From contig JBAXEI010000004.1 in NCBI GenBank assembly GCA_037140515.1, positions 8,453-72,452 on the forward strand: a DNA stretch of 64,000 nucleotides. The letters are read 5' to 3'. This DNA is from Candidatus Berkelbacteria bacterium (GTDB taxonomy: Bacteria > Patescibacteriota > UBA1384 > XYA2-FULL-43-10 > 1-14-0-10-43-13). Of this stretch, positions 1-64,000 are shown one piece after another (positions within the stretch are counted from its first letter, which is position 1; every line of letters begins with the position of its first letter). The translations under genes were made by a program, and so were the position numbers. Under the pieces are notes generated by a model that worked only from the letters and a program-made list of their open reading frames with translations, did no database searches and was not told where the DNA came from.

Positions 1-37
1 TCCCGCAATTTCTTGTTAGAAATTACGGGAAATGTAA

Positions 38-706
38 TTATTTTTTGCTACTGGCTTGTTTGAACCAGTAGTCCTCAGGCGCCCATTCGTATCTTATCGA
101 TACATGGGCAGTGTCTGGTGAACTTTTTATCCACCAATCACCAACTGGCACATATCCGTGCTCTTTGCAGATTTGATCCCGCAGCGCAATTAATTCTGCG
201 ACGGAGCCGTTCTTGTAGTGAAGTTCACCGCCATTGGTTGCCCAAGGACGATAGCTTTCAATAGTGAATTCACCTCTAAGTTTCGGGTCCAGAAAGACTT
301 TTTCGACTTTCTGAATCTTCGACATGAAGATGACATGATTGATTCCGCGCCAGATTCCTCCCACGAGGACGATCAAGGCGACAACGATCATGGTGCCAAT
401 TTGCACCTTATCATTGGCTCGTATCCCTAAGAACGCGAAGCCAACGATGGACACTATGCCACAAAGCGCGGCTAAAGCGATAATACCTACGGTGTAAAGT
501 AGCTCCACACGGTAGAGAATCATCATTGCCACAATGGCGATAATACCGACAACAGCCAGAATTTTTTTAATCTTTCTGCCGCTGCGTTTTTTTGATACTG
601 TATTCATTTTCAATCCCCTTTTGCCACAATGCTTACTACGATTAAGCGAATTGTTAAATATATTATACTCTCTTTTTTGATATTTGTCAATAGAGTGATG
701 TAGCAA
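38..706 (-). CDS. Hypothetical membrane protein (N-terminal TM helices, C-terminal soluble domain)
   Basis: The ORF is 222 aa. Hydrophobic segments (ILAVVGIIAIVAMMILY and VGIIALAALCGIVSIVGFAFLGI) are followed by a Trp/Tyr-rich C-terminal domain. No family was recognised. Confidence 0.4.
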   Translation of the reverse strand: MLHHSIDKYQKREYNIFNNSLNRSKHCGKRGLKMNTVSKKRSGRKIKKILAVVGIIAIVAMMILYRVELLYTVGIIALAALCGIVSIVGFAFLGIRANDKVQIGTMIVVALIVLVGGIWRGINHVIFMSKIQKVEKVFLDPKLRGEFTIESYRPWATNGGELHYKNGSVAELIALRDQICKEHGYVPVGDWWIKSSPDTAHVSIRYEWAPEDYWFKQASSKK

Positions 707-873
707 TGCCTCGATGGTTGGTGTTTTTTAGCGGTTTATTATCTCCTAGCCGAGATAATTTAGCCAAACGAATACAGGCTTCAGCTATCCACTGATTCTT
801 GTTTACATTGATTCATATTAGATGATAAAATATATAAAATAGCTATTATTATAATTAATTTGCGAGACTACTT

Positions 874-1227
874 ATGAGCCAAGCACTAAACCAAACGATT
901 AAAGACGTCATGGAGAGCGATATTTTTGTTTATCTGAAACTCGAAGAAATGCCAGAAGATGATAAGGCAAAAATGATCGAAAACGTTCTAAGTTCTTTGA
1001 AAAGCCGCGTTATGCTTCGTGTCGCAGATTATCTTGAAGAACAGGGCAAATTTGAAGAATTCAAATCAATATTAAACGAAGATACACCAAGCGACGAGAA
1101 GATCAACACATATCTTACCGACAACAAGGTGCCAGTTGATGTTTTCACCGCCGAAGAATCAATTATACTAAAAGCAGAAATTATGGGCCTTAAACCACAG
1201 ATTGCTGGAGGAAAAGATGCTAGGTAG
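874..1227 (+). CDS. Small acidic helical protein, translationally coupled to the downstream giant gene
   Basis: The ORF is 117 aa and Glu/Asp-rich. Its stop codon (TAG, 1225-1227) overlaps the ATG at 1217 of the next gene. A TATAAT-like box lies at about 850-855. Confidence 0.4.
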   Translation: MSQALNQTIKDVMESDIFVYLKLEEMPEDDKAKMIENVLSSLKSRVMLRVADYLEEQGKFEEFKSILNEDTPSDEKINTYLTDNKVPVDVFTAEESIILKAEIMGLKPQIAGGKDAR

Positions 1228-4200
1228 TTATGAATCAAGCATGGGCTCAGCAGATGAAGAGGCAATGAAGTTCAAGGCCACACCCGATCATGATGAGAAG
1301 ACCCCAAAAGCTCCATACGAGGAGGCAGTGGATACAGTAGATCCCGTAATGAAGTCATACGAATCAGGAAAAACTCCTTATGAGCCAACTCTCGCCCCAG
1401 ATCCAATCACTCCATACGAACCTGGCGAGACTCCATACGAGCCGACTATAGCTCCGTACGAACCTGGCAAGACTCCATACGAGCCGACCCTAACCCCAGA
1501 TCCAATCACTCCATACGAGCCTGGATTGACTCCATATGAGCCGACTGTTGCACCAGAAACTCTTGATTTTCGTGCAGAAGCACTCAAACTGATAAATGCG
1601 CTTTCGGAAAGAGATAATGCAAGAGCCTTAGAGAGATACGCCGGCCAAAAGCCTCTTGGCGCTCTTTCTAGCGCACTTCGGCTTTTTAGATTGAGAAACC
1701 AAGCAGCATGGGTTGACAAAACCATCAATGATCCCATCTCTCGCGGACTAGCACCAATATATACTTTTCTAGATCGAGTCGGTGAAAGATCCATCTCAAA
1801 CGATGCAGAGCTTACAGTCGACGAGAACCTGGAAAATGCTGGCAAATACACCAAAACGCCTTGGTGGCGCAAAGCACTAAAAATCGGCGCAAAAGTCGCT
1901 GGTGGAATCGGCGTAGCAGGCGCAATGGTGATGACTGGTGGAGCCGGCATTGCCACTTCCCTCCTCTGGGCAGGTGGTTTGAAGGAAGCATACGATGGTG
2001 CCGCACAGACGATAGAACAGATAGGCTGGGGAAATAAACGAGCTCAAGCCGAGCTTGGTTGCCAAGCAGAGCTTACAACGCTTACCGACGCTCTAAAAGC
2101 GCGTGTTATGAACGAAGCCGAACCACTCACGCCTGAAGAATTTAGCGCGATGGTACAGAATATCCTTGAGACCGAAGCTACTCTGATGGCACAGCAAGAG
2201 AAAAATGCTTGCGGCGAAGCTAAAGGCAAAGTGATCAGATCTATTGCGACCTCAGCCGCGACACTAGGCACTGGTCTCCTTGCAGGCGTTCCTGTCGGCG
2301 AGGTCAACTATGATAACAACAACACCGCACTCGCCGAATCGCTCCACTCTGCAACCGGCGATCAAGCGCTAAAAGCAATGGACGAATCCCATAGAGTTTT
2401 TTGGAGTGCACTTAAGGGTGGACAATTTGCCTACAACCATACAGAAGGAATCTCTGGTGCGATCAATGATTCACTAAATGGAGCCACAGCTACTGGGGCA
2501 GAGATAGACAAAGTCAATAATTTAGTAAATTGGCTAAACGTGACTATGAAGGGCGAATTTGGATCATTTAGCCTTGCAACCACAGACACATACGGCCAAA
2601 CTGCTCATGAACTTGGTAGAACCCTAGCAAATCTTGACTGGACAAAAATTGGCGCCGCTGGTGCATATCTGATTGGAGAGATGTTTTCACATGGCAAGAA
2701 GAAGAAAGAGCCAACACCTTATGAACCTGACGTTGTTCCATACGAACCAGATGTCGTTCCTTATGAGCCAGACATTGCCCCAGATGAACCAGACAAGAAA
2801 AAGAAAAGAGAAACAATAGGTGATGATGGTCCTGCAATACGCGCTCCTGGAACATATGAGCCTGGCGACGCAGAAGAAGATCCTGATGAAGAAAAAAGTG
2901 AGGACATAAGTGAGGACATCGAAAAATACGTTGACAAAGAGAAGAAGGCCACGGACAAATACTTCGGGAGAATGACAGAAGAGTACAAGAAGACAGTTGA
3001 AGCTGTCGCTGAAGATCTGCCACCAATGAAAGATGAGTGTCGCTTCTCTGTTTGCGTCCCAGCTGCCTATTCTGAGCATCATGTCATCTACGGCTATCTC
3101 GATTCATTTTTGGGACAGGAAAACCAAGATGGCACGCCGCTCAATCCAGATTCCTATGAGATAAATATCTTCGTGAACGGCACCGTCGACAAAGCCGCGG
3201 ACATTGCTGCTACAGTTGCCGAAGTTAATAAATTCAAAGCCGCTCATCCAGAGATAAACGTAAATGTCATTAGCAAGGGCTACGAGGAAAGAAAACCTCT
3301 TGGATATTTACGAAAAGTAGTAAACGACCAAGCACTTTTGCGAGCTAGCCAACGTGGAAACTCTGAAGGGCCAGTCTACTTGGTCTCTCATGATGCTGAT
3401 GTCCGTATGAGCGACAAAAACTATTTTGCAAGAGCGATGAAACTCGATCAAAATTATGAAGTCAAGGTTCTAGCTGGCAACATCGACTATTCCAAAGAAG
3501 TAAAACAAAAATATCCTTTCCTCTGGGTCGCCAGAAGACTGTGGCAATATCTTGATTTGGTCCGCACTTCAGTCCCTGGAGAAGTTAGTTTTCAACGAAA
3601 AGCCGTCGGCGCTAATACATTTGTTCGTGGCGAATCATACGCCAACGTCAACGGATTTAATTCGCTCGATAGAGTTGCAGAGGATTTGAACTTGGCTGCA
3701 AAGATCAAAAATCGCGAGGGCTTCAAACCTTCCGCAAAAAATACTATTGATGGTATGGATGTCCGTCTAGATGTGTCTGAAAGAAGAGACATCGATCAGC
3801 TCGCAAAAGGCGAGACGTTGATCAGAGGATATGACAAGTTTGAAGAGAACGATCATGTCAGAGAGAAATACAAAATTGATGAGGAAAAGCTAGGTGAAAT
3901 AAATCCCGACAATGAAGAAATGTTCAAGAAATACTTAGAAAGAGAGCTATCAGAGCAATACACTCATCTTTTTCGAGATATCTTTACCAGAGTTAGCGAC
4001 AGAGAGCCTGAGATGAAAGCAGCTATTGATAGAGGTGCACCAAAATCTGAAAGAGTAGTAATAGAGAATAAAAATCTGAAAAGTAAGATTGGCACGGACG
4101 CTATCGCCCAGGCAAATCAGGTAGCAAAGAGAGCGTGCGGATTTCTTGGCATCAGCTTCACGGCAGCGCCAAGCCCAGATGGCGATAGATATGTATGCAC

Positions 4201-4258
4201 TATAACTGATTGGTCAAAGCTCAAGAACGATCTCAAAGAATCACTTGGCAAAATGTAA
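1217..4258 (+). CDS. Giant repeat protein with Pro-rich TPYEPT/PYEPG tandem repeats, a glycine-zipper hydrophobic segment and a C-terminal GT-A (GT2-like) glycosyltransferase domain
   Basis: The ORF track opens the frame at 1202 (a TTG reading). An ATG at 1217 preceded by GGAGGAAAAG is the more plausible start. The sequence TPYEPTLAPDPITPYEPGETPYEPT is repeated, and a second block reads PYEPDVVPYEPDVVPYEPD. A hydrophobic glycine-rich stretch reads KIGAKVAGGIGVAGAMVMTGGAGIATSLLWAGG. The C-terminus reads FSVCVPAAYSEHH...YEINIFVNGTVD...VYLVSHDADVRMSD, which is laid out like a GT2 domain with a DxD motif. Confidence 0.6.
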   Translation: MLGSYESSMGSADEEAMKFKATPDHDEKTPKAPYEEAVDTVDPVMKSYESGKTPYEPTLAPDPITPYEPGETPYEPTIAPYEPGKTPYEPTLTPDPITPYEPGLTPYEPTVAPETLDFRAEALKLINALSERDNARALERYAGQKPLGALSSALRLFRLRNQAAWVDKTINDPISRGLAPIYTFLDRVGERSISNDAELTVDENLENAGKYTKTPWWRKALKIGAKVAGGIGVAGAMVMTGGAGIATSLLWAGGLKEAYDGAAQTIEQIGWGNKRAQAELGCQAELTTLTDALKARVMNEAEPLTPEEFSAMVQNILETEATLMAQQEKNACGEAKGKVIRSIATSAATLGTGLLAGVPVGEVNYDNNNTALAESLHSATGDQALKAMDESHRVFWSALKGGQFAYNHTEGISGAINDSLNGATATGAEIDKVNNLVNWLNVTMKGEFGSFSLATTDTYGQTAHELGRTLANLDWTKIGAAGAYLIGEMFSHGKKKKEPTPYEPDVVPYEPDVVPYEPDIAPDEPDKKKKRETIGDDGPAIRAPGTYEPGDAEEDPDEEKSEDISEDIEKYVDKEKKATDKYFGRMTEEYKKTVEAVAEDLPPMKDECRFSVCVPAAYSEHHVIYGYLDSFLGQENQDGTPLNPDSYEINIFVNGTVDKAADIAATVAEVNKFKAAHPEINVNVISKGYEERKPLGYLRKVVNDQALLRASQRGNSEGPVYLVSHDADVRMSDKNYFARAMKLDQNYEVKVLAGNIDYSKEVKQKYPFLWVARRLWQYLDLVRTSVPGEVSFQRKAVGANTFVRGESYANVNGFNSLDRVAEDLNLAAKIKNREGFKPSAKNTIDGMDVRLDVSERRDIDQLAKGETLIRGYDKFEENDHVREKYKIDEEKLGEINPDNEEMFKKYLERELSEQYTHLFRDIFTRVSDREPEMKAAIDRGAPKSERVVIENKNLKSKIGTDAIAQANQVAKRACGFLGISFTAAPSPDGDRYVCTITDWSKLKNDLKESLGKM
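1369..1552 (+). repeat. In-frame tandem DNA repeat (about 57 bp units) encoding KTPYEPTLAPDPITPYEPG
   Basis: Two near-identical 57 bp units lie at about 1369-1425 and 1469-1525, with shorter related units between them. A second, smaller repeat block lies at about 2703-2790. Confidence 0.7.
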
Positions 4259-4259
4259 T

Positions 4260-6140
4260 CTAACTTAATCTCTTCACGCCAGCAATCGCATTTCTGTTTT
4301 CTTTATCAATCTGAAGCGCTTGCTGGTACATCTTGAGAGCCTCTTCTCTACTGTCTATTTTCTCTAAAGCAATCCCTAGATTTGAATAAATCCAGGAACC
4401 TTTGGGGTATAGCTCTACACATTCACGCAAAAGCGGGATTGCTTTATCGTATTGTTCAATATGCATTAAAGTGGCAGACAAATCTGCTTTTGCCCTAAAT
4501 GTAATATTGTTGTCTTTTGAGGTCGAGATAACGATATTAAAACAGTCAATCGCCTGATAAAATTTCCTTGCTTTAACTAGCTTCACAGCTAAAACATAAT
4601 TATCTTTTGGATCAAGTAAAATTTCTCTTGATTCAGTATTTGTGTCATCTAGCTCAATAGCACGATTATATGCGCGAAGTGACTCAGGATAGCTGCCGAG
4701 TCGACCGAGTATTTTTGCTTTTAGAGCTTGAAAAGAAGCATTCTCAGAAAGATCAGTTTCGATATCCTTGATCATTTGAGCAGCCTCCACCAAATGAGCT
4801 TCTGTGCCGATACCAAGCTTCGCCAAAACTTTGTCATAGGTAAACCAAGGATCGCGAACTGGATGGTCCTGTTCGAACTCTTCTAACAAGCGCAACGCTT
4901 TTTGCGACTTACCCATCGATAGCAAAACCACTGCTTCTTTCTGCCTCGTATCACCATCTTCAGTCCCTTTGAGCTCTTTGGCCTCTCTACGATTATTTGT
5001 CTTCTCGTAGACAAGCTTGGCATCTGTATCTTGCAATGAAGACATTTCCTGTTTTTTTAGTGGCAAATTTAGATTTTCTTTTAGGACAGCTACATTGATT
5101 GCTCTTTTTTCTGGGTTTGCTGACGAAATATGGCGCTGGTGATAACAAAAGCCACCTGTGTTTGGTATTACAAAGTTACCGAGCGAGATCAGTCTAGCAG
5201 TCAGATCTTCGTCTTCTGCACCGTAGCCAATATATCTATCATCATAACCAGCATATGTTTGAGCAAAATCCTCACGTTTTCCACTAACAGACATTCCCCA
5301 AGCTATCGAATAGATTCGCCAATCGTAGGCGTCGTCGCCGATATCAATAGGAAGCTGTTTATTGTGGCCACTAAGTTTGAGCCACTGACTATCCTCCATA
5401 CCACGATTAGCTACCCGAGGATCATTACCAATCTTTTGGGGCAACTGTGCAAGCGATCCCTCTGCTATGCTTTCTGGTGATAGCCGTGAGTCGTTACTGT
5501 CAATCTCGTCACGGAAGCCAAACATAACTACATTATCAAGAACTTCATGACGCTTCATATACTCTTCAATCATTGTAGGCGTATACACGACGTCTGGATC
5601 AGTCATTATAAGTATATCTCCAGAGCTTCTGATTGCACCGGAATATCTAGCTTTTGCAGCTCGGCCGTTGCTCTGGCGAAAAACTTTGATATTTAGATCC
5701 GACAAGCCAAGAGCTTCTATCTCTTCACCGATATTCTCGTCTGGAGATCCATCATCTACTACAACAACTTCTAGCTGCTGAGGGTATTTCGCGTTAAAAG
5801 TGCTTGCCTGTATCGAAAGCAAACTCTGTTTGAGACGGAGAAAATTATTATATGCAGGGACAACGACAGAGCAAGTTTTTGTGATCGCGATATCGTGTTT
5901 TTCTGATTCATATGGATCAGAAATAAGTTCACAACCCGTTTTTTTTTGATATTCTATTTCCGCTGAAGTATAGTCATTATCAAAAAACTCCAAAGTTTCA
6001 TACACGCTACGACCTTCCTGACGCATTTGTTCAGAAATGGCACGACGTTCACCAGAAATCTTCTCAAATTCAGTTTTTTTCTCGACTTGCGGATCTTTAA
6101 TTACCTCAACTTCAGATCTTTCACTCACAATACTCCTCAT
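4260..6140 (-). CDS. Family 2 glycosyltransferase fused to a C-terminal TPR-repeat domain
   Basis: The GT2 signature reads VVVPAYNNFLRLKQSLLSIQ and VVVVDDGSPDEN. The C-terminal 250 aa carry TPR-like repeats (AYNRAIELDD and ALKMYQQALQIDKEN). The gene is convergent with the giant repeat protein with no spacer. Confidence 0.7.
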   Translation of the reverse strand: MRSIVSERSEVEVIKDPQVEKKTEFEKISGERRAISEQMRQEGRSVYETLEFFDNDYTSAEIEYQKKTGCELISDPYESEKHDIAITKTCSVVVPAYNNFLRLKQSLLSIQASTFNAKYPQQLEVVVVDDGSPDENIGEEIEALGLSDLNIKVFRQSNGRAAKARYSGAIRSSGDILIMTDPDVVYTPTMIEEYMKRHEVLDNVVMFGFRDEIDSNDSRLSPESIAEGSLAQLPQKIGNDPRVANRGMEDSQWLKLSGHNKQLPIDIGDDAYDWRIYSIAWGMSVSGKREDFAQTYAGYDDRYIGYGAEDEDLTARLISLGNFVIPNTGGFCYHQRHISSANPEKRAINVAVLKENLNLPLKKQEMSSLQDTDAKLVYEKTNNRREAKELKGTEDGDTRQKEAVVLLSMGKSQKALRLLEEFEQDHPVRDPWFTYDKVLAKLGIGTEAHLVEAAQMIKDIETDLSENASFQALKAKILGRLGSYPESLRAYNRAIELDDTNTESREILLDPKDNYVLAVKLVKARKFYQAIDCFNIVISTSKDNNITFRAKADLSATLMHIEQYDKAIPLLRECVELYPKGSWIYSNLGIALEKIDSREEALKMYQQALQIDKENRNAIAGVKRLS

Positions 6141-6194
6141 TTTTATACATCAAGTATACCATGACAGGGGGAGGCGCCACAACGAGCTTGTTAT

Positions 6195-6236
6195 TAAAAA
6201 AATCACTAATATCTTTACAGATGTTAGTGATTTTTT
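6195..6236 (-). terminator. Rho-independent terminator downstream of tRNA-Asp
   Basis: A perfect 8 bp stem (ATCACTAA / TTAGTGAT) is flanked by an A-run and a T-run. Coordinates are approximate. Confidence 0.5.
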
Positions 6237-6237
6237 A

Positions 6238-6314
6238 TGGCGGGATCGGCCGGACTCGAACCGGTGACCTCCACAGTGACAGTGTGGCGTTCTAACCAAC
6301 TGAACTACGACCCC
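6238..6314 (-). tRNA. tRNA-Asp (GTC)
   Basis: The reverse complement folds as a cloverleaf with acceptor stem GGGGTCG/CGATCCC, anticodon loop CTGTCAC, T-loop GGTTCGAGTCC and an encoded CCA. Confidence 0.85.
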
Positions 6315-6381
6315 ATATAATCAAATGAGATTGTATCAATTTTTACGAGAAAAATCAATATTCAGCTGGCAGACAGAGAAA

Positions 6382-6864
6382 CTAACGTCTTCGCTTCTTT
6401 CCCTTACCTAATTTGATAAATTTTACATAGCCTAAAATCATAACAATTATGAGGCCAACCGTCACAAGTGCGAAGCGATACATACTATTATCACTCTCAA
6501 AACCACGAATTATAGCATAGAGCAAGGTTAGGAGCCCGCCAAGCAAGAAGCCATCGGTCACGATTGCTGTGTTCAGCAATAATGTCAGACTAAGTACGAG
6601 GAGCAGAACTGCAGCCACAACAGCGATCATTGAGACGTTTCTGCCATGAATTGCGGCTACTTTTTGATAATCAGCCATCTTTTTATCATAATCTTTTTGG
6701 ATTTGTTTATCTTCTGCAGACATTTGAACAGGTGTTTTCTCGCTATACTGGAGCTCAATAGGGTATTCCGGTGCCTTTGGGCTGTTGTAAAAAGCTTCGA
6801 TTCCGAGACCGACAAAAAAGGCAAGAATCACACCGAGAAAGAAAATGTACAGGAACTTTAACAT
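6382..6864 (-). CDS. Hypothetical membrane protein
   Basis: The ORF is 160 aa with 3-4 predicted TM helices and a central hydrophilic loop that carries a KQIQKDYDKKMADYQK motif. Confidence 0.4.
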   Translation of the reverse strand: MLKFLYIFFLGVILAFFVGLGIEAFYNSPKAPEYPIELQYSEKTPVQMSAEDKQIQKDYDKKMADYQKVAAIHGRNVSMIAVVAAVLLLVLSLTLLLNTAIVTDGFLLGGLLTLLYAIIRGFESDNSMYRFALVTVGLIIVMILGYVKFIKLGKGKKRRR

Positions 6865-6971
6865 AGCCCTCCTTTATTTATTTTCTATATTATACAACTT
6901 CTTGTAAAGAGCAGATACAAAATATTAGTTTTTTGCAATGATATACAGTGGATTATTTTGTCTAGAACTAG

Positions 6972-7310
6972 CTAAAGGGGATAAATGGCGACAACAGCCA
7001 TAACGCCGTCTTGCATAATACCCTCTACCCGGACTTGCTGGCCAAGAAAAGAAGCAAACTCTATCGATGGGGAATTACTAATCAGGACAACATTATTTAA
7101 GGAAACTAGGGCAACGCCACTCGTAACTTGAGAATCGCGTAGCTCAAAGACATCGACATTTTTCGTGACAACTCCTCGAGCGATAGTAATACCTGATTCG
7201 ATGGCGGTGTCTGCGTGATATCCATGCAATGATAAATACCTAACAAAAAAGCCTGCCGAGAGGCCAGTTACAAGGATCAAGCACAAAGTAACAACATCTT
7301 TTTTTCTCAT
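6972..7310 (-). CDS. Hypothetical exported protein
   Basis: The ORF is 112 aa with an N-terminal signal or anchor sequence. Its start overlaps the stop of the upstream M23 peptidase gene by 4 nt. Confidence 0.4.
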   Translation of the reverse strand: MRKKDVVTLCLILVTGLSAGFFVRYLSLHGYHADTAIESGITIARGVVTKNVDVFELRDSQVTSGVALVSLNNVVLISNSPSIEFASFLGQQVRVEGIMQDGVMAVVAIYPL

Positions 7311-8086
7311 GATTTTGGTATATTAAATGATTTTGGCAGTAAAAAATCTTCTTGTTGGTCAGGGTCAGTCAGACTAGGTTTGAAGAAACGATTTGCGGGA
7401 TAATCAGGCACAACCACTTTTTTCCAATCAGTTTGAATGAGCTTGCGCGGATTTATCGCCCAAGTTCCGTCTTCAACATATCGACGTAGTTCAAAGTGGA
7501 GATGAGGATTTACTGTGCCAGTTCGGCCTACGGAACCGATAACCTCCCCTTTTTTTACGTTTTGGCCCTCGATTACATCTACTTCTGATAGATGACCGTA
7601 AACCGTCTCATACCCCTCGATGTGTCTTATTGAAACAGTCCGTCCGTAGAGCTCACCAGCAAAGTATACAATGCCATCAGCTGCTGCTACAACAGGAGTA
7701 CCTTCTTTTGCGGAAAAATCTATGCCCTGATGACGGTTCTCTAGAGCAGGATATTTGTTGGCGTTGGTCTTGTTCAACTCAATAGCGCCAAACCAACCGT
7801 AGACAAACCATGTGTCACCGCTTCCAGCAACAAAGGCATTGTTTTTAGGGGTGAAGTTTGACCAACGCGATTCAACGTTGAATGGCAAGCTAAGAGTCAA
7901 TGTTGTGGGTGAATTTGGCTTTTCTGCCTTAACTAGCAGCTTATTCGGAAAAAAGTAAGCAGCTGAAAAAGCTAAAATAAAAGTCACAACATACAAAGTA
8001 TTTCTAAATAGTTTATTCATGATTGCTTCAATTATACGGCCAATAAAAATGGAAATCAAACTTTCCCAAAAAGCTATTAGAGACAA
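7307..8086 (-). CDS. M23 family metallopeptidase (LytM domain)
   Basis: The conserved block reads HQGIDFSAKEGTPVVAAADGIVYFAG...GRTVSIRH...YGHL...GSVGRTGTVNPHLHFEL. An N-terminal TM anchor is present. Confidence 0.8.
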   Translation of the reverse strand: MSLIAFWESLISIFIGRIIEAIMNKLFRNTLYVVTFILAFSAAYFFPNKLLVKAEKPNSPTTLTLSLPFNVESRWSNFTPKNNAFVAGSGDTWFVYGWFGAIELNKTNANKYPALENRHQGIDFSAKEGTPVVAAADGIVYFAGELYGRTVSIRHIEGYETVYGHLSEVDVIEGQNVKKGEVIGSVGRTGTVNPHLHFELRRYVEDGTWAINPRKLIQTDWKKVVVPDYPANRFFKPSLTDPDQQEDFLLPKSFNIPKS

Positions 8087-8165
8087 TATTTCTAGCCTTG
8101 AAAAATGAGTGTAAAAGCTGGTAAGATTTGAGCTGACAATATTTAATAAAAAACAAATTTAATAG

Positions 8166-9455
<1,290 letters not shown>

Positions 9456-9466
9456 TCTAAATCTAA

Positions 9467-10999
9467 TTGAAATACTCTATGGCAAGTAGAAACAAGGTTC
9501 TTTTGATCGTGCTCGATGGCTGGGGACATCGAGAAGAACGAGAGCACAACGCGATAGCAGAGGCTGAGACGCCCTATTTTGACCACTTGTGGACAACTTA
9601 TCCACATGCACTTCTGGAAGCCAGTGGCGAAGCGGTAGGTTTGCCTGAAGGCCAAATGGGTAACAGCGAAGTTGGCCACACCACAATTGGTGCTGGCAGA
9701 GTTATTTATACTGACTTTGTCAAAATCTCCAAATCGATCAGGGAGGGCACTTTTGGTCATAACGAGGCGATTATTACTCTTTTCGACCATATCAAGGAGC
9801 ACAATTCGACCTTACATCTGCAAAGTTTGATCGGTCCTGGCGGTGTCCATAGTCACATCGACCACCTCTACGCGGCCCTACGAGCCGCTAAGGCAGCAGG
9901 GATTACGAAGGTGGCGATTCATGCCTTCTCAGATGGCCGCGATACCCCACCACAGAGTGGAGCCGGCTACCTTTCTGATCTTGAGTCCATGATCGAAGAT
10001 CTTGGCATTGGCTTCATCGCTACGGTTACCGGCCGTTTCTATGCTATGGACCGCGACAACAACTGGGATCGCTTAAAGATCGCAGAAGACGCAATTTTTA
10101 AAGGAATTGGCGTTTCGAAAAAGATGAAGCCATCTGCAGCCTTGCATGAGCTTTATCGCGAAGATATTGTCGACGAGCACATCAAACCGATCATCTTTCT
10201 TGATCAAGACGATAAAAGTTGGCAAATAGAGCCAAATGATGGCATTTTTATGCTAAATTTCCGTTCAGATCGTGCTCGAATGCTTGCAAAAAATTTGATA
10301 GAGAAACAAGAAGAAATGAATCTAGCGATTGTAACCATGACAGAATATGACAAGAAATTTAATTCTCTGGTCGCTTTTATGCCTGAAGAAGCGGAAACAA
10401 CTCTTGCGCAAGAGATAGCTGAATCTGAGCTAACTCAAGAACATATCGCCGAAACGGAAAAGTTTGCACATGCAACATACTTTCTAAATGGTGGAGAAGA
10501 AACACCGCACCGACACGAGAAGCATACTCTCGTCAAAAGCCGAAAAGATGTGGACACTCACGACTTAGCGCCGGAAATGAAGGCTGCTGAAATCACTGAG
10601 AAAACGCTTGAGAGCATAAAGGATGGTACGGATTTAATTTTTGTTAACTACGCAAACCCAGATATGGTCGGCCACACCGCCAACAAAGATGCGTTACTTC
10701 AGGCAATCAGCTTCGTTGATCAGCAACTCAAACAGGTGACTGATGCTGCGCTAGAAAATAGCTATGCTGTACTCGTGACTGCAGACCACGGAAATGCTGA
10801 AATATATTTTGACAAAACAAATAATGAGAAGCATACCGCACACACGATAGATCCTGTGCCCCTCATTTTGGTTTCGAACAAAATCCAAGTCAAGAAGATC
10901 GACTCTGGCAGTCTACGCGATATTGCACCAACTATACTTAGTATCCTAGATCTAAAAGTTCCCGACACCATGACAGGACAAAACTTAATTAAAAAATAG
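9467..10999 (+). CDS. gpmI: 2,3-bisphosphoglycerate-independent phosphoglycerate mutase
   Basis: The N-terminus reads VLLIVLDGWGHREE. The protein is 510 aa with an iPGM domain layout, and the gene is adjacent to eno. Confidence 0.9.
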   Translation: MKYSMASRNKVLLIVLDGWGHREEREHNAIAEAETPYFDHLWTTYPHALLEASGEAVGLPEGQMGNSEVGHTTIGAGRVIYTDFVKISKSIREGTFGHNEAIITLFDHIKEHNSTLHLQSLIGPGGVHSHIDHLYAALRAAKAAGITKVAIHAFSDGRDTPPQSGAGYLSDLESMIEDLGIGFIATVTGRFYAMDRDNNWDRLKIAEDAIFKGIGVSKKMKPSAALHELYREDIVDEHIKPIIFLDQDDKSWQIEPNDGIFMLNFRSDRARMLAKNLIEKQEEMNLAIVTMTEYDKKFNSLVAFMPEEAETTLAQEIAESELTQEHIAETEKFAHATYFLNGGEETPHRHEKHTLVKSRKDVDTHDLAPEMKAAEITEKTLESIKDGTDLIFVNYANPDMVGHTANKDALLQAISFVDQQLKQVTDAALENSYAVLVTADHGNAEIYFDKTNNEKHTAHTIDPVPLILVSNKIQVKKIDSGSLRDIAPTILSILDLKVPDTMTGQNLIKK

Positions 11000-11020
11000 A
11001 GCCACTCGGCTCTATTTTTT
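10998..11020 (+). terminator. Rho-independent terminator after gpmI
   Basis: The hairpin AGAGCC-ACTC-GGCTCT is followed by TTTTTT. Confidence 0.5.
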
Positions 11021-11157
11021 AATATTTGTATATTTATCTGATTTCGTTTTCTTGGCGTGTTGGCTGTTCGTCCGCACTTCCAACCCAGCTCCATACGCTC
11101 CAAAGTGCGAGCACAATAGCGGCGATTGCCAAGACAAAAATCAGGGTCTTTTTGGTA

Positions 11158-12195
11158 TTATACCGCATAGAACTTCAAGATAAGACTTTTCTTCTTTATG
11201 CTATCGATCCAATCAGTAAATTTCTCCTCGATCGAACCACTTTTTGATTCGACTAGAATAAGATGCCAGCCGTATTCAGTTCGAACAGGGGCAGACACTT
11301 GGCCTGCTTTAGCAGAAAAAGCTGCATCGGAGAAAGCATCTACCATTTCACCTTTAGCAAATGGAGCTAGTAATCCACCATTTGTAGCACTGGAGGTATC
11401 TTCTGAATATTTCTTGGCCGCATCAGCAAAGCTTAGCCCGGCACTAATCTCAGCGGCAATCGCATCGATCTTGGTTTTGGCAGCGGCTACGGCATCTGGA
11501 GTTGCTGAACTATCAGCGAGAATCAATATATGACTTGCAGTTACACGAGTGATCACAGCTTTGTCCAAGCCTTCACGGACAAGACGAACGTGCACGAGTT
11601 TGCGGAACTGTTTTGGTGTAAGTCCGTACATATCAGTCAAAGCTTTCTCAAATTTGTCTTGGCCACCGGCACCTTCAATGATCGCATTGATTGCAGCATC
11701 CTCATCAGCCTTTGTCACTTTGACATGGTGAATGATTGCTTCGTAGTTGACTATTTTGTTAGAGACCAAATCATCATAAATCTGCTGATCAATCTGAGTA
11801 TAATCCTCGATGCCTGCTTGCGCATAATTGTAGTAATGATGAACGTAGCCAACCTCATGAGTAAGCTCAGCATAGGTGACCGCATCATAGTTAACAAGTG
11901 TGACTGGATATGGAACTACTTTTGCAACTGCTTTCACATCAGCATCTTTTGACCTGTAACCGTAGATAAGCACCGCAAAATAGGTTATAGCGATCATGAT
12001 GATGATTGCAACAACATTTAAAGTTTTCACAAAAACCTTGAAACCAGAGCTTTCTGAAAGGTTTTCACAATATTCGCGTGAACTTTTATGAATGTCTTTT
12101 GTCTTTGATGCCAAATTCTTCGTGGCAGCGTGCACTTTTGATAAATCAACCTTCTTGATTTTCAAACCAGCAAGATTTACTTTTTTAATATCCAT
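11158..12195 (-). CDS. Membrane-anchored parvulin-type peptidyl-prolyl isomerase (PrsA/SurA-like)
   Basis: The C-terminal rotamase motif reads GGLLAPFAKGEMVDAF...YGWHLILVE. An N-terminal TM helix (VAIIIMIAITYFAVLIY) is present. Confidence 0.7.
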   Translation of the reverse strand: MDIKKVNLAGLKIKKVDLSKVHAATKNLASKTKDIHKSSREYCENLSESSGFKVFVKTLNVVAIIIMIAITYFAVLIYGYRSKDADVKAVAKVVPYPVTLVNYDAVTYAELTHEVGYVHHYYNYAQAGIEDYTQIDQQIYDDLVSNKIVNYEAIIHHVKVTKADEDAAINAIIEGAGGQDKFEKALTDMYGLTPKQFRKLVHVRLVREGLDKAVITRVTASHILILADSSATPDAVAAAKTKIDAIAAEISAGLSFADAAKKYSEDTSSATNGGLLAPFAKGEMVDAFSDAAFSAKAGQVSAPVRTEYGWHLILVESKSGSIEEKFTDWIDSIKKKSLILKFYAV

Positions 12196-12242
12196 TTTTA
12201 CTCCTGATCTTAATTAGATAGATTATAGTTCAATAAATTATT

Positions 12243-12815
12243 CTAGACAAGGCCACCCCAGCTAGAGGTCAGATAAACAAGGACGATAGCGACAAAAGTA
12301 AAAACAACATAAGTGATAAAGCTATTGTCGGTGTGCTTCGCAAGAATCGTATAACAAAAACCAACAAAAAGGTAGCAAATCGCCGAAATAATAAGGCTTT
12401 GACTGATCGGATTAATCAAAAAATAGCTTAAAATCAGGAATGCTTCAAGAACAATTAACGAAAAAAGTACTAGATAAATTGTCCTTTTCTTGCCCAAAAT
12501 TCCAATGCGGTGCTCGGTGTAGGAAAAAAGATAGCCAAAGATGAGCAAAATCGCAAGCATCACAATCCAAACTGGTAGCGCGAGCTGAAAGAGAAATATG
12601 TAAAGAGCATAAGAAACAATGAAGGACATCAGGATCAATATAAAAATTGCAGAGCTCTCCCGCCAAATTGAAACAAGGCCGACTAAGGAGATTATGGAAA
12701 TAAGGACAATCAGGGTTGTGACCCCACTGTTCTGTAAATAAAAAGTAAGAAATCCCCAAGCCAAAATCAGTGTAAGAATAATTTTTCGGACGACTGGATT
12801 GTGAAAAAAGGTCAT
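12243..12815 (-). CDS. Hypothetical polytopic membrane protein
   Basis: The ORF is 190 aa with about 6 hydrophobic helices. No family was recognised. Confidence 0.4.
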   Translation of the reverse strand: MTFFHNPVVRKIILTLILAWGFLTFYLQNSGVTTLIVLISIISLVGLVSIWRESSAIFILILMSFIVSYALYIFLFQLALPVWIVMLAILLIFGYLFSYTEHRIGILGKKRTIYLVLFSLIVLEAFLILSYFLINPISQSLIISAICYLFVGFCYTILAKHTDNSFITYVVFTFVAIVLVYLTSSWGGLV

Positions 12816-12820
12816 GTAGC

Positions 12821-14242
12821 CTACTTTTCAGACAGTGCTTTGTAGTCGCTGCCAATAATTAATTGAAGGTCTGGCCCTTCAGCGGATGATTTTGTTTTTA
12901 AAACAACACTACAATTATACTTGGCCATAAGCAAAGCAATTGCTTCTTTCTTGGCGTTGTTTGAATAATCATAAATTACGGTTTTATCGACAACTTCTTT
13001 GCTATTGCCGACCGATGTGATTGTCAGTGTTTTTTCCAATTGTAGATCCTTCGAAACTGTTGAGGCTAGGCCAACGGTTTTAGTACTGTTCAGAATCTCA
13101 AGCTTAGCCGGCGTTTCAACTTTGACAACTGTCGAGCCCGAAGTCAAGCCAACAGAAAAGATGTTCTTTAGCTCCTCTTGGATGTGAAGGAAATTGCCAT
13201 CTTTTGGCTTCAAATAGTAAAGCTTATCCGTAGGATCAGTGAAATCGATCAAATCACCATCAGGACTGTTTGATAAGACTTTTGAAATCGTATTTTCGCT
13301 TGAAATATCACCCATGGCGCTAATGACTGCTTTTAGCTCAGCTGGCGACAAATCGGTTCTGACGCTATCGCTAAGTGCGCTTATGATATCTAACAACTTT
13401 TTTGGATTAGCTATCAAGCCAGATTTCATGGCTTTATCTTTGATTGCAGATATGATTTTCTGTTGTCTAGCCGCGCGATCGAAATCAGAAGTTGATTCAC
13501 GAGAGCGTGCATACTTTAGCGCAGTTTTACCATCAAAATGCTGATCACCAGCCGCTACCTTGAAAGTGACGAAATCAACCATGTTGTCGGCAGGGAAATT
13601 TTTGTCAACTATCGCTTTGTCGACATGTACGTCAATGCCACCGAGCTGATCGATGATTTTCTCAAAGCCTGTAAATTCAACAGTTGCAGTGTAGTGGATT
13701 GGCATGTTCAGAGTTTTGGAAATAGTATCAGCGGACAATTTCGCTCCAGCAGCAAGTGCTTCATCCTTGCACTTTGCGGCATTTTTCGTATTACAATTTT
13801 TCGTCATGTATGCGTTGTAACCATCGGCAAAAGCTGCGTTGATCTTCTGATTTCCGTAGCCAGCAATTGAAACCTGCAGATCACGAGGAATTGAGATCAT
13901 GGCCGCTTTCTTATCGGCTTTTTTCACGCTCAGGATTATGATTGAGTCGGAGAGCGTACCGCCTGGATGATTTGTTCCACCCATTCCCAAAAACAAAATA
14001 TTAGTACGTCCATCAGTTTCCTTGAGATCCTGCTGACCGTATAAAGTTTTTAGTATTCCCGTGCCAGTGATTCCATTTTGAAAAATTTTCGAACCAGAGA
14101 ACATCGCGCTAGCGAGAAAGTAGGCAAGAGCAATGATGATTACGCCAAGAGAGATAAATGTAATTTTTCCGGCTTTAGTCTTGTAAAAACGAGTCTTCTT
14201 TGGTGTCTGAGACATATCTTTAGGTTCCATTATTTGATCCAT
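12821..14242 (-). CDS. LytR-CpsA-Psr (LCP) family cell-envelope polymer ligase
   Basis: An N-terminal TM anchor is followed by the LCP core NILFLGMGGTNHPGGTLSDSIIILSVKK...MISIPRDL. Confidence 0.8.
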   Translation of the reverse strand: MDQIMEPKDMSQTPKKTRFYKTKAGKITFISLGVIIIALAYFLASAMFSGSKIFQNGITGTGILKTLYGQQDLKETDGRTNILFLGMGGTNHPGGTLSDSIIILSVKKADKKAAMISIPRDLQVSIAGYGNQKINAAFADGYNAYMTKNCNTKNAAKCKDEALAAGAKLSADTISKTLNMPIHYTATVEFTGFEKIIDQLGGIDVHVDKAIVDKNFPADNMVDFVTFKVAAGDQHFDGKTALKYARSRESTSDFDRAARQQKIISAIKDKAMKSGLIANPKKLLDIISALSDSVRTDLSPAELKAVISAMGDISSENTISKVLSNSPDGDLIDFTDPTDKLYYLKPKDGNFLHIQEELKNIFSVGLTSGSTVVKVETPAKLEILNSTKTVGLASTVSKDLQLEKTLTITSVGNSKEVVDKTVIYDYSNNAKKEAIALLMAKYNCSVVLKTKSSAEGPDLQLIIGSDYKALSEK

Positions 14243-14276
14243 AGTAATTCTGAGATTAGTTTAGCAAATTAGTTAG

Positions 14277-14660
14277 TTACAGTCTAGCTTTTGGCTTAGT
14301 AATAAGCGGTTCACGCTCGTAATATGGTATTGCGGGTGCTCCAAAAGAACCCTCTTTGAGCCCGATAAAATTAATGCACTCACCTATTTTATACCCTAAA
14401 ATCGGAATATTCAAAGAGAACGCCATCGAATTTGCTATAGTTACGCCAACTCGAACTCCTGTGTAAGAGCCAGGGCCAATGCAAACAACGATTCCGCGAA
14501 TAGAGTGTAGTTTTTCACCAACAATTTCATCAATCCAAGAAAGCATAATTTCTGACTCATTTCGAGCCATCGTCTTCTCATGCTTATCAGTAATCTGAAA
14601 TTTTTCATCCAAAATTTCAATTACATTTTCATTGCTAGTTGTATCTATTTTCAAATACAT
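14277..14660 (-). CDS. tsaB: tRNA t6A37 threonylcarbamoyladenosine biosynthesis protein TsaB (short form)
   Basis: The GIVVCIGPGSYTGVRVGVTIANSMAFSLNIPILG motif is typical of YeaZ/TsaB. The ORF is only 127 aa, which is a truncated form. Confidence 0.6.
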   Translation of the reverse strand: MYLKIDTTSNENVIEILDEKFQITDKHEKTMARNESEIMLSWIDEIVGEKLHSIRGIVVCIGPGSYTGVRVGVTIANSMAFSLNIPILGYKIGECINFIGLKEGSFGAPAIPYYEREPLITKPKARL

Positions 14661-14662
14661 CT

Positions 14663-15091
14663 CTAAGCTACTTCCGTTATTTTACGTTCTGTCTCTGAAA
14701 TATATTCAAACTCTAGGAGTTGAACTTTATTTTTCAAGATTGAAATGACAGTCTCTGGCCATTCAACCACAATAAGATTTTTTGAATCATCAAGAAACTC
14801 GAAGAAACCAATCGACTCCAAGTCTTCTGGTGATGATAATCGATAGCAATCGATATGAATAAGCTGATTAAATCTGTCTGACTTTAATATTGGATATTTT
14901 TTTAAGATCACAAATGTAGGACTAGTCACGATCTTTTCGACGCCAAGAGCAGCTGCCAAATATTTCGTAAAAGTCGTTTTGCCACTACCCAAGTCCCCTT
15001 TCAACGCCAAAATCTGACCAGGTTTTACCATCTTGGCAAAGTTCTCGGCAAATTCTTTTGTTTCTTCTTCGTTGTGAGAAATAAATTCCAT
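14663..15091 (-). CDS. tsaE: tRNA t6A37 biosynthesis ATPase TsaE
   Basis: A Walker A motif reads GDLGSGKTTFTK and is followed by SPTF, as in the YjeE family. The gene is adjacent to tsaB. Its 5' end overlaps the upstream ORF by 67 nt, so the true start may be further downstream. Confidence 0.75.
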   Translation of the reverse strand: MEFISHNEEETKEFAENFAKMVKPGQILALKGDLGSGKTTFTKYLAAALGVEKIVTSPTFVILKKYPILKSDRFNQLIHIDCYRLSSPEDLESIGFFEFLDDSKNLIVVEWPETVISILKNKVQLLEFEYISETERKITEVA

Positions 15092-16692
15092 ATTATAAAG
15101 AGTAATGACGAAATAATTAATACTACTTTTTCATCTCCGCCCGCGACAGGCAAAATGCCCGATCCCGTGTAGTCTGAAGTTGAAATTGTAACATCTTCCG
15201 CCCTAAATGGCAATATTCTGTACTCATTTTTGTATAAAGAAACGATCCCGGCGACCTTGAAGATATCACCGACTTTCATCGGAGGCTTATCGATACCGGT
15301 CGATTCACGAATTAAAATCTTAATCTCCGTGGCACTTACCAGATCTGCCACATAGAATGTGTCGCCAGAAGTTTTTGAAATTCGACCTTGAATTTGGACA
15401 TATTGATCCGTGTATCTCTCGCCGATATCTGATATCGATAGCAATATTGGGGAAACAGGAATTTCGCCAGACTTCAGATTCACAGCGCTACTTGAGCTAA
15501 TCTTTATTCGATTAGCCGCCGTGAGTGAGCCAGAGACGCTGACCGAATCACCCTGTTTCAGCTCTGGAAATTCACCATAGTAATTGTATATTTCATAACC
15601 CTTTGACCCAGTAGACAGATAGAATATCTGATCAGAAAGAACACCCGGCCATGCCGTCACTCTCCCGTCAACTGTTGTGGCGCCATTTGTGCTAGCGATG
15701 CTGGCAGATGAAGGACTGGATCCTGAGCTAATAGCAACGACAGCTTCCTTGTATTGATTTTCATTTCCCGGTGTCGGCTGCGCTGTCCATCTCCAGCTTC
15801 CATCAAATAGCGCATATCCGAGATCTTTCTTCGCTTTATCATAGGTCACAGACGATTTGAGATCTCCATTTGGATCAAGAAGACGAGCACTGTCGGTGTC
15901 GTTATTTAAGAATATTCCGGTCATACTATGATAAAATGCCAGATAACCGTTTGGCTCAATCCGAACTCCTTTCGGTATAGTGTAGCCACTGCTACCGCCC
16001 TCCTCATCATCAACAACCCAGCCACTTAGATCAACGGCGATGGCGGTTTTATTATGAAGCTCAATAAATTCTTCTCTTGATTCATCAGCAGGATATGCCA
16101 AAACCTCAGAGAGCTCAACGCTATCCAAGTAAGTGGGCTTTTCATACTTTGCAAATGGGGACGGCACAGGAATCTCAACAAAATCAACTGAACAATCATC
16201 GGAATCGAATCCAAGAATCTTTCGTTCAAGCGAATGACCAGTTTTGACAACTTTGCTTGAAATGATACCCGGGTAAGCTGAGTTGCCCCACGCTATAGAA
16301 TCTATTTCGGCTCCTGCAGGGTCCAAAAGTACCACATAGTCACCATCGTTTGAGAGATTAATTGTCATTGCCTCTATACTAGGATCAAGATCATACAAAG
16401 TATGAAAACCTGCGGTATTTCTGGCAATAACAAAAAATGATTTGGCCTTTATTGTTCCGGAGACAATGATGAAAGGAGCAGGCTCATTTGATTTGAGTTC
16501 ATACCCCGATAAATCGAGATCTAGATCAGTCGGATTGTACAGCTCGATCCATTCCTCTTTGGAGTCAGTTCCAACAGTATCATAATAGACTTCGTTGATC
16601 TGCAAACCAGCCGTTGCAGCATGGACAGAAAAATTCGGACTTAGACTACAAAACAGAGCCACCAGCAGAATCAGGACATAAACCTTCTTCAT
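15025..16692 (-). CDS. Secreted lamin-tail-domain (LTD) protein with C-terminal TM anchor
   Basis: A signal peptide reads MKKVYVLILLVALFCS. Two LTD-like repeats are present: LQINEVYYDTVGTDSKEEWIELYN and SEVLAYPADESREEFIELHNKT. The C-terminus is hydrophobic and followed by KKKQK. Confidence 0.7.
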   Translation of the reverse strand: MKKVYVLILLVALFCSLSPNFSVHAATAGLQINEVYYDTVGTDSKEEWIELYNPTDLDLDLSGYELKSNEPAPFIIVSGTIKAKSFFVIARNTAGFHTLYDLDPSIEAMTINLSNDGDYVVLLDPAGAEIDSIAWGNSAYPGIISSKVVKTGHSLERKILGFDSDDCSVDFVEIPVPSPFAKYEKPTYLDSVELSEVLAYPADESREEFIELHNKTAIAVDLSGWVVDDEEGGSSGYTIPKGVRIEPNGYLAFYHSMTGIFLNNDTDSARLLDPNGDLKSSVTYDKAKKDLGYALFDGSWRWTAQPTPGNENQYKEAVVAISSGSSPSSASIASTNGATTVDGRVTAWPGVLSDQIFYLSTGSKGYEIYNYYGEFPELKQGDSVSVSGSLTAANRIKISSSSAVNLKSGEIPVSPILLSISDIGERYTDQYVQIQGRISKTSGDTFYVADLVSATEIKILIRESTGIDKPPMKVGDIFKVAGIVSLYKNEYRILPFRAEDVTISTSDYTGSGILPVAGGDEKVVLIISSLLFIIWNLFLTTKKKQKNLPRTLPRW

Positions 16693-16711
16693 GCACCCTC
16701 CGATTTATACG

Positions 16712-17776
16712 TCAGATAATTATCATTGCATCGCCGTACGAGTAAAAGCGATATTCATTCTTAATAGCTTCTTGATAAGCTGCTTTGATGTTGTCGGAAC
16801 CGGCAAATGCAGATACAAGCATGATTAGAGTTGATTTTGGCAAGTGAAAATTTGTAACAATCCCATCAACAATCTTAAACTTGTAGCCCGGATAAATATA
16901 AATGTCCGTCCAGCCTGAAATTGTACTTGCAGAAGATTCATTCAACGAACCAAGGATCTTTTCATCAGAAAAAACATACTCCAACACTCGTGTCGACGTT
17001 GTCCCAACGGTAACGATTCGGTGGCCAGTCTTCTTGGCTAAAATCAGTTTTCGGACAACATCCTTTTGGATTGAGAAGAACTCGCGATGAATTTGATGCT
17101 TTGTAATGTCATCGACTTTGACTGGTGCAAAAGTTCCAAGCCCAACATGAAGCGTCAGTTCCTCGACGTCAACGCCACGCTCGCGAAGATCAGAAAAAAC
17201 TTTTTCAGTAAAATGAAGCCCAGCAGTAGGTGCAGCAACACTTCCGCGCTCCTTGGCATAGACGGTCTGATAATTTTCTTTGTCTGCCTTCTTACGAATA
17301 TCGCTAACATCTCGTTTACTCTCAATATATGGAGGAATTGGCACGTTGCCGATCTTTTCGACTTCATCAAAAAAAGGTTCGCAATCGAGATTGAATTTTA
17401 CCGTATAACAATTATCATTTTGCGCGTTGACGACGCATTCGAGCAAAGAGCCGTCAAAAACGATTGTTGCCCCAATTTTCAAACCTTTACCAAGGACTTC
17501 CCACTCGCCGTCAATGAGTTCGTGATTTAGTAATATTTCGACTTTTCCGCCAGTTTCCTTCTTTTGCCCTACAAGTCTGGCCGGGTAAACCTTGGAATTA
17601 TTCAGGACCAAAATATCTCCCGCCCGGAGATATTTGCTTAGATTAAAAAACTTATCATGCACAATTTTGTGGTTAACTTTATCAAGAATCAAAAGTCTAG
17701 ATTCGTCTCTTGGTTCAGCGGGGTAATCGGCTATCAGTTTTTCTGGCAGTTCGTAATCGAAATCAGAAAGATTCAT
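16712..17776 (-). CDS. queA: S-adenosylmethionine:tRNA ribosyltransferase-isomerase
   Basis: The N-terminus reads MNLSDFDYELPEKLIADYPAEPRDESRLL. The protein is 354 aa, a size typical for QueA. Confidence 0.9.
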   Translation of the reverse strand: MNLSDFDYELPEKLIADYPAEPRDESRLLILDKVNHKIVHDKFFNLSKYLRAGDILVLNNSKVYPARLVGQKKETGGKVEILLNHELIDGEWEVLGKGLKIGATIVFDGSLLECVVNAQNDNCYTVKFNLDCEPFFDEVEKIGNVPIPPYIESKRDVSDIRKKADKENYQTVYAKERGSVAAPTAGLHFTEKVFSDLRERGVDVEELTLHVGLGTFAPVKVDDITKHQIHREFFSIQKDVVRKLILAKKTGHRIVTVGTTSTRVLEYVFSDEKILGSLNESSASTISGWTDIYIYPGYKFKIVDGIVTNFHLPKSTLIMLVSAFAGSDNIKAAYQEAIKNEYRFYSYGDAMIII

Positions 17777-17784
17777 CCATTTCC

Positions 17785-18651
17785 TTATTTTAAATCAACT
17801 TCTTTCCCCTCGGTTAGTTCACCCTCTTCTATTTCGTTATTATTCAAATCAACCTTTTGCGGTGCGACGGCTGGAGCTTCGCCACTCTTCGATACCACCT
17901 TAGCCTCAGTTGGTGCTGCATCCCTACTGGCAACAAATGAGCCTGGTGCAGGCACCGTTAGATTTGACTGTACAAGTCCGCCACTTTTTAGCCTATCTGC
18001 CATAGTCGTCTGACTGAGCAGCTCTCTGGCCTGAGATTCAATATCATCAATGTCCATGCCCCGATCAGGCTCAGCCTGCTTACTGATATCGGCTGCCTCT
18101 GGAGCTGGAGCACCCTCCTCGGTCAATGGCTCAATATGGGCTTCATGAAGATTAATGATCTGCTTTGCAACTGTATAAGGATTTGGTATTGCCGAAAAAA
18201 TAAAATTTTCTCGCTCCCCTGCTGTTTGAATATTTACATCGCCAAAGTGTAATAGCGTTGCAAAAATCCCCTTAACCTGCGCATTCACGTCCTGAACTTG
18301 ATGAAGATGTAGCTCAGAAATTTTGCGATTAAATAATCCTGCTTGGTCAATATCCACAATCCGATGATCTGTGACGATATAAACATCAAGATAATAGCTA
18401 ATAAAGCCAATAAGCTGGACAGACAAAATAAACATTGTATAGATCGTAAGGCCGCCGATGATCAGAGTACCAGTCTCATATGGAATATCAGCAGAATTCG
18501 CGGACCAATACATGAAAACTGCAATAATTGGCAAAATCATCAGTATTCCAGTAATCGCAAAAGGAATATAATTCCACCAATGTTTGCGGACTAGCAAAAA
18601 TACTTTCTCGCCCTTTTCCTGACTTGGAAAGTACTTGTCTTGTGTTGGCAT
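17785..18651 (-). CDS. Membrane protein with bacterial PH-like (YdbS/YdbT-type) domain and acidic C-terminal tail
   Basis: The N-terminus reads KVFLLVRKHWWNYIPFAITGILMILPI with two TM helices. A C-terminal low-complexity Ala/Glu/Pro-rich tail follows. Confidence 0.45.
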   Translation of the reverse strand: MPTQDKYFPSQEKGEKVFLLVRKHWWNYIPFAITGILMILPIIAVFMYWSANSADIPYETGTLIIGGLTIYTMFILSVQLIGFISYYLDVYIVTDHRIVDIDQAGLFNRKISELHLHQVQDVNAQVKGIFATLLHFGDVNIQTAGERENFIFSAIPNPYTVAKQIINLHEAHIEPLTEEGAPAPEAADISKQAEPDRGMDIDDIESQARELLSQTTMADRLKSGGLVQSNLTVPAPGSFVASRDAAPTEAKVVSKSGEAPAVAPQKVDLNNNEIEEGELTEGKEVDLK

Positions 18652-18852
18652 TTATCCTCCAAAAGCTCTAAAGCTGATAATGACGACGGAGGTAACAACT
18701 ACCGCCAAGGAAACAACAGAATATATAACAATAATGATTTTTGAAAGATCGCCAGAGTACCCAAATCTCCATAAATGGTAAATACCCGCTACGCTAAAAA
18801 TAATGAAAGCTAAAATAAAAGCAGTATAAAAACCAACGTATACACTATTCAT
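18652..18852 (-). CDS. Small hydrophobic protein (66 aa)
   Basis: Two TM helices are predicted. The gene is tightly packed between queH and the bPH-domain gene. Confidence 0.3.
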   Translation of the reverse strand: MNSVYVGFYTAFILAFIIFSVAGIYHLWRFGYSGDLSKIIIVIYSVVSLAVVVTSVVIISFRAFGG

Positions 18853-19436
18853 TACTCAAGTCTCCTTTCTTTTTTCGACTCAGCACAGCCACAAAATGAC
18901 GATACATAGACTGAGTGATTTCTTGCATAATTTCGCCCCATCCAAAATCCTTTGCGAAAATCTTGATAATAAAAATTTAGGTTATAATCCAGAGCTTTCT
19001 CATTTGCCACCTCGATAATCTCATCATGATTCTTGTATGGTGAGCAAAGCATTGACGTCGTAAAAAAGCTGGCTTTCATCTTTTTCGCTTGTTCGATCAT
19101 CCTCTGTATCAACAAAGAGTTACATAATTGGCAACGTCTTCGCTGGTAACGATCATGATCAGAAATATATTTCAGTGACTCTTTGTCCTTGTATGGAGCA
19201 ATCGAATTAGTAAATTCCGCAATTTCATGCTCAGGGATTATTAGCTTAATCTCGTTCTCTTCGCAATATTTCTCAAGGTCCCATAGTCTCTTCGCATACT
19301 CTTCCAAGCTATCAATCTGTGGATTATAAAACCAAGCAATAGGTGTGAATCCCGCCTTTGTGAGCTCAGAAAAAACGTGGCTAGCGCAAGCCGTGCAACA
19401 GGTATGGACCAAGATTTTTTTGTTTTCAGACACCAT
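18852..19436 (-). CDS. queH: Epoxyqueuosine reductase QueH (DUF208)
   Basis: The Cys-rich N-terminus reads ILVHTCCTACASHV and C-terminal Cys residues read SFCGCAES. The protein is 194 aa and lies two genes from queA. Confidence 0.6.
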   Translation of the reverse strand: MVSENKKILVHTCCTACASHVFSELTKAGFTPIAWFYNPQIDSLEEYAKRLWDLEKYCEENEIKLIIPEHEIAEFTNSIAPYKDKESLKYISDHDRYQRRRCQLCNSLLIQRMIEQAKKMKASFFTTSMLCSPYKNHDEIIEVANEKALDYNLNFYYQDFRKGFWMGRNYARNHSVYVSSFCGCAESKKERRLE

Positions 19437-19443
19437 GTAGTTA

Positions 19444-20538
19444 TTAAAAAAGAGTCGTTTGATTTCTCGAGTCTTTAATCGCCAAATGTTTATATGCCGA
19501 ACTTGTAATTATTCTACCACGATTTGTTCGATTGATAAAGCCGAGCTGAAGTAGGTAGGGCTCAATCACATCTTCAATTGTATCACGATCTTCAGATAGC
19601 GCTGCTGAGATAGTTTCGAGGCCCACTGGTCCGCCAGCAAATTTCTCGATAATCATCATCAGATAATCTCTGTCAGTACGATCTAGGCCGATCGTATCAA
19701 TATTAAGCTTTGAAATTGCATCTTCGGCAATTTGCTTATCAACTTTGCCCGAGTGCTTAAACTCAGCAAAATCACGAACTCGCTTCAGGATCCTGTTGGC
19801 AATTCGCGGAGTTTTGCGTGATCTAGTAGCGATCTCCGTCATCCCACCATCGTCAATTTCGATATTTAAGATACGAGCTGAGCGATCAATGATTTGAGAA
19901 AGCTCTGCTTCACTGTAGAATTCTAGACGATGGACCACAGCAAAGCGATCGCGAAGTGGCGAAGAAAGCGCCCCAAACTTGGTCGTCGCGCCGACAAAGG
20001 TGAAGTGTGGTAAGTTTATCCGCATGCTCTTGGCCGATGGACCTTTACCGAGAATAATATCAACAGCGTAGTCTTCCATCGCCGAGTACAAAACTTCCTC
20101 TAAATTTCTATTTAGTCTGTGAATTTCATCAATAAATAAGACATCCCCTTCACTCAGATTAGTAAGAAGAGAGACCAAGTCCCCTGCTCGCTGAATAGCT
20201 GGTCCCGAAGTAATGCGCAGATTGGTGCCAAGCTCGTTCGCGATGATATGGGCAAGCGTCGTTTTTCCTAGTCCTGGAGGACCATATAGCAAAATATGCT
20301 CGACTGGCTCACCACGTTTCTTGGCTGCCCCAAGAAAAATCTCGAGATTTTCACGGATTTCAATTTGCCCGACATAGTCCGTCAGCTTCTTTGGTCGCAG
20401 AGAATTGTCGAGATTATCGTCTTCCTCAATCTCGTTCACCGTACTCAAGCTCTCAATATTTTCCGTCGCCAAATCAACCTCAAAATTCTCATCTTTGTTT
20501 GATTTCGGAGCTTTTTTCTTGTAGTTGGTGTTCGCCAT
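19444..20538 (-). CDS. ruvB: Holliday junction branch migration ATPase RuvB, with about 45 aa acidic N-terminal extension
   Basis: The conserved block reads [12 protein letters not shown]...[23 protein letters not shown]. The sensor and arginine-finger regions are conserved. Confidence 0.9.
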
Positions 20539-20634
20539 AGGGCAATTATATCAAAAAGAGTTCACAATACTAGCCTTGGGTACAAATACCAAAAAATCCC
20601 CTTGCGAGGATTGATTGGTCAAATGATTAATTGT

Positions 20635-21393
20635 TTACTGAACAAATGCAAAAGTTGATAATATTTTTCTGTCGACAGCCATATTTGCCTTCATCTCGTC
20701 TTCATGATCTTTTGCGCCAATGTATCTTAATTGCGCGCGATAGAGATTGGTGCCATTTACAAAGAAATAATCCTCGGTATATTCAACACCCTCCTTATTC
20801 TGCTCAACATAATATGATGCAAGCCTAGAGTAACCAAGTACATCTCCGACTGTTACAGACTTAAAAACTGTATTAGATATTTTTTGAAATTTCGAGGACG
20901 GAACTAAAGCACGAATCATTCCTAATGGATCAGTCTCACCCGCAGGAAGATTAAAATCAAAAATCATACCACCTAATTTTATCTCAATAGCGTTTGTTGT
21001 AGTTTTTTGATCGAGATACAAACTATTTAGATTCAACCCATCGTTGTCAGTCCTTGTAGCACAGAGCTGATCGTACTTGGTAGCGCCCACTCCACATTCA
21101 AACTCGACATTATATTCTGCGGGAGCGTCGACTGTATAGCCATATTTCTGATTAAAATAGTTTTTCCAACCAGCTATTGGATCAGCAGCCGTTGTTCCAC
21201 TCGTCACCGCTATTCCACTAGTCGCAGCTTCATCTGCAAGTCTCTGATTTAGAGTGTCGAGCTCTGTTTGTAACTTATCCTTGTCCTTCTTTGCATGGCT
21301 ATCGATCAGATACCAAGTTCCGCCGCCAACAATCGCTGCTGTCGCCACCGCAGTGATGACAATAATCCAGATTCTTTTCATTTTCCCTCGCAA
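20635..21393 (-). CDS. Hypothetical membrane-anchored exported protein (TM + coiled coil + globular domain)
   Basis: The ORF is 252 aa. Its N-terminus (IWIIVITAVATAAIVGGGTWYL followed by a coiled coil) is paralogous to the adjacent 61 aa ORF. Confidence 0.4.
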   Translation of the reverse strand: MRGKMKRIWIIVITAVATAAIVGGGTWYLIDSHAKKDKDKLQTELDTLNQRLADEAATSGIAVTSGTTAADPIAGWKNYFNQKYGYTVDAPAEYNVEFECGVGATKYDQLCATRTDNDGLNLNSLYLDQKTTTNAIEIKLGGMIFDFNLPAGETDPLGMIRALVPSSKFQKISNTVFKSVTVGDVLGYSRLASYYVEQNKEGVEYTEDYFFVNGTNLYRAQLRYIGAKDHEDEMKANMAVDRKILSTFAFVQ

Positions 21394-21413
21394 GTTATTA
21401 ATTTAAATTTCAT

Positions 21414-21599
21414 TTATTTTACGGTGCTTCCAGTAGTGACTTGATTCAGCTCATTTACCTGCTTGCCTAGATCATTTACCTGCTTTTCGAGATCCTTTGT
21501 GAGTCGGCCAGAATATTGGTTCATCAAATATTGAGTCCCAAAGCCAAAAACAGCCGCCGTGATAGCGATGGTAATCAAAATTATTACAGTAGATCTCAT
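21414..21599 (-). CDS. Small TM plus coiled-coil protein (61 aa), N-terminal paralogue of the neighbouring gene
   Basis: The sequence is MRSTVIILITIAITAAVFGFGTQYL followed by KDLEKQVNDLGKQVNELNQ. Confidence 0.3.
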   Translation of the reverse strand: MRSTVIILITIAITAAVFGFGTQYLMNQYSGRLTKDLEKQVNDLGKQVNELNQVTTGSTVK

Positions 21600-21668
21600 T
21601 TTCCCTCCTAGCTAATAACAGACAATATATTAATTATACACGAAAATAGATATGCGAAATATACAAAA

Positions 21669-22250
21669 TTATTTTGCCAAGTTTTTGAGGCAACACTTCA
21701 TCTTGTCTTCGAGAGTTTCGGCAGTAGACGGGATTTTGCCAATCACAGACATGATTTCTGCCTGTTTGTAGCCAAGAGATTGTAGCGCTTCAGTCAGGTC
21801 TTCGCTTGCCGAGTCGCCAGAAAGAATATTGACGCTTCTATCTCCAGAAAGCTTAGATTTGAGATCAAGAATTATCTTGGCAGCTGCTTTCTTGCCGATG
21901 CCAGAGATCGCGGTAAAGAAACCGAGATTGTCAGAGATGATCGCGCGCACGATCTCATCTGCCTTGCCTGAGCTCATGATCGCCATTCCCGCCTTCGGGC
22001 CGACACCATTTACCGAGATCAATCTTTCGAAAAGCTCCAGCTCTTCATAGGAAATAAAGCCATAAAGATCATCGGCATCTTCGCGGATATGTTCGTGAAC
22101 AAAAAGCTCGATCGGCTCCTGCAGATCGACAATGTTTGGCTTGATCTCAATCTGTGGGCTGACGATCACCTTGTGACCGACGCCGCCAGTCTCAACGATC
22201 AAGACGCCCCATCGAGCCAAAACAACTTTTCCTTTTAGATATGAAATCAT
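21669..22250 (-). CDS. ruvA: Holliday junction DNA helicase RuvA
   Basis: The N-terminus reads MISYLKGKV. The helix-hairpin-helix region reads LISVNGVGPKAGMAIMS. The protein is 193 aa. Confidence 0.85.
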   Translation of the reverse strand: MISYLKGKVVLARWGVLIVETGGVGHKVIVSPQIEIKPNIVDLQEPIELFVHEHIREDADDLYGFISYEELELFERLISVNGVGPKAGMAIMSSGKADEIVRAIISDNLGFFTAISGIGKKAAAKIILDLKSKLSGDRSVNILSGDSASEDLTEALQSLGYKQAEIMSVIGKIPSTAETLEDKMKCCLKNLAK

Positions 22251-22258
22251 TGAAATTA

Positions 22259-23194
22259 TTAAAGTTTAATTTTTTCTAGCTCAGCGAGACAGGCTTCTAG
22301 TAAGTGCGAAATTTCATCTTTTGTCATATGACCGCTACGATATATTTCTGATTTATCATTCTTGATCATGATATTTAGATTACAGATAGTGTCTGCCAAA
22401 TAGTAGAAGACGTAAAAATGGAAAAATGGCAATTCTTTAGCAGCTATATTAAGTTTTTCAACGAATCTCTTCTGCCATTCGGGATAAAGAATACTGCACA
22501 CATACACGTCTGCAAAGTCACGCCAACGGCTGTCGTAGCAAGAAAGTTCCCAATCAATGATGCCAGTGACTTTGTCATCCTGATAAATAATATTGCCCGG
22601 ATTCATATCAGCATGAGAAAGTCCGATATTTTCTTTCAAATAGCCTTCCAGATTGCTGTTCGCAAAGCTCTTCCATTTATCTAGTACAGTAAAATCATTG
22701 TTTGGCCACTCTGCTTTGAAATGATCATATCTTTTGTTATAAAAATCAAAGGCTTTGTAGGGGCGCTCTGTAAGGCTCGGCTTTGCCGCAAAGAATGCGT
22801 CAAAAATCGGAACTAACTTGGCAGGATCAATTTTGTCTATAAAATCCTGAGTGAACTTAAAGGAAGTACCTGCCTTATCGCCAGGGACAAGAGTTTGAAT
22901 AATCCAAAGTTTCTCTGCGCTACAGTCCAGCACTCGAGGCTGATGAGATGACCCAACGGACTCTAGAGCTCTCAGGATTGATATCTCGTTAGCAAAGTTT
23001 ATGTAGTCTCCTGGATTGACCTTCAGCACATATCGTACCGTAATGTCTTGTCCGCCTAGCTTACCTCGGATAACTGCCCGATGGTATTTTTGTTCGGCCT
23101 GTTTTCGAACGTCAAGAATATCGTATCCACTTAGATCTTTTCTTGATTTCAAAAAATTCTCTACTTCTGCTATCTTTTCAGACAACTCATCCAT
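22259..23194 (-). CDS. APH-fold (aminoglycoside/choline/sugar kinase-like) phosphotransferase
   Basis: The catalytic region reads HADMNPGNIIYQDDKVTGIIDWELSCYDSRWRDFADV, with the HxDxxxxN and DWE motifs. The substrate is unknown. Confidence 0.6.
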   Translation of the reverse strand: MDELSEKIAEVENFLKSRKDLSGYDILDVRKQAEQKYHRAVIRGKLGGQDITVRYVLKVNPGDYINFANEISILRALESVGSSHQPRVLDCSAEKLWIIQTLVPGDKAGTSFKFTQDFIDKIDPAKLVPIFDAFFAAKPSLTERPYKAFDFYNKRYDHFKAEWPNNDFTVLDKWKSFANSNLEGYLKENIGLSHADMNPGNIIYQDDKVTGIIDWELSCYDSRWRDFADVYVCSILYPEWQKRFVEKLNIAAKELPFFHFYVFYYLADTICNLNIMIKNDKSEIYRSGHMTKDEISHLLEACLAELEKIKL

Positions 23195-23220
23195 TGTAAC
23201 CCCAAGATTATATTTAATAA

Positions 23221-24144
23221 TTATCTACTAATTACCTTTGCTACTTCCGCAAAACCAGCTTGACCAACTTTTTCAATGTTACGAATATTTGAAGGCAATA
23301 CTTCGGGAACTTTTGTCGAGCCACTCAGCAGAAAACCCTTGTCACATACCTGCAAAAAACTGACATCGTTTGGAGCATCGCCGACACCGTATGTAATTAT
23401 TCCGGGTGCAATTTGCTTTACGATATTAATAAATAATTTTACTGCCGATCCCTTGTCCTGCTTGATTGAGATATGAGCGAAACGACCACCACGATGATAG
23501 TGAAGACCGTGATCAGTGATTATCTGCTTCGCAAAATCATAGTCTGCATCCAGACCGTTTTCGATATAAAATGGCTCGTCGCAATCTCGTTTTTTTGACA
23601 GCGCAGCCTGCTCAAGAGTCAGACCTGTCAGCTCGGATAGTGCTTGATCGGAAAAATCTCCAAAGCCATAAACTATCTTTCCTATCCTTGGTTCAACCTC
23701 TTTTTTTAAAACACTTCGGAGGCTAGAATAGTCAGCACGGCCAAAGCTCAGGATAATGTAGCCTAAATAGTCTTTTCTCGAGACCTCATCATATTTGTCT
23801 AGATCTACCTGATCAGCAACCTCCTCTGACAAATATATTGCAGCACCATTCTCAACAATAAATGATAATTTTCTTTTCAAACCCTTTTCTTTGAGAGCAG
23901 AAAAAAGGGCAAAAACCTCTGCTGCTGTCTTGCTTGTTACAAAAACCACTTCGTTGCCTTGCTCAAGAAAGGTGTTCAGAGCTTCATATGATCTCTCAAA
24001 CGAGTAATCATGATGGTCAAGAAAGGTCCCATCTAGGTCGCTAAAAAGTATTTTCGAAGTTAAATTATTCATGCAACTTCGCCTTATCAATCGGCCAGCG
24101 GGGCTTACGATCAGCAAATTTCTCCCGATATTCTGCAACTTCAT
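23221..24144 (-). CDS. HAD-IIB phosphatase, mannosyl/glucosyl-3-phosphoglycerate phosphatase-like
   Basis: The N-terminus reads ILFSDLDGTFLDHHDYSFE, as in MPGP-type HAD enzymes. A C-terminal GVGDAPNDVSFL motif is present. The gene overlaps the upstream GT gene by about 80 nt. Confidence 0.65.
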   Translation of the reverse strand: MKLQNIGRNLLIVSPAGRLIRRSCMNNLTSKILFSDLDGTFLDHHDYSFERSYEALNTFLEQGNEVVFVTSKTAAEVFALFSALKEKGLKRKLSFIVENGAAIYLSEEVADQVDLDKYDEVSRKDYLGYIILSFGRADYSSLRSVLKKEVEPRIGKIVYGFGDFSDQALSELTGLTLEQAALSKKRDCDEPFYIENGLDADYDFAKQIITDHGLHYHRGGRFAHISIKQDKGSAVKLFINIVKQIAPGIITYGVGDAPNDVSFLQVCDKGFLLSGSTKVPEVLPSNIRNIEKVGQAGFAEVAKVISR

Positions 24145-26254
24145 TGATCGCAGGTAGCTGAGATTCTAGGATTTTGATACTTTTGAAAGTATAGATATCA
24201 TCCTCAGACACAGGCTCATCAAGCAAACGCACCTTACCATGTATGTGAAGGCGATTGAAAACAGCTTGCATGATACCAAAGGATAGCTTACTCAAGCTCG
24301 CAAGCGACTGATTTCGATGAACACGAATCTTCAGATCAGACTGAGCAATGATGTCCAAACCATATTTTGTATAAATATCGATCATCATACATGTTTCAAG
24401 CGCATAATTGATACAAAAAGGAATAGACTCGAGAACTTCTCGTCGACCAGCGTACTCCCCTGAAAGCGGCTGAATAAGTTTGGATAGCTCAGGATAGAAA
24501 GTATTCAGAAGTGGTCTAACAGTAAGCTCAGTGACACGTCCCCCACCGCTGCTGTTCAGACTATCACCAAGTTGTAGAGGTCTTCGGTAGAAACCCTTCA
24601 CAAAGCCAATCTCATCGTTCGTGAGAAGCGGACCGAGCAAGCCATAGATAAATCTCGGATCGAAATTTCGAATGTCTGTATCAACCCAACAAATAATATC
24701 CGATTTGACGATAAAGAGACTTTTCCAAAGGTTATCGCCCTTACCCCAACCACCAGCGCTCCTATCTGTCGAGATAGGCACGTCCTTTGTTTGATATATT
24801 GGGACTCCAAGTTTTTCTACGATATCAATCGTACCATCAGTAGAACCGCTATCAATAACGATAAACTCGTCAATCAATTTATTTTTTGTAATAAAATTTT
24901 CCTTGATCATTTCGACAATGTAGCCGATGGTTTCAGCTTCATTTTTTGTTGGGAGAGCTACAGCAATCGTTAGCTTCTTCTGCTCTTTCAATTTAACAAG
25001 CTTGGCAATGTGCGAAAACGTACTGTAATGGAAAGTATTTCGCTTGAACCAGTCAAGATTAGATTCTTTGATACGAAGCCATCTCTTTAGCATATATGGC
25101 AGCTGAACTCGGAACTCTGCTGCGATTTTCTGCGTATGTTCCTCTGCTTGTGCGGAAGTCATATCTTTCACCTCCAGAGAATACCCGGCGACTCGACCAT
25201 AATAGAGAACAGTGAATACACTCATCAGCTCATCTTTGCTGATTGGACTTTGATTATATTTCACTGCGAAATCAAAAACCATTTTCACCCAAAATTTGAT
25301 CGGAAATGCAAACGTTGCAGGCTTCTGATTTGCGATTCGGTACAGCTCCTCAAAGTCCTCTTTCAACAACAAATCAAGATAAACCTTCCGATATCTTTTG
25401 ATACCCCGACGAAATTCATGAATAAGGTTGTTCGTATTTATTTTTATCGGAGGGACATCAAGTGTAATGGGCATATTGACGATTGGTACTGGATGGATTC
25501 TTTTTCCCTTTTTCCAGACATCCTGATATTGCCCAACAAGTTCAAAAACAACACTAGCAACCTGAGAAAGCATCGGCCCTAGGCCTCTAGGATCCTTCGG
25601 GTCATGAATTTTTGCTCCAAGATTTGCTTGGCCAATCTTGAACCCCTCACAAATCGCCGTTGTGGTTAAGAAAATATCGATTCCGTACTTCGCCACATTT
25701 GTTTCCCAAACATCTTTTGCCAAAATCGTTTCAGCGTATCGGAGAGAAAATGCAAAATCGCCACCAATTGGCTGGTGTATGTCCCCACCAAAAAGAGAAT
25801 TTGTCATTGGGTAAACTAAATTTCTGGTAATAGTACCATCGTATTTATCACGAAGATAGTTTGGGGAAATATAGTGATACTCCTCATGAACAACAGGGTC
25901 CAACAAGTATTTTGCCCATTCTGGCGTAACACTTCTGATATCGGCGTCAATGATCATGCCAGCGCCCGCTTGTTCAGCAACAATCTGCTTCAATATTTCT
26001 CTTATCGCATCCCCTTTGCCAGAAATGACAACATGCTCGATAGAGATTTTATCAACATTCGCTGGCGTTTCGACAGCGTTAAAGTTTTTGACAGTGTCGT
26101 CTATCGAACCTCCATCAGAATTCGCAATTGCACAATTCAGGTCGGGGAAATATTTCCCAAGCCCTTGTGCGATTTGGTCAACAACAAATCCGATAGTTTT
26201 AGCGTTATTATAGCTAGGAATTCCTATCAAGATGTCATATTTTTTGCTTTGCAT
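24065..26254 (-). CDS. Two-domain glycosyltransferase; C-terminal half GT81-like (glucosyl/mannosyl-3-phosphoglycerate synthase-like), N-terminal half a second GT-A domain
   Basis: Domain 1 reads ILIGIPSYNNAKTIGFVVDQ...IIDADIRS. Domain 2 reads IAVALPTKNEAETIGYIVE...IVIDSGSTDGT...CWVDTDIRNF...VKGFYRRPL...GGGRVTELTVRPLL...QPLSGEYAGRRE. This second domain is strongly reminiscent of GpgS/MpgS-type GT81 enzymes. Confidence 0.6.
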   Translation of the reverse strand: MQSKKYDILIGIPSYNNAKTIGFVVDQIAQGLGKYFPDLNCAIANSDGGSIDDTVKNFNAVETPANVDKISIEHVVISGKGDAIREILKQIVAEQAGAGMIIDADIRSVTPEWAKYLLDPVVHEEYHYISPNYLRDKYDGTITRNLVYPMTNSLFGGDIHQPIGGDFAFSLRYAETILAKDVWETNVAKYGIDIFLTTTAICEGFKIGQANLGAKIHDPKDPRGLGPMLSQVASVVFELVGQYQDVWKKGKRIHPVPIVNMPITLDVPPIKINTNNLIHEFRRGIKRYRKVYLDLLLKEDFEELYRIANQKPATFAFPIKFWVKMVFDFAVKYNQSPISKDELMSVFTVLYYGRVAGYSLEVKDMTSAQAEEHTQKIAAEFRVQLPYMLKRWLRIKESNLDWFKRNTFHYSTFSHIAKLVKLKEQKKLTIAVALPTKNEAETIGYIVEMIKENFITKNKLIDEFIVIDSGSTDGTIDIVEKLGVPIYQTKDVPISTDRSAGGWGKGDNLWKSLFIVKSDIICWVDTDIRNFDPRFIYGLLGPLLTNDEIGFVKGFYRRPLQLGDSLNSSGGGRVTELTVRPLLNTFYPELSKLIQPLSGEYAGRREVLESIPFCINYALETCMMIDIYTKYGLDIIAQSDLKIRVHRNQSLASLSKLSFGIMQAVFNRLHIHGKVRLLDEPVSEDDIYTFKSIKILESQLPAINEVAEYREKFADRKPRWPIDKAKLHE

Positions 26255-26274
26255 TTGTTGCCTTGTTTTCTATA

Positions 26275-27303
26275 TTAAACTATCATTTCATAATACAATT
26301 TTTCATAGCCGTCAATCATTTTGTCTAGGCTGAAATTATTATCCACCCAAACTCTGCACTCACGTCTAGAAATCTTATCGATATCCTTCAGGCGAAGTGC
26401 AGCTTCCTGCCAGTCTTTTACAACATAGCCGCTCACACCGTCGCTGACAACCTCCGGCATAGCACCTCGTCTTGTAGTGATAACTGGCGTGCCGCAGGCC
26501 ATGGCCTCAACAGGCACCAAGCCATATGGCTCATCCCAATTTATCAAATTGAGCAGAGCCTTTGCATCTCCTAGAAGCTTTGATTTTGCCTGATCATCAA
26601 CTTCACCAATAAACTTCACTTTTTCACCATCAATTAAAGGTTTGATTTGCTGCTGATAATACTCCTCGTCTTCCTTGTTTATTTTTCCAGCAAGGATTAT
26701 ATTTTCACCAGCTTCTTTCGCTGCAAGAATGGACTCTTTGGTGCCTTTGATATAAGAAATTCTGCCGAGCCAGACAACATAATCAGATTTTGGCTTCTCA
26801 TTGCAATAATACAATGAAGTATCTACGCCATTGTGTATTACCGTTGCATTTGCCATGTTTGAAACTTGCTTCTGATTTTCAGATATAGCAACGTATTCCA
26901 CGTTATTACACAGATCAAAAAGCTCCTTCATTTCTTTTGCAACCTCCAAATGGAGAGTATGAACCATCGGCGTTTTGATAACTTGACTCAGGATCAGAGG
27001 CTCATAAAAAGTATGATCATGTATTACGTCAAAATCTCCGTGCATGTCGAGAAGTTTTTTGAGCATCAGATAATTATATGCCTGCGGTCTCTTGACCGTA
27101 GTATCGCGGAATAGCGCAACTGGGCAAACCGAAACCAAAGGAAATTCCTTTGTGGAGTCGCCTGATGCGAATAAAGTAACTTCGTGACCACGCTTCGAAA
27201 GACCTTCGAGCAAATTATAAACAATTCTTTCAATTCCACCGTATAGTTTCGGTGGAACTGATTCCCAAAGTGGTGCGTATTGGGCTATCCTAAGCTTTTT
27301 CAT
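26275..27303 (-). CDS. GT4 family glycosyltransferase (GT-B, glycos_transf_1)
   Basis: The C-terminal motif reads EPYGLVPVEAMACGTPVITTRRGAMPEVVSDG. The gene is a paralogue of the adjacent gene. Confidence 0.8.
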   Translation of the reverse strand: MKKLRIAQYAPLWESVPPKLYGGIERIVYNLLEGLSKRGHEVTLFASGDSTKEFPLVSVCPVALFRDTTVKRPQAYNYLMLKKLLDMHGDFDVIHDHTFYEPLILSQVIKTPMVHTLHLEVAKEMKELFDLCNNVEYVAISENQKQVSNMANATVIHNGVDTSLYYCNEKPKSDYVVWLGRISYIKGTKESILAAKEAGENIILAGKINKEDEEYYQQQIKPLIDGEKVKFIGEVDDQAKSKLLGDAKALLNLINWDEPYGLVPVEAMACGTPVITTRRGAMPEVVSDGVSGYVVKDWQEAALRLKDIDKISRRECRVWVDNNFSLDKMIDGYEKLYYEMIV

Positions 27304-28327
27304 TTTTTATACCTGCCATTTTTTTATAAACTGCTTCATAATTATCCACCATTTTCTCAATGGAAAATTTCTCTTCAACAAATTTGCGACATTTGGCTCG
27401 ATCAATTTGGCTGATTTTTCCAACCGCTTCGATCGCACTTTCAGGCGAACCATCAGTAATGAAACCGTTTAAGCCATCCTCTACTAGCTCAGGGAAGGCG
27501 CCACGTGGATTTACGATCACAGGTGTACCACAAGCATTTGCCTCTGGTACCACTAAGCCAAAAGGCTCATCCCAATTAATCAAAGAGACGAGAGCTTTTG
27601 CATTTTTCAATAGCTCAACCTTCTGTTTGAAATCTACCTCGCCAATATAAACTATTTTCTCATTATCGATTTTTGGCTCAACGTATTTTTTGAAATATTC
27701 TTCGTCCTCGATTTTCGCGGCCATGACCAACTTTTCGCCAGTCGCAAGAGCAAGGTCAATCGCCTCTCTCGCACCTTTGATATTATCAAAACGGCCGAGA
27801 AAGCAAAGATATTCCCCAGACTCGCTCGAGAATTCATAATCATTTACTGGAACACCGTTGTAAACGGTATCTATATAGTTGAGATCAGGATAATCTTTAC
27901 GTTGATTGTCAGAAATCGATGCAAGATAAAAATTATCTTTTACCTGCTCATAAAGCTTAGCACGACACCTTGTAACTGGCGTGTGTAAAGTGGTCAAAAC
28001 TGGAGTCGAAGTCAATCGCGAGAGGACAGTCCCATAGGGCCCCAAGTGTTCATGGATGACGTCATACTTCTTCCCACTATCGACTAGCTGATAGAGCATC
28101 GAGAGACAACACGAAGGTATATCTTTAAAATCCTGCGTATTCCACAGACCGGTAGGAACAACTCCGACTAAATTCGCTGATGTTTTGGAGTCACCAGTCG
28201 CATACAAATCGACTTCGTGCCCACGCTTCACCAGCTCTTCTGTCAAGTAGTACACAACGAATTCGCTTCCACCATATTTATCCGGCGGAATTTTGATTGC
28301 GATTGGAGCAACTATAGCAATTTTCAT
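27290..28327 (-). CDS. GT4 family glycosyltransferase (second paralogue)
   Basis: The C-terminal motif reads EPFGLVVPEANACGTPVIVNPRGAFPELVEDG. The N-terminus is similar to that of the previous gene. Confidence 0.8.
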   Translation of the reverse strand: MKIAIVAPIAIKIPPDKYGGSEFVVYYLTEELVKRGHEVDLYATGDSKTSANLVGVVPTGLWNTQDFKDIPSCCLSMLYQLVDSGKKYDVIHEHLGPYGTVLSRLTSTPVLTTLHTPVTRCRAKLYEQVKDNFYLASISDNQRKDYPDLNYIDTVYNGVPVNDYEFSSESGEYLCFLGRFDNIKGAREAIDLALATGEKLVMAAKIEDEEYFKKYVEPKIDNEKIVYIGEVDFKQKVELLKNAKALVSLINWDEPFGLVVPEANACGTPVIVNPRGAFPELVEDGLNGFITDGSPESAIEAVGKISQIDRAKCRKFVEEKFSIEKMVDNYEAVYKKMAGIKNEKA

Positions 28328-28355
28328 TTTTTGTTCTCCTATTAGGAATCATCTA

Positions 28356-29423
28356 CTACTCTTTGTTCAACTTTTTTAAATCTTGGTATATAGCCTCTTC
28401 ACCACAGCTATAGTGTTCTTTCTGACTTTTGATCATTTCTGCTCTTTTCTCTTCATCGTAGAGCAAGGACTCGATAGTCTTATACATCAGATTCACGTCA
28501 TCATCATAGAAATGCATCTTGCAAAGGCCAGCCTTCACAAAAGGCTGAATCTCCCACGAATGTGCATGAATTTTCTCTTCTGGAGCAGGTGTAGCTACGT
28601 TTGCTACAACAGGAATTCCAGCAGAGATACATTGTTCAAGCGTTCCTAATCCTTGATGCTGAAAAACCATATCAGAAGCAGCCAATAATTGATAGAACAC
28701 ATCACTATTTGTTTTGATTTTTAGATGCTGAATCCAAGGTTTCTCTGGCTCCTCGCCGCTCAGGAATAAAACTTTTACCTTATCGCCATGTCGCAGATAA
28801 ACTTCATCCATAACCGCGATATACTTATCATAGAAATCTTTGCGCAGAGTAACCCCACTACCAATATATGAAAAAATGAGCTTTTGATCTTCAGTAAGGC
28901 CAATTTCTTTACGAAGATTTAAGAGCACGGCTTCTTCTGGCTTCTTGTATGAAGGAACCAGGCCAATCGGCAAAATCTTTTTTGAAACCTCTTCAGGAAT
29001 GGTATAGTTCCCGCCATTTTCAACAAGACCATTTTTGTATACATCAAGCGGAAAATTCAAATATATCTTGTCTATCCACTGTATATATGGAAACCTATCC
29101 GGCTGATTGAACAACCAATTAGAGTCAAGAGAAACGACATAAGGCTTGTTTTGAGGGGCTTCGGTGCGAAATTTCTCATCTTTAAACATCGCCTTGGAAT
29201 TACACAAAATCACTACGTCAAAACCTCCCTCTGAAATAATTGATTTCACCTCATCGCCATTGTTTGTCACCCAAAACGGGCAAGAAAGATTATTGATGAA
29301 ATGTCGATTCTCTTCTAGCAGAAGAATGAAGGAAACATCTTCTTTCTTTTCCAATAAATGTTTTCCTATTGCGGCGCCTTGAGATGTCTCGCCAGGGCCC
29401 ATAGTGATGATCAAAAATTTCAT
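28356..29423 (-). CDS. GT-B fold glycosyltransferase (GT1/GT28-like)
   Basis: The ORF is 355 aa with an N-terminal Gly-rich loop (IITMGPGETSQGAAIG) and a C-terminal nucleotide-sugar binding-like region (HQGLGTLEQCISAGIPVV). The family assignment is uncertain. Confidence 0.45.
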   Translation of the reverse strand: MKFLIITMGPGETSQGAAIGKHLLEKKEDVSFILLLEENRHFINNLSCPFWVTNNGDEVKSIISEGGFDVVILCNSKAMFKDEKFRTEAPQNKPYVVSLDSNWLFNQPDRFPYIQWIDKIYLNFPLDVYKNGLVENGGNYTIPEEVSKKILPIGLVPSYKKPEEAVLLNLRKEIGLTEDQKLIFSYIGSGVTLRKDFYDKYIAVMDEVYLRHGDKVKVLFLSGEEPEKPWIQHLKIKTNSDVFYQLLAASDMVFQHQGLGTLEQCISAGIPVVANVATPAPEEKIHAHSWEIQPFVKAGLCKMHFYDDDVNLMYKTIESLLYDEEKRAEMIKSQKEHYSCGEEAIYQDLKKLNKE

Positions 29424-29425
29424 AT

Positions 29426-30424
29426 TTAACCTTTCAAGTAATGAGTAGCCTCTTCTGGTGGCATAGTATTAATAATAACTTCGCTTCCAAGTTCAAATCC
29501 ACCATAGCGAGAAACTCGCGGAACAATTTCAAGGTGCCAGTGAAAAGAAGCCGAGGCTTCGATAATCGTTGGTAACGTATGAACAAAAAAGTTTAATGGT
29601 GGATTCTCAAGTGTCTTATCGATCATGCGCAGGACTTCCCAAAGCGCGTCCGAAAATTCCGTCATACTTTCTCTGGTTGTCAACTCAAACTGGCTCTCAT
29701 GTTTTTTCGGCAGAATCCACGTTTCGAAGGGGAATCTAGATGCATAAAAATTTATAGCAATAAATTTGTCATTTTCAAATACTATTCTAACCTTTTCCAT
29801 CTGTTCGTGCGCAATCATATCGCAATACACACAGTTACCCGCGACGCCGTAGTAAGTATCCGCGCCCTCAATCTCGCGTCCGACAGTATTAGAAACAATA
29901 CCAGAGGCAAAAATCTGAGCATGAGGGTGGTCGATAGAAGCACCCGCCTCAGCACCGTGATTGTATATTGGCATGATTGAAACTACCTTTTCGTGCTCTT
30001 TCATCCAGATATAGCGGCTGCGAATCACTTCCATCATTTCGTTCAAAATAAGTTTTGGGATCTTGAATAATGGCGTGTCGTGATCTTCCACAACAATAAC
30101 TTCATGGTCTCCGACAGAGGCTCTGGCACGATAAAAGCCACTCTCAGGATAAAAACTTCTGACGCTCTTCTCTGTGTCATCCATGACAAAAGCTGGATAT
30201 CTGTTTTCGATCACATAGACATGAGGCGCCGTATGCATACGAATTTTCTCGTTTGCTTTGTAGCCATCTGTCCCAACACAGAATGGACATTTGGATTTAT
30301 CCGCAATCTTAACACTTTTTGGAATTACGAAATCGCGAGGACGCTTTGCACGCTCAGGCGCAACGACGACCCAGTCGCCAGTGATAATATTTTGTCTTAA
30401 CTCAGGCATAACCCCTCCGTTCAA
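29426..30424 (-). CDS. galT: Galactose-1-phosphate uridylyltransferase-like HIT-family nucleotidyltransferase
   Basis: A zinc motif reads CPFCVG and the active-site HPH motif reads DHPHAQIF. The protein is 332 aa, a typical GalT length. Confidence 0.7.
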   Translation of the reverse strand: MNGGVMPELRQNIITGDWVVVAPERAKRPRDFVIPKSVKIADKSKCPFCVGTDGYKANEKIRMHTAPHVYVIENRYPAFVMDDTEKSVRSFYPESGFYRARASVGDHEVIVVEDHDTPLFKIPKLILNEMMEVIRSRYIWMKEHEKVVSIMPIYNHGAEAGASIDHPHAQIFASGIVSNTVGREIEGADTYYGVAGNCVYCDMIAHEQMEKVRIVFENDKFIAINFYASRFPFETWILPKKHESQFELTTRESMTEFSDALWEVLRMIDKTLENPPLNFFVHTLPTIIEASASFHWHLEIVPRVSRYGGFELGSEVIINTMPPEEATHYLKG

Positions 30425-30538
30425 ATTTTGTAATTTAGTAATTGCGAAATTTATTCATTTATTGATAAATTTTATAATTGCTAAATTAATTAAATAAATA
30501 TTAAAATTTCAAATTGTAAAAATAATTAAATTTCAAAA
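30425..30538. promoter_or_regulatory. Extremely AT-rich intergenic region with direct AAATTTCAAA repeats upstream of the glycosyltransferase operon
   Basis: The region is 114 bp and almost all A/T. It reads aaatttcaaattgtaaaaataattaaatttcaaaatt, and a TATAAT is present. Confidence 0.35.
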
Positions 30539-31030
30539 TTATTGTAATTTTGAATTTGTTTGTCCATGGCAGATTGCAATCGCAATCGCGTCTGCGGCGT
30601 CATCTGGCTGTGGGCATTCTTTTAGCCCACAGATCACGCGAACCATTTCCTGCATCTGTTTCTTGTCGGCACGGCCGTATCCAGTCAGCGCTTGCTTGAT
30701 CTGAAGTGGCGTGTACTCGAAGACAGGAATGTCGAATTGTAATGCCGCGACAATCGCTACGCCTCTCGCCTCAGCGACCGAAATCACTGTGGTCTGGTTC
30801 TTGAAAAAGAATAGCTCTTCAATAGCTACCTCATCTGGTTTGTTCTTCTCTATTATATCAGAAAGCGAACGAAAAATGTGAATAAGCCGATCCATCTTGG
30901 GATGGTTTGCCGGCGTCCTGACACAGCCATATTTCAGTGGCGTGACCTTCTGCCCATTTACTTCGATCAGGCCCCAGCCAAGAATGCCAGTGCCCGGATC
31001 AATTCCCAGAATTCTTCTAGCCATAAGCAT
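30539..31030 (-). CDS. ruvC: Crossover junction endodeoxyribonuclease RuvC
   Basis: The N-terminus reads ILGIDPGTGILGWGLIE. The catalytic Asp and Glu residues are in the expected positions. The protein is 163 aa. Confidence 0.85.
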   Translation of the reverse strand: MLMARRILGIDPGTGILGWGLIEVNGQKVTPLKYGCVRTPANHPKMDRLIHIFRSLSDIIEKNKPDEVAIEELFFFKNQTTVISVAEARGVAIVAALQFDIPVFEYTPLQIKQALTGYGRADKKQMQEMVRVICGLKECPQPDDAADAIAIAICHGQTNSKLQ

Positions 31031-31043
31031 TAACTCCGATAAT

Positions 31044-31114
31044 TGTCATTCCCGACCCGATCGGGAATCTATATATTCCGCCTGGATCCCAGCCTTCGCT
31101 GGGATCCAGAATAG
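31044..31114. repeat. Intergenic nested-hairpin repeat, copy A
   Basis: The sequence reads TGTCATTCCCGACCCGATCGGGAATCTATATATTCCGCCTGGATCCCAGCCTTCGCTGGGATCCAGAATAG. It contains two perfect hairpins, and its modules are shared with copies at 31945, 42484, 56164 and 63151. Confidence 0.75.
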
Positions 31115-31124
31115 GCCATATTTG

Positions 31125-31856
31125 CTACAAATTTGCGTTTGAGTACACATTATTCACATCATCAAGATCGTCGATCAAATCAATTATCGTTTCGATCTGC
31201 GCAACCTTGTCGGCTGGCACATCGTTATAGACCATAGCTTGATGAACAATCTCAGCACTATCGATTTTGATGCCAGCGGCCTCGAGATTTGTCTTTACTT
31301 TATTTAGCTCTGTAAAGCCACAAGTAACGATGATCAGCCCATCTTCAATAGAAAAATCATCAGCACCAGACTCGATAATTGCCATTTCCATCTCTTCGCC
31401 CTTGAGCGTATTCTTGGCCTGTTCGATAAGCAGCTGACCAACTTTTTTGAACAAATAATTCACGCTGTTGCTAGAGGCAAGCGTTCCACCTTTTTTGTTC
31501 AAGATCGCGCGAATTTCGCCGATCGCTCGATTCTTGTTGTCCGTCAGACACTCGATGAGTATCGCCGTGCCACCTGGGGCGTATGCTTCGTAGATGACTT
31601 CCTCTAGCATCGCGCCGCCTTCTGCGCCGCCAAGACCTTTTTTGATCGCACGATCAATATTTTCCTTTGGCATGCTCGCGGCCTTCGCATTATCAACTGC
31701 AAGACGCAGCCCTGGATTCATCATGACGTCGCCGCTCTTACCATCCCTGGCTGCGATTGTGATCAGCTTAGCTGCCTTAGTGAAGAGCTTTGCGCGCTTC
31801 GCATCAATCCCCGCTTTTTTTCTCTTAGTGGTCGCCCATTTGCTATGTCCGGACAT
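31125..31856 (-). CDS. yebC: YebC/PmpR family DNA-binding transcriptional regulator
   Basis: The N-terminus reads MSGHSKWATTKRKKAGIDAKRAKLFTK. The protein is 243 aa. Confidence 0.9.
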   Translation of the reverse strand: MSGHSKWATTKRKKAGIDAKRAKLFTKAAKLITIAARDGKSGDVMMNPGLRLAVDNAKAASMPKENIDRAIKKGLGGAEGGAMLEEVIYEAYAPGGTAILIECLTDNKNRAIGEIRAILNKKGGTLASSNSVNYLFKKVGQLLIEQAKNTLKGEEMEMAIIESGADDFSIEDGLIIVTCGFTELNKVKTNLEAAGIKIDSAEIVHQAMVYNDVPADKVAQIETIIDLIDDLDDVNNVYSNANL

Positions 31857-31944
31857 GTTGCTCCTTACAATTTAGAATTTTTCTTTTTAGGATTACTCTT
31901 TTTATATCAAACAAATGCGACAAAAGCGAGGAATGGAATAAATC

Positions 31945-32033
31945 TGTCATTCCGGACTCGATCCGGAATCCAGAATACAATTTGAAGGAAAGCTTCCTGG
32001 ATTCCACCTCTCAAGCTTACAGGCTGGAATGAC
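31945..32033. repeat. Intergenic nested-hairpin repeat, copy B
   Basis: The sequence is TGTCATTCCGGACTCGATCCGGAATCCAGAATACAATTTGAAGGAAAGCTTCCTGGATTCC, ending GGAATGACG. The terminal inverted repeats are GTCATTCC and GGAATGAC. Confidence 0.75.
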
Positions 32034-32041
32034 GTGCTAAA

Positions 32042-32962
32042 TTATTCTGGGAAAACACCATCCTTATTCAATATAAATCTGACAGTGCCATTTTGATCAG
32101 TCCGATGAATAATCAGGCCATATTCTTTTAATAATGTTAGTGCCGCCTCATGCGGATGACCAAACTGATTATTGAGCCCGACGGAGATGACTGCATGGAT
32201 TGCTTTCACATTTTCCAGCAAATTTTCACCTGTGCCGTTTTCCGAGCCATGGTGCGCGACTTTCAGAATCTGCGCCTGCAACTCACTTAGTTTGTTTTCC
32301 TTCATATAATATGCAATCATCTCCTCTCGTTCGCCGACCTCCATATCGCCGGTAAATAAAGCACAGCTATCGAAGGTACAGAATCGAAATACTTCAGAAG
32401 AATTATTCAGATTATCGATCTCTTTCGACAAATAAGTGTCTCCAGGCCACAAGAAATCAATTTTGCCGTCCGCAAAAGGTGCAATCTCATCACCGACTTT
32501 TGGCACCTTGAAAGGAATCTTCTTATTCTTAGTCTTAGTCTTAATTTTATCCAAAAATTCTAAATACAAGCTCGAAGTTGAGACAACGCCAGTCGAGATC
32601 ACCTCGCCGACTTCATAGCGCTCCAATACCTGGTTCAATCCTGTAATATGATCAGCGTGTGGATGGGTTAGAATCATGTGCTCGATCTTGCGATCGCCTG
32701 CTGGCATCACACTACCAAGCTCGGCCAAAACTTTGTCATCTGGACCACCATCTATCAAAATTTGCTGATCTCCCTCCTGGATTAAGGCTGCATCACCCTG
32801 CCCAACATCAAAAAAGTAAATCTGAACTCCAGCAATTGCTGGCTTCTTGGAAATTTCGGTAAATATTAAGACGCAACAAACTAACAAAAAAACCAAAATA
32901 AACTGCGTCAGCTTCTTCATTTGACCACCTGATAAAAGGCCATCGGCAAACGAGCCAGCCAA
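32042..32962 (-). CDS. comEC: ComEC C-terminal metallo-beta-lactamase-fold domain protein (stand-alone, membrane-anchored)
   Basis: The MBL motifs read IYFFDVGQGDAALI and ILTHPHADHITG. An N-terminal TM helix is present. A likely alternative start (MKKL, at 32920) forms an ATGA overlap with the stop of the upstream ComEC N-terminal ORF. Confidence 0.7.
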   Translation of the reverse strand: MAGSFADGLLSGGQMKKLTQFILVFLLVCCVLIFTEISKKPAIAGVQIYFFDVGQGDAALIQEGDQQILIDGGPDDKVLAELGSVMPAGDRKIEHMILTHPHADHITGLNQVLERYEVGEVISTGVVSTSSLYLEFLDKIKTKTKNKKIPFKVPKVGDEIAPFADGKIDFLWPGDTYLSKEIDNLNNSSEVFRFCTFDSCALFTGDMEVGEREEMIAYYMKENKLSELQAQILKVAHHGSENGTGENLLENVKAIHAVISVGLNNQFGHPHEAALTLLKEYGLIIHRTDQNGTVRFILNKDGVFPE

Positions 32963-34362
32963 TTTACGATGACGATGATGTACTCGAGAAATGGCCAGAG
33001 CAGAAGTGCGGCAATCTTACCAAGTGGATAATAAATCATCGAAGAAACGCCGACCCAAAATGTCATAATCATTGCATATGGGACGATGAAAACCACGAGC
33101 AGGTTCGCCGCTGGCGAGATGAAGGAAACAGTGCCAAATTGTAATAATATGAGGGGAGCGACGGCCAGCTGAGCTCCAAGCGTCTCGGCCAAGCTGTGCT
33201 TCCAGAAATCTGAGATAACTCTGTGACCATCGAATTTGTCGATAATTTTCTCAAAAATTGGTGAAAAGTAAATCAGACCCGCGAAAGCCAGAAACGAAAG
33301 CTGGAAGCCAAGATCTGAGCGAATGATAAACGGATTCGCAAGCACCATCGCGACAGCCGCCACCAACATCAAGTTGGTCTGATCCCCTCTTCGCCCGATC
33401 GTCTTGCCAAAAATCAGCATCATTGAGAAAATCGCCGCCCGAACCACACTCGAGCAAGCACCAGTCATGACAACAAATGCCAAGATAAATAGAAGTCCGA
33501 GCCAAAAAGACCTCTTCTTTCCCAAGTAAACGCAGACCAGATTCATGAAAATGGCGATGATGATCGTCACATTGAAGCCCGAGAGCGCAATGATATGAGT
33601 GAGACCAGTTTTTTGCAACGAAGACATGAAATCGTCAGAGATATTTCGCTTGATGCCGAGCAAGATTCCTGCCGCGAGTGACGCTTGCGGCTCAGGAATT
33701 ACTCTGTTTAATGCCTGCTCGAAATATGTCGAGGTTTCATACAAGGCTTCGGCAATTTTCCAGCCGAAGCCAGAGTTTGCGGCCACAAATGTGACGTTTG
33801 CGGGATTACGCACCGTGCCTGTGACCAGCTTCCCCTTAAGATAGCCGGCGTAGTCGAAGCCATCGAGAATCACGGGCTGCTCGACCACGGCGGTGATTTC
33901 CAATTTCTCGCCAAAATGGTATTGTGGAAACCTTGGCAAAGTCACAAGCAGCTTTGCTGATTGATTTCGCTGGGTCGTAGCATTGAAAATTTCTGTCTCG
34001 AAAACGAGCTTTTGCTGTTTGTAATCAATCTCGGGCTTCGTGACGATTCGTCCAGTAAATGTGATTTCGCCATTACTTGTACAGGGCGGAAAACCTTGAT
34101 CAAAATGAGCGTAGTACGCCATCGCTCCAAGCAAAATAACTAGTCCTAGAGAGAACAAAGCGATAAATTTGTTCTTTAGTAAAAAATTGATAAAAGCGAC
34201 CAGAATGAGACCAACCGCCCCAAATACGAAGATTGGCCAAGAGGCCACGAGATCAATATTTACGAACGAGGCGAGAAGTGTGCCTGATAAGAAAAGACAT
34301 GAGATCAGGGTGAAGATCCGAAATGGAAAATAAAGATTTTTCCAGCTTAATCTCTTGAACAT
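32917..34362 (-). CDS. comEC: ComEC/Rec2 N-terminal part (DUF4131 plus polytopic competence channel domain)
   Basis: The competence-domain motif reads QKTGLTHIIALSGFNVTIIIAIF. The protein is 481 aa with many TM helices and lacks the MBL domain, which is encoded by the next ORF. Confidence 0.7.
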   Translation of the reverse strand: MFKRLSWKNLYFPFRIFTLISCLFLSGTLLASFVNIDLVASWPIFVFGAVGLILVAFINFLLKNKFIALFSLGLVILLGAMAYYAHFDQGFPPCTSNGEITFTGRIVTKPEIDYKQQKLVFETEIFNATTQRNQSAKLLVTLPRFPQYHFGEKLEITAVVEQPVILDGFDYAGYLKGKLVTGTVRNPANVTFVAANSGFGWKIAEALYETSTYFEQALNRVIPEPQASLAAGILLGIKRNISDDFMSSLQKTGLTHIIALSGFNVTIIIAIFMNLVCVYLGKKRSFWLGLLFILAFVVMTGACSSVVRAAIFSMMLIFGKTIGRRGDQTNLMLVAAVAMVLANPFIIRSDLGFQLSFLAFAGLIYFSPIFEKIIDKFDGHRVISDFWKHSLAETLGAQLAVAPLILLQFGTVSFISPAANLLVVFIVPYAMIMTFWVGVSSMIYYPLGKIAALLLWPFLEYIIVIVNWLARLPMAFYQVVK

Positions 34363-34428
34363 AATTTCTCGAAATGTTATTTAAGGTTATAATAACATAA
34401 ACAATAGAATTCATAACAAAGGAATAAA

Positions 34429-34944
34429 ATGAAAAACAATACCGAAGAGCAAGTACAGCCTGAGCCAAAGAAGAAAAATGTAAAAATTGATCCGAAATAT
34501 GTTGCCGAGCTGGAACAAAAAGTCAGCGAGCTATCTTCTGGCTGGCTTCGAACCCAAGCCGATTTTCAAAACTTCCGTCGGCAAACCGAGGAAGACCGAA
34601 AGAAGCTCATCAAGATGGCGAGTAACGATCTCATGATGGAGATCTTGCCTGTGCTGGATAACTTTCAGCTTGCAGCCAAGCACGTCCCAGCTGAACTTGA
34701 GAGTAACAATTGGACACAGGGCATCAAACAAATCGAAAAACAACTTGAAAATATACTAGAGAGCGAAGGTCTGACACGAATTCAAACTGTTGGCGCAGAG
34801 TTCAGCCCACACTTCCACGAAGCAATCGAACACGTCTCTTCAGATCAGCCAGAGGGCACAATCACGGAAGAAATTTCAGCTGGCTATGAATTTGACGGCA
34901 ATGTCATCCGCCCAGCTAAGGTCAAAGTCTCAAGCGGAAAATAG
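34429..34944 (+). CDS. grpE: Nucleotide exchange factor GrpE
   Basis: The conserved region reads LRTQADFQNFRRQTEEDRKKLIKMASNDLMMEILPVLDNFQLA. An AAAGGA ribosome-binding site and a TATAAT box (34388-34393) lie upstream. Confidence 0.85.
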   Translation: MKNNTEEQVQPEPKKKNVKIDPKYVAELEQKVSELSSGWLRTQADFQNFRRQTEEDRKKLIKMASNDLMMEILPVLDNFQLAAKHVPAELESNNWTQGIKQIEKQLENILESEGLTRIQTVGAEFSPHFHEAIEHVSSDQPEGTITEEISAGYEFDGNVIRPAKVKVSSGK

Positions 34945-34965
34945 ATTTTTGGCATAATTAAAACA

Positions 34966-34985
34966 GACCGCCCATTCGGGCGGTC
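34966..34985. terminator. Bidirectional hairpin terminator between convergent grpE and 34998-35348 genes
   Basis: A perfect 8 bp GC-rich stem (GACCGCCC ATTC GGGCGGTC) has an A-run on one side. Confidence 0.5.
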
Positions 34986-34997
34986 CGTCGATACATA

Positions 34998-35348
34998 TTA
35001 CTTAATTTGTCCAATGGCCTTAGCTTGCTCTATGACTTCCTTGGCAAATTCTTCAGGGAATATTGCCGAAGCGATTCCACCAATTAGACTGCTCAACACC
35101 GCGTATGCTACTGGGCGGCAGCCAACGTATTGACTTTGGATTGGCTTACCGTCGACATCACTTATACCCGTCTCCATATCATGAAGTGTCGTGGCGTAAG
35201 TCATTACAAATCCTATCGGGTATAGCTCAGGATTCAGCCGATCAGCCAGTAGTCTACCAAAATCATAGAGGATCTCCTCTTGATTAGGTATGTATTGGGC
35301 AAGGTTACGAAGCTTCTGCTTAGCTTCATCTGTCGAAATCAGTATCAT
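34998..35348 (-). CDS. Hypothetical protein (116 aa)
   Basis: The ORF lies between grpE and dnaK on the opposite strand. No family was recognised. Confidence 0.35.
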   Translation of the reverse strand: MILISTDEAKQKLRNLAQYIPNQEEILYDFGRLLADRLNPELYPIGFVMTYATTLHDMETGISDVDGKPIQSQYVGCRPVAYAVLSSLIGGIASAIFPEEFAKEVIEQAKAIGQIK

Positions 35349-35458
35349 GATAATCCTCCTTAGGGATAACCATATGGTTCAGAATATATTTATATTACCA
35401 CATTTTGTAACGTCTGTCAATATTAGAACGATATTTTTCACTGTATTAAGCATAGGTC

Positions 35459-35496
35459 TTGACAAAATGTAAAGTCTGCTTTACATTTAGTATATA
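35459..35496 (+). promoter_or_regulatory. Putative dnaK promoter (TTGACA-N17-TACATT) with embedded palindrome TGTAAAG-N5-CTTTACA
   Basis: The -35 box TTGACA lies at 35459-35464 and the -10-like TACATT at 35482-35487. The inverted repeat spans 35468-35486 and overlaps the spacer and the -10 box. No CIRCE element (TTAGCACTC-N9-GAGTGCTAA) was found. Confidence 0.4.
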
Positions 35497-35591
35497 TTGG
35501 ATTGGAGCAAAAGGTCGTTGCACCCCCTCCGCACCGACTTCTGCTCCACCGATATACAACATTTTATAAACAATTAGTTAGAAGGAGTATT

Positions 35592-37472
35592 ATGGGAAAA
35601 ATCATTGGGATTGACCTCGGTACAACAAATTCCGCTGTCGCTATCATGGAAGGTGGCGAAGCAAAAATCATCGCCTCATCAGAGGGCGGTAGAACTGTTC
35701 CATCTATTGTCACAGAGACCAAAAAAGGCGATCGCCTTGTCGGTCAGCTTGCCAAGAGACAGGCAGTTACAAACGCTGAAAATACTATTTTTTCAGTCAA
35801 ACGTTTCATCGGCCGAAGCTTCGACGATGCAGACGCTCAGGCAGATTTGAAGAAAATGCCTTATGGCAGCAAAAAAGCTTCTGACGGCTCGATCCGTGTA
35901 GTTATGAATACGAAGGATTATAGCCCACAGGAAATCTCAGCTTTCATCTTGCAAAAGCTAAAAGCTGACGCTGAGACCTATCTTGGCGAGACAGTTACCG
36001 AAGCTGTAATCACTGTTCCTGCTTATTTCAACGATGCACAGCGTCAAGCAACAAAAGATGCTGGTAAAATCGCTGGCCTAGAAGTAAAAAGAATCATCAA
36101 CGAGCCAACGGCTGCAGCTCTTGCATATGGCTTGGACAAAAAGAAAAATGAAAAAATCGCTGTTTACGACCTTGGTGGTGGTACATTTGATATCACAATC
36201 TTGGAGCTTGGCGATGGCGTATTTGAAGTAAAAGCAACCAACGGTGATACTCACCTTGGTGGTGACGACTTCGACCAGATCATCATGGACTTCATCATTG
36301 ATGAGTTCAAGAAAGATCAGGGAATCGATCTTCACACTGACAAAGCGGCAATTCAGAGAGTCAAGGAAGCGGCCGAAAAAGCCAAAATCGAGCTCTCAAC
36401 AGCTGTTGAGTCCGAGATCAATCTACCATTTGTCACTGCCGACGCTTCAGGGCCTAAGCATTTGCAAATGACGATTTCTCGCTCCCAGATGGAGAAAATG
36501 ATCGCGGCTCTAGTAGAAAAAACTCTAAAGCCATGCGAAAAAGTACTCAAAGACGCGAAGATGACGATCAAAGACATTGACGAAGTCATCCTAGTCGGTG
36601 GTATGACTCGTATGCCAGTCGTTCGAGAAGCGGTCAAGAAATTCTTCGACAAAGAGCCAAATCACTCTGTAAATCCTGACGAAGCTGTCGCTATCGGCGC
36701 TGCTGTTCAGGGCGGTGTGCTTACTGGTGAGGTCAAAGACCTTCTTCTGCTCGACGTGACTCCACTTTCTCTCGGTATCGAGACTTTGGGCGGCGTTTCG
36801 ACTAAATTGATCGAGAGAAACACAACCGTTCCAACTTCAAAATCACAAATTTTCTCTACAGCAGCTGACAATCAGACTTCTGTTGAGATCCACGTTTTGC
36901 AGGGCGAGCGCGAATTTGCTGCTGACAACAAAACTCTAGGCAGATTTATCCTAGATGGTATGCCACCAGCACCTCGCGGCGTTCCACAGGTTGAAGTCAC
37001 ATTTGATATCGATGCCAACGGCATTGTAAATGTAAAGGCGACAGACAAAGCTTCTGGCAAAGAGCAACGAATCACGATCACTAGCTCATCTGGGCTTAGT
37101 GAGCAGGAAATCGAGCGAATGCGCAAGGAAGCCGAAGAGCACGCTGACGACGACAAGAAGAAAAAAGAAATCATCGAAGCTAGAAATATGGCTGACAGCC
37201 TCATTTACACTGCTGAGAAATCAATCAAGGATGCTGGCGACAAAGTCGACACAAACTTGAAATCAGATGTAGAAGAAAAAATCAAAACGCTTAAGGATGT
37301 GAAGGACACTGACAACGCTGAGGAGATCAAGACTCAGACGGAAGCTCTAAGCACTTCCCTGCAGGAACTTGGCAAGAAGATGTACGAACAAGCTGCCAAA
37401 GAACAGCCAAAAGAGGAAGCTAAGGAAGACGAAAAAAAAGATACAGAAGAGCCAAAAGAAGAGACTAAATAA
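35592..37472 (+). CDS. dnaK: Molecular chaperone DnaK (Hsp70)
   Basis: The N-terminus reads [22 protein letters not shown] and is preceded by a GAAGGAG ribosome-binding site. The ORF track opens 30 codons upstream (35502). Hsp70 signatures DLGGGTFD and [11 protein letters not shown] are present. Confidence 0.95.
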
Positions 37473-37490
37473 ATTCTAACGGCGAAAGAT

Positions 37491-37520
37491 TATGGGCAAG
37501 GCAACGCTGCCTTGCCCATA
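37491..37520 (+). terminator. Strong hairpin after dnaK
   Basis: A perfect 13 bp stem (TATGGGCAAGGCA ACGC TGCCTTGCCCATA) is present. The downstream T-run is weak. Confidence 0.5.
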
Positions 37521-37617
37521 ACTTATTTACTTCAGTTCCGACATAGCGTAAAATTTAATTGTAAATAGATAGCTATTTCAATTAAAAGGAGGGCTCCAGC
37601 ACACTGGGGTTAAATAT

Positions 37618-38274
37618 ATGAATTTTTTTAAACAACCGATTTTTTTGGGCATCTTAGCTGTCGCTCTGGTAATCACGATAATATGGAGCTTCATTGCAAA
37701 CAAAAACTCCGCCTCAAGCACTACTACTCAACAAACAACAACGGGTAGCACGGTCCAAGCAACAACTTCAGACCTAACAAATGCAACACCAAGTGATTTC
37801 GACAATACGGTCAAAGATGAGGTGACTGCTGCGACAAAGTTTGCTCTAGAGTTTAATCCTGAATTCAAGCTTTCGGTAATAGAAGTGGTAATCGGCAGTA
37901 ATTTACAACAAAGCTCTATCGTCACCCGATATGCCTTCTCGACAACAAAGGATGTGAGAAACAACTGGGTGTATACGACCAACCAAAGCGATGGCTCATT
38001 TATCCGAGCACTAATCCCAAAAGCTGATTATCTCGGCGATATCGTCCCTATCAACGCTAGCCTCTGGAAGTACAATTACATTTCAGCGCTACAACAAGCC
38101 GAAAAAAGCGGCGGCTCAGATTGGAGAAGTAAGAATACCCTGCTAGACGTAACCCTTACGCTAAAAGAATCAGCTGATTTGAAAAAGCTTTATTGGACAA
38201 TTTCATACAGAAGTGCTGACAGCACGGATACTATAGTGATAGACGCAACAACGCTAGAGGTCTCTCAGCAATAA
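37618..38274 (+). CDS. Hypothetical exported protein with Ser/Thr-rich linker
   Basis: An N-terminal TM or signal sequence (IFLGILAVALVITIIWSF) is followed by a low-complexity stretch (SSTTTQQTTTGSTVQATTS). Confidence 0.4.
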   Translation: MNFFKQPIFLGILAVALVITIIWSFIANKNSASSTTTQQTTTGSTVQATTSDLTNATPSDFDNTVKDEVTAATKFALEFNPEFKLSVIEVVIGSNLQQSSIVTRYAFSTTKDVRNNWVYTTNQSDGSFIRALIPKADYLGDIVPINASLWKYNYISALQQAEKSGGSDWRSKNTLLDVTLTLKESADLKKLYWTISYRSADSTDTIVIDATTLEVSQQ

Positions 38275-38351
38275 ATATATACTTGCAAGCAGATATAAAC
38301 TCAGGTAATGTAATCTAGGACTAAACAATTGGACTAGTTATAACTTTTATT

Positions 38352-38987
38352 ATGGCAACAGATCACTACAAAACATTGGGCGTTTCAAAAAACGCTACTG
38401 CAGAAGAAATAAAAAAGGCTTATCGCAAGCTTGCTTTGAAGTATCACCCAGACCGTGGTGGCGACAAAGAAACTGAAAAAAAGTTTAAAGATGCAAATGA
38501 AGCTTACCAAATACTCTCTGACCCAGAAAAACGTCAAATGTACGATCAATACGGCGACTCACCTTTTGCAAATGGCGGACAGGGACAAAGCCGAGGTGGT
38601 GATCCTTTTGGTGGATTTCAAGGCGACTTTTCTGGCTTTGGTTTTGGCGGCGGTGGACTTGGAGATATTTTTGAAGAATTTTTTGGCTCTGCTATGTCTC
38701 AAATCCAAGCCGAAATTGGTATCTCCCCTGCCCAAGCCGTGCTTGGCGATACAATCTCAATAAATGTAAACAGGGAAAAAGTAGAATTTGCTCTCCCAGC
38801 TGGCACTCAAGCAGGTACCTCATTTCGCTTCACTGGCAAAGGCAAAGTTTATCGTGGAAACCAAAGAGGCGACCTGATCCTCACAATAAAAATTGAAATG
38901 CCACGACATATAAATGCCGAACAAAAAGAACTCTGGCAGAAGCTCAAAGAATCAGAACAACAAAAGAAGAAGTGGTGGGGCGCTTAA
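38352..38987 (+). CDS. J-domain co-chaperone (short DnaJ/CbpA-like, lacking zinc-finger domain)
   Basis: The J domain reads [35 protein letters not shown] and is followed by a G/F-rich region. The protein is only 211 aa and has no CxxCxGxG repeats. Confidence 0.8.
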
Positions 38988-38997
38988 TATAGAAAAA

Positions 38998-39024
38998 AGA
39001 CTCTGAAAAACAGGGTCTTTTTTT
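38998..39024 (+). terminator. Rho-independent terminator after the J-domain gene
   Basis: The hairpin AGACTCTG-AAAAA-CAGGGTCT is followed by TTTTTTT. Confidence 0.55.
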
Positions 39025-39047
39025 GACAGATATTTTGGGTAAATTTA

Positions 39048-39076
39048 TTGACTTATTTTTCGCTTTGACCGATAAT
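39048..39076 (+). promoter_or_regulatory. Sigma70-like promoter (TTGACT-N17-GATAAT)
   Basis: The -35 box TTGACT lies at 39048-39053 and the -10 box GATAAT at 39071-39076. This sits about 60 nt upstream of the 39137 ORF, which has a GGAGGGG ribosome-binding site. Confidence 0.45.
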
Positions 39077-39136
39077 GATAAGAAGGAATAGTTAGTCCCA
39101 GTTTTGTAATTACGAACCTATGGAGGGGTTTAGATA

Positions 39137-39664
39137 ATGCAATTGACACAACTTCCAAGCGTGGATGTCTTCATCGGGCTCTTTTTTCTACTAGGCACTG
39201 CCTACGCTTTTATTCTCCAGCGAGAGAAAACGATCACGACACTTTGCTCGGTATATATCGGGCTTGTCGTTGCAACTCAATTTTCTGAATCTTTATTCAA
39301 ATTTTTCAACGGCAACGCTTTTCTCATGAATCAGATTTGGGTAAAGAGTAACATCTCTAGCTCCACGATTGCGATCGGTCTTTTCTTCCTAACCATTATT
39401 ATGGTCTCCGCCTCGATAAATTCTAAATCGAAAAGATCAGATGAAATCTCGATCATTGAAGTCTTGGTCTATAGCGGCCTCATGGTTGCCTTGATCTTAT
39501 CTTCAGTGCTTGATTTTTTGCCAGAGGCACTCAGAAATCACTATATCGAGGTCTCAGTCGCCGCAAAATATTTGAATAATTTTGGGACTTTCTTTGTCGT
39601 CTTGCCACCAGTCATGTTTGTGCTCCTTGGTCGCAAGAAAAAAGAACGTTCATATAGCAGATAA
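39137..39664 (+). CDS. Hypothetical polytopic membrane protein
   Basis: The ORF is 175 aa with 4-5 TM helices and a basic C-terminus. Confidence 0.4.
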   Translation: MQLTQLPSVDVFIGLFFLLGTAYAFILQREKTITTLCSVYIGLVVATQFSESLFKFFNGNAFLMNQIWVKSNISSSTIAIGLFFLTIIMVSASINSKSKRSDEISIIEVLVYSGLMVALILSSVLDFLPEALRNHYIEVSVAAKYLNNFGTFFVVLPPVMFVLLGRKKKERSYSR

Positions 39665-39673
39665 GGAATTAAT

Positions 39674-40012
39674 ATGATTTTCTTGCGTTGGATCTTGAAT
39701 ACACTAGTATTGTTGATGGTCGCCTATATTGTGCCCGGTGTTAGCTTCACTGGCTTCTGGGCGGCGCTTATCACCTCTGTAGTACTTGGATTATTGAATG
39801 CCCTTATCCGCCCCCTAATACTGCTACTAACGCTACCAATCAACCTGCTCACCCTTGGAATTTTTACCCTTGTGATCAACGGCTTTATGTTCTGGCTTGC
39901 CAGCAATATTGTCAAAGGCTTCGATATTTCAAACTTCGCTGCCGCCTTTTGGGGCGCCGTTGTTTACGCCGGGATCACGATGATAATCAATTATTTTTTA
40001 GAGAAAAAATAA
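39674..40012 (+). CDS. DUF360 / 'phage holin 4_2'-family small membrane protein
   Basis: The ORF is 112 aa with 3-4 TM helices, and the sequence reads LGLLNALIRPLILLLTLPINLLTLGIFTLVINGFMFWLAS. No other phage genes are nearby. Confidence 0.55.
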   Translation: MIFLRWILNTLVLLMVAYIVPGVSFTGFWAALITSVVLGLLNALIRPLILLLTLPINLLTLGIFTLVINGFMFWLASNIVKGFDISNFAAAFWGAVVYAGITMIINYFLEKK

Positions 40013-40083
40013 AATTAGTATAGGAATTGACTTTTTACCGATTTTTCGGTACTATTTTCAGAGTAATCTTATCTGATTCATGT

Positions 40084-40158
40084 GGGCCGTTAGCTCAATG
40101 GTAGAGCAGTGGCCTTTTAAGCCATTGGTTCTGGGTTCGATCCCCAGGCGGCCCACCA
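40084..40158 (+). tRNA. tRNA-Lys (TTT)
   Basis: The cloverleaf has acceptor stem GGGCCGT/GCGGCCC, anticodon loop CTTTTAA, T-loop GGTTCGATCC and an encoded CCA. Confidence 0.85.
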
Positions 40159-40163
40159 AAAAA

Positions 40164-40190
40164 AGTTTCCAAATATTGGAAACTTTTTTT
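40164..40190 (+). terminator. Rho-independent terminator after tRNA-Lys
   Basis: A perfect 9 bp stem (AGTTTCCAA ATA TTGGAAACT) is followed by TTTTTTT. Confidence 0.65.
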
Positions 40191-40263
40191 GTAGAGTCGT
40201 CTGGGGATGGGGTCGGGAAACGGGATTTTTTTGTGAATATTCTAACGAAAATTTTGCAATTGA

Positions 40264-40533
40264 TTAGTTCTGGACCCACTCAACATTTTTGAACTGATGT
40301 TTCGTAGCAATCAAGATAATATCGATAATATACCAAATTCCGAAGCCACCACCAGTGATAAGCTTCAAAATGCCCAAACCAACTTGTCCCATGATGAATC
40401 TGTCAACTCCGATAGTACCAAAGAAAATCGACATCAAAAGAGCCAAGACCCAATTAACCTTCTTCTTTTCCACTTTGCCTCCACTAATTATTGATATACA
40501 GATATTGTATAAACTTCCACCACCCAGTGTCAA
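40264..40533 (-). CDS. TM2-domain small membrane protein
   Basis: The sequence reads NWVLALLMSIFFGTIGVDRFIMGQVGLGILKLITGGGFGIWYIIDIILIA, which gives two TM helices with the conserved DRF motif. Confidence 0.55.
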   Translation of the reverse strand: MTLGGGSLYNICISIISGGKVEKKKVNWVLALLMSIFFGTIGVDRFIMGQVGLGILKLITGGGFGIWYIIDIILIATKHQFKNVEWVQN

Positions 40534-40544
40534 CAGTTCGCTTC

Positions 40545-40585
40545 TATAAAAAATCCTCCGATCAGATTGAGCAGAGGGATTTTTT
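40545..40585 (-). terminator. Rho-independent terminator downstream of lepA
   Basis: The hairpin AATCCTC...GAGGGATT is followed by a T-run on the minus strand and an A-run on the plus strand. This makes it a bidirectional-type terminator. Confidence 0.5.
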
Positions 40586-42382
40586 TTATTCGTTTCTTAG
40601 CACTTTGATGAAGACATCTGATGGCACTTCCACTCGGCCGATCGATTTCATCTTCTTCTTGCCCTTTTTCTGCTTATCTAAGAGTTTATTTTTTCGTGTG
40701 ATATCACCGCCATACAGACCAACAATCACGTCTTTGCGATATGGGGAGATCTTCTCTGATGCGACTACTTTTGCCCCGATCGCTGCCTGAATCTTGATCT
40801 CAAAATTTTGTCTTGGGATTAGTTCCTTCAATCTTTCGGTGATGCGGCGGCCCTCGGTCATAGTCTTGGATTTATGAGTAATGAAGCTAAGCGCATCAAC
40901 CTTGTCTAGGTTGATAAGAATATCAACTTTTTCCAAGTCTGAAGAGCGATATCCAGTTGGCTCATAGCTCATCGAAGCATATCCCTTGGAAACACTTTTT
41001 AGCTGATCGTATAGATCAATAATAACCTCAGCAAGAGGGATATCGTAACGAATAATTGCTCGAGATTCATCTAAGTATTCAATATTTTTGTACTCAGCTC
41101 TTTTCTTCTGGACCGCTTCCATACATGAGCCGACATAATCTTTTGGCGTAAATATTTCGAGCGAAACCCAAGGCTCAGAAACTTCACGATAGGTGCCAGG
41201 CTCAGGCAGGTCCCCTGGTTTCTCGATCTCGACAACTTCGCCGCCAAGCTTAACGACTTTGTAACGCACGGATGGACTAGAGATAACAAGCGAAAGATTG
41301 TACTCACGCTCTAGTCGCTCACGGACGATATCTAAGTGCAGAAGTCCAAGAAAGCCACAACGAAAGCCGAAGCCAAGCGCGTCAGAGCGCTCAGGCTCAA
41401 AGGCGAGAGAAGCGTCATTCATTTTCAACTTTTCAATCGCCTCTTTTAGCTCTGGATAGTCATCGCCGTCTGTACAGTATATAGAGGCAAAAACAGATGG
41501 AGCGATTTGTTTGTAGCCAGGCAAAGGGGACTCGGCTGGTTGTGATTTTGAGGTGATAGTATCACCAACGCGAGCCTCAGCAACACTGCGAAAACCTGTA
41601 ATGATGTAGCCAATTTCGCCAGTAAGAAGGGGAGTATGAGGAAAATATTTTGGCTTGAAGTAGCCAGTTTCGATGATTTCGCCATCGCTTTTTGTTTGCA
41701 TTAGAAAAAACTTTTCATTTTTCTGGACCTGCCCATCGACGATACGGACAAAAGCAACGACGCCACGATATGGGTCATAAACAGAGTCAAAGATGAGGGC
41801 CTTCAAACGATTGTCGGTCCCCCCTTGCGGACATGGAACTTTTTCGATTATAGCATCTAGGATTTCAGCGACGCCCTCCCCTGTCTTGCCAGAGGCAAAA
41901 AGAATGTCCTCGCGTTTGCAGCCAACGACTTTCATAATTTCTTCGGATACTTCCTCTGGTCGGGCGGCAGGGAGATCGATCTTGTTGACCACAGGAATGA
42001 TTGCAAGGTTGTTTTCGATAGCAGAATATAAGACGGAGAGTGTCTGCGCCTCGATGCCCTGAGAGGCATCCACGAGCAAAATAGCACCCTCGACAGCGGC
42101 TAGAGAACGCGAGACTTCGTACTGAAAATCGACATGGCCAGGAGTGTCAATCAAATTCAAAACTTGACCCTTCCAGTCCATCCGTACTGGGGCCAATTTG
42201 ATCGTAATACCACGCTCACGCTCAAGATCCATTGTGTCCAAAAGCTGCTCTTTCATAAGCCTTTTTTCGACAGTACCAGTGATCTCAAGCATTCGGTCAG
42301 CCAAAGTCGACTTACCGTGATCGATATGAGCGATAATACAAAAATTTCTGATTGTGTTTATATGATTTTCCATCAAGAGCAA
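40586..42382 (-). CDS. lepA: Elongation factor 4 (LepA)
   Basis: The N-terminus reads IRNFCIIAHIDHGKSTLADRMLEITG. The protein is 598 aa and carries the LepA-specific C-terminal domain. Confidence 0.95.
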   Translation of the reverse strand: MLLMENHINTIRNFCIIAHIDHGKSTLADRMLEITGTVEKRLMKEQLLDTMDLERERGITIKLAPVRMDWKGQVLNLIDTPGHVDFQYEVSRSLAAVEGAILLVDASQGIEAQTLSVLYSAIENNLAIIPVVNKIDLPAARPEEVSEEIMKVVGCKREDILFASGKTGEGVAEILDAIIEKVPCPQGGTDNRLKALIFDSVYDPYRGVVAFVRIVDGQVQKNEKFFLMQTKSDGEIIETGYFKPKYFPHTPLLTGEIGYIITGFRSVAEARVGDTITSKSQPAESPLPGYKQIAPSVFASIYCTDGDDYPELKEAIEKLKMNDASLAFEPERSDALGFGFRCGFLGLLHLDIVRERLEREYNLSLVISSPSVRYKVVKLGGEVVEIEKPGDLPEPGTYREVSEPWVSLEIFTPKDYVGSCMEAVQKKRAEYKNIEYLDESRAIIRYDIPLAEVIIDLYDQLKSVSKGYASMSYEPTGYRSSDLEKVDILINLDKVDALSFITHKSKTMTEGRRITERLKELIPRQNFEIKIQAAIGAKVVASEKISPYRKDVIVGLYGGDITRKNKLLDKQKKGKKKMKSIGRVEVPSDVFIKVLRNE

Positions 42383-42483
42383 TATACCAGATCCGAGAGC
42401 AAAAAACTACTCTCCTTAATATGTCATCCTTGGGGAGGACGAGCTGCTACATATTTAATTTAACAGAAAAGCGAGCCATAACC

Positions 42484-42548
42484 CGAGGATCCAGAATACA
42501 ATTCAGAATAAGGCTTCCTGGATTCCCGATCGGGTCGGGAATGACAGA
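42484..42548. repeat. Intergenic nested-hairpin repeat, copy C (inverted orientation)
   Basis: The segment GATTCCCGATCGGGTCGGGAATGACA is the exact reverse complement of the copy A hairpin. The segment CCAGAATACAATTCAGAATAAGGCTTCCTGGATTCC matches copy B. Confidence 0.75.
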
Positions 42549-42558
42549 GGGAAGGGCT

Positions 42559-43428
42559 CTACTTCCTTCCAAAAAGTGCAGAGAGAAAACCATTTTCCTT
42601 ATGATGACGCTTCAGAGCTTTCAAAAATTCTGCGGCGTGAGCCTCGGCATAGTCTTCACCAATCGCTCGTATCTCTACCATTTTTGTAAAATGAAACCAG
42701 CTAAATGTTTCGACAGGTGGTGTGAAAACGTAATCACATTTCTTCATCTCATAACGCGCAAGTTCTTTTTGCATTATATCGATCGAGCGAAGCGTTGAGA
42801 GCAGTCGTCCTGGCTCTTTACCCTCCACATCAAATTTATCCATCACTTCAATGTTATAGAGAGACGAACCGATAATGAAATCCATGCCCTTTTTGCGCAG
42901 TATTCCCGCAGGAAGATTACGACTAATACCCCCGTCAATCAAGCTTTTACCGTCAATATCTTGAGCAGGAAATGCACCAGGAAAAGCAGAGGAAGCCATA
43001 AGAGCGCTGACAAGGTCACCACTTTCTAGGTAAACAGGATTGCCTTCAGCAAAGTGCGTTGCTACACAAACAAAATTGATATTTAGATCATAAAATTTTT
43101 CAGGCAAATGTTTTTGTAGTGTTGTGCGAATAGTTTCAAAAGTTTTATCAGGAAGACCGCCGAAGATCAGATTGGCACGAGAAAACACGCCTTGTTTCTC
43201 AAGATCGGCAAGAAATGCTTCAATTCGGGCGACGCCGCCAGCCGCAAAAAGTGCACCGATGATCGCCCCAGCAGAAGTCCCTGAGATATATTTGATCGGA
43301 ATTTTCTCTTTCTCGATCATCTTTAGTACACCAATATGAGCTACACCGAGTACTCCACCACCAGAGAGGGCTAGACCGATTTTCATTTTACCTCCATACT
43401 TTTCAAAAGCTTGATCTCCTCTGCCCAA
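42559..43428 (-). CDS. Patatin-like phospholipase
   Basis: The N-terminus reads KIGLALSGGGVLGVAHIGVLK with the GTSAG nucleophile elbow. A catalytic Asp in a DGG motif is present. Confidence 0.8.
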   Translation of the reverse strand: MGRGDQAFEKYGGKMKIGLALSGGGVLGVAHIGVLKMIEKEKIPIKYISGTSAGAIIGALFAAGGVARIEAFLADLEKQGVFSRANLIFGGLPDKTFETIRTTLQKHLPEKFYDLNINFVCVATHFAEGNPVYLESGDLVSALMASSAFPGAFPAQDIDGKSLIDGGISRNLPAGILRKKGMDFIIGSSLYNIEVMDKFDVEGKEPGRLLSTLRSIDIMQKELARYEMKKCDYVFTPPVETFSWFHFTKMVEIRAIGEDYAEAHAAEFLKALKRHHKENGFLSALFGRK

Positions 43429-44240
43429 GTCGATGATTCCTGTGGAGTTTCGAGAATGCCAAAGCAGTGTTGCAGTTTTGGATGATTGATTATGAAGCGA
43501 AATGTTTCAAGGCCAATCTCCCCTTTGCCCAGATCTGCATGCCGATCACGCTTCGAGTCTAGGACTGTTTTCGAATCATTTAGATGGAAGCCAACAAGCT
43601 TATCGATCCCAATCAGTTGATCAAATTTCTCCACAAATTCATCTACCTGTTTCTCTGTGCGAAGATCGTAGCCGGATTCAAAGGCATGAGCTGTATCGAT
43701 GAGAACTCGAACTCGAGGTGAATCAACCGCTTTCATAACTAATAAAATTTCTTCGAGTGTATCTCCTATAATATTGCCAGCGCCTGCGGAGTTTTCGATG
43801 ATAAATAGTGTTTTCTCGTCTGTAGCGGCAAGCACTTGCTTCACTGCTTCAGCAACTTTCACGAGAACCTCGCTCATCTCCTTGCCCTTTGTCGAGCCAA
43901 GATGCATATTGGCACCAAGCGCGCCGAGCTTTGTGGCTTTGTTCATATCGTCGATCAGAGATTTGATTGACTGTTCATAGAAAAACGGGTTTTCGCTCGC
44001 AAGATTAACCAAATAAATACTATGAATAATCACCGGCGAGATTTTCGCTTTTTCATTTAGCTCCAAATATCTCTTGATCTCACTTTCTGGGATTTCGGTC
44101 GGATTCCAACGTTGCGGAGCATTTGCAAAAATCTGCATACACTCACAGCCAATACTCTCTGCACGCGTGATCGCGTCAGAAAATGGTTTTGCAGTCGAAA
44201 TATGTGCGCCAATTTTCATTAGTTTCCCTTCTTCATCCAC
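43383..44240 (-). CDS. nfo: Endonuclease IV (AP endonuclease family 2)
   Basis: The N-terminus reads MKIGAHIS. Metal-binding His and Glu/Asp residues are in conserved positions (HLND and IENSAGAGN). Confidence 0.85.
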   Translation of the reverse strand: MDEEGKLMKIGAHISTAKPFSDAITRAESIGCECMQIFANAPQRWNPTEIPESEIKRYLELNEKAKISPVIIHSIYLVNLASENPFFYEQSIKSLIDDMNKATKLGALGANMHLGSTKGKEMSEVLVKVAEAVKQVLAATDEKTLFIIENSAGAGNIIGDTLEEILLVMKAVDSPRVRVLIDTAHAFESGYDLRTEKQVDEFVEKFDQLIGIDKLVGFHLNDSKTVLDSKRDRHADLGKGEIGLETFRFIINHPKLQHCFGILETPQESSTWAEEIKLLKSMEVK

Positions 44241-44731
44241 GCCGCGACATTACCCACTCGATTGTCTTGCGGTTGAATAATATTCATTGGACTTGCTGTC
44301 AGTTTTTTATCGAAATATTCACCAAACAGCTGGGGATAATAATACTCAGCAAAGTCATCTACAGTCAAAGATTCCGCTTCCTCAGCACCCATCCAATGAA
44401 ATTCTGAGGCTTCGGTTTCTTCATCAATTTTTCCATCACCGCTATGCTCTGCCAAGAATACTAGATGAAAAACATTCTTCTCTGGCATCAAGATATCAAG
44501 AACTTTTACCAATCCCTTCAGCTCTACTTCTAGCCCGATTTCGGTCTGAATTTTTCTTTTCAACCCTTCTTCGATTGTCTCGTTAAGAAACAATTTTCCG
44601 CCTGGCAGGCTCAATCTATTGGGCATCCACTCGTTTGTAGCCGGCTCTCTGAGAAGCAAGAGCTTGTCATTTTTATAAACTAAAATTTTTACAGCAACAA
44701 TAGTTTGATAATCATAACGCTCGTTTTTCAT
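44219..44731 (-). CDS. NUDIX hydrolase
   Basis: The Nudix box reads GGKLFLNETIEEGLKRKIQTEIGLEV. The substrate is not assignable. Confidence 0.75.
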   Translation of the reverse strand: MKNERYDYQTIVAVKILVYKNDKLLLLREPATNEWMPNRLSLPGGKLFLNETIEEGLKRKIQTEIGLEVELKGLVKVLDILMPEKNVFHLVFLAEHSGDGKIDEETEASEFHWMGAEEAESLTVDDFAEYYYPQLFGEYFDKKLTASPMNIIQPQDNRVGNVAAWMKKGN

Positions 44732-44753
44732 GGCTTCCTTAAGTCTAATATTA

Positions 44754-45167
44754 TTAACTTATCTTTGATAAATCACCGTTGATTATTGTAGGCTTCATCG
44801 CTTCAATCTCTGACTTATAGTAGTCAATTTCAGGGATTGGATTGATGAGAAAAATTTTCTGATCAAGCACGTGGGCAAAACCGATCTCCAAAAAAGTATT
44901 GCCGCCAATATAATTTTTTATATTCTTTCGATCATAATTTGCAACCAAGACAGCGTCAGCTCCCTGCATCGCGCGCCAAAATTCACGAATCGCATCCTGA
45001 TCATTTTTTTGCATTATTTTGATAACTTCCTTCTCTTCGTCAGATTTACCGACGAAAGGAGCTGCCAAGCTCGTGACGAATGCATCGTGGCCAAGAGCTA
45101 GAAGTTGATCGCGAAGATCTATCATTTTTTCGGTCAATTGCATGCTTCCGATGACGCCTATTTTCAT
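44754..45167 (-). CDS. Nucleoside 2-deoxyribosyltransferase-like (Rossmann, DNPH1/NDT-family) protein
   Basis: The N-terminus reads KIGVIGS and a C-terminal motif reads NTFLEIGFAHVLDQKIFLI, which resembles the NDT-family active-site segment. The protein is 137 aa. Confidence 0.5.
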   Translation of the reverse strand: MKIGVIGSMQLTEKMIDLRDQLLALGHDAFVTSLAAPFVGKSDEEKEVIKIMQKNDQDAIREFWRAMQGADAVLVANYDRKNIKNYIGGNTFLEIGFAHVLDQKIFLINPIPEIDYYKSEIEAMKPTIINGDLSKIS

Positions 45168-45808
45168 TCTATCTCCTTAATTTTACTTGGTTCACGGAAC
45201 TGACCAAATTCTACACTCAAATTTTCTAAATCCATTATAGCATAGAAACCGCTTTCTAGAGGAGCAAGCTTCACGATCTTAGTCGTGCCAAGATAAGCTA
45301 CACCCCAAGTGTGATGAATATGCCCACAAATATGCACTTTTGGTACGTCTGAGAGCTTCTTGCTGGTTGGTGAATAATTATCAAATTTTTGATAATTATG
45401 CGCTCCTGGTGGTGGCACATGAGAAACAAATATTGTACCAGCGATCTTCTTTCGATCGATCATCGTTTCTCCACTGTATTGACCAGCCCACGAAGCAGGC
45501 GAGCCACCAACGCCTGTAAACTTCTGGCCTTCGAAATCAACAATCTTCCCTTCTAGAGAAGGAAATTTTGCTTTTAGACGAAAAAAGCCCATGCCGAAAT
45601 CGTTATTCCCTGGCACCCACAAAAGCGCAACATTTAGGCGATCAAGCACACCAAGAAATTGCTGTGCGAAGCCAACGGGCTCACCCATATTTAAAAGATC
45701 ACCAGCAAAGATAATTGCACCAATTTCTGGATGATCATGAATATAATCTTCCATATTTGCGAGCTGTTTGTAGTTCGTATGGAGATCAGAAAATACAAAG
45801 GCTTTCAT
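45164..45808 (-). CDS. Calcineurin-like metallophosphoesterase
   Basis: The motifs DLH, GDLLNMGEP, GNNDFG and ICGHIHH are present. The stop codon overlaps the next gene's start. Confidence 0.75.
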   Translation of the reverse strand: MKAFVFSDLHTNYKQLANMEDYIHDHPEIGAIIFAGDLLNMGEPVGFAQQFLGVLDRLNVALLWVPGNNDFGMGFFRLKAKFPSLEGKIVDFEGQKFTGVGGSPASWAGQYSGETMIDRKKIAGTIFVSHVPPPGAHNYQKFDNYSPTSKKLSDVPKVHICGHIHHTWGVAYLGTTKIVKLAPLESGFYAIMDLENLSVEFGQFREPSKIKEIE

Positions 45809-45829
45809 GTATTGTCTCCAAAATTATTC

Positions 45830-46465
45830 TTAATTTACCGGTACTTCTGCTGCGACTTTTTCACCTTCGATACGCAGAAAACCTTGCATAGAGTAAACAT
45901 TAGTCAGTTTGAGATGAGCATTTTTTGGCAATAAGTTTGCAAAAATATAATCAATTTTTGGAGTAATCAGGTCAGTCACCTTTGGTGGCGCTTGTACACC
46001 AGACGCTTCAATTTTTATAATATCGAAGGAGACGGCATCGTCCTTTATTATTGGTTTCAAAGTGATTTTGACAGTCATGAAATCCCATATCTTGTCGGTC
46101 ATTTTACCTTCGACTTCAACACCAGCGGGAACTATTTTCAAACTAGCCTTTTTTAGCGGGAAAGATGATTTTGTTACAGCAGCGGCCTCAGCAAGCTGCT
46201 CTTCTGTAACTTTCATCTCAACTTTGTTGCTAGCAGAATCAGAGTTTGCCTTATCGTTGAACATTGAGCGCAGATCAACCTTTTGGACCTTGATACCTAT
46301 TTCATACCAATCAGCCAAAGGTGAGAAATTGCTATAGCGAAACCAGATCATGAAAGTAACAAAAATTAGGAATAAAAAAGCCATATATCCAAGCACCGCT
46401 CCGACTGAGATTGTCTTCTTAGGGCCGGCAACAATCTGCGAATTCTGATCGCTATTTCTGGTCAT
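45830..46465 (-). CDS. Hypothetical membrane-anchored protein
   Basis: The ORF is 211 aa with a single N-terminal TM helix. It overlaps the murJ 3' end by 14 nt. Confidence 0.35.
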   Translation of the reverse strand: MTRNSDQNSQIVAGPKKTISVGAVLGYMAFLFLIFVTFMIWFRYSNFSPLADWYEIGIKVQKVDLRSMFNDKANSDSASNKVEMKVTEEQLAEAAAVTKSSFPLKKASLKIVPAGVEVEGKMTDKIWDFMTVKITLKPIIKDDAVSFDIIKIEASGVQAPPKVTDLITPKIDYIFANLLPKNAHLKLTNVYSMQGFLRIEGEKVAAEVPVN

Positions 46466-48053
46466 TTATTTTCCTTGTTAATGCCCACCTCATCTCCTTG
46501 ATGTCAAATAAGAAGCCAAGTAGGAAAAATACTATTAATCCGAGGAGAAGAGATATGGAGGCTTGCGAAAGAATTCCCCAAAAACGTGTCATATCGAAAT
46601 AGCCTGCGAAGATTTGATTCGATTGACGGATAACGACGCCCATAAGTAACGAAATCATCATGATCTTTAGATATGAAATCAAAAGATCATGATCAAGGAG
46701 TCCCTTATACTGCTTTCGAAGATAGTAGATTAGCGCACCGACATTGAAAAAACTGCCAATAGAAAACGCAAGAGCAAGGCCGGCAACCGAAAGTGCGACT
46801 CGCGTATCGCCTATCACGATAGTAGTTCTCGCAAGAGGTAAGGCAATAACGATACTGACTATGACCGTCGCAATAGAAACGTACATCGGCGTCTTGGTGT
46901 CTTTGAGAGCGTAAAAGGCTCGAGAAAGTAAAGGAATCAAACCTTGAGCCAAAATAGACAAAGAAAATGCCCCAAGAGTAAGTGCCGTCATCGTCGTATC
47001 ATCCCAGCTAAATTTACCAGATCCAAGGATTAGGCGGACAATATGAGCACGTAAAAGAAAAATGATAACTGTGGATGGAATTAACAAAAAGCCAATCGCA
47101 CGCAAAGCTTTATTCAAATACGCCGAAAATTCTTTGTCTTTACCCTCGGCAATTTTGGAGGCGAGGGTCGGGAAAATCGCTGTGGCGAAGGAGGTGCCAA
47201 GGACAACAATCGGTACAGTCTGAATGTTGTTGGAGAGATTGAAAGCTGTGATTGATCCGGCTGCCATGGCTGAAGCAAGTGCGGTATATACAATAAGCAT
47301 TACCTGGCTCGAGCCCATGCTGATCGTGCGAGGAATCATCAGCTTGATAATCTTCTTGATAGTAATGTCGGAGAACGAGATTACAGGCGCCCAGCGATAA
47401 CCAAGCCTCATTGCCGGAATGATCTGGACGAGAAGATGGAGAACAGAACCAGCAACTACCATATAGATAACCCCAGATAAACCGTATCGCGGTGCCAAGA
47501 CGGCAGCCCCGATGATAATGGCTAGGTTGTAGAAAAGAGGTGCCAACGAATATGCCAAGAATCTCTTGTAACAATTTAATATTCCACCAGTAATGTAGGA
47601 AAGAGAGAAAAATATCGGCGTCAGCATTAGGATACGAGAGTATTTGACGGCGTCTGCCATTCTCGCCATATCAAAGCTTGGTACAATCAGCTTCATCAAA
47701 TATGGCATTGTGAAGAATAAAATGATAGCAGAGACGACCATAAAAAGAAGAGAAATATTCACGAGGATATTTGCAACTCGAAAGCCCTCTTTCTCCTTTT
47801 TTTTCGCAATAAAGTCGGCGAAGACAGGGATAAAAGCTGAAGTGATCGCACCGAGAATAAGAAGATTGAAGATGAGGTCAGGAATTCGGAAGGCGGCATA
47901 ATAAACATCCAGGTCGGAGGTAGCAATATTTTTTGTGAGATATCTGTCACGAAGTAGGCCAAGAAGATTGCTGATTGCGAGAGTCACAATCAGAACAATA
48001 CTAGCGGCACGTACCGAATTTTCGGCAGATAGTTTGACAAAAAATTTCTTCAT
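46452..48053 (-). CDS. murJ: Lipid II flippase MurJ (MviN)
   Basis: The N-terminus reads SIVLIVTLAISNLLGLLRDRYLTKNIATSDLDVYYAAFRIPDLIFNLL. The protein is 533 aa with about 14 TM helices. Confidence 0.85.
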   Translation of the reverse strand: MKKFFVKLSAENSVRAASIVLIVTLAISNLLGLLRDRYLTKNIATSDLDVYYAAFRIPDLIFNLLILGAITSAFIPVFADFIAKKKEKEGFRVANILVNISLLFMVVSAIILFFTMPYLMKLIVPSFDMARMADAVKYSRILMLTPIFFSLSYITGGILNCYKRFLAYSLAPLFYNLAIIIGAAVLAPRYGLSGVIYMVVAGSVLHLLVQIIPAMRLGYRWAPVISFSDITIKKIIKLMIPRTISMGSSQVMLIVYTALASAMAAGSITAFNLSNNIQTVPIVVLGTSFATAIFPTLASKIAEGKDKEFSAYLNKALRAIGFLLIPSTVIIFLLRAHIVRLILGSGKFSWDDTTMTALTLGAFSLSILAQGLIPLLSRAFYALKDTKTPMYVSIATVIVSIVIALPLARTTIVIGDTRVALSVAGLALAFSIGSFFNVGALIYYLRKQYKGLLDHDLLISYLKIMMISLLMGVVIRQSNQIFAGYFDMTRFWGILSQASISLLLGLIVFFLLGFLFDIKEMRWALTRKINDQK

Positions 48054-49889
48054 TTATTTCTTCTCTTTGGCTTCTTCCTTTGATTCTGTCTTTGTTTTGG
48101 CAAAATAATGCTCAAATTCAGTTGCATTTAATGTTTCCTGCTTGAGCAAATCTTCAGCAATTTGATCGATAACTTTTTTGTGAGTTTTGATAATTTCGTC
48201 AGCTGTTTTCTTACCACTTTTGATAAGAGCCGCAACCTCTTCGTCTATCAATCTAGCGACGTCTTCACTATAGTTTCTCTGTTCGTTGTAGCTTTTACCC
48301 AAGAAAGGCATTTCTTCTCTATGACCATAAATCTGAGCGCCAAGCTTCGTACTCATGCCATAATCAGTAACCATACGACGAGCGATTTCTGTTGCTCTTT
48401 TCAAGTCGTTAGAAGCGCCAGTTGTGACATTGTCATACCCGAAGAATTCTTCTTCAGCAACTCGTCCACCCATCAGCGTTGCAATCTCATCCAAGAAATG
48501 TGCCTTGGACTCAAGCCTTCTCTCCTCAGTTGGCATATTCCATGTATAGCCAAGCGCCATACGTCGAGAAATGATCGATATTTTGTGAACTGGGTCTGCG
48601 TTTGGCAAGATATGGCTGACGACAGCGTGACCAGCCTCATGAATAGCGGTAATTTTTCGTTCCTTCTCGGACATTGCTCGAGATTTTTTCTCTGGCCCCA
48701 TCATAACCTTTTCGATAGAGTCAGTCATGTTTTCCTGTGAAACAGTCTTCTGACTATTTCGAGCAGCGGAAATTGCAGCTTCGTTTGTAAGATTACGAAG
48801 ATCGGCACCAGAGAATCCTGGAGTCGAGGCAGCAATCTTTTCTAGATCAACACCGTTTTCTATAGGCTTACTCTTTGTGTGAACTTTCAAGATTGCAAGA
48901 CGTTCTTTTCGATCAGGAAGATCGATGTAAACTTGACGATCAAAACGACCCGGACGAAGTAGAGCAGGGTCGAGGACGTCTGGTCTATTTGTTGCCGCTA
49001 CAACAATGACATTGTCCGAAGTTTCAAAACCGTCCATCTCAACCAAAATTTGATTTAGAGTTTGCTCGCGTTCATCATGAGAACCGCCAAGACCAGAGCC
49101 ACGTTGTCGTCCGATTGCGTCAAGCTCATCTACAAAGATAATTGCAGGCGAATTGCGCTTTGCTTTTTGGAAAAGATCTCGAACTCGAGATGCACCAACA
49201 CCGACAAACATTTCGACAAATTCTGAAGCTGAGATTGAGAAAAAAGGTACACCAGCTTCGCCAGCGACTGCCTTAGCCATCAGAGTTTTACCGGTTCCGG
49301 GTGAGCCTACAAGCAAAACGCCTTTTGGAATCTCAGCACCAAGTTCCTGATATTTTTTTGGATTTTTCAAGAAATCGACAACTTCAAAGAGCTCCTGCTT
49401 GGCCTCTTCGGCGCCGGCAACATCGTTAAAAGTAACTTTTTTGTCCCCAGTGAAAAGCTTTGCTGTGGATTTACCGAAGCTCATTGCCTTCGAGTTTGCC
49501 CCTTGTGCAGATCTCATCATGAAGAAAATAAATGCGCCAATGAGGAGTATTGGCAAAACAATGGATAGAATCGCAACCCAAGAAGCTGATCCGGAAGTGT
49601 CTTTGACGTCAATCTCAACTTTGTCGGGTGTAATACCGTAGTCCTTCAAGCCGATACCGGCTTCCTTGCTAGCCTGCTCAATTTTACCATCCTTGAGGGT
49701 GGCCTTGACTTGATTATCCTTGATCTCAATCTTTTTGACACTACCCTTCTCGACATCGGACGAGATCTGAGAAATGTTCGTCATCTCGATCTTCTGAGTA
49801 GATTTGTTAAAATAGCTTGATACAAGAAAAAGTCCAAGAACGATCAAAATAATGTAAATCGCTGTTTTGCTTTGGTTTGGTTTCATCAT
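48054..49889 (-). CDS. ftsH: ATP-dependent zinc metalloprotease FtsH
   Basis: The Walker A motif is GSPGTGKT, the second region of homology is present, and the zinc site reads HEAGHA. An N-terminal TM helix and periplasmic domain are present. Confidence 0.95.
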
Positions 49890-50884
49890 TACCTTTGTTT
49901 ATTTATATTCGATAGGATAATTTTACCAGCATCAAGCTCAATCCGCAATGAGTGGGGGAGAGTCTTATATTTTTTTGATTCATTTTTTTCGATTAGCGTG
50001 AGTACTTCTTTAATATGAGTAGAATCGATGTCGATCAGGCTGTCTAGCTTTTCGATCGCTAATCGCAAAATCATCTTTTGCTGAGGAAAATGTAATTTTC
50101 GAAATAGTTTCGCGTCGAGCACAATCTTACTCTCCGATTCGGCGACCAATACTTTTTGATAAATGTCACGAAGATCAGAGTGAAGGAAATCGTAGTCTTC
50201 CTTTAGCTGATTTGCTGTATTTGCAAGAGTACCAACAATATTTGGATTGATCTCTGCAAGTAACGGCAAAACAGTGTGACGAATCTTGTTGCGAGTATAG
50301 GCGAGATCGGAGTTTGACTCATCTGTCCGATAGTCTTGATTTTCCAATGATAAATATTCTTCAATCTCAGATCGAGAAATTTCTAAAAGTGGACGAATGA
50401 AACTTTCACGAGACAGGGGAATGGAAGAAAGTCCGCGAAGACCAGCGCCGCGGATCAGGCGCATGAGAAGAGTCTCGGCAAAATCATTTAAATTGTGGGC
50501 GATTGCAATTTTGTCGGCCGTCCCCTCTTCAATTATACTTTGGAAGAACTTGTACCTCGCTGCCCTGGCTTCTTCCTCATTTTTAAAGGACGAATCACGC
50601 AATGGTTCGCTGTAGACGTGCTCGATCCCCTCTTGCTTACAAAAATTTCTGACAAATTCTGCATCGGCATTACTTGCCTCCCCTCTTAGTCGATGGTTGT
50701 AGTGACAAGCCAAAATAGTACAGTGATATTTATCACGAATTTCAAGCAAGATTTTCGTCAGACAGATAGAGTCCGCTCCTCCGCTCAGTGCTACCATGAT
50801 TTTATCACCGTCTTCAATCAGGTGATTCTCACGAATAGTTTTCAGTACCTTACCGACAATAGATTTTTGTGTATGTTTTGGCAT
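49889..50884 (-). CDS. tilS: tRNA(Ile)-lysidine synthetase
   Basis: The PP-loop reads KIMVALSGGADSICL. The conserved tilS-ftsH gene pair is present. Confidence 0.85.
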   Translation of the reverse strand: MPKHTQKSIVGKVLKTIRENHLIEDGDKIMVALSGGADSICLTKILLEIRDKYHCTILACHYNHRLRGEASNADAEFVRNFCKQEGIEHVYSEPLRDSSFKNEEEARAARYKFFQSIIEEGTADKIAIAHNLNDFAETLLMRLIRGAGLRGLSSIPLSRESFIRPLLEISRSEIEEYLSLENQDYRTDESNSDLAYTRNKIRHTVLPLLAEINPNIVGTLANTANQLKEDYDFLHSDLRDIYQKVLVAESESKIVLDAKLFRKLHFPQQKMILRLAIEKLDSLIDIDSTHIKEVLTLIEKNESKKYKTLPHSLRIELDAGKIILSNINKQR

Positions 50885-51023
50885 ATTATAACAAAAAACG
50901 AGCCCTCACGCTCGATTTATTTCTTTTCTATTTTGTAAAAATATTTCATCTTATATAATTTATTCGCTAAACGATATCAATGCATTGAGTGGCCTGCCAT
51001 CCGTAGTCCCGAAGGGCGAAGGA

Positions 51024-51100
51024 TGGTAGCAGGAGAGAGATTCGAACTCTCGACCCCAGGCTTATGAGTCCTGTGCTCTAACCAACTGAGCTACCCTGCC
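51024..51100 (-). tRNA. tRNA-Met elongator (CAT); tRNA-Ile2 is not fully excluded
   Basis: The reverse complement reads GGCAGGGTAGCTCAGTTGGTTAGAGCACAGGACTCATAAGCCTGGGGTCGAGAGTTCGAATCTCTCTCCTGCTACCA. The D arm, GGGGTC and GTTCGAATC match elongator tRNA-Met. Confidence 0.7.
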
Positions 51101-51160
51101 ATATTGTTAAAACAACCAAAGCCGACGATTCTGTCGGCTCTCCGACCGATAGCGTCGGAG

Positions 51161-51175
51161 CTGAGCTACCCTGCC
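51161..51175 (-). repeat. 15 bp direct duplicate of the 5' end of tRNA-Met, flanked by two perfect hairpins
   Basis: CTGAGCTACCCTGCC occurs at 51086-51100 inside the tRNA and again at 51161-51175. The hairpins GCCGAC-GATTCT-GTCGGC and CTCCGAC-CGATAGC-GTCGGAG lie between the two copies. Confidence 0.6.
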
Positions 51176-51223
51176 AAGAGATTGCAACGCTACCAGAAGT
51201 TTTGAAATTGAATTAAAAACTTT

Positions 51224-51300
51224 TGGTAGCGGGGGTTGGATTTGAACCAACGACCTTCTGGTTATGAGCCAGACGAGCTACCGGACTGCTCTACCCCGCA
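51224..51300 (-). tRNA. Initiator tRNA-fMet (CAT) with U1-U72 mismatch
   Basis: The reverse complement reads TGCGGGGTAGAGCAGTCCGGTAGCTCGTCTGGCTCATAACCAGAAGGTCGTTGGTTCAAATCCAACCCCCGCTACCA. It is near-identical in layout to enterobacterial tRNA-fMet, with an unpaired 1-72 position. Confidence 0.75.
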
Positions 51301-51354
51301 ATACATAATGTATGTTACCACAGAACTCGACTTTATTCAAGATAAAACTGCCTT

Positions 51355-51855
51355 TTACGCAACTTTTTCATTTATCACTTTTTCAATCTTCTTTGCTGTT
51401 TCCGTCCTTCCAAGATTTCTATACTCTTTCAGCTCTTGCTCCAAGGAGAGGACAGGAATTCTGCTAGAGCCAAGATTAATAAATTTCGTAGGATGATAAT
51501 GATTTATTTCGGACCATTCCCCATTCTGTAAGCGATATTGAAAATTTGCCATTACTTCGACTTTTACACCGCCTATCTCATAGACTCCGAAATATGATCT
51601 GTATTTTTCTGTTTCAGAATACTCAGATTTTTTAATTTGATAATTCTGAAGTAGCTCGTCAATCAGAACAGCAGAATCAATATCTGTCAAAATGTCTATA
51701 TCATTTGGCGCAATTGCTACTCCTTGCAAATACAAAGAAGTACTTCCGGACAATATCCAGAAGACTCCTTTTGACTCAAATTGTTTTGCTAAATTCTGTA
51801 AAACCTTTTCACTAACCATCGCTGTTCCTATTTCTTCGTAAAGTATTCCCACCAC
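51355..51855 (-). CDS. Nucleotidyltransferase-fold (Pol-beta/MNT-like) protein
   Basis: The NTase signature reads WILSGSTSLYLQGVAIAPNDIDILTD, which gives the GS...DxD pattern. The protein is 166 aa and sits next to the tRNA genes. Confidence 0.5.
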   Translation of the reverse strand: MVGILYEEIGTAMVSEKVLQNLAKQFESKGVFWILSGSTSLYLQGVAIAPNDIDILTDIDSAVLIDELLQNYQIKKSEYSETEKYRSYFGVYEIGGVKVEVMANFQYRLQNGEWSEINHYHPTKFINLGSSRIPVLSLEQELKEYRNLGRTETAKKIEKVINEKVA

Positions 51856-52238
51856 AGGCGATAGTTTGGCACTGTGATCTTCTGCTCGACAACACCGCTG
51901 TCTGAAATTTTTTCTTCAGGAGTGTCGATAGGTAGACTCAAGACACTCTCGCCCGTTGCCTTATACCCAAGCTTAGCCCTAGCCTCTTTTTCCTTATATG
52001 ACTGAGTCTGGTAATAATTATTTTGATCTTCCATATATGCTATGTCCGCTTCCATTTGAGCAAGCTTGGCCTCTTCTTTGTCCGTCTCACCGTTGGCAGC
52101 ATAATTTGCGAGAACCGTTTTCCCAACGATAATCATCATGTAGACAACAACAGCAAAAAGAAACAAGCTTGTGAGGCTCATGGGGATAATTCTCTCAATT
52201 CCTTCTTTAATTTTCTTTAGCATATTCACATCATACAA
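51828..52238 (-). CDS. Septum formation initiator FtsB/DivIC-like
   Basis: An N-terminal TM helix is followed by a coiled coil and a C-terminal AREKARAKLGYKATGESVLSL motif. Confidence 0.55.
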   Translation of the reverse strand: MYDVNMLKKIKEGIERIIPMSLTSLFLFAVVVYMMIIVGKTVLANYAANGETDKEEAKLAQMEADIAYMEDQNNYYQTQSYKEKEARAKLGYKATGESVLSLPIDTPEEKISDSGVVEQKITVPNYRLWWEYFTKK

Positions 52239-52239
52239 A

Positions 52240-52272
52240 AAAATCCCCCATTTTGAAACGGGGGATTTTTTT
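52240..52272 (-). terminator. Rho-independent terminator after the 921 aa surface protein gene
   Basis: A perfect 7 bp GC stem (ATCCCCC ATTTTGAAAC GGGGGAT) has T-runs or A-runs on both sides. Confidence 0.6.
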
Positions 52273-52285
52273 ATCTAGTATCTGA

Positions 52286-55051
52286 TTACCATCTTTTTGT
52301 TTTCTTATGGTTTTTCTTGCTCGCCATCTGAACAGGCTTTGCAACTTGTACCTTCTTCTCTGGCTGAACAACCTGCTTTACAGTTTCCTTTTGTTTCTCA
52401 ACTATTTTTGCTGGTTCTACTGTCTTTCCCTTCGCCTTATCCTTTACCGTTACTGCAACTTCTGGCTTGTCCGAGAACCAGTAGAAATATCCACCGGTCG
52501 CAGCGCCTGCCAATAGTATTAGGACGAAAAGAATAATCCAAGGCGTCCAATTATTTGCATCGTCAGTGTTTGACTCCTCACCTTTAACAATACCAGCGTC
52601 GTCATCTTTCGGTGTTTCAACTTTTTTCTCCTCTGGAGCAGCGGCTTTTGCCTTGGCCGGAGCAACTGATGTGGTTGGTGCTGGAGCACTAACAGCTGGA
52701 GTCGTGATAACTTCAGGCTGTGGTACGACTACTGTAGCTGGCACGCTTACTGTCGTAGCAATATTATTAATAGACTGAACATTATTTTTCACTGCGATTA
52801 CCGACACAACATATTTTATTCCTTCAAGAACTTTTAGACTTGAATTATATGAAAGATTTGTGTCATTTGCGTTCCCCGTAATCGTGGAGATAAGTACGTC
52901 ATTTACCTTTATCAAGTATGAATCCGCGCCCGTCCCCTTCCAATTAATATCGAGATACTTAGCGCTATCTTTGCTTACAACCGTAGCTGTAAATACTGGA
53001 ACGGTAACCAAAGTCTGAGTGTAAGTCACAAACTTGGTGAAATGTTTTGTCCAGATTACAAGGTCAGCACCTGCATCAATCTTACAGTCACCTTCGGCTA
53101 ATAGTGCATCGCCAGCAGCCTGAGTATCAGCAGCACAAACTGCATTGATTGGTGTGAAAACATCTGATCTGGTATAGCCGACTGATCTACCGGCGCCACC
53201 AGGAATCAAAATTCTAACTGCCTTATCAAATATTAGCTTAACATCTGGCATACCGATTTCGATCGAAGCGACATTTGTTGGATAATTCCCAGAATTTACT
53301 GTTACTGAAGTTGGATTTACCGTAACCTCTGGAAGTTTCACAACGCCATCCCAAGTCGCAGGGCCAGTAACCGTTGTTCCGCTTGCAACATTGACTACAA
53401 TAGTGTTACCAGATGAAATTTCTGCACTGATTTTTGTTGCACCTTCCATCTTCGCAGATTTGTTTGCAACGCCCGCTGCGTCCTTGCCATCCTGAAGAGA
53501 AGGGGCCAAATTTAGCGTCGTGCCACCAGTTGTAACCTTAATATCCATATTTTCCGCATAACCTTTTGGCACTACGATTTCAGTTGGTGTAGTCACTGTC
53601 ATTCCCGAAGTCGCAACAGCCTGTGTAGGTTTCGCAGCAAGGACTTTTACAGTTCGTACAACGGTAACAGCTTTATTTGAAGCAAGGTCGATCGCATCGT
53701 AAGAGATTGTATAATCCCCTTCTTTCGTTGTGTCGACTGTTCCCGAAGCAACAACTTGGACAGTTGCGTCAAGATTATCTGTGACTGTAGCGCCCGCGTC
53801 AGTATATGTCGAGCCAAAATTAACAGTTTGGATAGCATCTCCTGCCAATATAATCACAGGAGAAGTTTTATCGTATACGATTGTTGTCGAGACTGAGTCA
53901 GCATTTGAATTTCCAGCATCATCAGATATGGTTCCTGATGTTAATTCAACAACTACGCTTCCTTCAGCAGTAGGAACCACATCAAATGTGAAATCTTTAT
54001 GATCTGCAGTTCCAAGATTCGAAGCTGTACCATTTGTAATCTTTAGCTTTGAAATATCCAAGCCAGCAACTGCCTCGCTGCACTTTAGTGTGAGTTTCAG
54101 CGGATTCTCACTTGTTGCAACTGGATAGCTGCTAGAAAGTGTTGCTGTCGGGGCAATTTTATCAACTGTAAATATCTGAGATGCAGCTTTGACAATACGA
54201 TTGCCTGCCATATCCATGATGCTATAGCCCCAGGCGTCAACAAGATAGTCACCACTTAGTAAATCCGAATTATAAACTATAGTTAGGACGTTACCGTTCA
54301 ATACTGCAGTATTGATTTGATTGACCTTAACATTCGTATAATCACCGGTACTCTTATCATAATCATAGATTCCAAGCAAAGAAGATGTTAACGCTGTGAC
54401 TGCACCGTTATTTTGATCAATCAGCTGAACTGGCTCACTAAATGTATAAGTAATGGTTTTAGTGGTCTCGTCCAAGGTAGCCGTTGCAGTTGGAGATTCT
54501 ATGTCAGAGAGAACTGCGCCTTCAATTTTAATGTCATCTATTCCAACTCCATCGCCAGACACTGCATTTTTTGTCTCAAACTTGATCAAAACTTTTTGGC
54601 CGTTGTAAAGAGAAAGGTCAATCGGATCTTGAAGAGTCAGAACATTATCTAAAGGAGTAACAGTCTTTATTAGCGACCAAGTCCCACCGTTGTCCGTCGA
54701 TACAGAAATGTCTATAGCGTTCCGTGGTGCCTGAATTGTCCCGTAAGTCCGAGCGCTAAAAACCAATTTTTCACTGTCTGTCGGTAAAAAGTTCATCGGC
54801 GGTGAAATCAACGATGATGTTGCCTTAGTCATGACTATATAGTCGTTGCTAGCAGCAGTTTGTTGAGTACAGTCGGTGCAAACCCAGGTTGTCTCAGCGG
54901 CAATATTGCCAATGTTCGACGCAATACTAGTCGGAACAAATGGCGCCGCCATTGCCGTTTCGGCTGTTAAGTAGCTTGTAACTAGCCATGACGGGACCAC
55001 CAGAACTGCGGTGATCAGGTAGACTAGAAACTTGCGAAAAAATAGTTTCAT
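52286..55051 (-). CDS. Large cell-surface protein with Ig-like/beta-sandwich repeats and C-terminal TM anchor plus Lys/Pro-rich tail
   Basis: The ORF is 921 aa. A signal peptide reads LVYLITAVLVVPSWLV. Long Thr/Val/Ser-rich beta-type repeats are present. The C-terminus reads TPWIILFVLILLAGAATGGYFYWF and is followed by a KPEV/KAKGK-rich tail. Confidence 0.55.
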   Translation of the reverse strand: MKLFFRKFLVYLITAVLVVPSWLVTSYLTAETAMAAPFVPTSIASNIGNIAAETTWVCTDCTQQTAASNDYIVMTKATSSLISPPMNFLPTDSEKLVFSARTYGTIQAPRNAIDISVSTDNGGTWSLIKTVTPLDNVLTLQDPIDLSLYNGQKVLIKFETKNAVSGDGVGIDDIKIEGAVLSDIESPTATATLDETTKTITYTFSEPVQLIDQNNGAVTALTSSLLGIYDYDKSTGDYTNVKVNQINTAVLNGNVLTIVYNSDLLSGDYLVDAWGYSIMDMAGNRIVKAASQIFTVDKIAPTATLSSSYPVATSENPLKLTLKCSEAVAGLDISKLKITNGTASNLGTADHKDFTFDVVPTAEGSVVVELTSGTISDDAGNSNADSVSTTIVYDKTSPVIILAGDAIQTVNFGSTYTDAGATVTDNLDATVQVVASGTVDTTKEGDYTISYDAIDLASNKAVTVVRTVKVLAAKPTQAVATSGMTVTTPTEIVVPKGYAENMDIKVTTGGTTLNLAPSLQDGKDAAGVANKSAKMEGATKISAEISSGNTIVVNVASGTTVTGPATWDGVVKLPEVTVNPTSVTVNSGNYPTNVASIEIGMPDVKLIFDKAVRILIPGGAGRSVGYTRSDVFTPINAVCAADTQAAGDALLAEGDCKIDAGADLVIWTKHFTKFVTYTQTLVTVPVFTATVVSKDSAKYLDINWKGTGADSYLIKVNDVLISTITGNANDTNLSYNSSLKVLEGIKYVVSVIAVKNNVQSINNIATTVSVPATVVVPQPEVITTPAVSAPAPTTSVAPAKAKAAAPEEKKVETPKDDDAGIVKGEESNTDDANNWTPWIILFVLILLAGAATGGYFYWFSDKPEVAVTVKDKAKGKTVEPAKIVEKQKETVKQVVQPEKKVQVAKPVQMASKKNHKKTKRW

Positions 55052-55474
55052 AAACCTCTCCTAAATTAAAATTATTTATAAGTTGAAAACACTCATTTCT
55101 AACATCAATCAAACTGACCTTATTATAGTAAGGCAGAATTGACTTTAGAAATGATTATTCCCTCCCAATTTCTCAGATACACAGCACGAAAATATAGAAT
55201 TGCCCAAAGCAATAAGTACATTTTAGATACAAACTAAACGATTTTTGTGTTTTTTGAGCTTCCCAAACTATAAGAGCTTAAGAAAATGTCTTTGTTTTTT
55301 TGTTAGAAAAATTGTGTAACCCATAACTTTCATACTTCGTCATACATTGCCATAGGTAAATCGATCTAACGTGATATTAGTATATAGCAAGAGTGATTAC
55401 TGTCAACAAAAAAATAAGCTCTTTCCTAGAGCCAACAATTAGAACTTATCCACAGCGAAGCTACATAAATAGTA

Positions 55475-56104
55475 TTAATTTATGTTGAAAAATCCAGCAA
55501 TATTATTTATTAAGTTGTCGAAAGCCTCAACAATAGCAGGTTTCTTACGACCAAACATGTTGGTAACGAGAATTGTTTCGTGGGCTACATTGTTTTCGAC
55601 ATAGGTGCCTTCAGAGACGCCAATACCCATATCCTCATAGTCAGGATTCAAAATATTTTCACGATGCTTTGGAGAGTTCATCCAACCGTTCACCGTGCCC
55701 TCGGCTGTATCAAAATCCATTGCAAGATTTTCACCAGCATAGAGGTATTTGTAGCCAGATTTGTTAATAAAATCCCATGGTGTCATACCAAAAGCGAAAT
55801 GTTCAAAATAGTTTTTTGTAAGCATGTCAGACGACTTGCTAGTCGCAGCAGCATTTAAATTTAAGTCAACGTTCAGAGGCTGTAAGCCATTTTCGATACG
55901 TTTTTGATTTACCAGATATGAGATATTCTCAGTAGTAATGTCAGAAGCAAAAATTGGTGTAGCACTCGACAAAGATAAAACACAAGCAAAAAACAAGATG
56001 GCTAATTTCTTTTTTGTAGACTGCATATTTGGTTTTTGGTGTGATTTGTTCATACTTGTTTTTTTAAATTGAATAAGTATATCATTTACAACATACTTTG
56101 TCAA
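55475..56104 (-). CDS. CAP/SCP/PR1-like (YkwD-type) secreted protein
   Basis: A signal peptide is present. The CAP motifs read YFEHFAFGMTPWDF...GENLA...NGWMNSPKHRENILNPDYEDMGIG. Confidence 0.65.
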   Translation of the reverse strand: MTKYVVNDILIQFKKTSMNKSHQKPNMQSTKKKLAILFFACVLSLSSATPIFASDITTENISYLVNQKRIENGLQPLNVDLNLNAAATSKSSDMLTKNYFEHFAFGMTPWDFINKSGYKYLYAGENLAMDFDTAEGTVNGWMNSPKHRENILNPDYEDMGIGVSEGTYVENNVAHETILVTNMFGRKKPAIVEAFDNLINNIAGFFNIN

Positions 56105-56163
56105 TAGCAGAATCGATATATTTTGTGTTTTAATATGTATTTGATCGTAAATTATCAGTTTGT

Positions 56164-56216
56164 TGTTCCCGCGAAGTACGAAATCTATACTTAGCCCCGA
56201 TCCCAGCCTTCGCTTG
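56164..56216. repeat. Degenerate copy (E) of the intergenic repeat family
   Basis: The sequence CCCGCGAAGTACGAAATCTATAC...CCCGATCCCAGCCTTCGCT shares the CGCGAAG / GAATCTATA and GATCCCAGCCTTCGCT modules with copies A and D. Confidence 0.5.
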
Positions 56217-56298
56217 AATATTAAAATTACAAAGCCCTAATAGCCCGCTCATTGATTAATCACAGTCATTTTGATAGATTAGATCTAGACCAATATGA

Positions 56299-56374
56299 GG
56301 GCTCGTAGCTCAGTGGTTAGAGCAGGCGGCTCATAACCGCTTGGTCGCAGGTTCGAACCCTGCCGGGCCCACCA
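56299..56374 (+). tRNA. tRNA-Ile2 (CAT, lysidine-modified; TilS substrate)
   Basis: The sequence is GGGCTCGTAGCTCAGTGGTTAGAGCAGGCGGCTCATAACCGCTTGGTCGCAGGTTCGAACCCTGCCGGGCCCACCA. It closely parallels known tRNA-Ile2, including the GGCGG anticodon stem and the TTGGTCGC variable loop. Confidence 0.7.
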
Positions 56375-56380
56375 CTATAA

Positions 56381-56408
56381 AAATACTCAGCGATATGAGT
56401 ATTTTTTA
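56381..56408 (+). terminator. Rho-independent terminator after tRNA-Ile2
   Basis: A perfect 8 bp stem (AATACTCA GCGATA TGAGTATT) is followed by TTTT. Confidence 0.6.
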
Positions 56409-56467
56409 TTTGCCAAGGCCAATCGCTATAATGTATAATTACATATATAAAAAATAACAAAGAATCT

Positions 56468-57880
56468 ATGACAAAAAACAAAAAGCTTGTGCTCTGGTCC
56501 ATTATTTCTATTCTCATCTTGATCTTGATTGCAGCAGCGGTGCTCTTCACCTACCAAAAAGCTTATGCAGGCAAAATTTATCCAAATGTATCATTCGGTG
56601 GCGTAGATTTATCAGGTAAGACCAAGCAAGAAGCACAGACGATTCTTGAAAATAAATTTCAAAGCACTCTCGATAAGGAAATTACCCTCACTGCAAACGG
56701 CCTAGAAGCAAAAGCGAAGCTTGCCGATACAGGGCTAACTTTTGACTTCAGCAAAATAATTAATCAAGGATATGATATCGGCAGAGAACCGGACTTCTTC
56801 CAGAATATCATTTCCTCGACAAAGACTTTCTACCAAACAAATCAGGTTGAGGTCACGCCATATCTTAATCAAACGAAGTACAACACCTTTGTACAAATTG
56901 TTGTTGATCAGCTGAACACAAAGCCTGAGGACGCAACATTGAAAATTGAAAAAGGTGAGATTCAAACTACGGCTAGCAAAATTGGACAAACTGTCGACAC
57001 TGCGAGCTTGATTGATGAGATAATTGCAACGATTAATGACAACACGAGCACAATTGAATTAAAAACAGTATTAGCTTATCCAACTGTTGAAAACGCTGAT
57101 TTTGCGCCAGCACAAAGCAAGGCTCAAGCATATTTGGACAAAAAGATTACATTTACTTATACCGATAAGACATATGCACCATCCAAAAGCGAGATTGGCG
57201 CTTGGCTTGACTTCGCTGCAGCAAAAGACAGCTACGATGTTAGTTTGAATGAGGGCAACATCAAAGCATACTTGAACAAAATCGCGGTAAACTTCGAGGT
57301 GAAGAAAGTCGATCGCAAGATCAATTCTCTGACAAACGAAGTTATCACCGAAGGCAAACAGGGCGTATATCTCGACAAAGACCAAACCGTCAAAACCTTG
57401 CTTGGCGCAATTGGTGGACAAACTGTCGACGTTGCCATGACCGTTACAACCGAAGATCCTGTAGAAATCAAGATCATCCCTGCTGAGGGAATTGTGCCTG
57501 GCAAATTTACTGGTAAATATATCGATGTCGATCTGACGAATCAGAAGCTGTGCCAAGTTGACGGAAACGCTGTCGTTGCATGCCATGTTATTTCTTCAGG
57601 CAAAGCTTCAACACCAACACCAATAGGAACCTTCGCAATACAAAACAAGGATCCAAGAAGATGGTCAAACGCCTCAAGCCTTTGGATGCCATGGTGGGAA
57701 CAATTCGCTGACGGTGGCTATGGTCTTCACGAACTCCCAGAGTGGCCAAATGGCTACAAAGAAGGTCAGGCACATCTTGGTACGCCTGTCTCACATGGTT
57801 GCGTTCGCCTTGGTATCGGTGAAGCTGAACAGGTTTACAACTGGACCGAGATCGGCACACCAGTCTATATCCACAAGTAA
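56468..57880 (+). CDS. L,D-transpeptidase (YkuD domain) with N-terminal TM anchor and VanW/PG-binding-like repeats
   Basis: The C-terminal catalytic block reads HELPEWPNGYKEGQAHLGTPVSHGCVRLGIGEAEQVYNW and contains the SHGC motif. Confidence 0.8.
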   Translation: MTKNKKLVLWSIISILILILIAAAVLFTYQKAYAGKIYPNVSFGGVDLSGKTKQEAQTILENKFQSTLDKEITLTANGLEAKAKLADTGLTFDFSKIINQGYDIGREPDFFQNIISSTKTFYQTNQVEVTPYLNQTKYNTFVQIVVDQLNTKPEDATLKIEKGEIQTTASKIGQTVDTASLIDEIIATINDNTSTIELKTVLAYPTVENADFAPAQSKAQAYLDKKITFTYTDKTYAPSKSEIGAWLDFAAAKDSYDVSLNEGNIKAYLNKIAVNFEVKKVDRKINSLTNEVITEGKQGVYLDKDQTVKTLLGAIGGQTVDVAMTVTTEDPVEIKIIPAEGIVPGKFTGKYIDVDLTNQKLCQVDGNAVVACHVISSGKASTPTPIGTFAIQNKDPRRWSNASSLWMPWWEQFADGGYGLHELPEWPNGYKEGQAHLGTPVSHGCVRLGIGEAEQVYNWTEIGTPVYIHK

Positions 57881-57905
57881 TCAACAAGTACATATACACA
57901 AAAAA

Positions 57906-57932
57906 AGTGATCCGAACCTCGGGTCACTTTTT
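57906..57932 (+). terminator. Rho-independent terminator after the L,D-transpeptidase gene
   Basis: The hairpin AGTGATCCG AACCT CGGGTCACT has one mismatch and is followed by TTTTT. Confidence 0.55.
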
Positions 57933-58025
57933 AATATACGTATTTATTGTTCAAGTCTATGCAGCAGGTGAAAAACTATTATTTTTACTTCTCAACCCGC
58001 TAGCTTCACGGAGTCGAAGAATAAA

Positions 58026-60527
58026 TTATTTAATCATTTCAAGCGTAATCTGATATTTGTCGCCTTCCTTCAGCTCGCCTCTTAGAACTTTATCGGCAAG
58101 AAGGTTCTCTAGCTTCTCCTCTATAACCCGCTGCATCGGACGAGCGCCCATTTCTGGGTCAAAGCCTAGCTCGGACAGATAAGCGATGGCGTCCTCGGCT
58201 ACAGTGATCTCAATGCCTTGTGTTTCCTGAATAGTTTTCTTGAGCGTGTCGATCATCAACTTCGCGATTTGTACAATCTCTGCTTGACTGAGCGGAGCAA
58301 AAGCAATAACCGCGCTAAAACGATTTAGTAGCTCAGCACGAAATAAATGCTGATCAACAATATAGCTAGTCAATTTTGCGGACACCTTACTGAAATCGAT
58401 ACCCTCTTTGATCGACTGATAAATAAGCTCGGAACCAGCATTTGAGGTAGCAATGATAATTGTATTAGCGAAGGAAACTTTTTTGCCTTCACCATCGGTC
58501 AGAAGTCCCTCATCAAGAATTTGTAAGAATAAGTTTAGGATATCAGGCTCTGCTTTCTCAATTTCATCAAAAAGTAAAAGCGAAAAAGGATTTTCCCGAA
58601 CTGCAGTCGTGAGATTCCCCTGCTCTGTACGGCTACCTATCAAGCGATATATGTCATCTTTATTTTGATACTCGCTCATGTCATATCTAATCATTTTGGC
58701 TTCCCCTCCAAAATAAACGTTTGCTAGCGCCTTTGCAGTAGCAGTCTTGCCGACACCTGTTGGGCCAAGAAAAAGAAATGAGCCGATAGGTTTGTGTGTA
58801 TCAGTGACCTTCGCTCGAGCACGACGGAGAGCATTCGCGATAGAATCAACAGCCATTGCTTGTCCGATTACAAGTGCGTGCATTTTTTGTTCAAGATTTA
58901 GTAGAATCTCCTGTTCCTTTGCTGCGACATCGCCAGTAGGTAAATCATACTTCTCAGCAATATAGCTTTCGATGTCTGCTGGGAGGATAATTGTTTCGCC
59001 TCTAGCCGCCACTGCTCTCGTCACCGCACCGTCAATAAGGCCTATAGATTTCTCAGGATTTGGCTGATTCAAGATATATTTGCTAGCCGCTTTGATCGCA
59101 GCTTTAATCGCTTCATATGAAACGATAGCTTTTGTTTGATATTCAATAGTAGGTATAGTGTCTTCAAGAACAGAAACCATTGCCTTGTCATCTGGCTCTC
59201 GCACGGTAACTTTCACAAAACGTTTTGCTAGAGCTCCATTTGGCAATATTGTGTTATTGTAGCCAGCAACGTCGCAAGAGCCAACAATGTGAATTTCATT
59301 GCTATCTAGATATGGCAAAATTACTTCTGACAAATTCGCTTTGCCGACAGTGTCACCGGAGAAAAGATTATCAATGTTTTCAATATATAGAATGACATTT
59401 CCAGCGCTGGCAGTCTCACTAAAAACTCTGCCGACCTTCTCCATCAGGGCACCCGGATCGGCTTCACCAGAAAGTAACGATTCTATATCGAGCTGAAATA
59501 TATGTCGTTTATTAAGAGTCGGATTGAGGTTTCCATTAACCAAATTCTTGACAAAGCCTAAGATTATTGTGCGCTTGCCAATCCCCGCATCGCCAACCAT
59601 GATCACGTTGCCGTTTGCCTGGCTCAAAAGTGCTTCTTCGATCTCACGAATCTCCTTTTCTCTAGCAATCACTTCAAGACTTAGACCGTATTCGCGAATC
59701 GATTCTGTAAGATCCATAGAATACATTCTAAGAAAGTTAGTATAACCAAAAACCCAATCTCGGCCTATGCCACCTGTCATTTTGAAACGACGATAATTGA
59801 ACACTCCCTCATTTTCGTCGACCTTATCATCTAGGGTCGCCTGCCAATGAACAATATTTGCGATGTCATCTGCGTTTAACCTTAAGTTTTTTAAGATTCC
59901 TTGGAAAAAAGCGTCGGAATCACAGAAAGCCCAAAAAACGTCCACGGCGGATATTTCTTTTCGATTTGCAATGATGGCCAAATCCAGAGCGTGCGCTATG
60001 AGATTGGTAGTTGATGTCGAAGAAGGATAGTTGCTGGTAATAATATTTATAATGTCTTCTTTACCCAAGCCAAGACGCAAAAGGATGAAGTTTATTTCAC
60101 GCGTATCCATGACCGCAAGTGCAAGGTTCTGCATTGTTTCAGAAACAGCATCTTTGCTGCCATACATTTTTTCCGTTGAGGCAGCAAAATCATAAGAAAA
60201 AAGAGCGTAGAGATTGACGATTTTACCCTCTGCAATGCGCTTTTTTGCCTCGGACAAAGATATCCTAGGCCTTCTGACTTTAGCAATAAAAAATTTTCTA
60301 AAAGCTAGATATACCAAGAAAACTGCAAGCAAAAGCAGGCAAAGACCGATAATTCTAAGATCAAAATGGTATAGAAACGAGCTTCCCAATACCAAGATCG
60401 AGCAAACACCCAACAACCAAACTGCAAAGAAAATAATGCGGAAGATAAAATTGGAGAAATATTTCGTCAAAACAACAGCTTTGTGAATAGTTGTCCCCGC
60501 AGGCCTAATGGTGATTTCAGTTTGCAT
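58026..60527 (-). CDS. Membrane-anchored Hsp100/Clp-family AAA+ ATPase (ClpC/ClpB-like) with degenerate first nucleotide-binding domain
   Basis: Two N-terminal TM helices are present. A Clp-N-like repeat region follows. D1 has Walker A GDAGIGKRT and Walker B YIENID, both degenerate. D2 is intact (GPTGVGKT, LLLFDEIEKA, ARPM). Confidence 0.8.
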   Translation of the reverse strand: MQTEITIRPAGTTIHKAVVLTKYFSNFIFRIIFFAVWLLGVCSILVLGSSFLYHFDLRIIGLCLLLLAVFLVYLAFRKFFIAKVRRPRISLSEAKKRIAEGKIVNLYALFSYDFAASTEKMYGSKDAVSETMQNLALAVMDTREINFILLRLGLGKEDIINIITSNYPSSTSTTNLIAHALDLAIIANRKEISAVDVFWAFCDSDAFFQGILKNLRLNADDIANIVHWQATLDDKVDENEGVFNYRRFKMTGGIGRDWVFGYTNFLRMYSMDLTESIREYGLSLEVIAREKEIREIEEALLSQANGNVIMVGDAGIGKRTIILGFVKNLVNGNLNPTLNKRHIFQLDIESLLSGEADPGALMEKVGRVFSETASAGNVILYIENIDNLFSGDTVGKANLSEVILPYLDSNEIHIVGSCDVAGYNNTILPNGALAKRFVKVTVREPDDKAMVSVLEDTIPTIEYQTKAIVSYEAIKAAIKAASKYILNQPNPEKSIGLIDGAVTRAVAARGETIILPADIESYIAEKYDLPTGDVAAKEQEILLNLEQKMHALVIGQAMAVDSIANALRRARAKVTDTHKPIGSFLFLGPTGVGKTATAKALANVYFGGEAKMIRYDMSEYQNKDDIYRLIGSRTEQGNLTTAVRENPFSLLLFDEIEKAEPDILNLFLQILDEGLLTDGEGKKVSFANTIIIATSNAGSELIYQSIKEGIDFSKVSAKLTSYIVDQHLFRAELLNRFSAVIAFAPLSQAEIVQIAKLMIDTLKKTIQETQGIEITVAEDAIAYLSELGFDPEMGARPMQRVIEEKLENLLADKVLRGELKEGDKYQITLEMIK

Positions 60528-60928
60528 TAGAAGAGTCCTAAACTATATTTAAGTCCGAAGTAAATCAAGGCAACAATTATTAGCGGAAAAAATATCCAAA
60601 ATATTATGTATGCAGACATAAGAACAAAGAATATTGCTATCATGATCAGATAGGTCAGAAGTGTGCCAAGCTTGACACAAAAGCCAACAATAACAGACGC
60701 CAAATTCAGAACCATCGACTCAAACATCGCTTTGATATTGAAGCCAGGTCCATCGTAAGTGACCGTGTCCCGTCGCCAAACAGAAAACAAGGTAGTCAGA
60801 CAAATCTTCACAGAAAAAAAATCATAAAGATATGCAAGCAGATGTTTAAAATAGCTAAAAGTGGCAGTAAGCATTTCGCCATACCACCAACTTATAAACA
60901 TTAGGCTTAAGTCTTTCCCCTCAGTCAT
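60527..60928 (-). CDS. Hypothetical small polytopic membrane protein, coupled to the Clp-like gene
   Basis: The ORF is 133 aa with 3 TM helices. Its stop codon overlaps the start of the Clp-like ATPase gene at 60527. Confidence 0.35.
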   Translation of the reverse strand: MTEGKDLSLMFISWWYGEMLTATFSYFKHLLAYLYDFFSVKICLTTLFSVWRRDTVTYDGPGFNIKAMFESMVLNLASVIVGFCVKLGTLLTYLIMIAIFFVLMSAYIIFWIFFPLIIVALIYFGLKYSLGLF

Positions 60929-60943
60929 AACTTTTTTGCGATA

Positions 60944-61201
60944 TTATTCTTCTTCTGGTTTGTCGTCTTTGTTTGAATCTAGAACAGAAATTGCAGCAAC
61001 CGGGCAGCTTGCAACGGCTTCGTCTATTAGGTCAGCATCTTCTTCCTTGTATGGTGCGATTGCATTGGCAAGGCCGTCTTCAAGCTGAAAATAATCAGGT
61101 GCAACACCCTCACAAGTTCCGCAACCAATGCAAACATTGTGATCAACTACAATTTTCTTAGTGCTTTTCTCTTCATCTTTTTCGCCCATAATACTCCTCA
61201 A
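60944..61201 (-). CDS. 4Fe-4S single-cluster ferredoxin
   Basis: The cluster motif reads CIGCGTCEGVAP, with a distal Cys in SCPVAAI. The protein is 85 aa and acidic. Confidence 0.8.
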   Translation of the reverse strand: MRSIMGEKDEEKSTKKIVVDHNVCIGCGTCEGVAPDYFQLEDGLANAIAPYKEEDADLIDEAVASCPVAAISVLDSNKDDKPEEE

Positions 61202-61254
61202 ATAATTATTTGTTTACGTTCACATTATAATAGAAAGATTGGCCGCTTGCAATC

Positions 61255-61291
61255 AAAAAAATACCTCCGCATTGCTACGAAGGTATTTTTT
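61255..61291 (-). terminator. Hairpin terminator downstream of the RRM gene
   Basis: The stem ATACCT...AGGTAT is flanked by AAAAAAA and TTTTTT. Confidence 0.45.
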
Positions 61292-61306
61292 ATAGTTTCG
61301 AGAATA

Positions 61307-61612
61307 TTATTCTGCGTCTCTATCTTTTTTTGGTCTTGCAAAGTCAACTTTGATTGCGCGGCCAGCAATTTCTTTGCCGTCCATGCCTTCTTTTGCTGCT
61401 GTTGCTTCTTCGACGGTCGCAAATTCGACGAAAGCGAAGCCCTTTGATCGGCCGGTGTCTGGGTATTTAACAACTGATGCAGAAACGACCTCACCAAATG
61501 CTCCGAAAGCAGTTTGAAGGTCCTCATCAGTAGCAGCCCAAGCTAATCCGCCAATAAAAAGTTTTTGATTTGGCTCTGCAGGGGTTTCATCCCTGTCTGT
61601 AACATTGTCCAT
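61307..61612 (-). CDS. RRM-type RNA-binding protein
   Basis: RNP-2 reads KLFIGGL and RNP-1 reads KGFAFVEF. The protein is 101 aa. Confidence 0.8.
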   Translation of the reverse strand: MDNVTDRDETPAEPNQKLFIGGLAWAATDEDLQTAFGAFGEVVSASVVKYPDTGRSKGFAFVEFATVEEATAAKEGMDGKEIAGRAIKVDFARPKKDRDAE

Positions 61613-61805
61613 TGTACTTATTTAGATTTAATTAGTAGTCAAAAACCCTAAATTCACAAATCAGCTGAATTAACGCTAGCACTCTAATCTAAATCTAACC
61701 TCGTTAAACTTCTAATTGATTCAGCTCTCGACCTATAGCTTAATCAAATGATAGAGGAATTTAGAAAAAAAATCCATATACTTTTGGAAATATCATCATT
61801 TATTG

Positions 61806-62420
61806 TTAGAAAAGATGGACAAAAATTTGAGGATATATTTTCACAGACTGATAAATCACATATACCAGTAAAATATTGACAAGTGGATAAAGAAGCAGGT
61901 TTTCAAACCATTTTCCTGTCTTGATTCGCATCTTCTCGAAAGGGTCTGGCGGAATACCAAAGTGGTAGCCAATCGGAAAAAGGATTGGAACGCCAGCCTC
62001 AGTCAAGGAGTCAGCGAATAAATGCGAAAAGTAGCCGATCACAAAGGCGAGAATCGCGTTGTGCATATCGAGAGATGGATAGAAGCCAAAGATTAATTTA
62101 GCTAACAGATAGAAGAGAAAAGTGAATATCGCCATGCCAAGAATTGAATGAGACAAGTGCCTATGGCCGCCGAGAAAAGCAGGGTGAATCAAGCGACCGA
62201 TGAAGGAGCCAGCGGGAATCTTGTGCCAAAGCTCCCCAGTCGGTGTATCGAGATCCGGCGCACTCGCCCCGAGCCATGTAGAGAGAACTAAAGTCAAAAT
62301 CAACGCAGGCGAAAACAGAAGACATGATTCTCCATTTGCGCCACAACGAGCGGACATAATTAGCAAAAAGAATGTCGCTGAGAAAAGCATGCCGGTAGAT
62401 AAATGTGTTTTGTAAGTCAT
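61806..62420 (-). CDS. DUF457/YdjM-like membrane-bound metal-dependent hydrolase
   Basis: The N-terminus reads MTYKTHLSTGMLFSATFF. Several conserved His residues lie in TM segments. The protein is 204 aa. Confidence 0.45.
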   Translation of the reverse strand: MTYKTHLSTGMLFSATFFLLIMSARCGANGESCLLFSPALILTLVLSTWLGASAPDLDTPTGELWHKIPAGSFIGRLIHPAFLGGHRHLSHSILGMAIFTFLFYLLAKLIFGFYPSLDMHNAILAFVIGYFSHLFADSLTEAGVPILFPIGYHFGIPPDPFEKMRIKTGKWFENLLLYPLVNILLVYVIYQSVKIYPQIFVHLF

Positions 62421-62451
62421 AGAGCTAATTATACCCGAAAAATATTTATCT

Positions 62452-62492
62452 GCATAAAAAAAGGAAGCCGACTGTCACTGTCAAGCTTCCTT
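62452..62492 (-). terminator. Rho-independent terminator overlapping the 3' end of the 62481-63059 gene
   Basis: A perfect 8 bp stem (AAGGAAGC...GCTTCCTT) is followed by a T-run on the minus strand. Confidence 0.55.
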
Positions 62493-63059
62493 ACGGAATG
62501 TTTTGATAAGATAATCCATCTTATCTGGAGTTGAAATTTTATCCCAAAATTGTCGGATAAAATCATAAGCCCAAGCATTTGCTTCGATATTCGCTAAGCG
62601 AATAATCTCAGCGTTATGAGCACGCATCAACTTCTCGTTGAAACTATCAACCGGTGTAATAACACGTCTTTTCACGACGTTTCGCTCGCCTTCAAGCTGA
62701 AGCAAGTTGCACCAGTGATGAGCGGTGATAAATGCTATAAACAGCGGATGCGAGATATCGCTCATCGAACAACCAAAATGATTTTGCGCAAACGAATTGT
62801 ATGCGACTAAAGACGAATCATGTTTTTTCTCGATTGCCCAATCACTATCTCTGGCAAGCAGAGTGATGACTGGCCTGTAATCATGAATTGGATCACCAAA
62901 CGACTTGTTTGGCTCAGCTGAAATTTTGCAAGCGCCAATTTCAACTTTCAAAGCACTGATCTTCGCAAAAGGATGTTCATCCTGAAGCAAAAGAAGTGTT
63001 CTAGCGACTACTGGCGTTTGACCGCCAGCATGCAGGTAAAGCGAAGAAATGTTTGTCAT
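62481..63059 (-). CDS. Hypothetical protein (192 aa)
   Basis: No family was recognised. The protein is His/Cys/Trp-rich and sits two ORFs downstream of nrdG. Confidence 0.35.
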   Translation of the reverse strand: MTNISSLYLHAGGQTPVVARTLLLLQDEHPFAKISALKVEIGACKISAEPNKSFGDPIHDYRPVITLLARDSDWAIEKKHDSSLVAYNSFAQNHFGCSMSDISHPLFIAFITAHHWCNLLQLEGERNVVKRRVITPVDSFNEKLMRAHNAEIIRLANIEANAWAYDFIRQFWDKISTPDKMDYLIKTFRKEA

Positions 63060-63150
63060 ATTCTTCTCCTCCGTTTTGTAGCGGTATCAACTATGAATAA
63101 CACAAAACAGCGCAAATAGATAGTCTCTGCGCTGTTTTTACAAAATGTTT

Positions 63151-63242
63151 TGTCATTCTCGCGAAGGCGGGAATCTATATAATGACTTGGATCCCCAGGC
63201 ATCACTCTCAGAGCCACATTGCGGATCCTGAGGATGACAAAA
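63151..63242. repeat. Intergenic nested-hairpin repeat, copy D
   Basis: The sequence is TGTCATTCTCGCGAAGGCGGGAATCTATATAATGACTTGGATCCCCAGG, ending GAGGATGACAA. The module CGGGAATCTATATA is shared with copy A. The terminal inverted repeats are TTGTCATTCTC and GAGGATGACAA. Confidence 0.7.
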
Positions 63243-63263
63243 AGATTTGTCGCCAAAAAGTTC

Positions 63264-63983
63264 TTATCTTATACCGACTTCTCCGACGTAACCCTCCATG
63301 ATCTTCTTGGCTTCGAGCAGATCATCTTTCGAAAGTGGCAAATATTCTTTAGTTGAGTTTACATGTTTGGACTGGACAAAATTTTGTAGAAAATAGCGTT
63401 TGGCCCCTTTGATCATCTTCCCTAGCTCTTCGAAATCCGCAACTTCATGTATCGGCTTGCAAACAGTCGTTCGAAATTCGTAATCAATCCCCGACTCCAT
63501 CACTAGCTTGATGGATTTTTTAACGTCGGCGATTTTGATCTTCGTCCCTGCGGCGGTAGCATATTTATCTGGCGAAGCTTTGATATCCATCGCGATATAG
63601 TCCACATCGCCGTCTTTGATGATCTTCTCAAGCATGTCTGGGTAAGAACCATTTGTATCCAATTTAACATCAAAACTTAGTGCTTTTAGATGAGAAATGA
63701 ATGTGTCGATGTCTGGCTGCATCAGAGGCTCGCCACCCGTGATACAAATCCCCGTCAGCTTGCCATAGCGAGTTTCTAGAAAATCAAAAACTTGTTGCTC
63801 GTCAAGAAGTGCGCTGTATTTCTCTGGCAAGACCAGCTCTGGATTGTGGCAAAAAGGACAACGAAAGGAGCAGCCACGAGTAAAAATGGTCGCGGCCACA
63901 TGACCAGGGAAATCGACTAAAGTAATTTTTTGAATTCCGGCTATCTGCATATTTTCCTTATAAAAATCAAAGGGGCCTCCCAT
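63264..63983 (-). CDS. nrdG: Anaerobic ribonucleoside-triphosphate reductase activating protein (radical SAM)
   Basis: The radical-SAM motif reads VDFPGHVAATIFTRGCSFRCPFCHNPEL, which gives the CxxxCxxC cluster, and a glycine-rich SAM motif reads ITGGEP. nrdD is expected beyond the window edge. Confidence 0.75.
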   Translation of the reverse strand: MGGPFDFYKENMQIAGIQKITLVDFPGHVAATIFTRGCSFRCPFCHNPELVLPEKYSALLDEQQVFDFLETRYGKLTGICITGGEPLMQPDIDTFISHLKALSFDVKLDTNGSYPDMLEKIIKDGDVDYIAMDIKASPDKYATAAGTKIKIADVKKSIKLVMESGIDYEFRTTVCKPIHEVADFEELGKMIKGAKRYFLQNFVQSKHVNSTKEYLPLSKDDLLEAKKIMEGYVGEVGIR

Positions 63984-64000
63984 TTGTACTCGAGAGGCCC

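Follow-up and report, generated by a model that had tools for sequence, protein, structure and literature searches.

The locus described here is an undescribed two-gene unit restricted to the CPR (Patescibacteria), in which a small acidic helper is followed by a modular protein of 1013 residues. It lies in the window, the whole 64,000-nt stretch of Candidatus Berkelbacteria DNA that was analysed. We tentatively favor a reading of the family as T4SS-linked carrier-payload proteins with an adaptor, the payload here being a glycosyltransferase. Features of the locus are listed with their positions in the window, strand and basis.

802-831, +, promoter-like site TTTACA-18-TAAAAT with extended TG, upstream of the two-gene unit (consensus scan 10/12, pattern match only)
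874-1227, +, small acidic helper protein, 117 aa, pI 4.5, divergent DUF5663-like family member (ORF, homologs in alignment A4)
1207-1212, +, Shine-Dalgarno sequence GGAGGA of the large gene, within the 3' end of the small gene (sequence read directly)
1217-4258, +, modular product of the large gene, 1013 aa, with repeats, N-module, further repeats and acidic linker, then GT-A (ORF)
1358-1546, +, first Tyr-Glu-Pro repeat block, residues ~48-110 (TRF: 99-nt unit x1.9, 83% match, score 273)
1541-2680, +, conserved N-module, residues 109-488, helical and family-defining (parts given in the text)
1874-1984, +, Gly/Ala/Thr-rich hydrophobic helix-turn-helix, residues 220-256, turn at T240-G241-G242 (Kyte-Doolittle windows 1.2-1.5)
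2237-2305, +, second conserved hydrophobic stretch, residues 341-363, RSIATSAATLGTGLLAGVPVG (Kyte-Doolittle 1.3)
2681-2944, +, second repeat block plus acidic linker, with PYEPDVV x3 at DNA 2723-2794 (TRF: 21-nt unit x3.4)
2945-4255, +, GT2-type GT-A glycosyltransferase domain plus helical C-terminal extension, residues 577-1013 (AF2, Foldseek)
3392-3400, +, DxD motif D726-A727-D728 (invariant in alignment A3)
3680-3685, +, E822-D823, at the position of the GT2 'ED' catalytic-base motif (invariant in A3)
4260-6140, -, GT2 plus TPR protein, 626 aa, 1 nt from the large-gene stop (PF00535 at 1e-19 plus TPR families)

The three open reading frames were found where the original prediction had placed them, and the large protein contained every part ascribed to it (repeats, a Gly-rich hydrophobic stretch, an acidic linker and a C-terminal GT-A domain). 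Its length is 1013 aa plus the stop codon, not 1014 aa. Two small corrections apply to the gene junctions. The small and large genes do overlap, but by 11 nt (1217-1227) and not with the stop codon on the ATG, because the large-gene ATG begins 8 nt before the small-ORF stop (1225-1227). The convergent GT2-TPR gene does meet the large gene tail to tail, but across a spacer of 1 nt instead of none. The interpretation attached to this layout was supported in part. The ATG at 1217 is the start chosen by NCBI and by other gene callers, the large-gene start is called in the same way in L008 and L009, and the Shine-Dalgarno sequence precedes it at a distance of five nt. The large protein is identical to the NCBI entry 'MAG: hypothetical protein WCI57_01820, Candidatus Berkelbacteria'.

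In each of the 16 loci where the upstream DNA could be seen, a DUF5663-like gene stood directly before the large gene, either 0-8 nt away or overlapping it. The small acidic protein is accordingly a constant partner, and its close coupling to the large gene bears out the original proposal. The window's small protein had no Pfam match at E ≤ 0.1; an HMM based on A4 did match (1.7e-28) the L014 partner genes, which are PF18908-positive. No mention of DUF5663 was found in the literature. Translated together with the large protein, the small one most likely serves as its chaperone or adaptor by binding to it.

The N-module defines the family. Its confident model comprises a Gly-rich hydrophobic hairpin, two antiparallel helices of ~55 and ~51 residues, a further hydrophobic stretch and a small alpha/beta subdomain. 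It had no match in Pfam, NCBIfam or the PDB, so the domain combination is indeed undescribed. The Gly-rich segment noted at the outset proved to be the most conserved part of the family. Only two hydrophobic windows occur in the large protein, at residues 229-254 (GGIGVAGAMVMTGGAGIATSLLWAGG) and ~342-362. The helix-turn-helix containing the first has ten invariant residues (G229, G230, G232, A234, T240, G241, G242, G244, T247 and L250) and falls in helices 108-132 and 136-190 of the model, in its own numbering; the second stretch, at the end of model helix 198-248, has invariant R341, T349, G351, G353, G357, P359 and G361. The hydrophobic arms are hairpin-like, ~13-17 residues long and of moderate hydrophobicity. 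On the evidence of hydropathy and of the AF2 model of the monomer, the N-module appears to be a new helical module able to enter a membrane or lie on its surface.

Repeats flank the N-module on both sides. The motif PYEP occurs ten times in the large protein (residues 54-106 and 501-515), and TPYEPTLAPDPITPYEPG was found twice. The first block carries seven PYEP motifs and 20% Pro, and the acidic, Pro-rich N-terminal region has no signal-peptide-like hydrophobic start. The acidic linker (residues 501-600) has a pI of 4.2, and it is at the equivalent of the second repeat block and linker that relatives exchange their C-terminal domains. Close homologs have Y-x-P heptad-like units in place of the window's repeat sequence; Tyr is what the ~20 closest members conserve in this unit, before the N-module as well as after it.

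The C-terminal domain has a GT-A fold of the GT2 type, as had been proposed. Its AF2 model (pLDDT 85) gave 79 Foldseek matches in the PDB at E ≤ 0.001, and the best 50 were all GT2-type enzymes, led by PcManGT (6yv7, E 8e-9) and including hyaluronan, cellulose and chitin synthases, K4CP and SpsA. The GT44 and GT88 toxin folds suggested for comparison were absent among the matches listed. PF13632 was detected below threshold in 7 of 9 members. The three glycosyltransferase motifs occur in the predicted order (residues 611, 650 and 722). At the DxD position, DAD was found in 24 of 25 alignable members, remote ones included, the exception being DTD in P0090; ED was kept in all 25 members aligned at E822-D823, and from the motif order this pair probably corresponds to the GT2 catalytic base. 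With both motifs retained in this way on a GT-A fold, the glycosyltransferase looks active.

A profile search with the N-module returned 88 clusters among 1.84 billion representatives, and the family is confined to the CPR, where it is rare and patchy. Only 29 of 92 family proteins end in a GT-A domain; the others carry Metallophos (5), DnaJ (2), GT9 (1) or unrecognised domains. In one pair, P0027 (GT-A) and P0028 (metallophosphoesterase), the first 420 aa are 100% identical and divergence begins within a Pro/Tyr/Gly repeat linker. Both genes stand in tandem on one contig, inside a 1.69-kb direct repeat with 4 mismatches that spans the promoter region, the DUF5663 gene and the N-module. Misassembly could in principle explain the near-identical heads, although the same gene order was also seen in an independent JGI contig.

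T4SS genes lay in or beside the family locus in five of twelve loci (L002, L006, L011, L014 and L023). VirD4-type coupling proteins were encoded upstream in L002, L006 and L011 (PF02534 at 29 bits, TraG-D_C, TrwB). In L014 and in the Berkelbacteria locus L023, operons with PrgI/VirB3, TraC-like, VirB4 and SLT genes followed directly downstream on the same strand, and the L023 gene pair has membrane and T4SS genes on either side. Adjacency this frequent has a chance probability of about 4e-4 to 4e-3 at 6-10% per locus, a rough rate of our own estimation, in a locus sample that is small and not phylogenetically independent. We know of no secretion signal or T4SS-binding motif for patescibacterial T4SSs. 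These systems are widespread, chromosomal, without relaxases and essential for epibiotic growth, and their substrates are not known (PMC12102498).

From the constant carrier and partner, the changing payload and the repeated adjacency to monoderm-type T4SSs, we therefore read the family as T4SS-linked cargo. The large protein would be a carrier-payload fusion headed by a disordered Tyr/Pro-rich region. The carrier would be the conserved helical module of ~380 residues, whose Gly-rich hydrophobic hairpins may enter a membrane or rest on it; after it would come another disordered stretch, the Tyr/Pro/acidic linker, and an exchangeable C-terminal enzyme, in the window a predicted GT2-like inverting glycosyltransferase with intact catalytic motifs. 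Since such a payload needs a nucleotide-sugar donor, it would work on its putative acceptor in a cytoplasm, either the producer's or that of a host cell. Family members would be effectors secreted through the T4SS or, less probably, T4SS-docked enzymes, and the window's member would be a GT-bearing copy away from the T4SS that cooperates with the neighboring GT2-TPR enzyme. The duplicated cassettes, the intact-looking payload, the lack of a signal peptide and the rare, patchy distribution are consistent with T4SS cargo. The original prediction had spoken of a glycosylation or effector module, and domain swapping and T4SS neighborhoods favor its effector half. Relatives, with different enzymes attached to this module and frequently located within or next to T4SS genes, are therefore candidate cargo of a machine on which ultra-small bacteria depend for life on their hosts.

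Against the cargo reading, no T4SS gene was in view at seven of the twelve loci; for the window's copy this covers 9 kb upstream and 59 kb downstream, and no immunity-like gene follows the large gene. The main rival, which we consider unlikely, holds that the N-module is a monotopic or re-entrant anchor-scaffold keeping cytoplasm-facing enzymes at the producer's own membrane. The window's copy would then be a membrane-tethered GT2 enzyme building an envelope glycoconjugate, for example on a polyprenyl-phosphate carrier, together with GT2-TPR and perhaps the nearby PMT_2, small GT2 and LytR-CpsA-Psr proteins, and the DUF5663 protein would assist assembly or act as a regulator. The closest folds belong to GT2 enzymes that work at the membrane interface on lipid or polymer acceptors, and every payload recognised (GT-A, GT9, J domain, metallophosphoesterase) depends on cytoplasmic cofactors and is equally typical of resident enzymes on the cytoplasmic face of a membrane. 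The absence of a signal peptide fits residency too, the hydrophobic arms are too short for ordinary membrane spans, and glycosylation genes occur near several loci: GT2-TPR at four, PMT_2 with GT2 and a further GT2-like gene on the upstream side of L008, GT4 and GH130 in L001, and a LytR-CpsA-Psr gene downstream in the window. Proteins with a core role in the envelope, however, should occur widely and in conserved synteny, whereas this family is rare and patchy, and near-identical tandem heads with unrelated tails and placement in T4SS operons are unusual for housekeeping enzymes. Residency also leaves the dedicated partner and the Tyr/Pro repeats unexplained.

It is quite improbable that the protein is a structural or accessory T4SS part. 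On this view the N-module would use its small-residue helices to oligomerise, forming a channel or scaffold in the membrane, and local remodelling of the envelope would fall to the C-terminal enzymes. The invariant Gly/Ala/Thr pattern points to tightly packed helices, the pair in L023 and L014 sits within a T4SS operon between membrane proteins and PrgI-VirB4, and such a part could replace VirB6 and VirB8, of which several Patescibacteria classes have few homologs or none (PMC12102498). The seven loci that do not adjoin T4SS genes, the window's included, speak against it, as do duplication with differing enzymatic tails, which is not normal for structural parts, and the lack of fold similarity to any T4SS component in the PDB. 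The family is also far rarer than VirB4, with 88 clusters against 2,474 virB4 genes in Patescibacteria (PMC12102498).

Little probability is likewise given to the protein-glycosylation module first proposed, in which the Thr/Tyr-Pro repeats are glycan acceptors, GT2-TPR uses its TPRs to recognise the large protein and begins the glycan in the manner of GmaR and OGT, and the GT-A domain extends it in cis, giving a self-glycosylated exported or surface glycoprotein. The conserved Tyr of the Y-x-P unit fits this, as does the GT9 domain of one member, adhesin heptosyltransferases being related to the GT9 family. However, P0028 has repeats identical to those of P0027 and a phosphoesterase in place of the glycosyltransferase, Y-x-P repeats are missing from the remote GT-bearing members P0068-P0078, and the repeats are also typical of disordered Pro-rich spacers. 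The flagellin O-GlcNAc transferase GmaR shares the order of N-terminal GT and TPR (PMC9638930), but the GT2-TPR catalytic domain had no sequence match to solved GmaR or to the catalytic part of OGT. It is GT-A/GT2 and not OGT-like GT41, its closest solved counterpart is the chondroitin polymerase K4CP (1.3e-11), a polysaccharide polymerase, and only the TPRs match OGT. Nor is GT2-TPR a constant partner, being present at 4 of 6 GT-A-type loci and 0 of 5 others, a restriction that in itself suits the glycosylation proposal. Homologs adjoin the large gene in L002, L005 (without TPR) and L014, where the gene is co-directional and its start overlaps the stop of the GT-A member, which likewise suits the proposal. 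GT2-TPR is a lineage-specific companion of the GT-A-type family members.

Three open reading frames occupy the segment from 874 to 6140, as had been predicted. The start of the longest at ATG 1217 is supported by a GGAGGA Shine-Dalgarno sequence five nt ahead of it and by public gene calls, which begin the gene at the same codon.

874-1227, + strand: ORF for a small acidic protein, 117 aa, pI 4.5
1217-4258, + strand: ORF (from ATG 1217) for a large modular protein, 1013 aa
4260-6140, - strand: ORF for a GT2-TPR protein, 626 aa, convergent with the large gene

A promoter-like site lies ahead of the small gene, GC content is uniform across the window (about 0.39-0.46), and the large protein is listed by NCBI as 'hypothetical protein WCI57_01820, Candidatus Berkelbacteria'. 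Two details of the layout were corrected. The stop codon of the small ORF (1225-1227), which had been placed on the ATG of the large gene, falls past it, so that the two genes overlap by 11 nt; and the convergent genes, described as having no spacer, have 1 nt between their stops. Upstream of the window copy are genes for small membrane proteins, a GT2-like protein, a PMT_2 GT-C enzyme, a small GT2 and a beta-propeller protein, and downstream are an M23 peptidase, enolase, phosphoglycerate mutase, a PpiC-type isomerase, LytR-CpsA-Psr and housekeeping genes. An ORF antisense to the Gly-rich coding region (1378-1956, - strand) clusters with equivalent antisense ORFs from ten loci of the family (L001-L005, L008, L011, L013, L018 and L019). 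We rejected these antisense ORFs as genes and regard them as shadows of the conserved sense frame.

[quoted passage not shown] The AlphaFold2 model of residues 577-1013 (437 residues), made with nine homologs in the alignment, was confident (pLDDT 85, pTM 0.77). Foldseek against the PDB gave 79 matches at E<=0.001, and the best 50 of these were all GT2-type GT-A enzymes, including the Pyrobaculum mannosyltransferase PcManGT (E 8e-9), hyaluronan, cellulose and chitin synthases, the chondroitin polymerase K4CP and SpsA. The folds of GT44 (TcdA/B), GT88 (Lgt) and SetA were not among these best 50 of 79 matches, and the domain is of GT2 type. Sequence profiles placed it less firmly. Pfam and NCBIfam matches were all sub-threshold, with the curated Pfam thresholds of PF00535, PF13632 and PF13641 not reached, and HMMER against the PDB returned no match for the full large protein (E<=1) or for the GT-domain profile of its close homologs (E<=10). 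The best Pfam match, to PF13632, scored 18.1-19.7 bits where the cut-off is 27; it was sub-threshold yet present in 7 of 9 members.

The DxD motif is D726-A727-D728, invariant among the close homologs. Remote members included, DAD was found in 24 of the 25 proteins aligned at that position, and DTD in the other (P0090). The residues E822-D823, which we assigned to the 'ED' catalytic-base position by motif order and spacing and not by residue-level superposition, are likewise invariant in close homologs, and ED occurs in 25/25 members aligned there. Where DDG/DxS, the first acidic nucleotide-binding motif, would follow strand 2, the domain has V-N-G (N654 G655) instead, and hhalign pairs this VNG with the DDG of the neighbouring GT2. 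By inspection of the alignments, the place of QxxRW in processive synthases is taken by an invariant S-x-R-R-D. The model supports a divergent GT2-like inverting transferase, and from its motifs the domain looks catalytically competent. Recent paralogy of this domain and the neighbour's GT2 was rejected (hhalign probability 1.9%, with only the nucleotide-binding strands aligning). A processive polysaccharide synthase with its own channel was also rejected, since the protein lacks QxxRW and a multi-span domain, and is further disfavoured because non-GT enzymes ride on the same N-terminal module. The two hydrophobic stretches of the large protein are moderate, and both lie N-terminal to the GT domain. 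Unlike GT2-type enzymes that are joined to a multi-span channel or a C-terminal TM domain, this GT is carried on an N-terminal helical module.

A word-indexed search with the large protein found 12 homologs, and the best-conserved region in their alignment was residues ~109-488, not the enzyme. The Gly-rich segment of this module (hereafter the N-module) has the invariant pattern G229 G230 x G232 x A234 ... T240 G241 G242 x G244 .. T247 .. L250, and a second hydrophobic stretch has the invariant residues R341, T349, G351, G353, G357, P359 and G361. An exhaustive search with the N-module profile yielded 88 clusters among 1.84 billion representatives, with named members and loci from Berkelbacteria, Saccharibacteria and other Patescibacteria; all share a core in which long helices lie between the two hydrophobic stretches. 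Since the DNA patterns used reach close relatives only, scans of metagenomes and genomes contributed just 7 more loci. PADLOC and PHROGs gave no meaningful match for the large or the small protein. An origin in mobile elements was rejected, as plasmids, phages and viral contigs were all without a tblastn match.

The N-module model, made from 66 sequences, was also confident (pLDDT 87.7, pTM 0.80). It begins with an N-terminal helical part, followed by a Gly-rich helix-turn-helix with its turn at TGG. Next come two long antiparallel helices, one of about 55 residues and one of about 51, and the other hydrophobic stretch closes the latter. After these the model has a small alpha/beta subdomain and, finally, an amphipathic helix. 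The hydrophobic arms are short (~13-17 residues) and moderately hydrophobic (Kyte-Doolittle 1.2-1.5), which suggests that any insertion would be re-entrant, monotopic or switchable rather than by ordinary membrane spans. We regard the N-module as a new domain of ~380 residues without a solved relative.

What follows the N-module is exchangeable. A GT-A tail was present in 29 of the 92 family proteins collected; other tails were a metallophosphoesterase (5/60), a J domain (DnaJ, 2/60) and GT9 (1/60, in P0012), and most had no Pfam match. The tails of P0009 and P0010 differ from GT-A too. One such exchange is on a single 105-kb contig (L014, from GCA_964481135.1), on which the genes of P0027, with a GT-A tail, and P0028, with a metallophosphoesterase tail, lie in tandem. 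Their first 420 residues are 100% identical, and the split point is inside a Pro/Tyr/Gly linker. In the DNA, a direct repeat of 1.69 kb with four mismatches (4567-6259 and 9572-11264) spans the upstream region, the small partner gene and the first 420 codons of both genes, with the N-module, while the 3' halves code for the two unrelated domains. Further along the array are the gene of a third N-module protein, a weaker match of 772 aa, and another two genes with the small partner's domain, DUF5663, and an independent JGI contig has the same gene order.

The predicted Tyr-Glu-Pro repeats were confirmed in the protein, which contains the PYEP motif ten times, and in the DNA, where a 99-nt unit is repeated 1.9 times at 1358-1546 and a 21-nt unit 3.4 times at 2723-2794. 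Heptad-like Y-x-P units (HTPYEPG, PSYEPTT, SYSPDSP, SYTPEGTYTP) were seen in the window at 1358-1546 and in the N-termini of the homologs P0002, P0003, P0004, P0013 and P0022; they superficially resemble the RNA polymerase II CTD heptad YSPTSPS.

The small partner is a constant neighbour of the family. A homolog of the 117-aa protein is encoded directly upstream of the large gene, with a gap of <=8 nt or an overlap, in 16/16 loci where that DNA was visible (13 loci in the clustering, with L004, L009 and L023). Partner genes of L014, L021, L022 and L023 match PF18908 (DUF5663). The window protein had no Pfam match at E<=0.1, and a weak PF18908 match was found in 3 of the 8 aligned partners. An HMM of that alignment, which includes the window protein, recovered the PF18908-annotated partners in L014-L017 (E 1.7e-28), and BLAST clustering over 13 loci joined the window partner (9326-9679 in L008, the record that holds the window copy with its upstream DNA) to the annotated partners of L014, L021 and L022. 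By these profile and clustering comparisons the window protein is a divergent member of the DUF5663 family. A full-text literature search for DUF5663 found no paper. In locus L001, two divergent DUF5663-like genes (5081-5449, - strand, and 5563-5904, + strand) lie upstream of one family member, adjoining genes for a 762-aa GT4 protein and a GH130.

Genes of type IV secretion systems (T4SS) adjoin part of the family. A link, taken as a position within about 20 genes of virB4 or beside t4cp, was seen in 5 of 12 related loci, a small and partly related sample; the probability of this by chance is ~4e-4 to 4e-3 if the background is 6-10% per 20-kb neighbourhood, which is our rough estimate. The L014 tandem array continues, without a change of strand, into genes for PrgI (VirB3), a TraC-like protein, a VirB4-type ATPase and an SLT+CHAP hydrolase. 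In another Candidatus Berkelbacteria genome (L023, GCA_016187225.1), a DUF5663/N-module pair with a metallophosphoesterase tail lies in the middle of an apparently complete T4SS operon (2083-21810). Before the pair are genes for proteins of 448 aa (1 TM), 748 aa (nine hydrophobic windows, possibly VirB6-like), 366, 503 and 250 aa; after it are an 872-aa protein, charged and rich in Glu, Lys and Gln over its N-terminal 400 residues, PrgI, the TraC-like protein, VirB4, SLT and a 348-aa protein. The 250-aa protein has a relative in the 222-aa membrane protein that heads the L014 array. The window also encodes a 222-aa membrane protein upstream (38-706, - strand), but BLAST clustering joined this protein neither to the L014 protein of equal length nor to the upstream membrane proteins of L008's neighbours. 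In three further loci (L002, L006 and L011) a VirD4-type coupling protein is encoded just upstream (PF02534 at 29 bits, TraG-D_C, TrwB).

Quinonero-Coronel et al. 2025 (PMC12102498) describe the T4SS of Patescibacteria as a monoderm-type, MPF-FATA-like system with VirB3, VirB4 and VirB1 homologs among its components. By their account it is widespread and chromosomal, lacks relaxases, has no known cargo and, in Southlakia, is essential for epibiotic growth. Family members share operons with PrgI/VirB3, TraC-like, VirB4 and SLT(+CHAP) genes of such a system and others adjoin its VirD4-type coupling proteins, while the window copy has no T4SS gene within -9 kb or +59 kb. The terms 'DUF5663' and 'glycosyltransferase' do not occur in the text of that article, and the section consulted describes neither a comparable protein nor a substrate of this kind.

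The convergent neighbour had been placed in one module with the large protein, yet it is not universal in the family. The protein has PF00535 at residues 91-224 (1e-19) and TPR families at residues ~400-620. A GT2(-TPR) gene lies beside the large gene in the window, L002, L005 (without TPR) and L014, all with GT-A-type members, and beside none with other tails. Among PDB matches, the chains of OGT were found through the TPRs only, and the catalytic domain matched the polysaccharide polymerase K4CP best. GmaR, the Listeria flagellin O-GlcNAc transferase, was absent from these matches, its solved part being without the GT domain, and has the same layout of an N-terminal GT followed by TPRs in ~630 residues (PMC9638930). 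In GmaR and OGT the TPRs are used, or proposed, for recognition of the protein substrate.

Taken as a whole, the family is best read, if tentatively and with rather less than even confidence, as T4SS-linked carrier-payload proteins with a DUF5663 chaperone or adaptor, the window member carrying a glycosyltransferase. This reading fits best because the carrier and its partner are constant, the tails exchangeable, the duplication cassette-like, the occurrence patchy and rare, and the placement with T4SS genes repeated. In it we infer secretion, binding of the partner, membrane insertion and the specificity of the enzyme. The payloads must act in a cytoplasm, either the producer's or, after transfer, that of a host, because nucleotide sugars or DnaK are needed. 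The stronger claim, that with the DUF5663/N-module pairs a family of protein substrates of the Patescibacterial T4SS can be recognised for the first time, is unlikely when taken jointly with the steps it would require. The small partner would be an adaptor or chaperone; the Gly-rich helical module would be a self-inserting translocation domain that enters the membrane of the host bacterium; and the exchangeable enzymes (the glycosyltransferase here; phosphoesterase, GT9 or J domain elsewhere) would work inside the host cell, on nucleotide sugars and targets in its cytoplasm, feeding or controlling the host.

That the payload is a resident enzyme acting in the producer's own cytoplasm is the main rival and somewhat unlikely; the distance of the window copy from any T4SS gene speaks for it, and the placement in the operons of L014 and L023 against it. 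A structural role of the family within the T4SS would accommodate the mid-operon position of the L023 pair, and seems improbable; the large protein showed no homology to a known T4SS component. The original prediction had the Tyr/Thr-Pro repeats glycosylated by the GT2-TPR enzyme together with the GT in cis, a scheme compatible with a role as cargo. In the ~20 closest members the Y-x-P units have Tyr as their conserved residue, and GmaR is a precedent for an N-terminal GT with TPRs (PMC9638930). However, the phosphoesterase paralog P0028 bears identical repeats and remote GT members have none, and we consider this scheme about as improbable as a structural T4SS role. A classical polymorphic toxin, which this family resembles in its constant N-terminal region and variable C-terminal domains, was rejected: there is no immunity gene downstream on the same strand (in the window, L001-L006 and L021 the gene that follows is convergent), nor do the tails include a known toxin domain.

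Secreted systems with a constant delivery head, a variable C-terminal enzyme and a helper gene include LXG toxins with Lap proteins, PE/PPE proteins, T3SS translocators with class II chaperones and T4SS effectors with IcmS/IcmW-type adaptors. The present family shares with these types a conserved N-terminal helical module with exchangeable C-terminal enzymes, a small acidic helical protein encoded just upstream, tandem paralogs and, for part of the family, adjoining secretion genes. No likeness to them in sequence or fold was found, and the family differs in having no downstream immunity gene, in payloads that are not classical toxin domains and in a putative secretion that would be by a monoderm-type T4SS. 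With the large clostridial toxins (GT44), Legionella Lgt (GT88) and SetA, the large protein shares a GT-A domain with DxD on a multi-domain protein and, by the analogy first drawn, a hydrophobic and possibly membrane-inserting region. The domain order is reversed, however, the GT being C-terminal in the large protein, which lacks both an autoprotease and receptor-binding repeats.

Patescibacteria (CPR), to which a large part of bacterial diversity belongs, live attached to host cells. A new constant carrier, a dedicated small partner, swappable enzymatic tails and repeated placement in T4SS operons make this family a concrete set of candidates for cargo or missing machine parts of the Patescibacterial T4SS, and DUF5663, a Pfam domain of unknown function, now has a context. 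If the enzymes are instead resident, the N-module would be a new way to tether envelope glycosyltransferases in bacteria whose cell-surface biochemistry is almost unknown.

Other genes for glycosylation and surface proteins were seen in the same genome. Upstream of the window start in the same genome (L008 3630-7716) are a PMT_2 family GT-C enzyme of 606 aa, a 243-aa GT2 of the size of polyprenyl-phosphate-sugar synthases and a protein of 505 aa that matches Glyco_trans_2_3 below threshold, which together look like a lipid-carrier-dependent external glycosylation set adjoining the locus. A separate sugar-metabolism cluster in the window (22259-30424, - strand) includes an APH/choline-kinase-like kinase, a HAD hydrolase, a GalT-like uridylyltransferase, a 729-aa protein that has a GT2 domain at its C-terminus, two GT4 enzymes and a 355-aa protein. 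Also on the - strand are a 555-aa lamin-tail-domain protein (15025-16692) and a 921-aa bacterial Ig-like-domain protein (52286-55051), both probable surface proteins of this ultra-small bacterium.

Follow-up and report, generated by a model that had tools for sequence, protein, structure and literature searches.

A putative glucosylglycerate-based glycoside pathway in a compact, modular seven-gene locus of Candidatus Berkelbacteria

A contiguous block of seven genes, all on the minus strand (22259–30424) in a MAG of Candidatus Berkelbacteria (CPR), most likely makes glucosylglycerate (GG), a known stress protectant, and adds further sugars to it, judging from the encoded enzymes. We favour, with moderate confidence, a cytoplasmic pathway for a GG-based glycoside, with a GG core, extension by glycosyltransferases (GTs), donor supply and a modular locus. 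The core synthase and phosphatase steps leading to GG are well supported by family matches, while the identity of the final product and the role of the kinase are what we infer from the gene set. This would be a known pathway in a new form.

Gene block and its transcription

The window, that is, the whole stretch of 64,000 nt that was analysed, contains the features summarized in Table 1. The sequence-only reading had described an eight-gene cluster; the genes are real, but their number is seven, as in that reading's own list. All five peptide blocks quoted there (IVIDSGSTDG, VKGFYRRPL, GGGRVTEL, QPLSGEYA and DLDGTFLDHHDYS) are present in the translations. An identical copy of the 729-aa fusion protein with the same neighbours was found on nine independent contigs (NCBI, ENA, JGI and Logan assemblies), so the block is no assembly artefact.

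Table 1. Features of the locus and its surroundings (window positions)
Feature	Position	Strand	Basis or remark
ruvA	21669..22250	-	starts 8 nt past kinase stop; downstream anchor of variable slot
Near-orphan small-molecule kinase, APH/choline-kinase fold, 311 aa	22259..23194	-	PF01636, PF01633, motifs
HAD-IIB phosphatase, mannosyl/glucosyl-3-phosphoglycerate phosphatase family, 283 aa	23221..24072	-	NCBIfam, motif
GT81 glucosyl-3-phosphoglycerate synthase domain (putative), fusion residues 398–729	24065..25063	-	NF010496, PDB matches, motifs
GgS-like GT-A glycosyltransferase domain, fusion residues 1–397	25064..26254	-	family homology
GT4b, retaining GT4 glycosyltransferase, 342 aa	26275..27303	-	PF00534, PF13439
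GT4a, retaining GT4 glycosyltransferase, 345 aa	27290..28327	-	PF00534, PF13439
Orphan GT-B glycosyltransferase, GT1/GT28-like fold (predicted), 355 aa	28356..29423	-	AF2 model + Foldseek
galT-like HIT nucleotidyltransferase, 327 aa	29426..30409	-	PF01087, PF02744
AT-rich ruvC-galT spacer	30410..30538	-	indel, aligned with L004, L020, L006
Variable cassette, six genes, relative to L004, L006, L007	22251..29429		blastn breakpoints
Swappable glucosylglycerate module, GT4b + GgS::GpgS + phosphatase	23234..27273		blastn breakpoints vs L020

The intergenic distances along the block are +2, +28, −14, +20, −8 and +26 nt, which bears out the contiguous genes with small overlaps noted earlier. The HAD gene starts at an internal ATG (MNNLTSK), in agreement with gene callers, and the galT-like gene at the ATG at 30409, after a conserved GGAGG. 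From the 8-nt gap and the lack of a terminator-like site between kinase and ruvA, ruvA very probably belongs to the same transcription unit as the cassette.

An operon driven from the AT-rich region at 30425–30538 had also been proposed. This spacer is an indel, which is conserved in one sister strain (L004), has another sequence in L020 and is missing in L006, leaving a gap of 25 nt; a promoter within it can therefore not be obligatory. A scan for promoters gave 41 sites where chance alone predicts 31 and so offers no evidence for a promoter; one promoter-like match (30566–30538) overlaps the 3' end of ruvC.

Predicted synthesis of glucosylglycerate

The C-terminal half of the fusion is well supported by profile and structure matches as a GT81 glucosyl-3-phosphoglycerate synthase (GpgS), as the sequence-only reading had suggested. 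It scores 393.9 bits with NCBIfam NF010496 (cut-off 262), compared with 55 bits for AglJ and 17 bits for PpgS, and a dolichyl-phosphate sugar transferase was rejected on these scores. The closest solved relatives are Rubrobacter MpgS (3f1y, E 8.5e-68) and mycobacterial GpgS; PDB 7pdo/7p5l match at E 7e-58, and the matches to solved MpgS and GpgS span E 1e-68 to 1e-52. The motifs DTD, GKGD, GGGRVTEL, PLSGEY and HRN are kept, in agreement with the functional residues of M. tuberculosis GpgS (PMC2581804); among the conserved residues are DXD, Lys, PLSGE-Tyr, Val-Thr and His-Arg. The PLSGEY motif is the one feature that points to glucose rather than mannose as donor sugar, and the top solved match is an MpgS. 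The GpgS of R. baltica prefers ADP-glucose as its donor.

This domain would join NDP-glucose and 3-phosphoglycerate into glucosyl-3-phosphoglycerate (GPG), with 3-phosphoglycerate supplied by glycolytic enzymes encoded nearby; enolase and iPGM genes lie within the window. The HAD phosphatase would then remove the phosphate from GPG to give GG. It groups with the mannosyl/glucosyl-3-phosphoglycerate phosphatases (MPGP), an earlier assignment that is well supported by family scores: it reaches 159.3 bits with TIGR01486, about 5 bits under the cut-off of 164.75, its top ten NCBIfam matches are all MPGP or MPGP-related models, and the motif I sequence DLDGT is present. A Cof-type phosphatase was rejected, with 45 bits for Cof. 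Many Usp-Usp-GpgS fusions exist; together with the MscS channels flanking a stand-alone GgS-like locus (L016), we count them as suggestive of a link to stress.

The N-terminal half had been read as a product of tandem GT81 duplication. Both halves are GT-A domains and are indeed homologous, with an hhalign probability of 98.6% (E 7e-16), yet they fall in different families, and the N-terminal domain matches PDB GpgS 7pdo at only E 3e-4. By homology, it belongs to a large GgS-like family and is not a recently duplicated GT81: its stand-alone homologues, about 410 aa long, number more than 6,600 and cover 97–100% of its length at 41–48% identity, and every invariant family residue is kept, including D103-A-D105, K80, T143 and H217. 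One stand-alone homologue (P0098) is annotated as glucosylglycerate synthase by JGI, and homologues show weak PF21969 MGS_GT matches. The link to GgS runs through family annotation rather than alignment to the characterised Persephonella GgS; that enzyme, from which the family name also derives, forms GG directly from ADP-glucose and D-glycerate. Because of family membership and the retained Thr that binds the glycerate carboxylate, the domain may offer a one-step route to GG or act on the same glyceryl scaffold.

Generally, GgS-like genes are found close to gpgS. Among 80 sampled GTDB species with a GgS-like gene, gpgS lies within 8 kb in 42, as a rule right beside the GgS-like gene and in the same orientation, and an MPGP-type phosphatase is present at 36 of the 80 loci; L016 and L018 were further stand-alone loci that we examined. 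Many free-living bacteria thus have a ggs-gpgS-gpgP arrangement, whereas ggs and gpgS are fused in the Berkelbacteria locus. GgS-like/GpgS fusions occur in both domain orders but are rare, with five clusters among 1.84 billion representatives.

Accessory transferases, donor supply and kinase

GT4a and GT4b share 42% identity, and GT4a, GT4b and GT-B have no match to any specific characterised family. GT4b is a candidate MggA-like enzyme; by analogy with mannosylglucosylglycerate synthesis, it probably attaches a second hexose to GPG or GG. MggA, which mannosylates glucosyl-3-phosphoglycerate, is likewise a GT4 enzyme (PMC3736172), a likeness at family level. Natural fusion proteins such as GT4::GpgS::GH13 (P0197) and GT-B::GpgS also exist, and the earlier proposal that further GTs extend the core is plausible.

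The orphan GT-B exceeds the cut-off of no Pfam or NCBIfam family, and its own family is small, with 69 proteins annotated as hypothetical. Its AF2 model (pLDDT 95.4) predicts a GT1-like fold, with the sterol glucosyltransferase UGT51, YjiC, macrolide and vancomycin GTs and MurG as top Foldseek PDB matches (E 1e-12 to 1e-9, TM about 0.6–0.66). GT-B and GT4a form a conserved pair: they are 84% and 86% identical, respectively, in L020, and in a Rhodothermales MAG (L027) a GT-B family member is paired with a short GT4 that is 40% identical to GT4a. In another locus (L029), a family member adjoins a GpgS-like GT2-HAD fusion and a His_Phos_1 phosphatase. This pair, with a retaining GT4a and a probably inverting GT-B, would attach more sugars, and the end product may be a di- to tetra-glycosyl glycerate.

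The galT-like enzyme, with a HPHAQIF (HXHXQ) motif and a CPFC zinc site, resembles in sequence the Arabidopsis ADP-glucose phosphorylase At5g18200 (182 bits; PDB 1z84, E 1e-52) more than E. coli GalT (81 bits; E 6e-22), so a canonical Leloir GalT was rejected. It scores 104.2 with TIGR00209 (cut-off 102.1) and 123 with PRK11720 (cut-off 448). Neither galK nor galE was found among the ORFs checked in the window (150 aa or longer, the 626-aa ORF at 4260–6140 excepted). The enzyme may interconvert hexose-1-phosphate and NDP-hexose and so supply the transferases.

Only three matches to the kinase turned up among 5.8 billion proteins. The APH fold proposed for it holds (PF01636, 56.9 bits; PF01633, 29.9 bits against a cut-off of 29), and the catalytic motifs HADMNPGN and IIDWE are present; the proposed tie to anomeric sugar kinases finds no specific support, as neither NahK nor maltokinase matches by sequence. 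In the PDB profile search APH(3') ranks first (E 3e-5), and amicoumacin kinase, macrolide kinases and choline kinases are also among the best solved relatives. This cassette-specific enzyme may act on a scavenged sugar, phosphorylating it for use by the galT-like enzyme, or on the glycoside itself.

Cassette exchange and alternative readings

In sister strains RuvABC is 94–99% identical, yet other cassettes lie between the galT-like gene and ruvA, and synteny with L004 and L006 picks up exactly at 22250. The galT-like gene (93–95% identical across strains with different cassettes) is a conserved backbone outside the variable cassette. Alternative cassettes encode a 319-aa kinase, 22% identical to the window kinase and aligned end to end. 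In L020 the GG module is exchanged as a unit, including GT4b, for a 428-aa MshA-like GT4 (TIGR03449, 307 bits, below the cut-off of 462) and a 347-aa GT4, with the same kinase type and GT-B/GT4a pair beside them; neither the kinase type nor the pair is thus specific to glycerate chemistry. The putative priming module of sister strains is an MshA-like GT4, with or without an S6PP-like phosphatase, in place of the GG-priming module. Therefore, of the single operon proposed earlier, the tight packing stands and the fixed unit does not: the locus is a mosaic of swappable modules, in which the galT-like gene and ruvA are fixed.

Cassette swapping at strain level is commoner for surface glycans than for compatible solutes, and one slot holding different cassettes in strains so alike in RuvABC is typical of surface-glycan loci. 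The block might hence be a serotype-like glycoconjugate locus, in which the glycosyl-glycerate, or the MshA-type glycoside of sister strains, is the primer or head group of a polymer, glycolipid or protein glycan, for example a polysaccharide akin to MGLP or a surface structure that takes part in contacts with a host or phage. In mycobacteria, MGLP synthesis is primed by GG, a second variable slot just downstream (ruvA-ruvB) encodes anchored or secreted proteins, and the closest solved fold of GT-B is a sterol glucosyltransferase, with MurG also matched. We nevertheless regard this as doubtful: genes for a flippase, polymerase, lipid-carrier transferase, acyltransferase or methyltransferase are absent from the block, each of the seven proteins appears to be soluble, with no hydrophobic segment (maximum KD19 = 1.56), and GpgS and MshA-like primers both come from clades that make soluble small-molecule glycosides.

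A slightly less probable explanation, and an unlikely one, is that the fusion and phosphatase alone make a plain GG (or mannosylglycerate) solute, with the GT4s, GT-B, kinase and galT-like enzyme serving unrelated glycosylation in a shared operon. Many bacteria manage with the ggs-gpgS-gpgP trio alone, the 80 sampled loci contain no homologue of GT-B, GT4a/b or the kinase, and GT-B/GT4a and the kinase occur in L020 without any GpgS. However, GT4b is swapped en bloc with the fusion and phosphatase, GT4::GpgS and GT-B::GpgS fusions are known, and the −14 and −8 nt gene overlaps favour one pathway. Moreover, a distant, independent cluster (L014), headed by a 49% identical galT-like homologue, again unites a 51% identical fusion with an MggS-like GT-B, a GT4 and a GT2, and the gene after the fusion encodes a phosphatase 37% identical to that of the window, which is in line with the extended GG-based glycoside that we favour.

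It is very improbable that GT-B and the kinase are xenobiotic- or antibiotic-modifying enzymes present in the operon by chance, as the macrolide and glycopeptide GTs among the Foldseek matches, the best solved relatives of the kinase (APH(3'), amicoumacin kinase and Mph) and an ANT(2'')-like gene elsewhere in the window could suggest, since the likeness does not go beyond the fold or catalytic core (E 3e-5 or weaker; 8–15% identity), the GT-B family recurs beside GpgS-like and GT4 genes, and both genes lie in close array with those for sugar enzymes.

Gene content of the block and its core enzyme pair

Seven ORFs are located on the minus strand between 22259 and 30424, and independent gene calls on identical contigs concur. 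The sequence-only reading of this block was largely right: the genes are present, contiguous and on one strand as it described, while its number of eight genes was a miscount. From the galT-like gene to the kinase gene, the intergenic distances are +2, +28, -14, +20, -8 and +26 nt, and the kinase stop lies 8 nt from the ruvA start. The sugar genes are flanked by yebC and ruvC on the upstream side and by ruvA and ruvB on the downstream side, and so sit within the usual yebC-ruvCAB neighbourhood. The 729-aa protein is identical on nine contigs from four data sources, and the NCBI record gives Candidatus Berkelbacteria as organism and "glucosyl-3-phosphoglycerate synthase" as its name.

Coordinates of the sugar genes, strain-variable regions and other features in the window, in sister-strain contigs (L004, L006, L020) and in another Patescibacteria MAG (L029)
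Feature	Source	Position	Strand	Size or remark
galT-like	window	29426-30409	minus	327 aa
orphan GT-B	window	28356-29423	minus	355 aa
GT4a	window	27290-28327	minus	345 aa
GT4b	window	26275-27303	minus	342 aa
two-domain GT (GgS::GpgS)	window	24065-26254	minus	729 aa
HAD phosphatase	window	23221-24072	minus	283 aa
APH-fold kinase	window	22259-23194	minus	311 aa
MshA-like GT4	L004	5799-7085		closest to MshA
MshA-like GT4	L006	3006-4262		closest to MshA
MshA-like GT4	L020	5384-6670		closest to MshA
ruvC-galT spacer	window	30410-30538
ruvC-galT spacer	L004	3246-3375
ruvC-galT spacer	L020	1859-1996
ruvC-galT spacer	L006	1733-1757
ruvA-ruvB slot	window	20539-21668
ORF in ruvA-ruvB slot	window	20635-21393		252 aa
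ruvA-ruvB slot	L006	7043-9906
ruvA-ruvB slot	L020	9601-12799
enolase and iPGM	window	8175-10999	plus	side by side
GT2-HAD fusion locus	L029	7020-10068		fusion of 441 aa
PF10706 match	window	51355-51855	minus	166 aa
ORF	window	1202-4258	plus	1018 aa
ORFs	window	38-706, 6382-6864, 37618-38274, 39137-39664, 45830-46465, 62481-63059
three consecutive genes	window	42559-44731	minus

The C-terminal part of the two-domain GT scores 393.9 bits on the GpgS equivalog NF010496 (residues 398-707; cut-off 262), while models of dolichyl- and polyprenyl-phosphate transferases reach at most 55 bits on the 729-aa protein, which bears out the proposal that the second domain is a GT81 enzyme of the GpgS/MpgS type. 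Among solved structures, Rubrobacter MpgS comes first (E 8.5e-68), followed by mycobacterial GpgS (1e-58 to 1e-51), and the motifs VDTDIR, GKGD, QPLSGEYAG, GGGRVTEL and RVHRNQ have counterparts at the aligned positions of the solved GpgS and MpgS proteins. In M. tuberculosis GpgS, the functional residues comprise Asp-X-Asp, the Lys114/Glu232 network, the PLSGE(-Tyr) donor loop and the His258-Arg loop, and Val186/Thr187 bind the acceptor carboxylate (PMC2581804). The metal-, donor- and acceptor-binding residues assigned in that study are all kept in the GT81 domain. Since the PLSGE network was linked to discrimination against mannose (PMC2581804), glucose is probably the likelier donor.

The HAD phosphatase contains the HAD motif I (DLDGT) and scores 159.3 bits on TIGR01486 (cut-off 164.75) and only 45 bits on Cof. 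Its ten best model matches are all MPGP or MPGP-related, in agreement with the earlier assignment as a mannosyl/glucosyl-3-phosphoglycerate phosphatase rather than a Cof-type enzyme. The phosphatase and synthase genes share an overlap of 8 nt, and the same synthase-phosphatase arrangement is found in L014, an unrelated contig with a related fusion. With no dolichyl-phosphate grouping of the GT81 domain and no Cof grouping of the HAD protein, the GpgS/phosphatase reading of this gene pair appears right at the level of family models and motifs.

The sequence-only reading also placed the promoter of the block in the AT-rich region upstream of the galT-like gene. This spacer between ruvC and the galT-like gene is an extremely AT-rich indel of about 100 nt, which is kept in L004, has unrelated sequence in L020 and is missing in L006; its absence from L006 rules out an obligatory promoter there. 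Around that region, the promoter scan, which was overall near chance, gave a single promoter-like match, and this one lies across the 3' end of ruvC. There is no terminator-like site between the kinase gene and ruvA, and the most economical reading would be a transcription unit from the galT-like gene (or yebC/ruvC) through ruvA.

Three other interpretations were rejected. A membrane or export role is discounted, as none of the seven proteins has a hydrophobic or membrane segment. Base composition gives no signal of horizontal transfer, the GC content of the cassette (0.405-0.414) being the same as the window average. Anti-phage defence, prompted by weak Pfam hints of GT4-conflict and TCAD9, found no support in PADLOC, which matched 0 of 10 proteins.

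The fused synthase and the accompanying enzymes

The N-terminal domain (residues 1-397) belongs to a GgS-like family: over 97-100% of its length it shares 41-48% identity with more than 6,600 stand-alone proteins, which are about 410 aa long, and it keeps all 29 invariant columns of the family. The sole naming link to GgS is P0098, a protein 43% identical to the domain which bears the JGI name glucosylglycerate synthase; homologues of the domain also give weak matches to the GT domain of mannosylglycerate synthase (PF21969). The block had been thought to contain a tandem GT81 duplication. However, the NF010496 match is confined to the C-terminal part, the N-terminal domain is GgS-like and reaches only E 3e-4 against solved GpgS, and the duplication is not upheld. 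The two halves are remote homologues (GgS-like profile against GT81 half: hhalign probability 98.6%, E 7e-16), and each motif of one has its counterpart in the other, among them the Thr responsible for binding the carboxylate of glycerate.

The GgS-like family is present in at least 598 GTDB species. In 42 of 80 sampled GTDB loci, gpgS is located within 8 kb of the GgS-like gene, usually adjacent and on the same strand; these gpgS genes are of the Methanococcoides/Persephonella type (for example, the stand-alone ggs-gpgS loci L016 and L018). A gene for an MPGP-type phosphatase is nearby in 36 of the 80. Fusions of GgS and GpgS are rare: a search of 1.84 billion representatives gave five 50%-identity clusters of them, and both domain orders occur. 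A scan of genome contigs with the 729-aa protein as single query gave no relative, and with the family alignment it gave only distant stand-alone homologues (at most 43% identity), none from CPR. From the family match, the ggs-gpgS adjacency and the rare fusions, the 729-aa protein is, as judged from sequence, a fused version of the widespread ggs-gpgS pair, with gpgP next to it. The rare fusion together with the widespread adjacency argues that the GgS-like enzyme and GpgS would act on one scaffold, and reopens the question of the role of the GgS-like enzyme in vivo.

GT4a and GT4b are paralogues (42% identical) of the retaining GT4 family, in which PF13439 and PF00534 are both above cut-off; neither matched a characterised equivalog in the model search. 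A GlgM/maltose-1-phosphate reading of them was rejected, because TIGR02149 gives 55-59 bits against a cut-off of 302. For the 355-aa GT-B, no sequence family model is above cut-off, and its family consists of 69 hypothetical proteins. In its structure model (pLDDT 95.4), the top 30 Foldseek matches are GT1 UGTs, antibiotic GTs and MurG, and the predicted fold is closest to a GT1/GT28-like GT-B glycosyltransferase. In L029, a member of this family lies next to a histidine phosphatase and a GT2-HAD fusion that is GpgS-like, and in a Rhodothermales MAG a homologue is paired with a short GT4.

The galT-like protein has two HIT-like half-domains, matching PF01087 and PF02744, and contains HPHAQIF, an instance of HXHXQ, which is the motif of the GalT branch of the HIT superfamily. 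Its best solved relative is the ADP-glucose phosphorylase At5g18200 of Arabidopsis (PDB 1z84; E 1e-52 over residues 6-328, HXHXQ kept), with 182 bits compared with 81 bits for E. coli GalT. The protein clears TIGR00209, a bacterial galT model, by a narrow margin (104.2 against 102.1), and it fails the enterobacterial equivalog PRK11720 (123 against 448). Neither galK nor galE was found among the checked window ORFs of at least 150 aa. A Leloir GalT is thus disfavoured, and the protein is nearer to ADP-glucose phosphorylase.

The kinase scores 56.9 on PF01636 (cut-off 23.2) and barely passes the choline-kinase model PF01633 (29.9 against 29). A word-indexed homologue search of 5.8 billion proteins returned three proteins in total, only two of them relatives. 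PDB searches by sequence and by profile place it nearest to antibiotic and choline kinases among solved structures (E 3e-5 or weaker), with NahK and maltokinase absent from both up to E 1, so its placement with anomeric sugar kinases is not sustained. The AF2 model was unusable (pLDDT 49); its Foldseek matches at TM about 0.3 were set aside as showing only the general APH/choline-kinase fold, and NahK appeared only among these meaningless low-TM matches. A private activation route through the kinase and the galT-like enzyme had also been suggested. Its precedent is real: in the bifidobacterial GNB/LNB system, the APH-fold kinase NahK and the HIT nucleotidyltransferase GalT2 (LnpB/LnpC) are encoded in one operon and form a private route from sugar through sugar-1-phosphate to NDP-sugar. 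However, the window kinase has no specific sequence similarity to NahK, the galT-like protein is of a class I-like type with ADP-glucose phosphorylase as its nearest relative whereas LnpC is a class II GalT, and no GalE was found among the checked window ORFs; such a route may operate here, but nothing specific supports it.

The strain-variable slot between the galT-like gene and ruvA

In the sister strains, RuvA, RuvB, RuvC and YebC are 94-99% identical to those of the window and the galT-like protein is 93-95% identical, while the genes between galT-like and ruvA differ.

Gene content between the galT-like gene and ruvA in four variants (percentages, identity to the window)
Variant	Source	Genes
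A	window	GT-B, GT4a, GT4b, GgS::GpgS, HAD phosphatase, kinase (311 aa)
D	L020, L023	GT-B (84%), GT4a (86%), MshA-like GT4 (428 aa), GT4 (347 aa), kinase (312 aa; 74%)
C	L006, L007	MshA-like GT4, GT4 (347 aa), kinase (319 aa; 22%, end-to-end alignable)
B	L004	genes of variant C and S6PP-like HAD (388 aa)

DNA synteny of the window with variants B and C is lost exactly at the galT-like stop (29430) and regained at the ruvA start (22250). With variant D it is lost at 27274 and regained at 23233, and these breakpoints make GT4b, GgS::GpgS and the phosphatase a single exchangeable block. The MshA-like GT4 (418-428 aa) scores 307 bits on TIGR03449 (cut-off 462), and the S6PP-like phosphatase is found in L004 only. 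The catalytic HADMNPGN and IIDWE are kept in both kinase types; as one kinase type accompanies both priming chemistries (variants A and D), the kinase is not tied to glycerate. The closest relative of the fusion block is on L014, with 51% identity, where genes for a galT-like protein (49%), a GT2, a GT4 and a GT-B (best model MggS) come before the fusion and the phosphatase gene (37%) comes after it.

We consider it possible, although rather doubtful, that the slot is a modular island specifying the type of glycoside, with co-occurring strains exchanging their priming chemistry block-wise. Priming would start from 3-phosphoglycerate in strains with the rare GgS::GpgS fusion and from a phosphorylated alcohol in those with the MshA-like GT4. 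The shared extension pair of GT1-like GT-B and GT4a, the enzyme for nucleotide-sugar exchange and an orphan kinase that evolves fast would be kept, and this bacterium, episymbiotic and with a reduced genome, would in this way diversify a small glycoside, cytoplasmic or cell-associated, in a serotype-like manner. If this is true, the kinase and the galT-like enzyme might be a scavenging route which ties the glycoside to host-derived sugars. Strains with nearly identical housekeeping genes have swapped the priming module as a block at one fixed locus; this amounts to a clean natural experiment on modular pathways for glycosides, and cassette content could serve for strain typing in these populations.

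A second strain-variable slot lies between ruvA and ruvB. In the window, it contains one N-terminally anchored ORF with no Pfam match; in the sister strains, it contains either a 425-aa Tricorn/PD40-like protein and a 431-aa protein, or PaaX_M-like, 299-aa and 442-aa proteins.

Candidate pathway and related systems

In the proposed pathway, the GT81 domain would form glucosyl-3-phosphoglycerate (GPG) from NDP-glucose and 3-PGA, and the HAD phosphatase would convert GPG to glucosylglycerate (GG); both steps are strongly supported by homology. The GgS-like domain may provide a one-step route from glycerate or work on the same scaffold. One to three sugars could then be added, by GT4b first and by GT4a and the GT1-like GT-B next, and the galT-like enzyme may supply or balance ADP-/UDP-hexose from hexose-1-phosphate. 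Enolase and cofactor-independent phosphoglycerate mutase (iPGM) are both encoded in the window, which suggests that phosphoglycerates, the acceptor of GpgS, are made locally.

GpgS also occurs in other natural fusions, namely GT4::GpgS::GH13 with an alpha-amylase-family domain (P0197) and GT-B::GpgS (P0183); these two architectures, like the recurrence of the GT-B family and the GT4 enzyme MggA discussed below, lend support to extension of the glycoside. Usp-Usp-GpgS fusions of about 600-650 aa are common (P0155 and many others), and GgS-like::Usp::GpgS is a further architecture (P0149). The many Usp-Usp-GpgS fusions and the MscS channels around the stand-alone locus L016 fit a stress-protectant role. 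In the L029 locus, a GpgS-like GT2 and a SerB-like HAD-IB phosphatase form one fusion protein; genes for a His_Phos_1 phosphatase and the GT-B homologue follow, and by its gene content the locus appears to be another way of building a pathway of this type.

The operon of Persephonella marina, described by Fernandes et al. in 2007, is reportedly arranged ggs-gpgS-gpgP. Such operons, also present in many Nitrospirota, Acidobacteriota, Chloroflexota and Desulfobacterota, resemble the window in having a GgS-like GT-A, GpgS and an MPGP-family HAD phosphatase on one strand. However, in the window ggs and gpgS are fused, the GpgS half is of the actinobacterial/PRK13915 GT81 type while the usual ggs partner is of the GpgS_Meth type, and three GTs and a kinase (both in 0 of 80 sampled ggs loci) as well as a galT-like gene (1 of 80) are added.

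In the mannosylglucosylglycerate (MGG) pathway of Petrotoga mobilis and Rhodopirellula baltica (GpgS, MggA, MggB), GpgS forms GPG, MggA, a retaining GT4 enzyme, mannosylates this phosphorylated intermediate as the second hexose addition, and a HAD phosphatase acts last (PMC3736172). The window likewise combines GpgS, a co-travelling GT4 and a HAD phosphatase, with GT4b matching MggA at GT4 family level only. It differs in having two further GTs, so that the product may be longer, and an MPGP-type phosphatase, whereas MggB of R. baltica is described as unrelated to known phosphatases. Mycobacterial MGLP is initiated in a similar way (GpgS Rv1208, GpgP Rv2419c, GT4 Rv3032): a GT81 GpgS whose active-site motifs are the same makes the GG primer, and cytoplasmic GT-B enzymes elongate it. 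However, methyltransferase, acyltransferase and branching enzyme are absent from the block, and its phosphatase is of the HAD type, not of the histidine-phosphatase type, which the related Patescibacteria locus L029 does represent with a His_Phos_1 gene.

CPR/Patescibacteria are usually described as being without most biosynthesis, and a complete self-contained glycosyl-glycerate pathway would give them a concrete and testable physiological trait. In the full-text literature search, a link between glucosylglycerate and CPR was absent, except for one incidental co-mention. The core chemistry of GpgS and phosphatase is already known, as is the GpgS annotation of the fusion at NCBI. The new elements are the rare GgS::GpgS fusion itself; its occurrence in a CPR bacterium together with a galT-like gene, an orphan kinase and the pair of GT1-like and GT4 enzymes; and the replacement of the priming module as a block from one sister strain to another.

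Elsewhere in the window, the 1018-aa ORF and the six ORFs tabulated together have no Pfam match at E <=1e-5, and the 166-aa PF10706 protein is aminoglycoside-2''-adenylyltransferase-like (E 6e-12). The three consecutive genes encode a patatin-like phospholipase, a xylose-isomerase-like TIM-barrel protein (AP_endonuc_2) and a NUDIX hydrolase, the latter two of which could be relevant to sugar-nucleotide metabolism.

Follow-up and report, generated by a model that had tools for sequence, protein, structure and literature searches.

Repeat copies and their genomic context

The window analysed here is a 64-kb stretch of a Berkelbacteria-like contig from a small uncultured CPR bacterium. It carries five copies of a repeat at or near the positions originally predicted, four of them intact (A, B, C and E) and one decayed (D), and the gene map places all five in intergenic regions, as had been claimed. 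The intact copies lie between co-directional genes, every flanking gene being on the minus strand, and each is found shortly past the stop codon of the upstream gene: 7 nt for copy B (after a metallo-beta-lactamase-fold gene), 12 nt for copy C (after a patatin gene, as the original prediction noted), 17 nt for copy A and 24 nt for copy E (after a radical-SAM gene). Copy A had been placed right after ruvC but, as these genes are on the minus strand, it sits past the yebC stop and 13 nt ahead of the ruvC start. By eye, a separate hairpin with a T-run lies downstream of copy E, at about 63108-63145. Copy D lies where transcription diverges, with the 5' end of a CAP-domain gene on one side and tRNA-Met on the other, and adjoins no gene 3' end. 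The idea that each copy lies beside a gene 3' end is thus borne out for the four intact copies and fails for copy D.

Unit anatomy

Each unit is an oriented hairpin consisting of a 5' head (T/C)GTC, a stem, 8-9 bp long, whose first bases are AT, a loop of 4 or 5 nt that sometimes carries a long insertion, the returning stem, and a CCA or CTA tail, the C of which directly follows the palindrome. The intact copies are head-out dimers, in which 5'-TGTC, the stem-loop and C(C/T)A are followed by a short spacer with complementary ends (CCAG...CTGG) and by a mirror unit ending in GACA or GACG; copy A is the exception, as its partner unit lacks a head. These mosaic dimers span 65-125 bp and form long or three-way hairpins when single-stranded.

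Copy A (31044-31107) starts with a canonical CGTC-2-type unit with an 8-bp stem and a 5-nt loop (31044-31071, plus strand; TGTC, ATTCCCGA, CCCGA, TCGGGAAT, CTA). Its partner (31084-31107, no strand assigned) is the palindrome GGATCCCAG CCTTCG CTGGGATCC, with tail-like CCA/TGG on both sides and the GTC head missing. Copy B (31945-32034) consists of a left unit (31945-31972, plus strand; TGTC, ATTCCGGA, CTCGA, TCCGGAAT, CCA), a spacer (31973-31997, plus strand; GAATACAATTTGAAGGAAAGCTTCC, or GGAATCCAG...CTGGATTCC with the tails) belonging to the same spacer family as that of copy C, and a right unit (31998-32034, minus strand) which reads CGTC, ATTCCAGC, a 14-nt loop, GGTGGAAT and CCA on the minus strand. 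Copy C extends over 42422-42546, and not over 42484-42548 as first delimited, since its left unit (42422-42493, plus strand; TGTC, ATCCTTGGG, a 47-nt loop, CCCGAGGAT, CCA) had been missed; it continues with the spacer GAATACAATTCAGAATAAGGCTTCC (42494-42518, plus strand) and a right unit (42519-42546) reading TGTC, ATTCCCGA, CCCGA, TCGGGAAT and CCA on the minus strand. The left unit of copy E (whole copy at 63151-63239) is of the CGTC-1/NTS type, with an 8-bp stem containing one mismatch and a 4-nt loop (63151-63178, plus strand; TGTC, ATTCTCGC, GAAG, GCGGGAAT, CTAT), and its right unit (63188-63239) reads TGTC, ATCCTCAGG, a 27-nt loop, CCTGGGGAT and CCA on the minus strand. Finally, copy D (about 56160-56220, plus strand) is a decayed dimer whose left half resembles the left unit of copy E (GTTCCCGCGAAGTACGAAATCTATA) and whose right half resembles the partner of copy A (GATCCCAGCCTTCGCTTGAAT). 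Three window units carry long loop insertions; three others are perfect hairpins that retain both head and tail, two of which are identical over 26 nt.

Detection and folding

A repeat search recovered this identity as an exact match between copy A (31044-31069) and the reverse complement of copy C (42521-42546). It also revealed an inverted match of 31 nt at 90% and a direct 38-nt common arm at 84% between copies B and C, as well as a direct match of 34 nt at 79% between copies A and D. A detector based on the GTC head and an AT-stem hairpin found four canonical units in the window, versus 0.47 expected from shuffles. We also scanned the window with a covariance model (R1) trained on 39 units from other genomes only, the window units being left out. 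The best E values were obtained for the left unit of B (8e-13), the right unit of C (4.6e-11) and unit 1 of A (5.5e-11), and weaker ones for E left (3.9e-4), B right (4.4e-3) and E right (0.027), along with a partial match to the headless partner of copy A (E = 0.03). The scan of the 64 kb yielded no additional sites, and copy D was not matched.

Folding strength was compared with that of shuffled sequences. The region of copy A folds with z = -5.2 as minus-strand RNA and z = -5.7 as DNA, and copy B forms a three-way junction closed by GUCAUUCC/GGAAUGAC (z = -3.0 to -3.6). The fold of copy D is weak (z = -2.6), and on the transcribed strand neither copy C (z = -0.9) nor copy E (z = -1.5) folds better than shuffles.

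Family assignment and distribution

On their sequence and anatomy, the five sites can be assigned to the CGTC/TGTC-tagged REPs, an already described and very widespread family that includes Neisseria dRS3/NTS, Rickettsia RPE-4/-6 and the Ssn-related motifs (SRM). As published, a CGTC REP has a CGTC head that is often TGTC, a stem that begins with AT and measures 8-9 bp, a 4-nt or 5-nt loop and a tail of about CCA; most copies are dimers and lie near the 3' end of the ORF upstream, and such repeats have been reported in five phyla, CPR not being among them (PMC3733652). The original prediction had drawn a general analogy with REP, BIME or MITE elements, which proves apt for a REP family with BIME/NIME-like mosaic dimers, and had overlooked both the specific family and its known protein partner, the single-stranded DNA nuclease Ssn.

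A 19-base core pattern matched at least 120 stretches, from roughly 25 phyla among the matches listed (cultured Aquimarina and Undibacterium included), for about 4 matches estimated by chance. The loci listed contain 265 units, versus 2 in shuffles. Only 18% of units fall within predicted ORFs, versus 77% of random positions. The tail starts with C in 249 of the 265 units, and 39 of 39 units from other genomes have a C right after the palindrome, a position that the detector left free. When reading starts at the head, loops in the listed loci are GAAA (34), GAAG (7) or GCAG (5), with CTTC seen once, a strand asymmetry that fits single-strand recognition.

The 26-mer shared by copies A and C is also present unchanged in Candidatus Scalindua (L115) and a gammaproteobacterial MAG (L086), so the sequence is constrained and not young; the identity itself stands, while its proposed reading as a sign of recent mobility is weak. 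The shared modules do recombine, as claimed: the spacer family of copies B and C is present in eight metagenome contigs, and one 25-nt spacer is joined, in related metagenome contigs, to two left-hand units and to at least six distinct right-hand ones. The large-loop left unit of copy C is kept at 93% identity in L130, L133 and L135, and its composite of about 125 nt recurs at 93-95% identity, with units swapped, in unrelated gene contexts of other contigs from the same lake metagenomes. Among relatives with the ComEC-MBL-yebC-ruvC synteny, three (L122, L123 and L126) have empty sites and one (L124) carries different REP dimers at the same junction. Four assemblies of the population studied here are 100% identical across the repeat sites covered, with no presence/absence polymorphism of the window copies among them.

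Ssn-type partner genes

Five loci, three of them from CPR, carry a gene for a small Ssn-type GIY-YIG nuclease between or adjoining such units. Head-out units enclose the gene in four of these loci: L042 (Dehalococcoidaceae), where one flank is of the 5-nt-loop type of the window, L118, and two from CPR lineages, L139 (Woykebacteria) and L145 (Levybacteria). The fifth, L147 (Blackburnbacteria), has canonical units upstream of the gene and, by eye, a long-loop ...CCAGAATGACA end downstream. No ssn or other GIY-YIG gene was detected in the 64-kb window (tblastn, E <= 10). A single small GIY-YIG gene was found in this organism, 5.2 kb past the right end of the window (L127, 2276-2521). It is of a different, COG2827-like subtype (32% identity to the Ssn of L042), is not flanked by units and adjoins an intron-split tRNA-His-like gene. 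When all ORFs in 831 kb around the 265 units were clustered, only housekeeping families recurred, so the enzyme gene is rare relative to the repeats.

Two features are reported to matter most for SsnA, the C right after the palindrome and the three bases that precede the palindrome (PMC11893778), and all canonical window units keep both.

Interpretation and alternatives

We consider that the dimers are best explained, with a probability of about 0.6, as CGTC REPs acting as Ssn sites and likely derived from mobile elements. By homology with the Neisseria and Wolbachia systems, each unit would be a strand-specific recognition site of Ssn, a small single-domain GIY-YIG endonuclease that binds the folded hairpin in single-stranded DNA only and cuts immediately before the head. 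A cassette of the unit-ssn-unit kind resembles a minimal mobile element, of which the dispersed dimers look like non-autonomous derivatives; mobilisation by Ssn was raised by the authors of the SsnA study only as a possibility (PMC11893778). At the host level, the sites may mark single-stranded DNA for cutting, which in Neisseria lowers the integration of incoming transforming DNA. Stable hairpins in 3' UTRs would be a side effect of siting just past stop codons. Family membership, anatomy, intergenic siting, spread across phyla and the existence of unit-flanked ssn genes, CPR genomes included, are shown here; that Ssn acts on and mobilises the copies in this organism is inferred, and so is any effect on transformation or mRNA. 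The known Ssn partner points to a DNA-level role, not to an RNA-level one alone.

The siting of the four intact copies, past minus-strand stop codons and between co-directional genes, would also be expected if 3' UTR hairpins block 3'-to-5' exonucleases or attenuate read-through, an explanation we find possible though rather unlikely. Copies A and B do fold far better than shuffles on the transcribed strand, and RNA roles were proposed for CGTC REPs with the same siting in the 2013 survey (PMC3733652), but copies C and E do not fold in this way and copy D is not downstream of any gene. Moreover, orientation relative to transcription varies, the head-bearing unit being distal to the stop codon in copy A and proximal in copy C, and the nearest gene end of 216 intergenic units in other genomes is a 3' end in 117 cases and a 5' end in 99 (from crude gene calls). 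A generic protective hairpin would leave the conserved unpaired GTC head and post-stem C unexplained, and SsnA does not bind the RNA form (PMC11893778). The terminator role suggested initially is not favoured: on the transcribed (minus) strand no U-tract comes after any unit, the sole unit-associated terminator-like prediction is on the non-transcribed strand of copy A, and a weak 5-bp one lies inside the large loop of copy C. Stabilisation of mRNA, by analogy with E. coli REPs, would be plausible.

Interpretation as Ssn sites must also be weighed against the copies being inert relics of a family which once spread, lost its enzyme and persists as harmless intergenic DNA. We regard this as improbable, even though the partner gene is absent from the 72 kb examined, copy D has decayed, the partner of copy A is headless, three units have long loop insertions, the four assemblies lack polymorphism, and CGTC families may be heading toward extinction according to Di Nocera et al. 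(PMC3733652). Indeed, the 72 kb cover about 7% of a roughly 1-Mb genome, unit-flanked ssn genes exist in other CPR lineages, the three perfect hairpins keep head and tail, and the copy C composites are highly similar across contexts in the same lake metagenomes. Mobilisation as REPINs by a RAYT (an IS200/IS605-like tyrosine transposase), or as MITEs derived from DDE insertion sequences, appears very improbable. The dimers and their terminal inverted repeats, TGTCATTCC...GGAATGACA, resemble both types of element, but these repeats are the hairpin units themselves, which also occur as singletons. In addition, the head is (T/C)GTC and not GTAG, no RAYT with flanking CGTC units turned up in the survey (PMC3733652), no transposase family recurs near the 265 units, and the target-site duplications that had been suggested as a check were not seen at element ends in the sequences read.

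Comparison with known systems

The repeats share with E. coli and Pseudomonas REPs, BIMEs and REPINs extragenic palindromes that are short, oriented and headed by an unpaired 5' tetranucleotide, inverted dimers located after genes, and a single-copy enzyme gene flanked by repeats; they differ in having a (T/C)GTC head and a GIY-YIG family instead of a GTAG head and an HUH/Y1 transposase (RAYT). Rickettsia RPE-4 and RPE-6 were assigned to CGTC-4 and CGTC-1 by Di Nocera et al. (PMC3733652), but many RPE copies lie in frame inside genes, whereas all window copies are intergenic. As in NIMEs (Parkhill 2000; Bentley 2007, PMC1797815), palindromic ATTCC...GGAAT units flank short spacers of lower GC content with terminal inverted repeats of about 5 bp, and units and spacers are recombined mosaically. 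NIMEs, which the 2007 paper regarded as Neisseria-specific (PMC1797815), differ from the isolated dimers of the window, which form no long arrays and do not cluster around surface-antigen genes.

With CGTC-1 and CGTC-2 (Di Nocera, De Gregorio and Rocco 2013, BMC Genomics 14:522; PMC3733652), the window units have in common a CGTC/TGTC head, an 8-bp stem starting with AT, a loop of 4 nt (E) or 5 nt (A, B and C), a CCA/CTA tail, and a mainly dimeric arrangement with complementary spacer ends, just past the 3' end of the upstream ORF and between co-directional genes. The differences lie in the Patescibacteria/CPR host, the loop insertions of 14, 27 and 47 nt and the one headless partner. Compared with the Neisseria dRS3/NTS and SsnA system (Chenal et al. 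2025, Nat Commun 16:2388; PMC11893778), the window lacks an ssn gene, the published SRM expression does not cover the 5-nt-loop units of A, B and C, and the likeness in CPR is sequence-based. However, unit E matches that expression and 25 of the 28 positions of the NTS consensus CGTCATTCCCGCGMAVGCGGGAATCYRG, all canonical window units keep GTC before the palindrome and C after it, and the unit-ssn-unit architecture recurs in L042, L118, L139 and L145.

Anatomy and genomic context of the repeats

The repeats of the window are members of the known family of CGTC-type repetitive extragenic palindromes (REPs), Neisseria repeats (NTS) and Ssn-related motifs (SRM), and only the host, a bacterium of the candidate phyla radiation (CPR, or Patescibacteria), and the breadth of the distribution are new here. 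They occur at five sites (copies A to E), which are real, as their sequences match the earlier description and their shared modules were recovered independently by a repeat search. Within the window, this search found that copy A (31044-31069) shares 26 identical nucleotides with copy C read in reverse complement (42521-42546). Copies B and C match at 90% over 31 nt, and their arms match directly at 84% over 38 nt; A and D match at 79% over 34 nt. The canonical unit was defined as a GTC followed by a hairpin whose stem opens with AT, tolerates no more than one mismatch and encloses 3-7 nt of loop; four such units were detected versus 0.47 per shuffled window. When longer loops are allowed, each intact copy consists of two units facing outwards round a spacer (head-out dimer): 31044-31071 (+) and a headless palindromic partner at 31084-31107 in A, 31945-31972 (+) and 31998-32034 (-) in B, 42422-42493 (+) and 42519-42546 (-) in C, and 63151-63178 (+) and 63188-63239 (-) in E. 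Copy D (about 56160-56220) is a decayed dimer, with a left half like E and a right half like the partner unit of A. The 64 kb thus hold seven headed units, one headless partner and one decayed dimer, all of them intergenic. All sites had been located by the original prediction, with copy C about 60 nt longer than it stated.

The head is TGTC in A, in the left unit of B and in both units of C and E, CGTC in the right unit of B, and absent in the partner unit of A and in D. Stems in the window are ATTCCCGA, ATTCCGGA, ATTCTCGC, ATTCCAGC, ATCCTTGGG and ATCCTCAGG, enclosing a GAAG loop in E and a CCCGA or CTCGA loop in A, B and C; in three partner units the loop is enlarged, to 14, 27 and 47 nt. 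Units end in a CCA tail (both units of B and C, right unit of E) or a CTA tail (A, left unit of E).

Genes next to A, B, C and E are all on the minus strand. Copy A is located 17 nt past the stop of yebC (31125-31856) and 13 nt ahead of the start of ruvC (30539-31030), and not right after ruvC as first proposed. Copy B, with ComEC 1 kb away, lies 7 nt past a metallo-beta-lactamase-fold (MBL) gene (32042-32962), copy C 12 nt past the patatin gene (42559-43428), with lepA at 40586-42382, and copy E 24 nt past a radical-SAM gene (63264-63983). The idea that every copy adjoins the 3' end of a gene thus holds for these four and fails for D, which is flanked on one side by the 5' end of a CAP-domain gene and on the other by a divergent tRNA-Met, with no 3' end adjacent.

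Some predicted ORFs run across the repeats, namely an 81-aa ORF (30897-31142, +) over copy A, a 148-aa ORF (42352-42798, +) over copy C and, over copy E, a 53-aa gene called by JGI in another assembly of this region (L128, 1674-1835). All three calls are most likely artefacts of the repeats; such ORFs should be treated accordingly in annotation, and the window repeats labelled CGTC-type REP / SRM.

Other repetitive or palindromic features were observed in the window. A 33-nt inverted repeat at 40140-40208 (85% complementarity, 3-nt gap, A7 and T7 runs) begins within the 3' end of tRNA-Lys (40084-40158) and has only spurious sub-threshold microRNA matches in Rfam; it may represent a terminator working in both directions or the scar of an integration site. 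The 1018-aa ORF at 1202-4258 (+) contains, especially at 1358-1558 and 2758-2785, 99-nt tandem repeats at 82% identity and more copies of a TCC-TAT/C-GAG-CCA (Pro-Tyr-Glu-Pro-like) module; it probably encodes a repetitive surface protein unrelated to the REP units.

Distribution in other genomes

A pattern with 19 fixed bases (TGTCATTCCNGANNNNNTCNGGAATC), for which we estimate about 4 chance matches in 596 Gb, was used to scan a genome collection. As the original prediction implied, further copies exist: the core pattern is present in at least 120 stretches, from roughly 25 phyla among the matches listed. These include many CPR lineages, Chloroflexota, Desulfobacterota, Planctomycetota, Bacteroidota, Ignavibacteriota, Nitrospirota, Spirochaetota, Thermotogota, Elusimicrobiota, Verrucomicrobiota, Campylobacterota, several proteobacterial classes and Dependentiae, and the cultured genera Aquimarina and Undibacterium are also among the matches listed. 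The 120 stretches listed (831 kb) carry 265 units, versus 2 in shuffled sequences, and 18% of these units fall inside predicted ORFs, as against 77% of random positions. TGTC heads predominate (228, with 30 CGTC), tails are mostly CCA (136) or CTA (51), and the loops are strand-asymmetric (34 GAAA, 7 GAAG and 5 GCAG versus a single CTTC).

We built a covariance model (R1) from 39 distinct 5-nt-loop units of other genomes and ran it on the window with all filters disabled. It recovered units of B, C, A and E, with E values of 8e-13, 4.6e-11, 5.5e-11, 3.9e-4, 4.4e-3, 0.027 and 0.03, and this search yielded no additional site in the 64 kb. The C following the palindrome is invariant in the R1 alignment, and the detector did not demand a C there. 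In the same alignment 100% of cells pair, with 59 double changes, a figure that is partly circular, as perfect pairing was preselected, and that shows stem diversity only.

Several phyla carry a second widespread hairpin motif, (GTC)ATCCTGAGC-YTGTCGAAGG-AT, alongside TGTC units (loci L015, L052, L137 at 4700-4740, and others). In L137 it is located just upstream of a small GIY-YIG gene, which itself directly follows a tRNA. This motif may be another SRM subtype.

Turnover and mosaicism

The nearest named homologues of the window YebC are Candidatus Berkelbacteria proteins (about 70% identity), and by the names of these homologues the window is a CPR/Patescibacteria contig. Relatives sharing the ComEC-MBL-yebC-ruvC-galT gene order vary at the repeat junctions. 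Three of them (L122, L123 and L126, YebC 74-76% identical) have no repeat at the junctions, the yebC stop overlapping the ruvC start in L122 and L123. A fourth (L124, 72% identical) carries different REP dimers, with the stem ATTCCTGC and a common spacer, at the yebC-ruvC junction and upstream of yebC.

A metagenome scan with the spacer of B and C returned eight contigs. Among the spacer-bearing contigs, the copy C composite of about 125 nt is found at 93-95% identity in contexts without lepA or patatin homologues, and the same spacer is joined to at least six different right units and two left units, which bears out the proposed mosaic modules. The occurrence of the composite in other contexts, with units swapped, argues for dispersal of whole dimers. 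At the population level, no polymorphism was detected: four other assemblies (L001, L127, L128 and L129) show 100% identity with the window at every repeat site within their coverage, which counts against ongoing activity. Sequence identical to the window is also carried by the MAG GCA_964395455.1 and by contig Ga0194054_10000003 of JGI 3300021605. The exact 26-nt identity between A and C had been read as a sign of recent mobility. As the same 26-mer is also present in a gammaproteobacterial MAG (L086) and in Candidatus Scalindua (L115), the within-genome identity rather reflects sequence constraint, and the copies are not dated by it.

A polymorphism of another kind was observed in L001, which is otherwise 100% identical to the window. 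This assembly carries a 114-bp insertion (L001 1387-1507) that is missing from the window (35576/35577), about 10 nt upstream of the ribosome-binding site of a dnaK-like gene (35593-37472, +). A 7-bp direct repeat (AATTAGT) borders the insertion, which folds into a long imperfect hairpin (DNA z = -4.2). It does not belong to the CGTC/SRM units, and the sequences compared contain no second copy. It is apparently a MITE-like element of another kind, one that is polymorphic in the population and hence recently active there.

The partner nuclease gene

When ORFs of at least 90 aa around the 265 units of the 120 listed loci were clustered, no recurrent partner gene emerged, only housekeeping families (SDR, acyltransferase, HolB, MnmA, methionine aminopeptidase and GT2 recurring among the neighbours), in agreement with the 2013 statement that no transposase is associated with these repeats (PMC3733652). 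A strict GIY-YIG regular expression gave no match. Genes of the Ssn type, i.e. small single-domain GIY-YIG nucleases acting on single-stranded DNA (gene ssn), were found by phmmer and confirmed with Pfam. They occur in 2 of the 120 listed loci (L042 and L118), in each case between head-out units. In L042, from a Dehalococcoidaceae, the ssn gene has an in-frame stop and is flanked by one 4-nt-loop unit and one 5-nt-loop unit of the type of copies A and C. The L118 protein, used as a query in a database search, returned homologues attributed to CPR lineages. In Woykebacteria (L139, L143) and Levybacteria (L145), ssn is located between (C/T)GTC-ATTCTGG units, and in Blackburnbacteria (L147) canonical units lie upstream of ssn and a long-loop ...CCAGAATGACA end, recognised by eye, lies downstream. 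As ssn is between or next to units in these four loci, the Neisseria-type unit-ssn-unit cassette exists in CPR bacteria.

In the organism studied here, tblastn gave no ssn or GIY-YIG match at E <= 10 in the 64-kb window. The assembly L127, 100% identical to the right end of the window, adds 7.8 kb, and on the left a retrieved contig stops where the window begins. No cognate Ssn (cd10448 GIY-YIG) gene is present in the resulting 72 kb or so of genome. The GIY-YIG ORF of L127 described below is of a COG2827-like subtype, unlike Ssn (32% identity to the L042 Ssn), and has no flanking REP units.

This 81-aa ORF (L127 2276-2521, minus strand), uncalled in the source record, is 43% identical to a CPR-type consensus. 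The surrounding region (L127 2042-2593) lies about 5.2-5.7 kb past the right end of the window in the same organism. On either side of the ORF is a copy of GATCCCCGATAGCTCAATTGGCA, in which the 5' portion of a tRNA-His(GTG)-like gene can be read, and a perfect 20-nt palindrome, CCTGCCTGCCGGCAGGCAGG, precedes the ORF. The downstream copy runs into an anticodon loop split by a group I intron (Rfam RF00028, E = 3e-6, 35 bits, below gathering), followed by the tRNA 3' half and CCA; ARAGORN made no call for this tRNA-His-like gene in L127.

Alternative identities and possible functions

The repeats had been likened to terminators, MITEs and REP elements. Folding sets the copies apart: A and B fold far better than shuffled sequences on either strand, as RNA or DNA (z = -3.0 to -5.7), B as a three-way junction closed by GUCAUUCC/GGAAUGAC, and C and E fold more weakly (z = -0.4 to -2.3). 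Terminator scans of the four sites found no U-tract after unit hairpins on the transcribed (minus) strand; the elements are not canonical intrinsic (Rho-independent) terminators. The scan made one call at A, on the non-transcribed strand, and one weak 5-bp call within the loop of C; as no minus-strand call coincides with a unit hairpin, the proposal that the elements double as terminators is not sustained. By analogy, the hairpins may possibly protect 3' ends. A MITE, derived from an insertion sequence, would carry terminal inverted repeats and a target-site duplication. In the window the inverted ends are the hairpin units themselves, and reading the sequences by eye showed no direct repeat beside A, B, C or E, in contrast to the unrelated 114-bp insertion of L001 with its 7-bp repeat. 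GTAG REPs or REPINs mobilised by a RAYT are rejected on the (T/C)GTC heads, and no transposase family recurs near the 265 units. Finally, the repeats belong to no non-coding RNA family in Rfam: an Rfam 15 scan of the window gave five tRNAs at gathering score and left the repeats unmatched even at E <= 1.

A separate hairpin, ACAGCGCA...TGCGCTGT, was noticed by eye at 63108-63145, with a 13-nt loop and A5 and T5 flanks. Lying between copy E and the next gene, it resembles an intrinsic terminator that acts in both directions, and it escaped the automatic scan because of the 8-nt loop limit.

The best-supported mechanism would be that an Ssn-type GIY-YIG nuclease recognises the hairpin in its single-stranded form, RNA-level effects being secondary; for this organism it rests on homology, the partner gene not being found in about 72 kb. 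One may go further and suppose that head-out dimers are non-autonomous elements moved in trans by the nuclease, the unit-ssn-unit cassette being the autonomous form. We consider this rather unlikely; it would fit the copy C composite found in unrelated contexts with swapped units, the close relatives in which the same gene junction is empty or holds other dimers, and the ssn genes between or next to units in five loci. If true, it would be transposition built on a GIY-YIG nuclease and not on an HUH, DDE or serine/tyrosine enzyme, active across some 25 phyla, minimal CPR genomes included, and it could gate DNA uptake.

Comparison with known repeat families

CPR bacteria have very small genomes and competence genes, and are thought to depend on DNA uptake. 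Cutting of marked single-stranded DNA, if present in this organism, would bear on how they handle imported DNA. RefSeq representatives probably contain few CPR bacteria. It is on such representatives that the search of Chenal 2025 was conducted (PMC11893778). CGTC repeats were known from five phyla in Di Nocera 2013 (PMC3733652), and the family is far wider than these papers state, with a near-identical 26-nt unit in roughly 25 phyla among the matches listed and the unit-ssn-unit cassette in three CPR lineages (the downstream end being identified by eye in Blackburnbacteria).

The published CGTC REP has an unpaired 5' head (CGTC, often changed to TGTC, with CCTC also allowed), a stem of 8-9 bp that opens with A and T, a loop of 4 nt in family 1 and 5 nt in families 2-4 (deviating loops being accepted in some species), and a short, unpaired 3' tail with the consensus CCA (PMC3733652). 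These REPs occur mainly as dimers, whose spacer ends may be complementary, near the 3' end of the upstream ORF and between co-directional genes; they include CGTC-1 of Neisseria, which is dRS3, and two RPE types of Rickettsia (PMC3733652). The window units agree with it point for point, in head, AT-stem, loop, tail and repeated intergenic placement near 3' ends, and the REP-like nature first proposed is confirmed.

The Neisseria repeat has since been redefined as the 28-nt NTS, CGTCATTCCCGCGMAVGCGGGAATCYRG, and generalised to the SRM, HGTCWYN(0-2)YYVSBRHN(0-5)WNVSBRGN(0-2)RNCYNB (Chenal 2025, PMC11893778). SsnA, a small single-domain GIY-YIG protein whose gene is typically motif-flanked, binds the hairpin only as single-stranded DNA and only on the head-bearing strand, and cuts just upstream of it; binding depends most on the C directly 3' of the palindrome, cutting on the three bases 5' of it, and in N. 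meningitidis the Ssn system reduces integration of transforming DNA that bears the NTS (PMC11893778). Copy E has a left unit that departs from the NTS consensus at 3 of 28 positions; this unit is the only one in the window to match the SRM expression (1 match versus 0.18 in shuffled sequences). The units of A, B and C, with their 5-nt loop of the CGTC-2 type, fall outside this expression, but they keep the GTC before the palindrome and the C after it.
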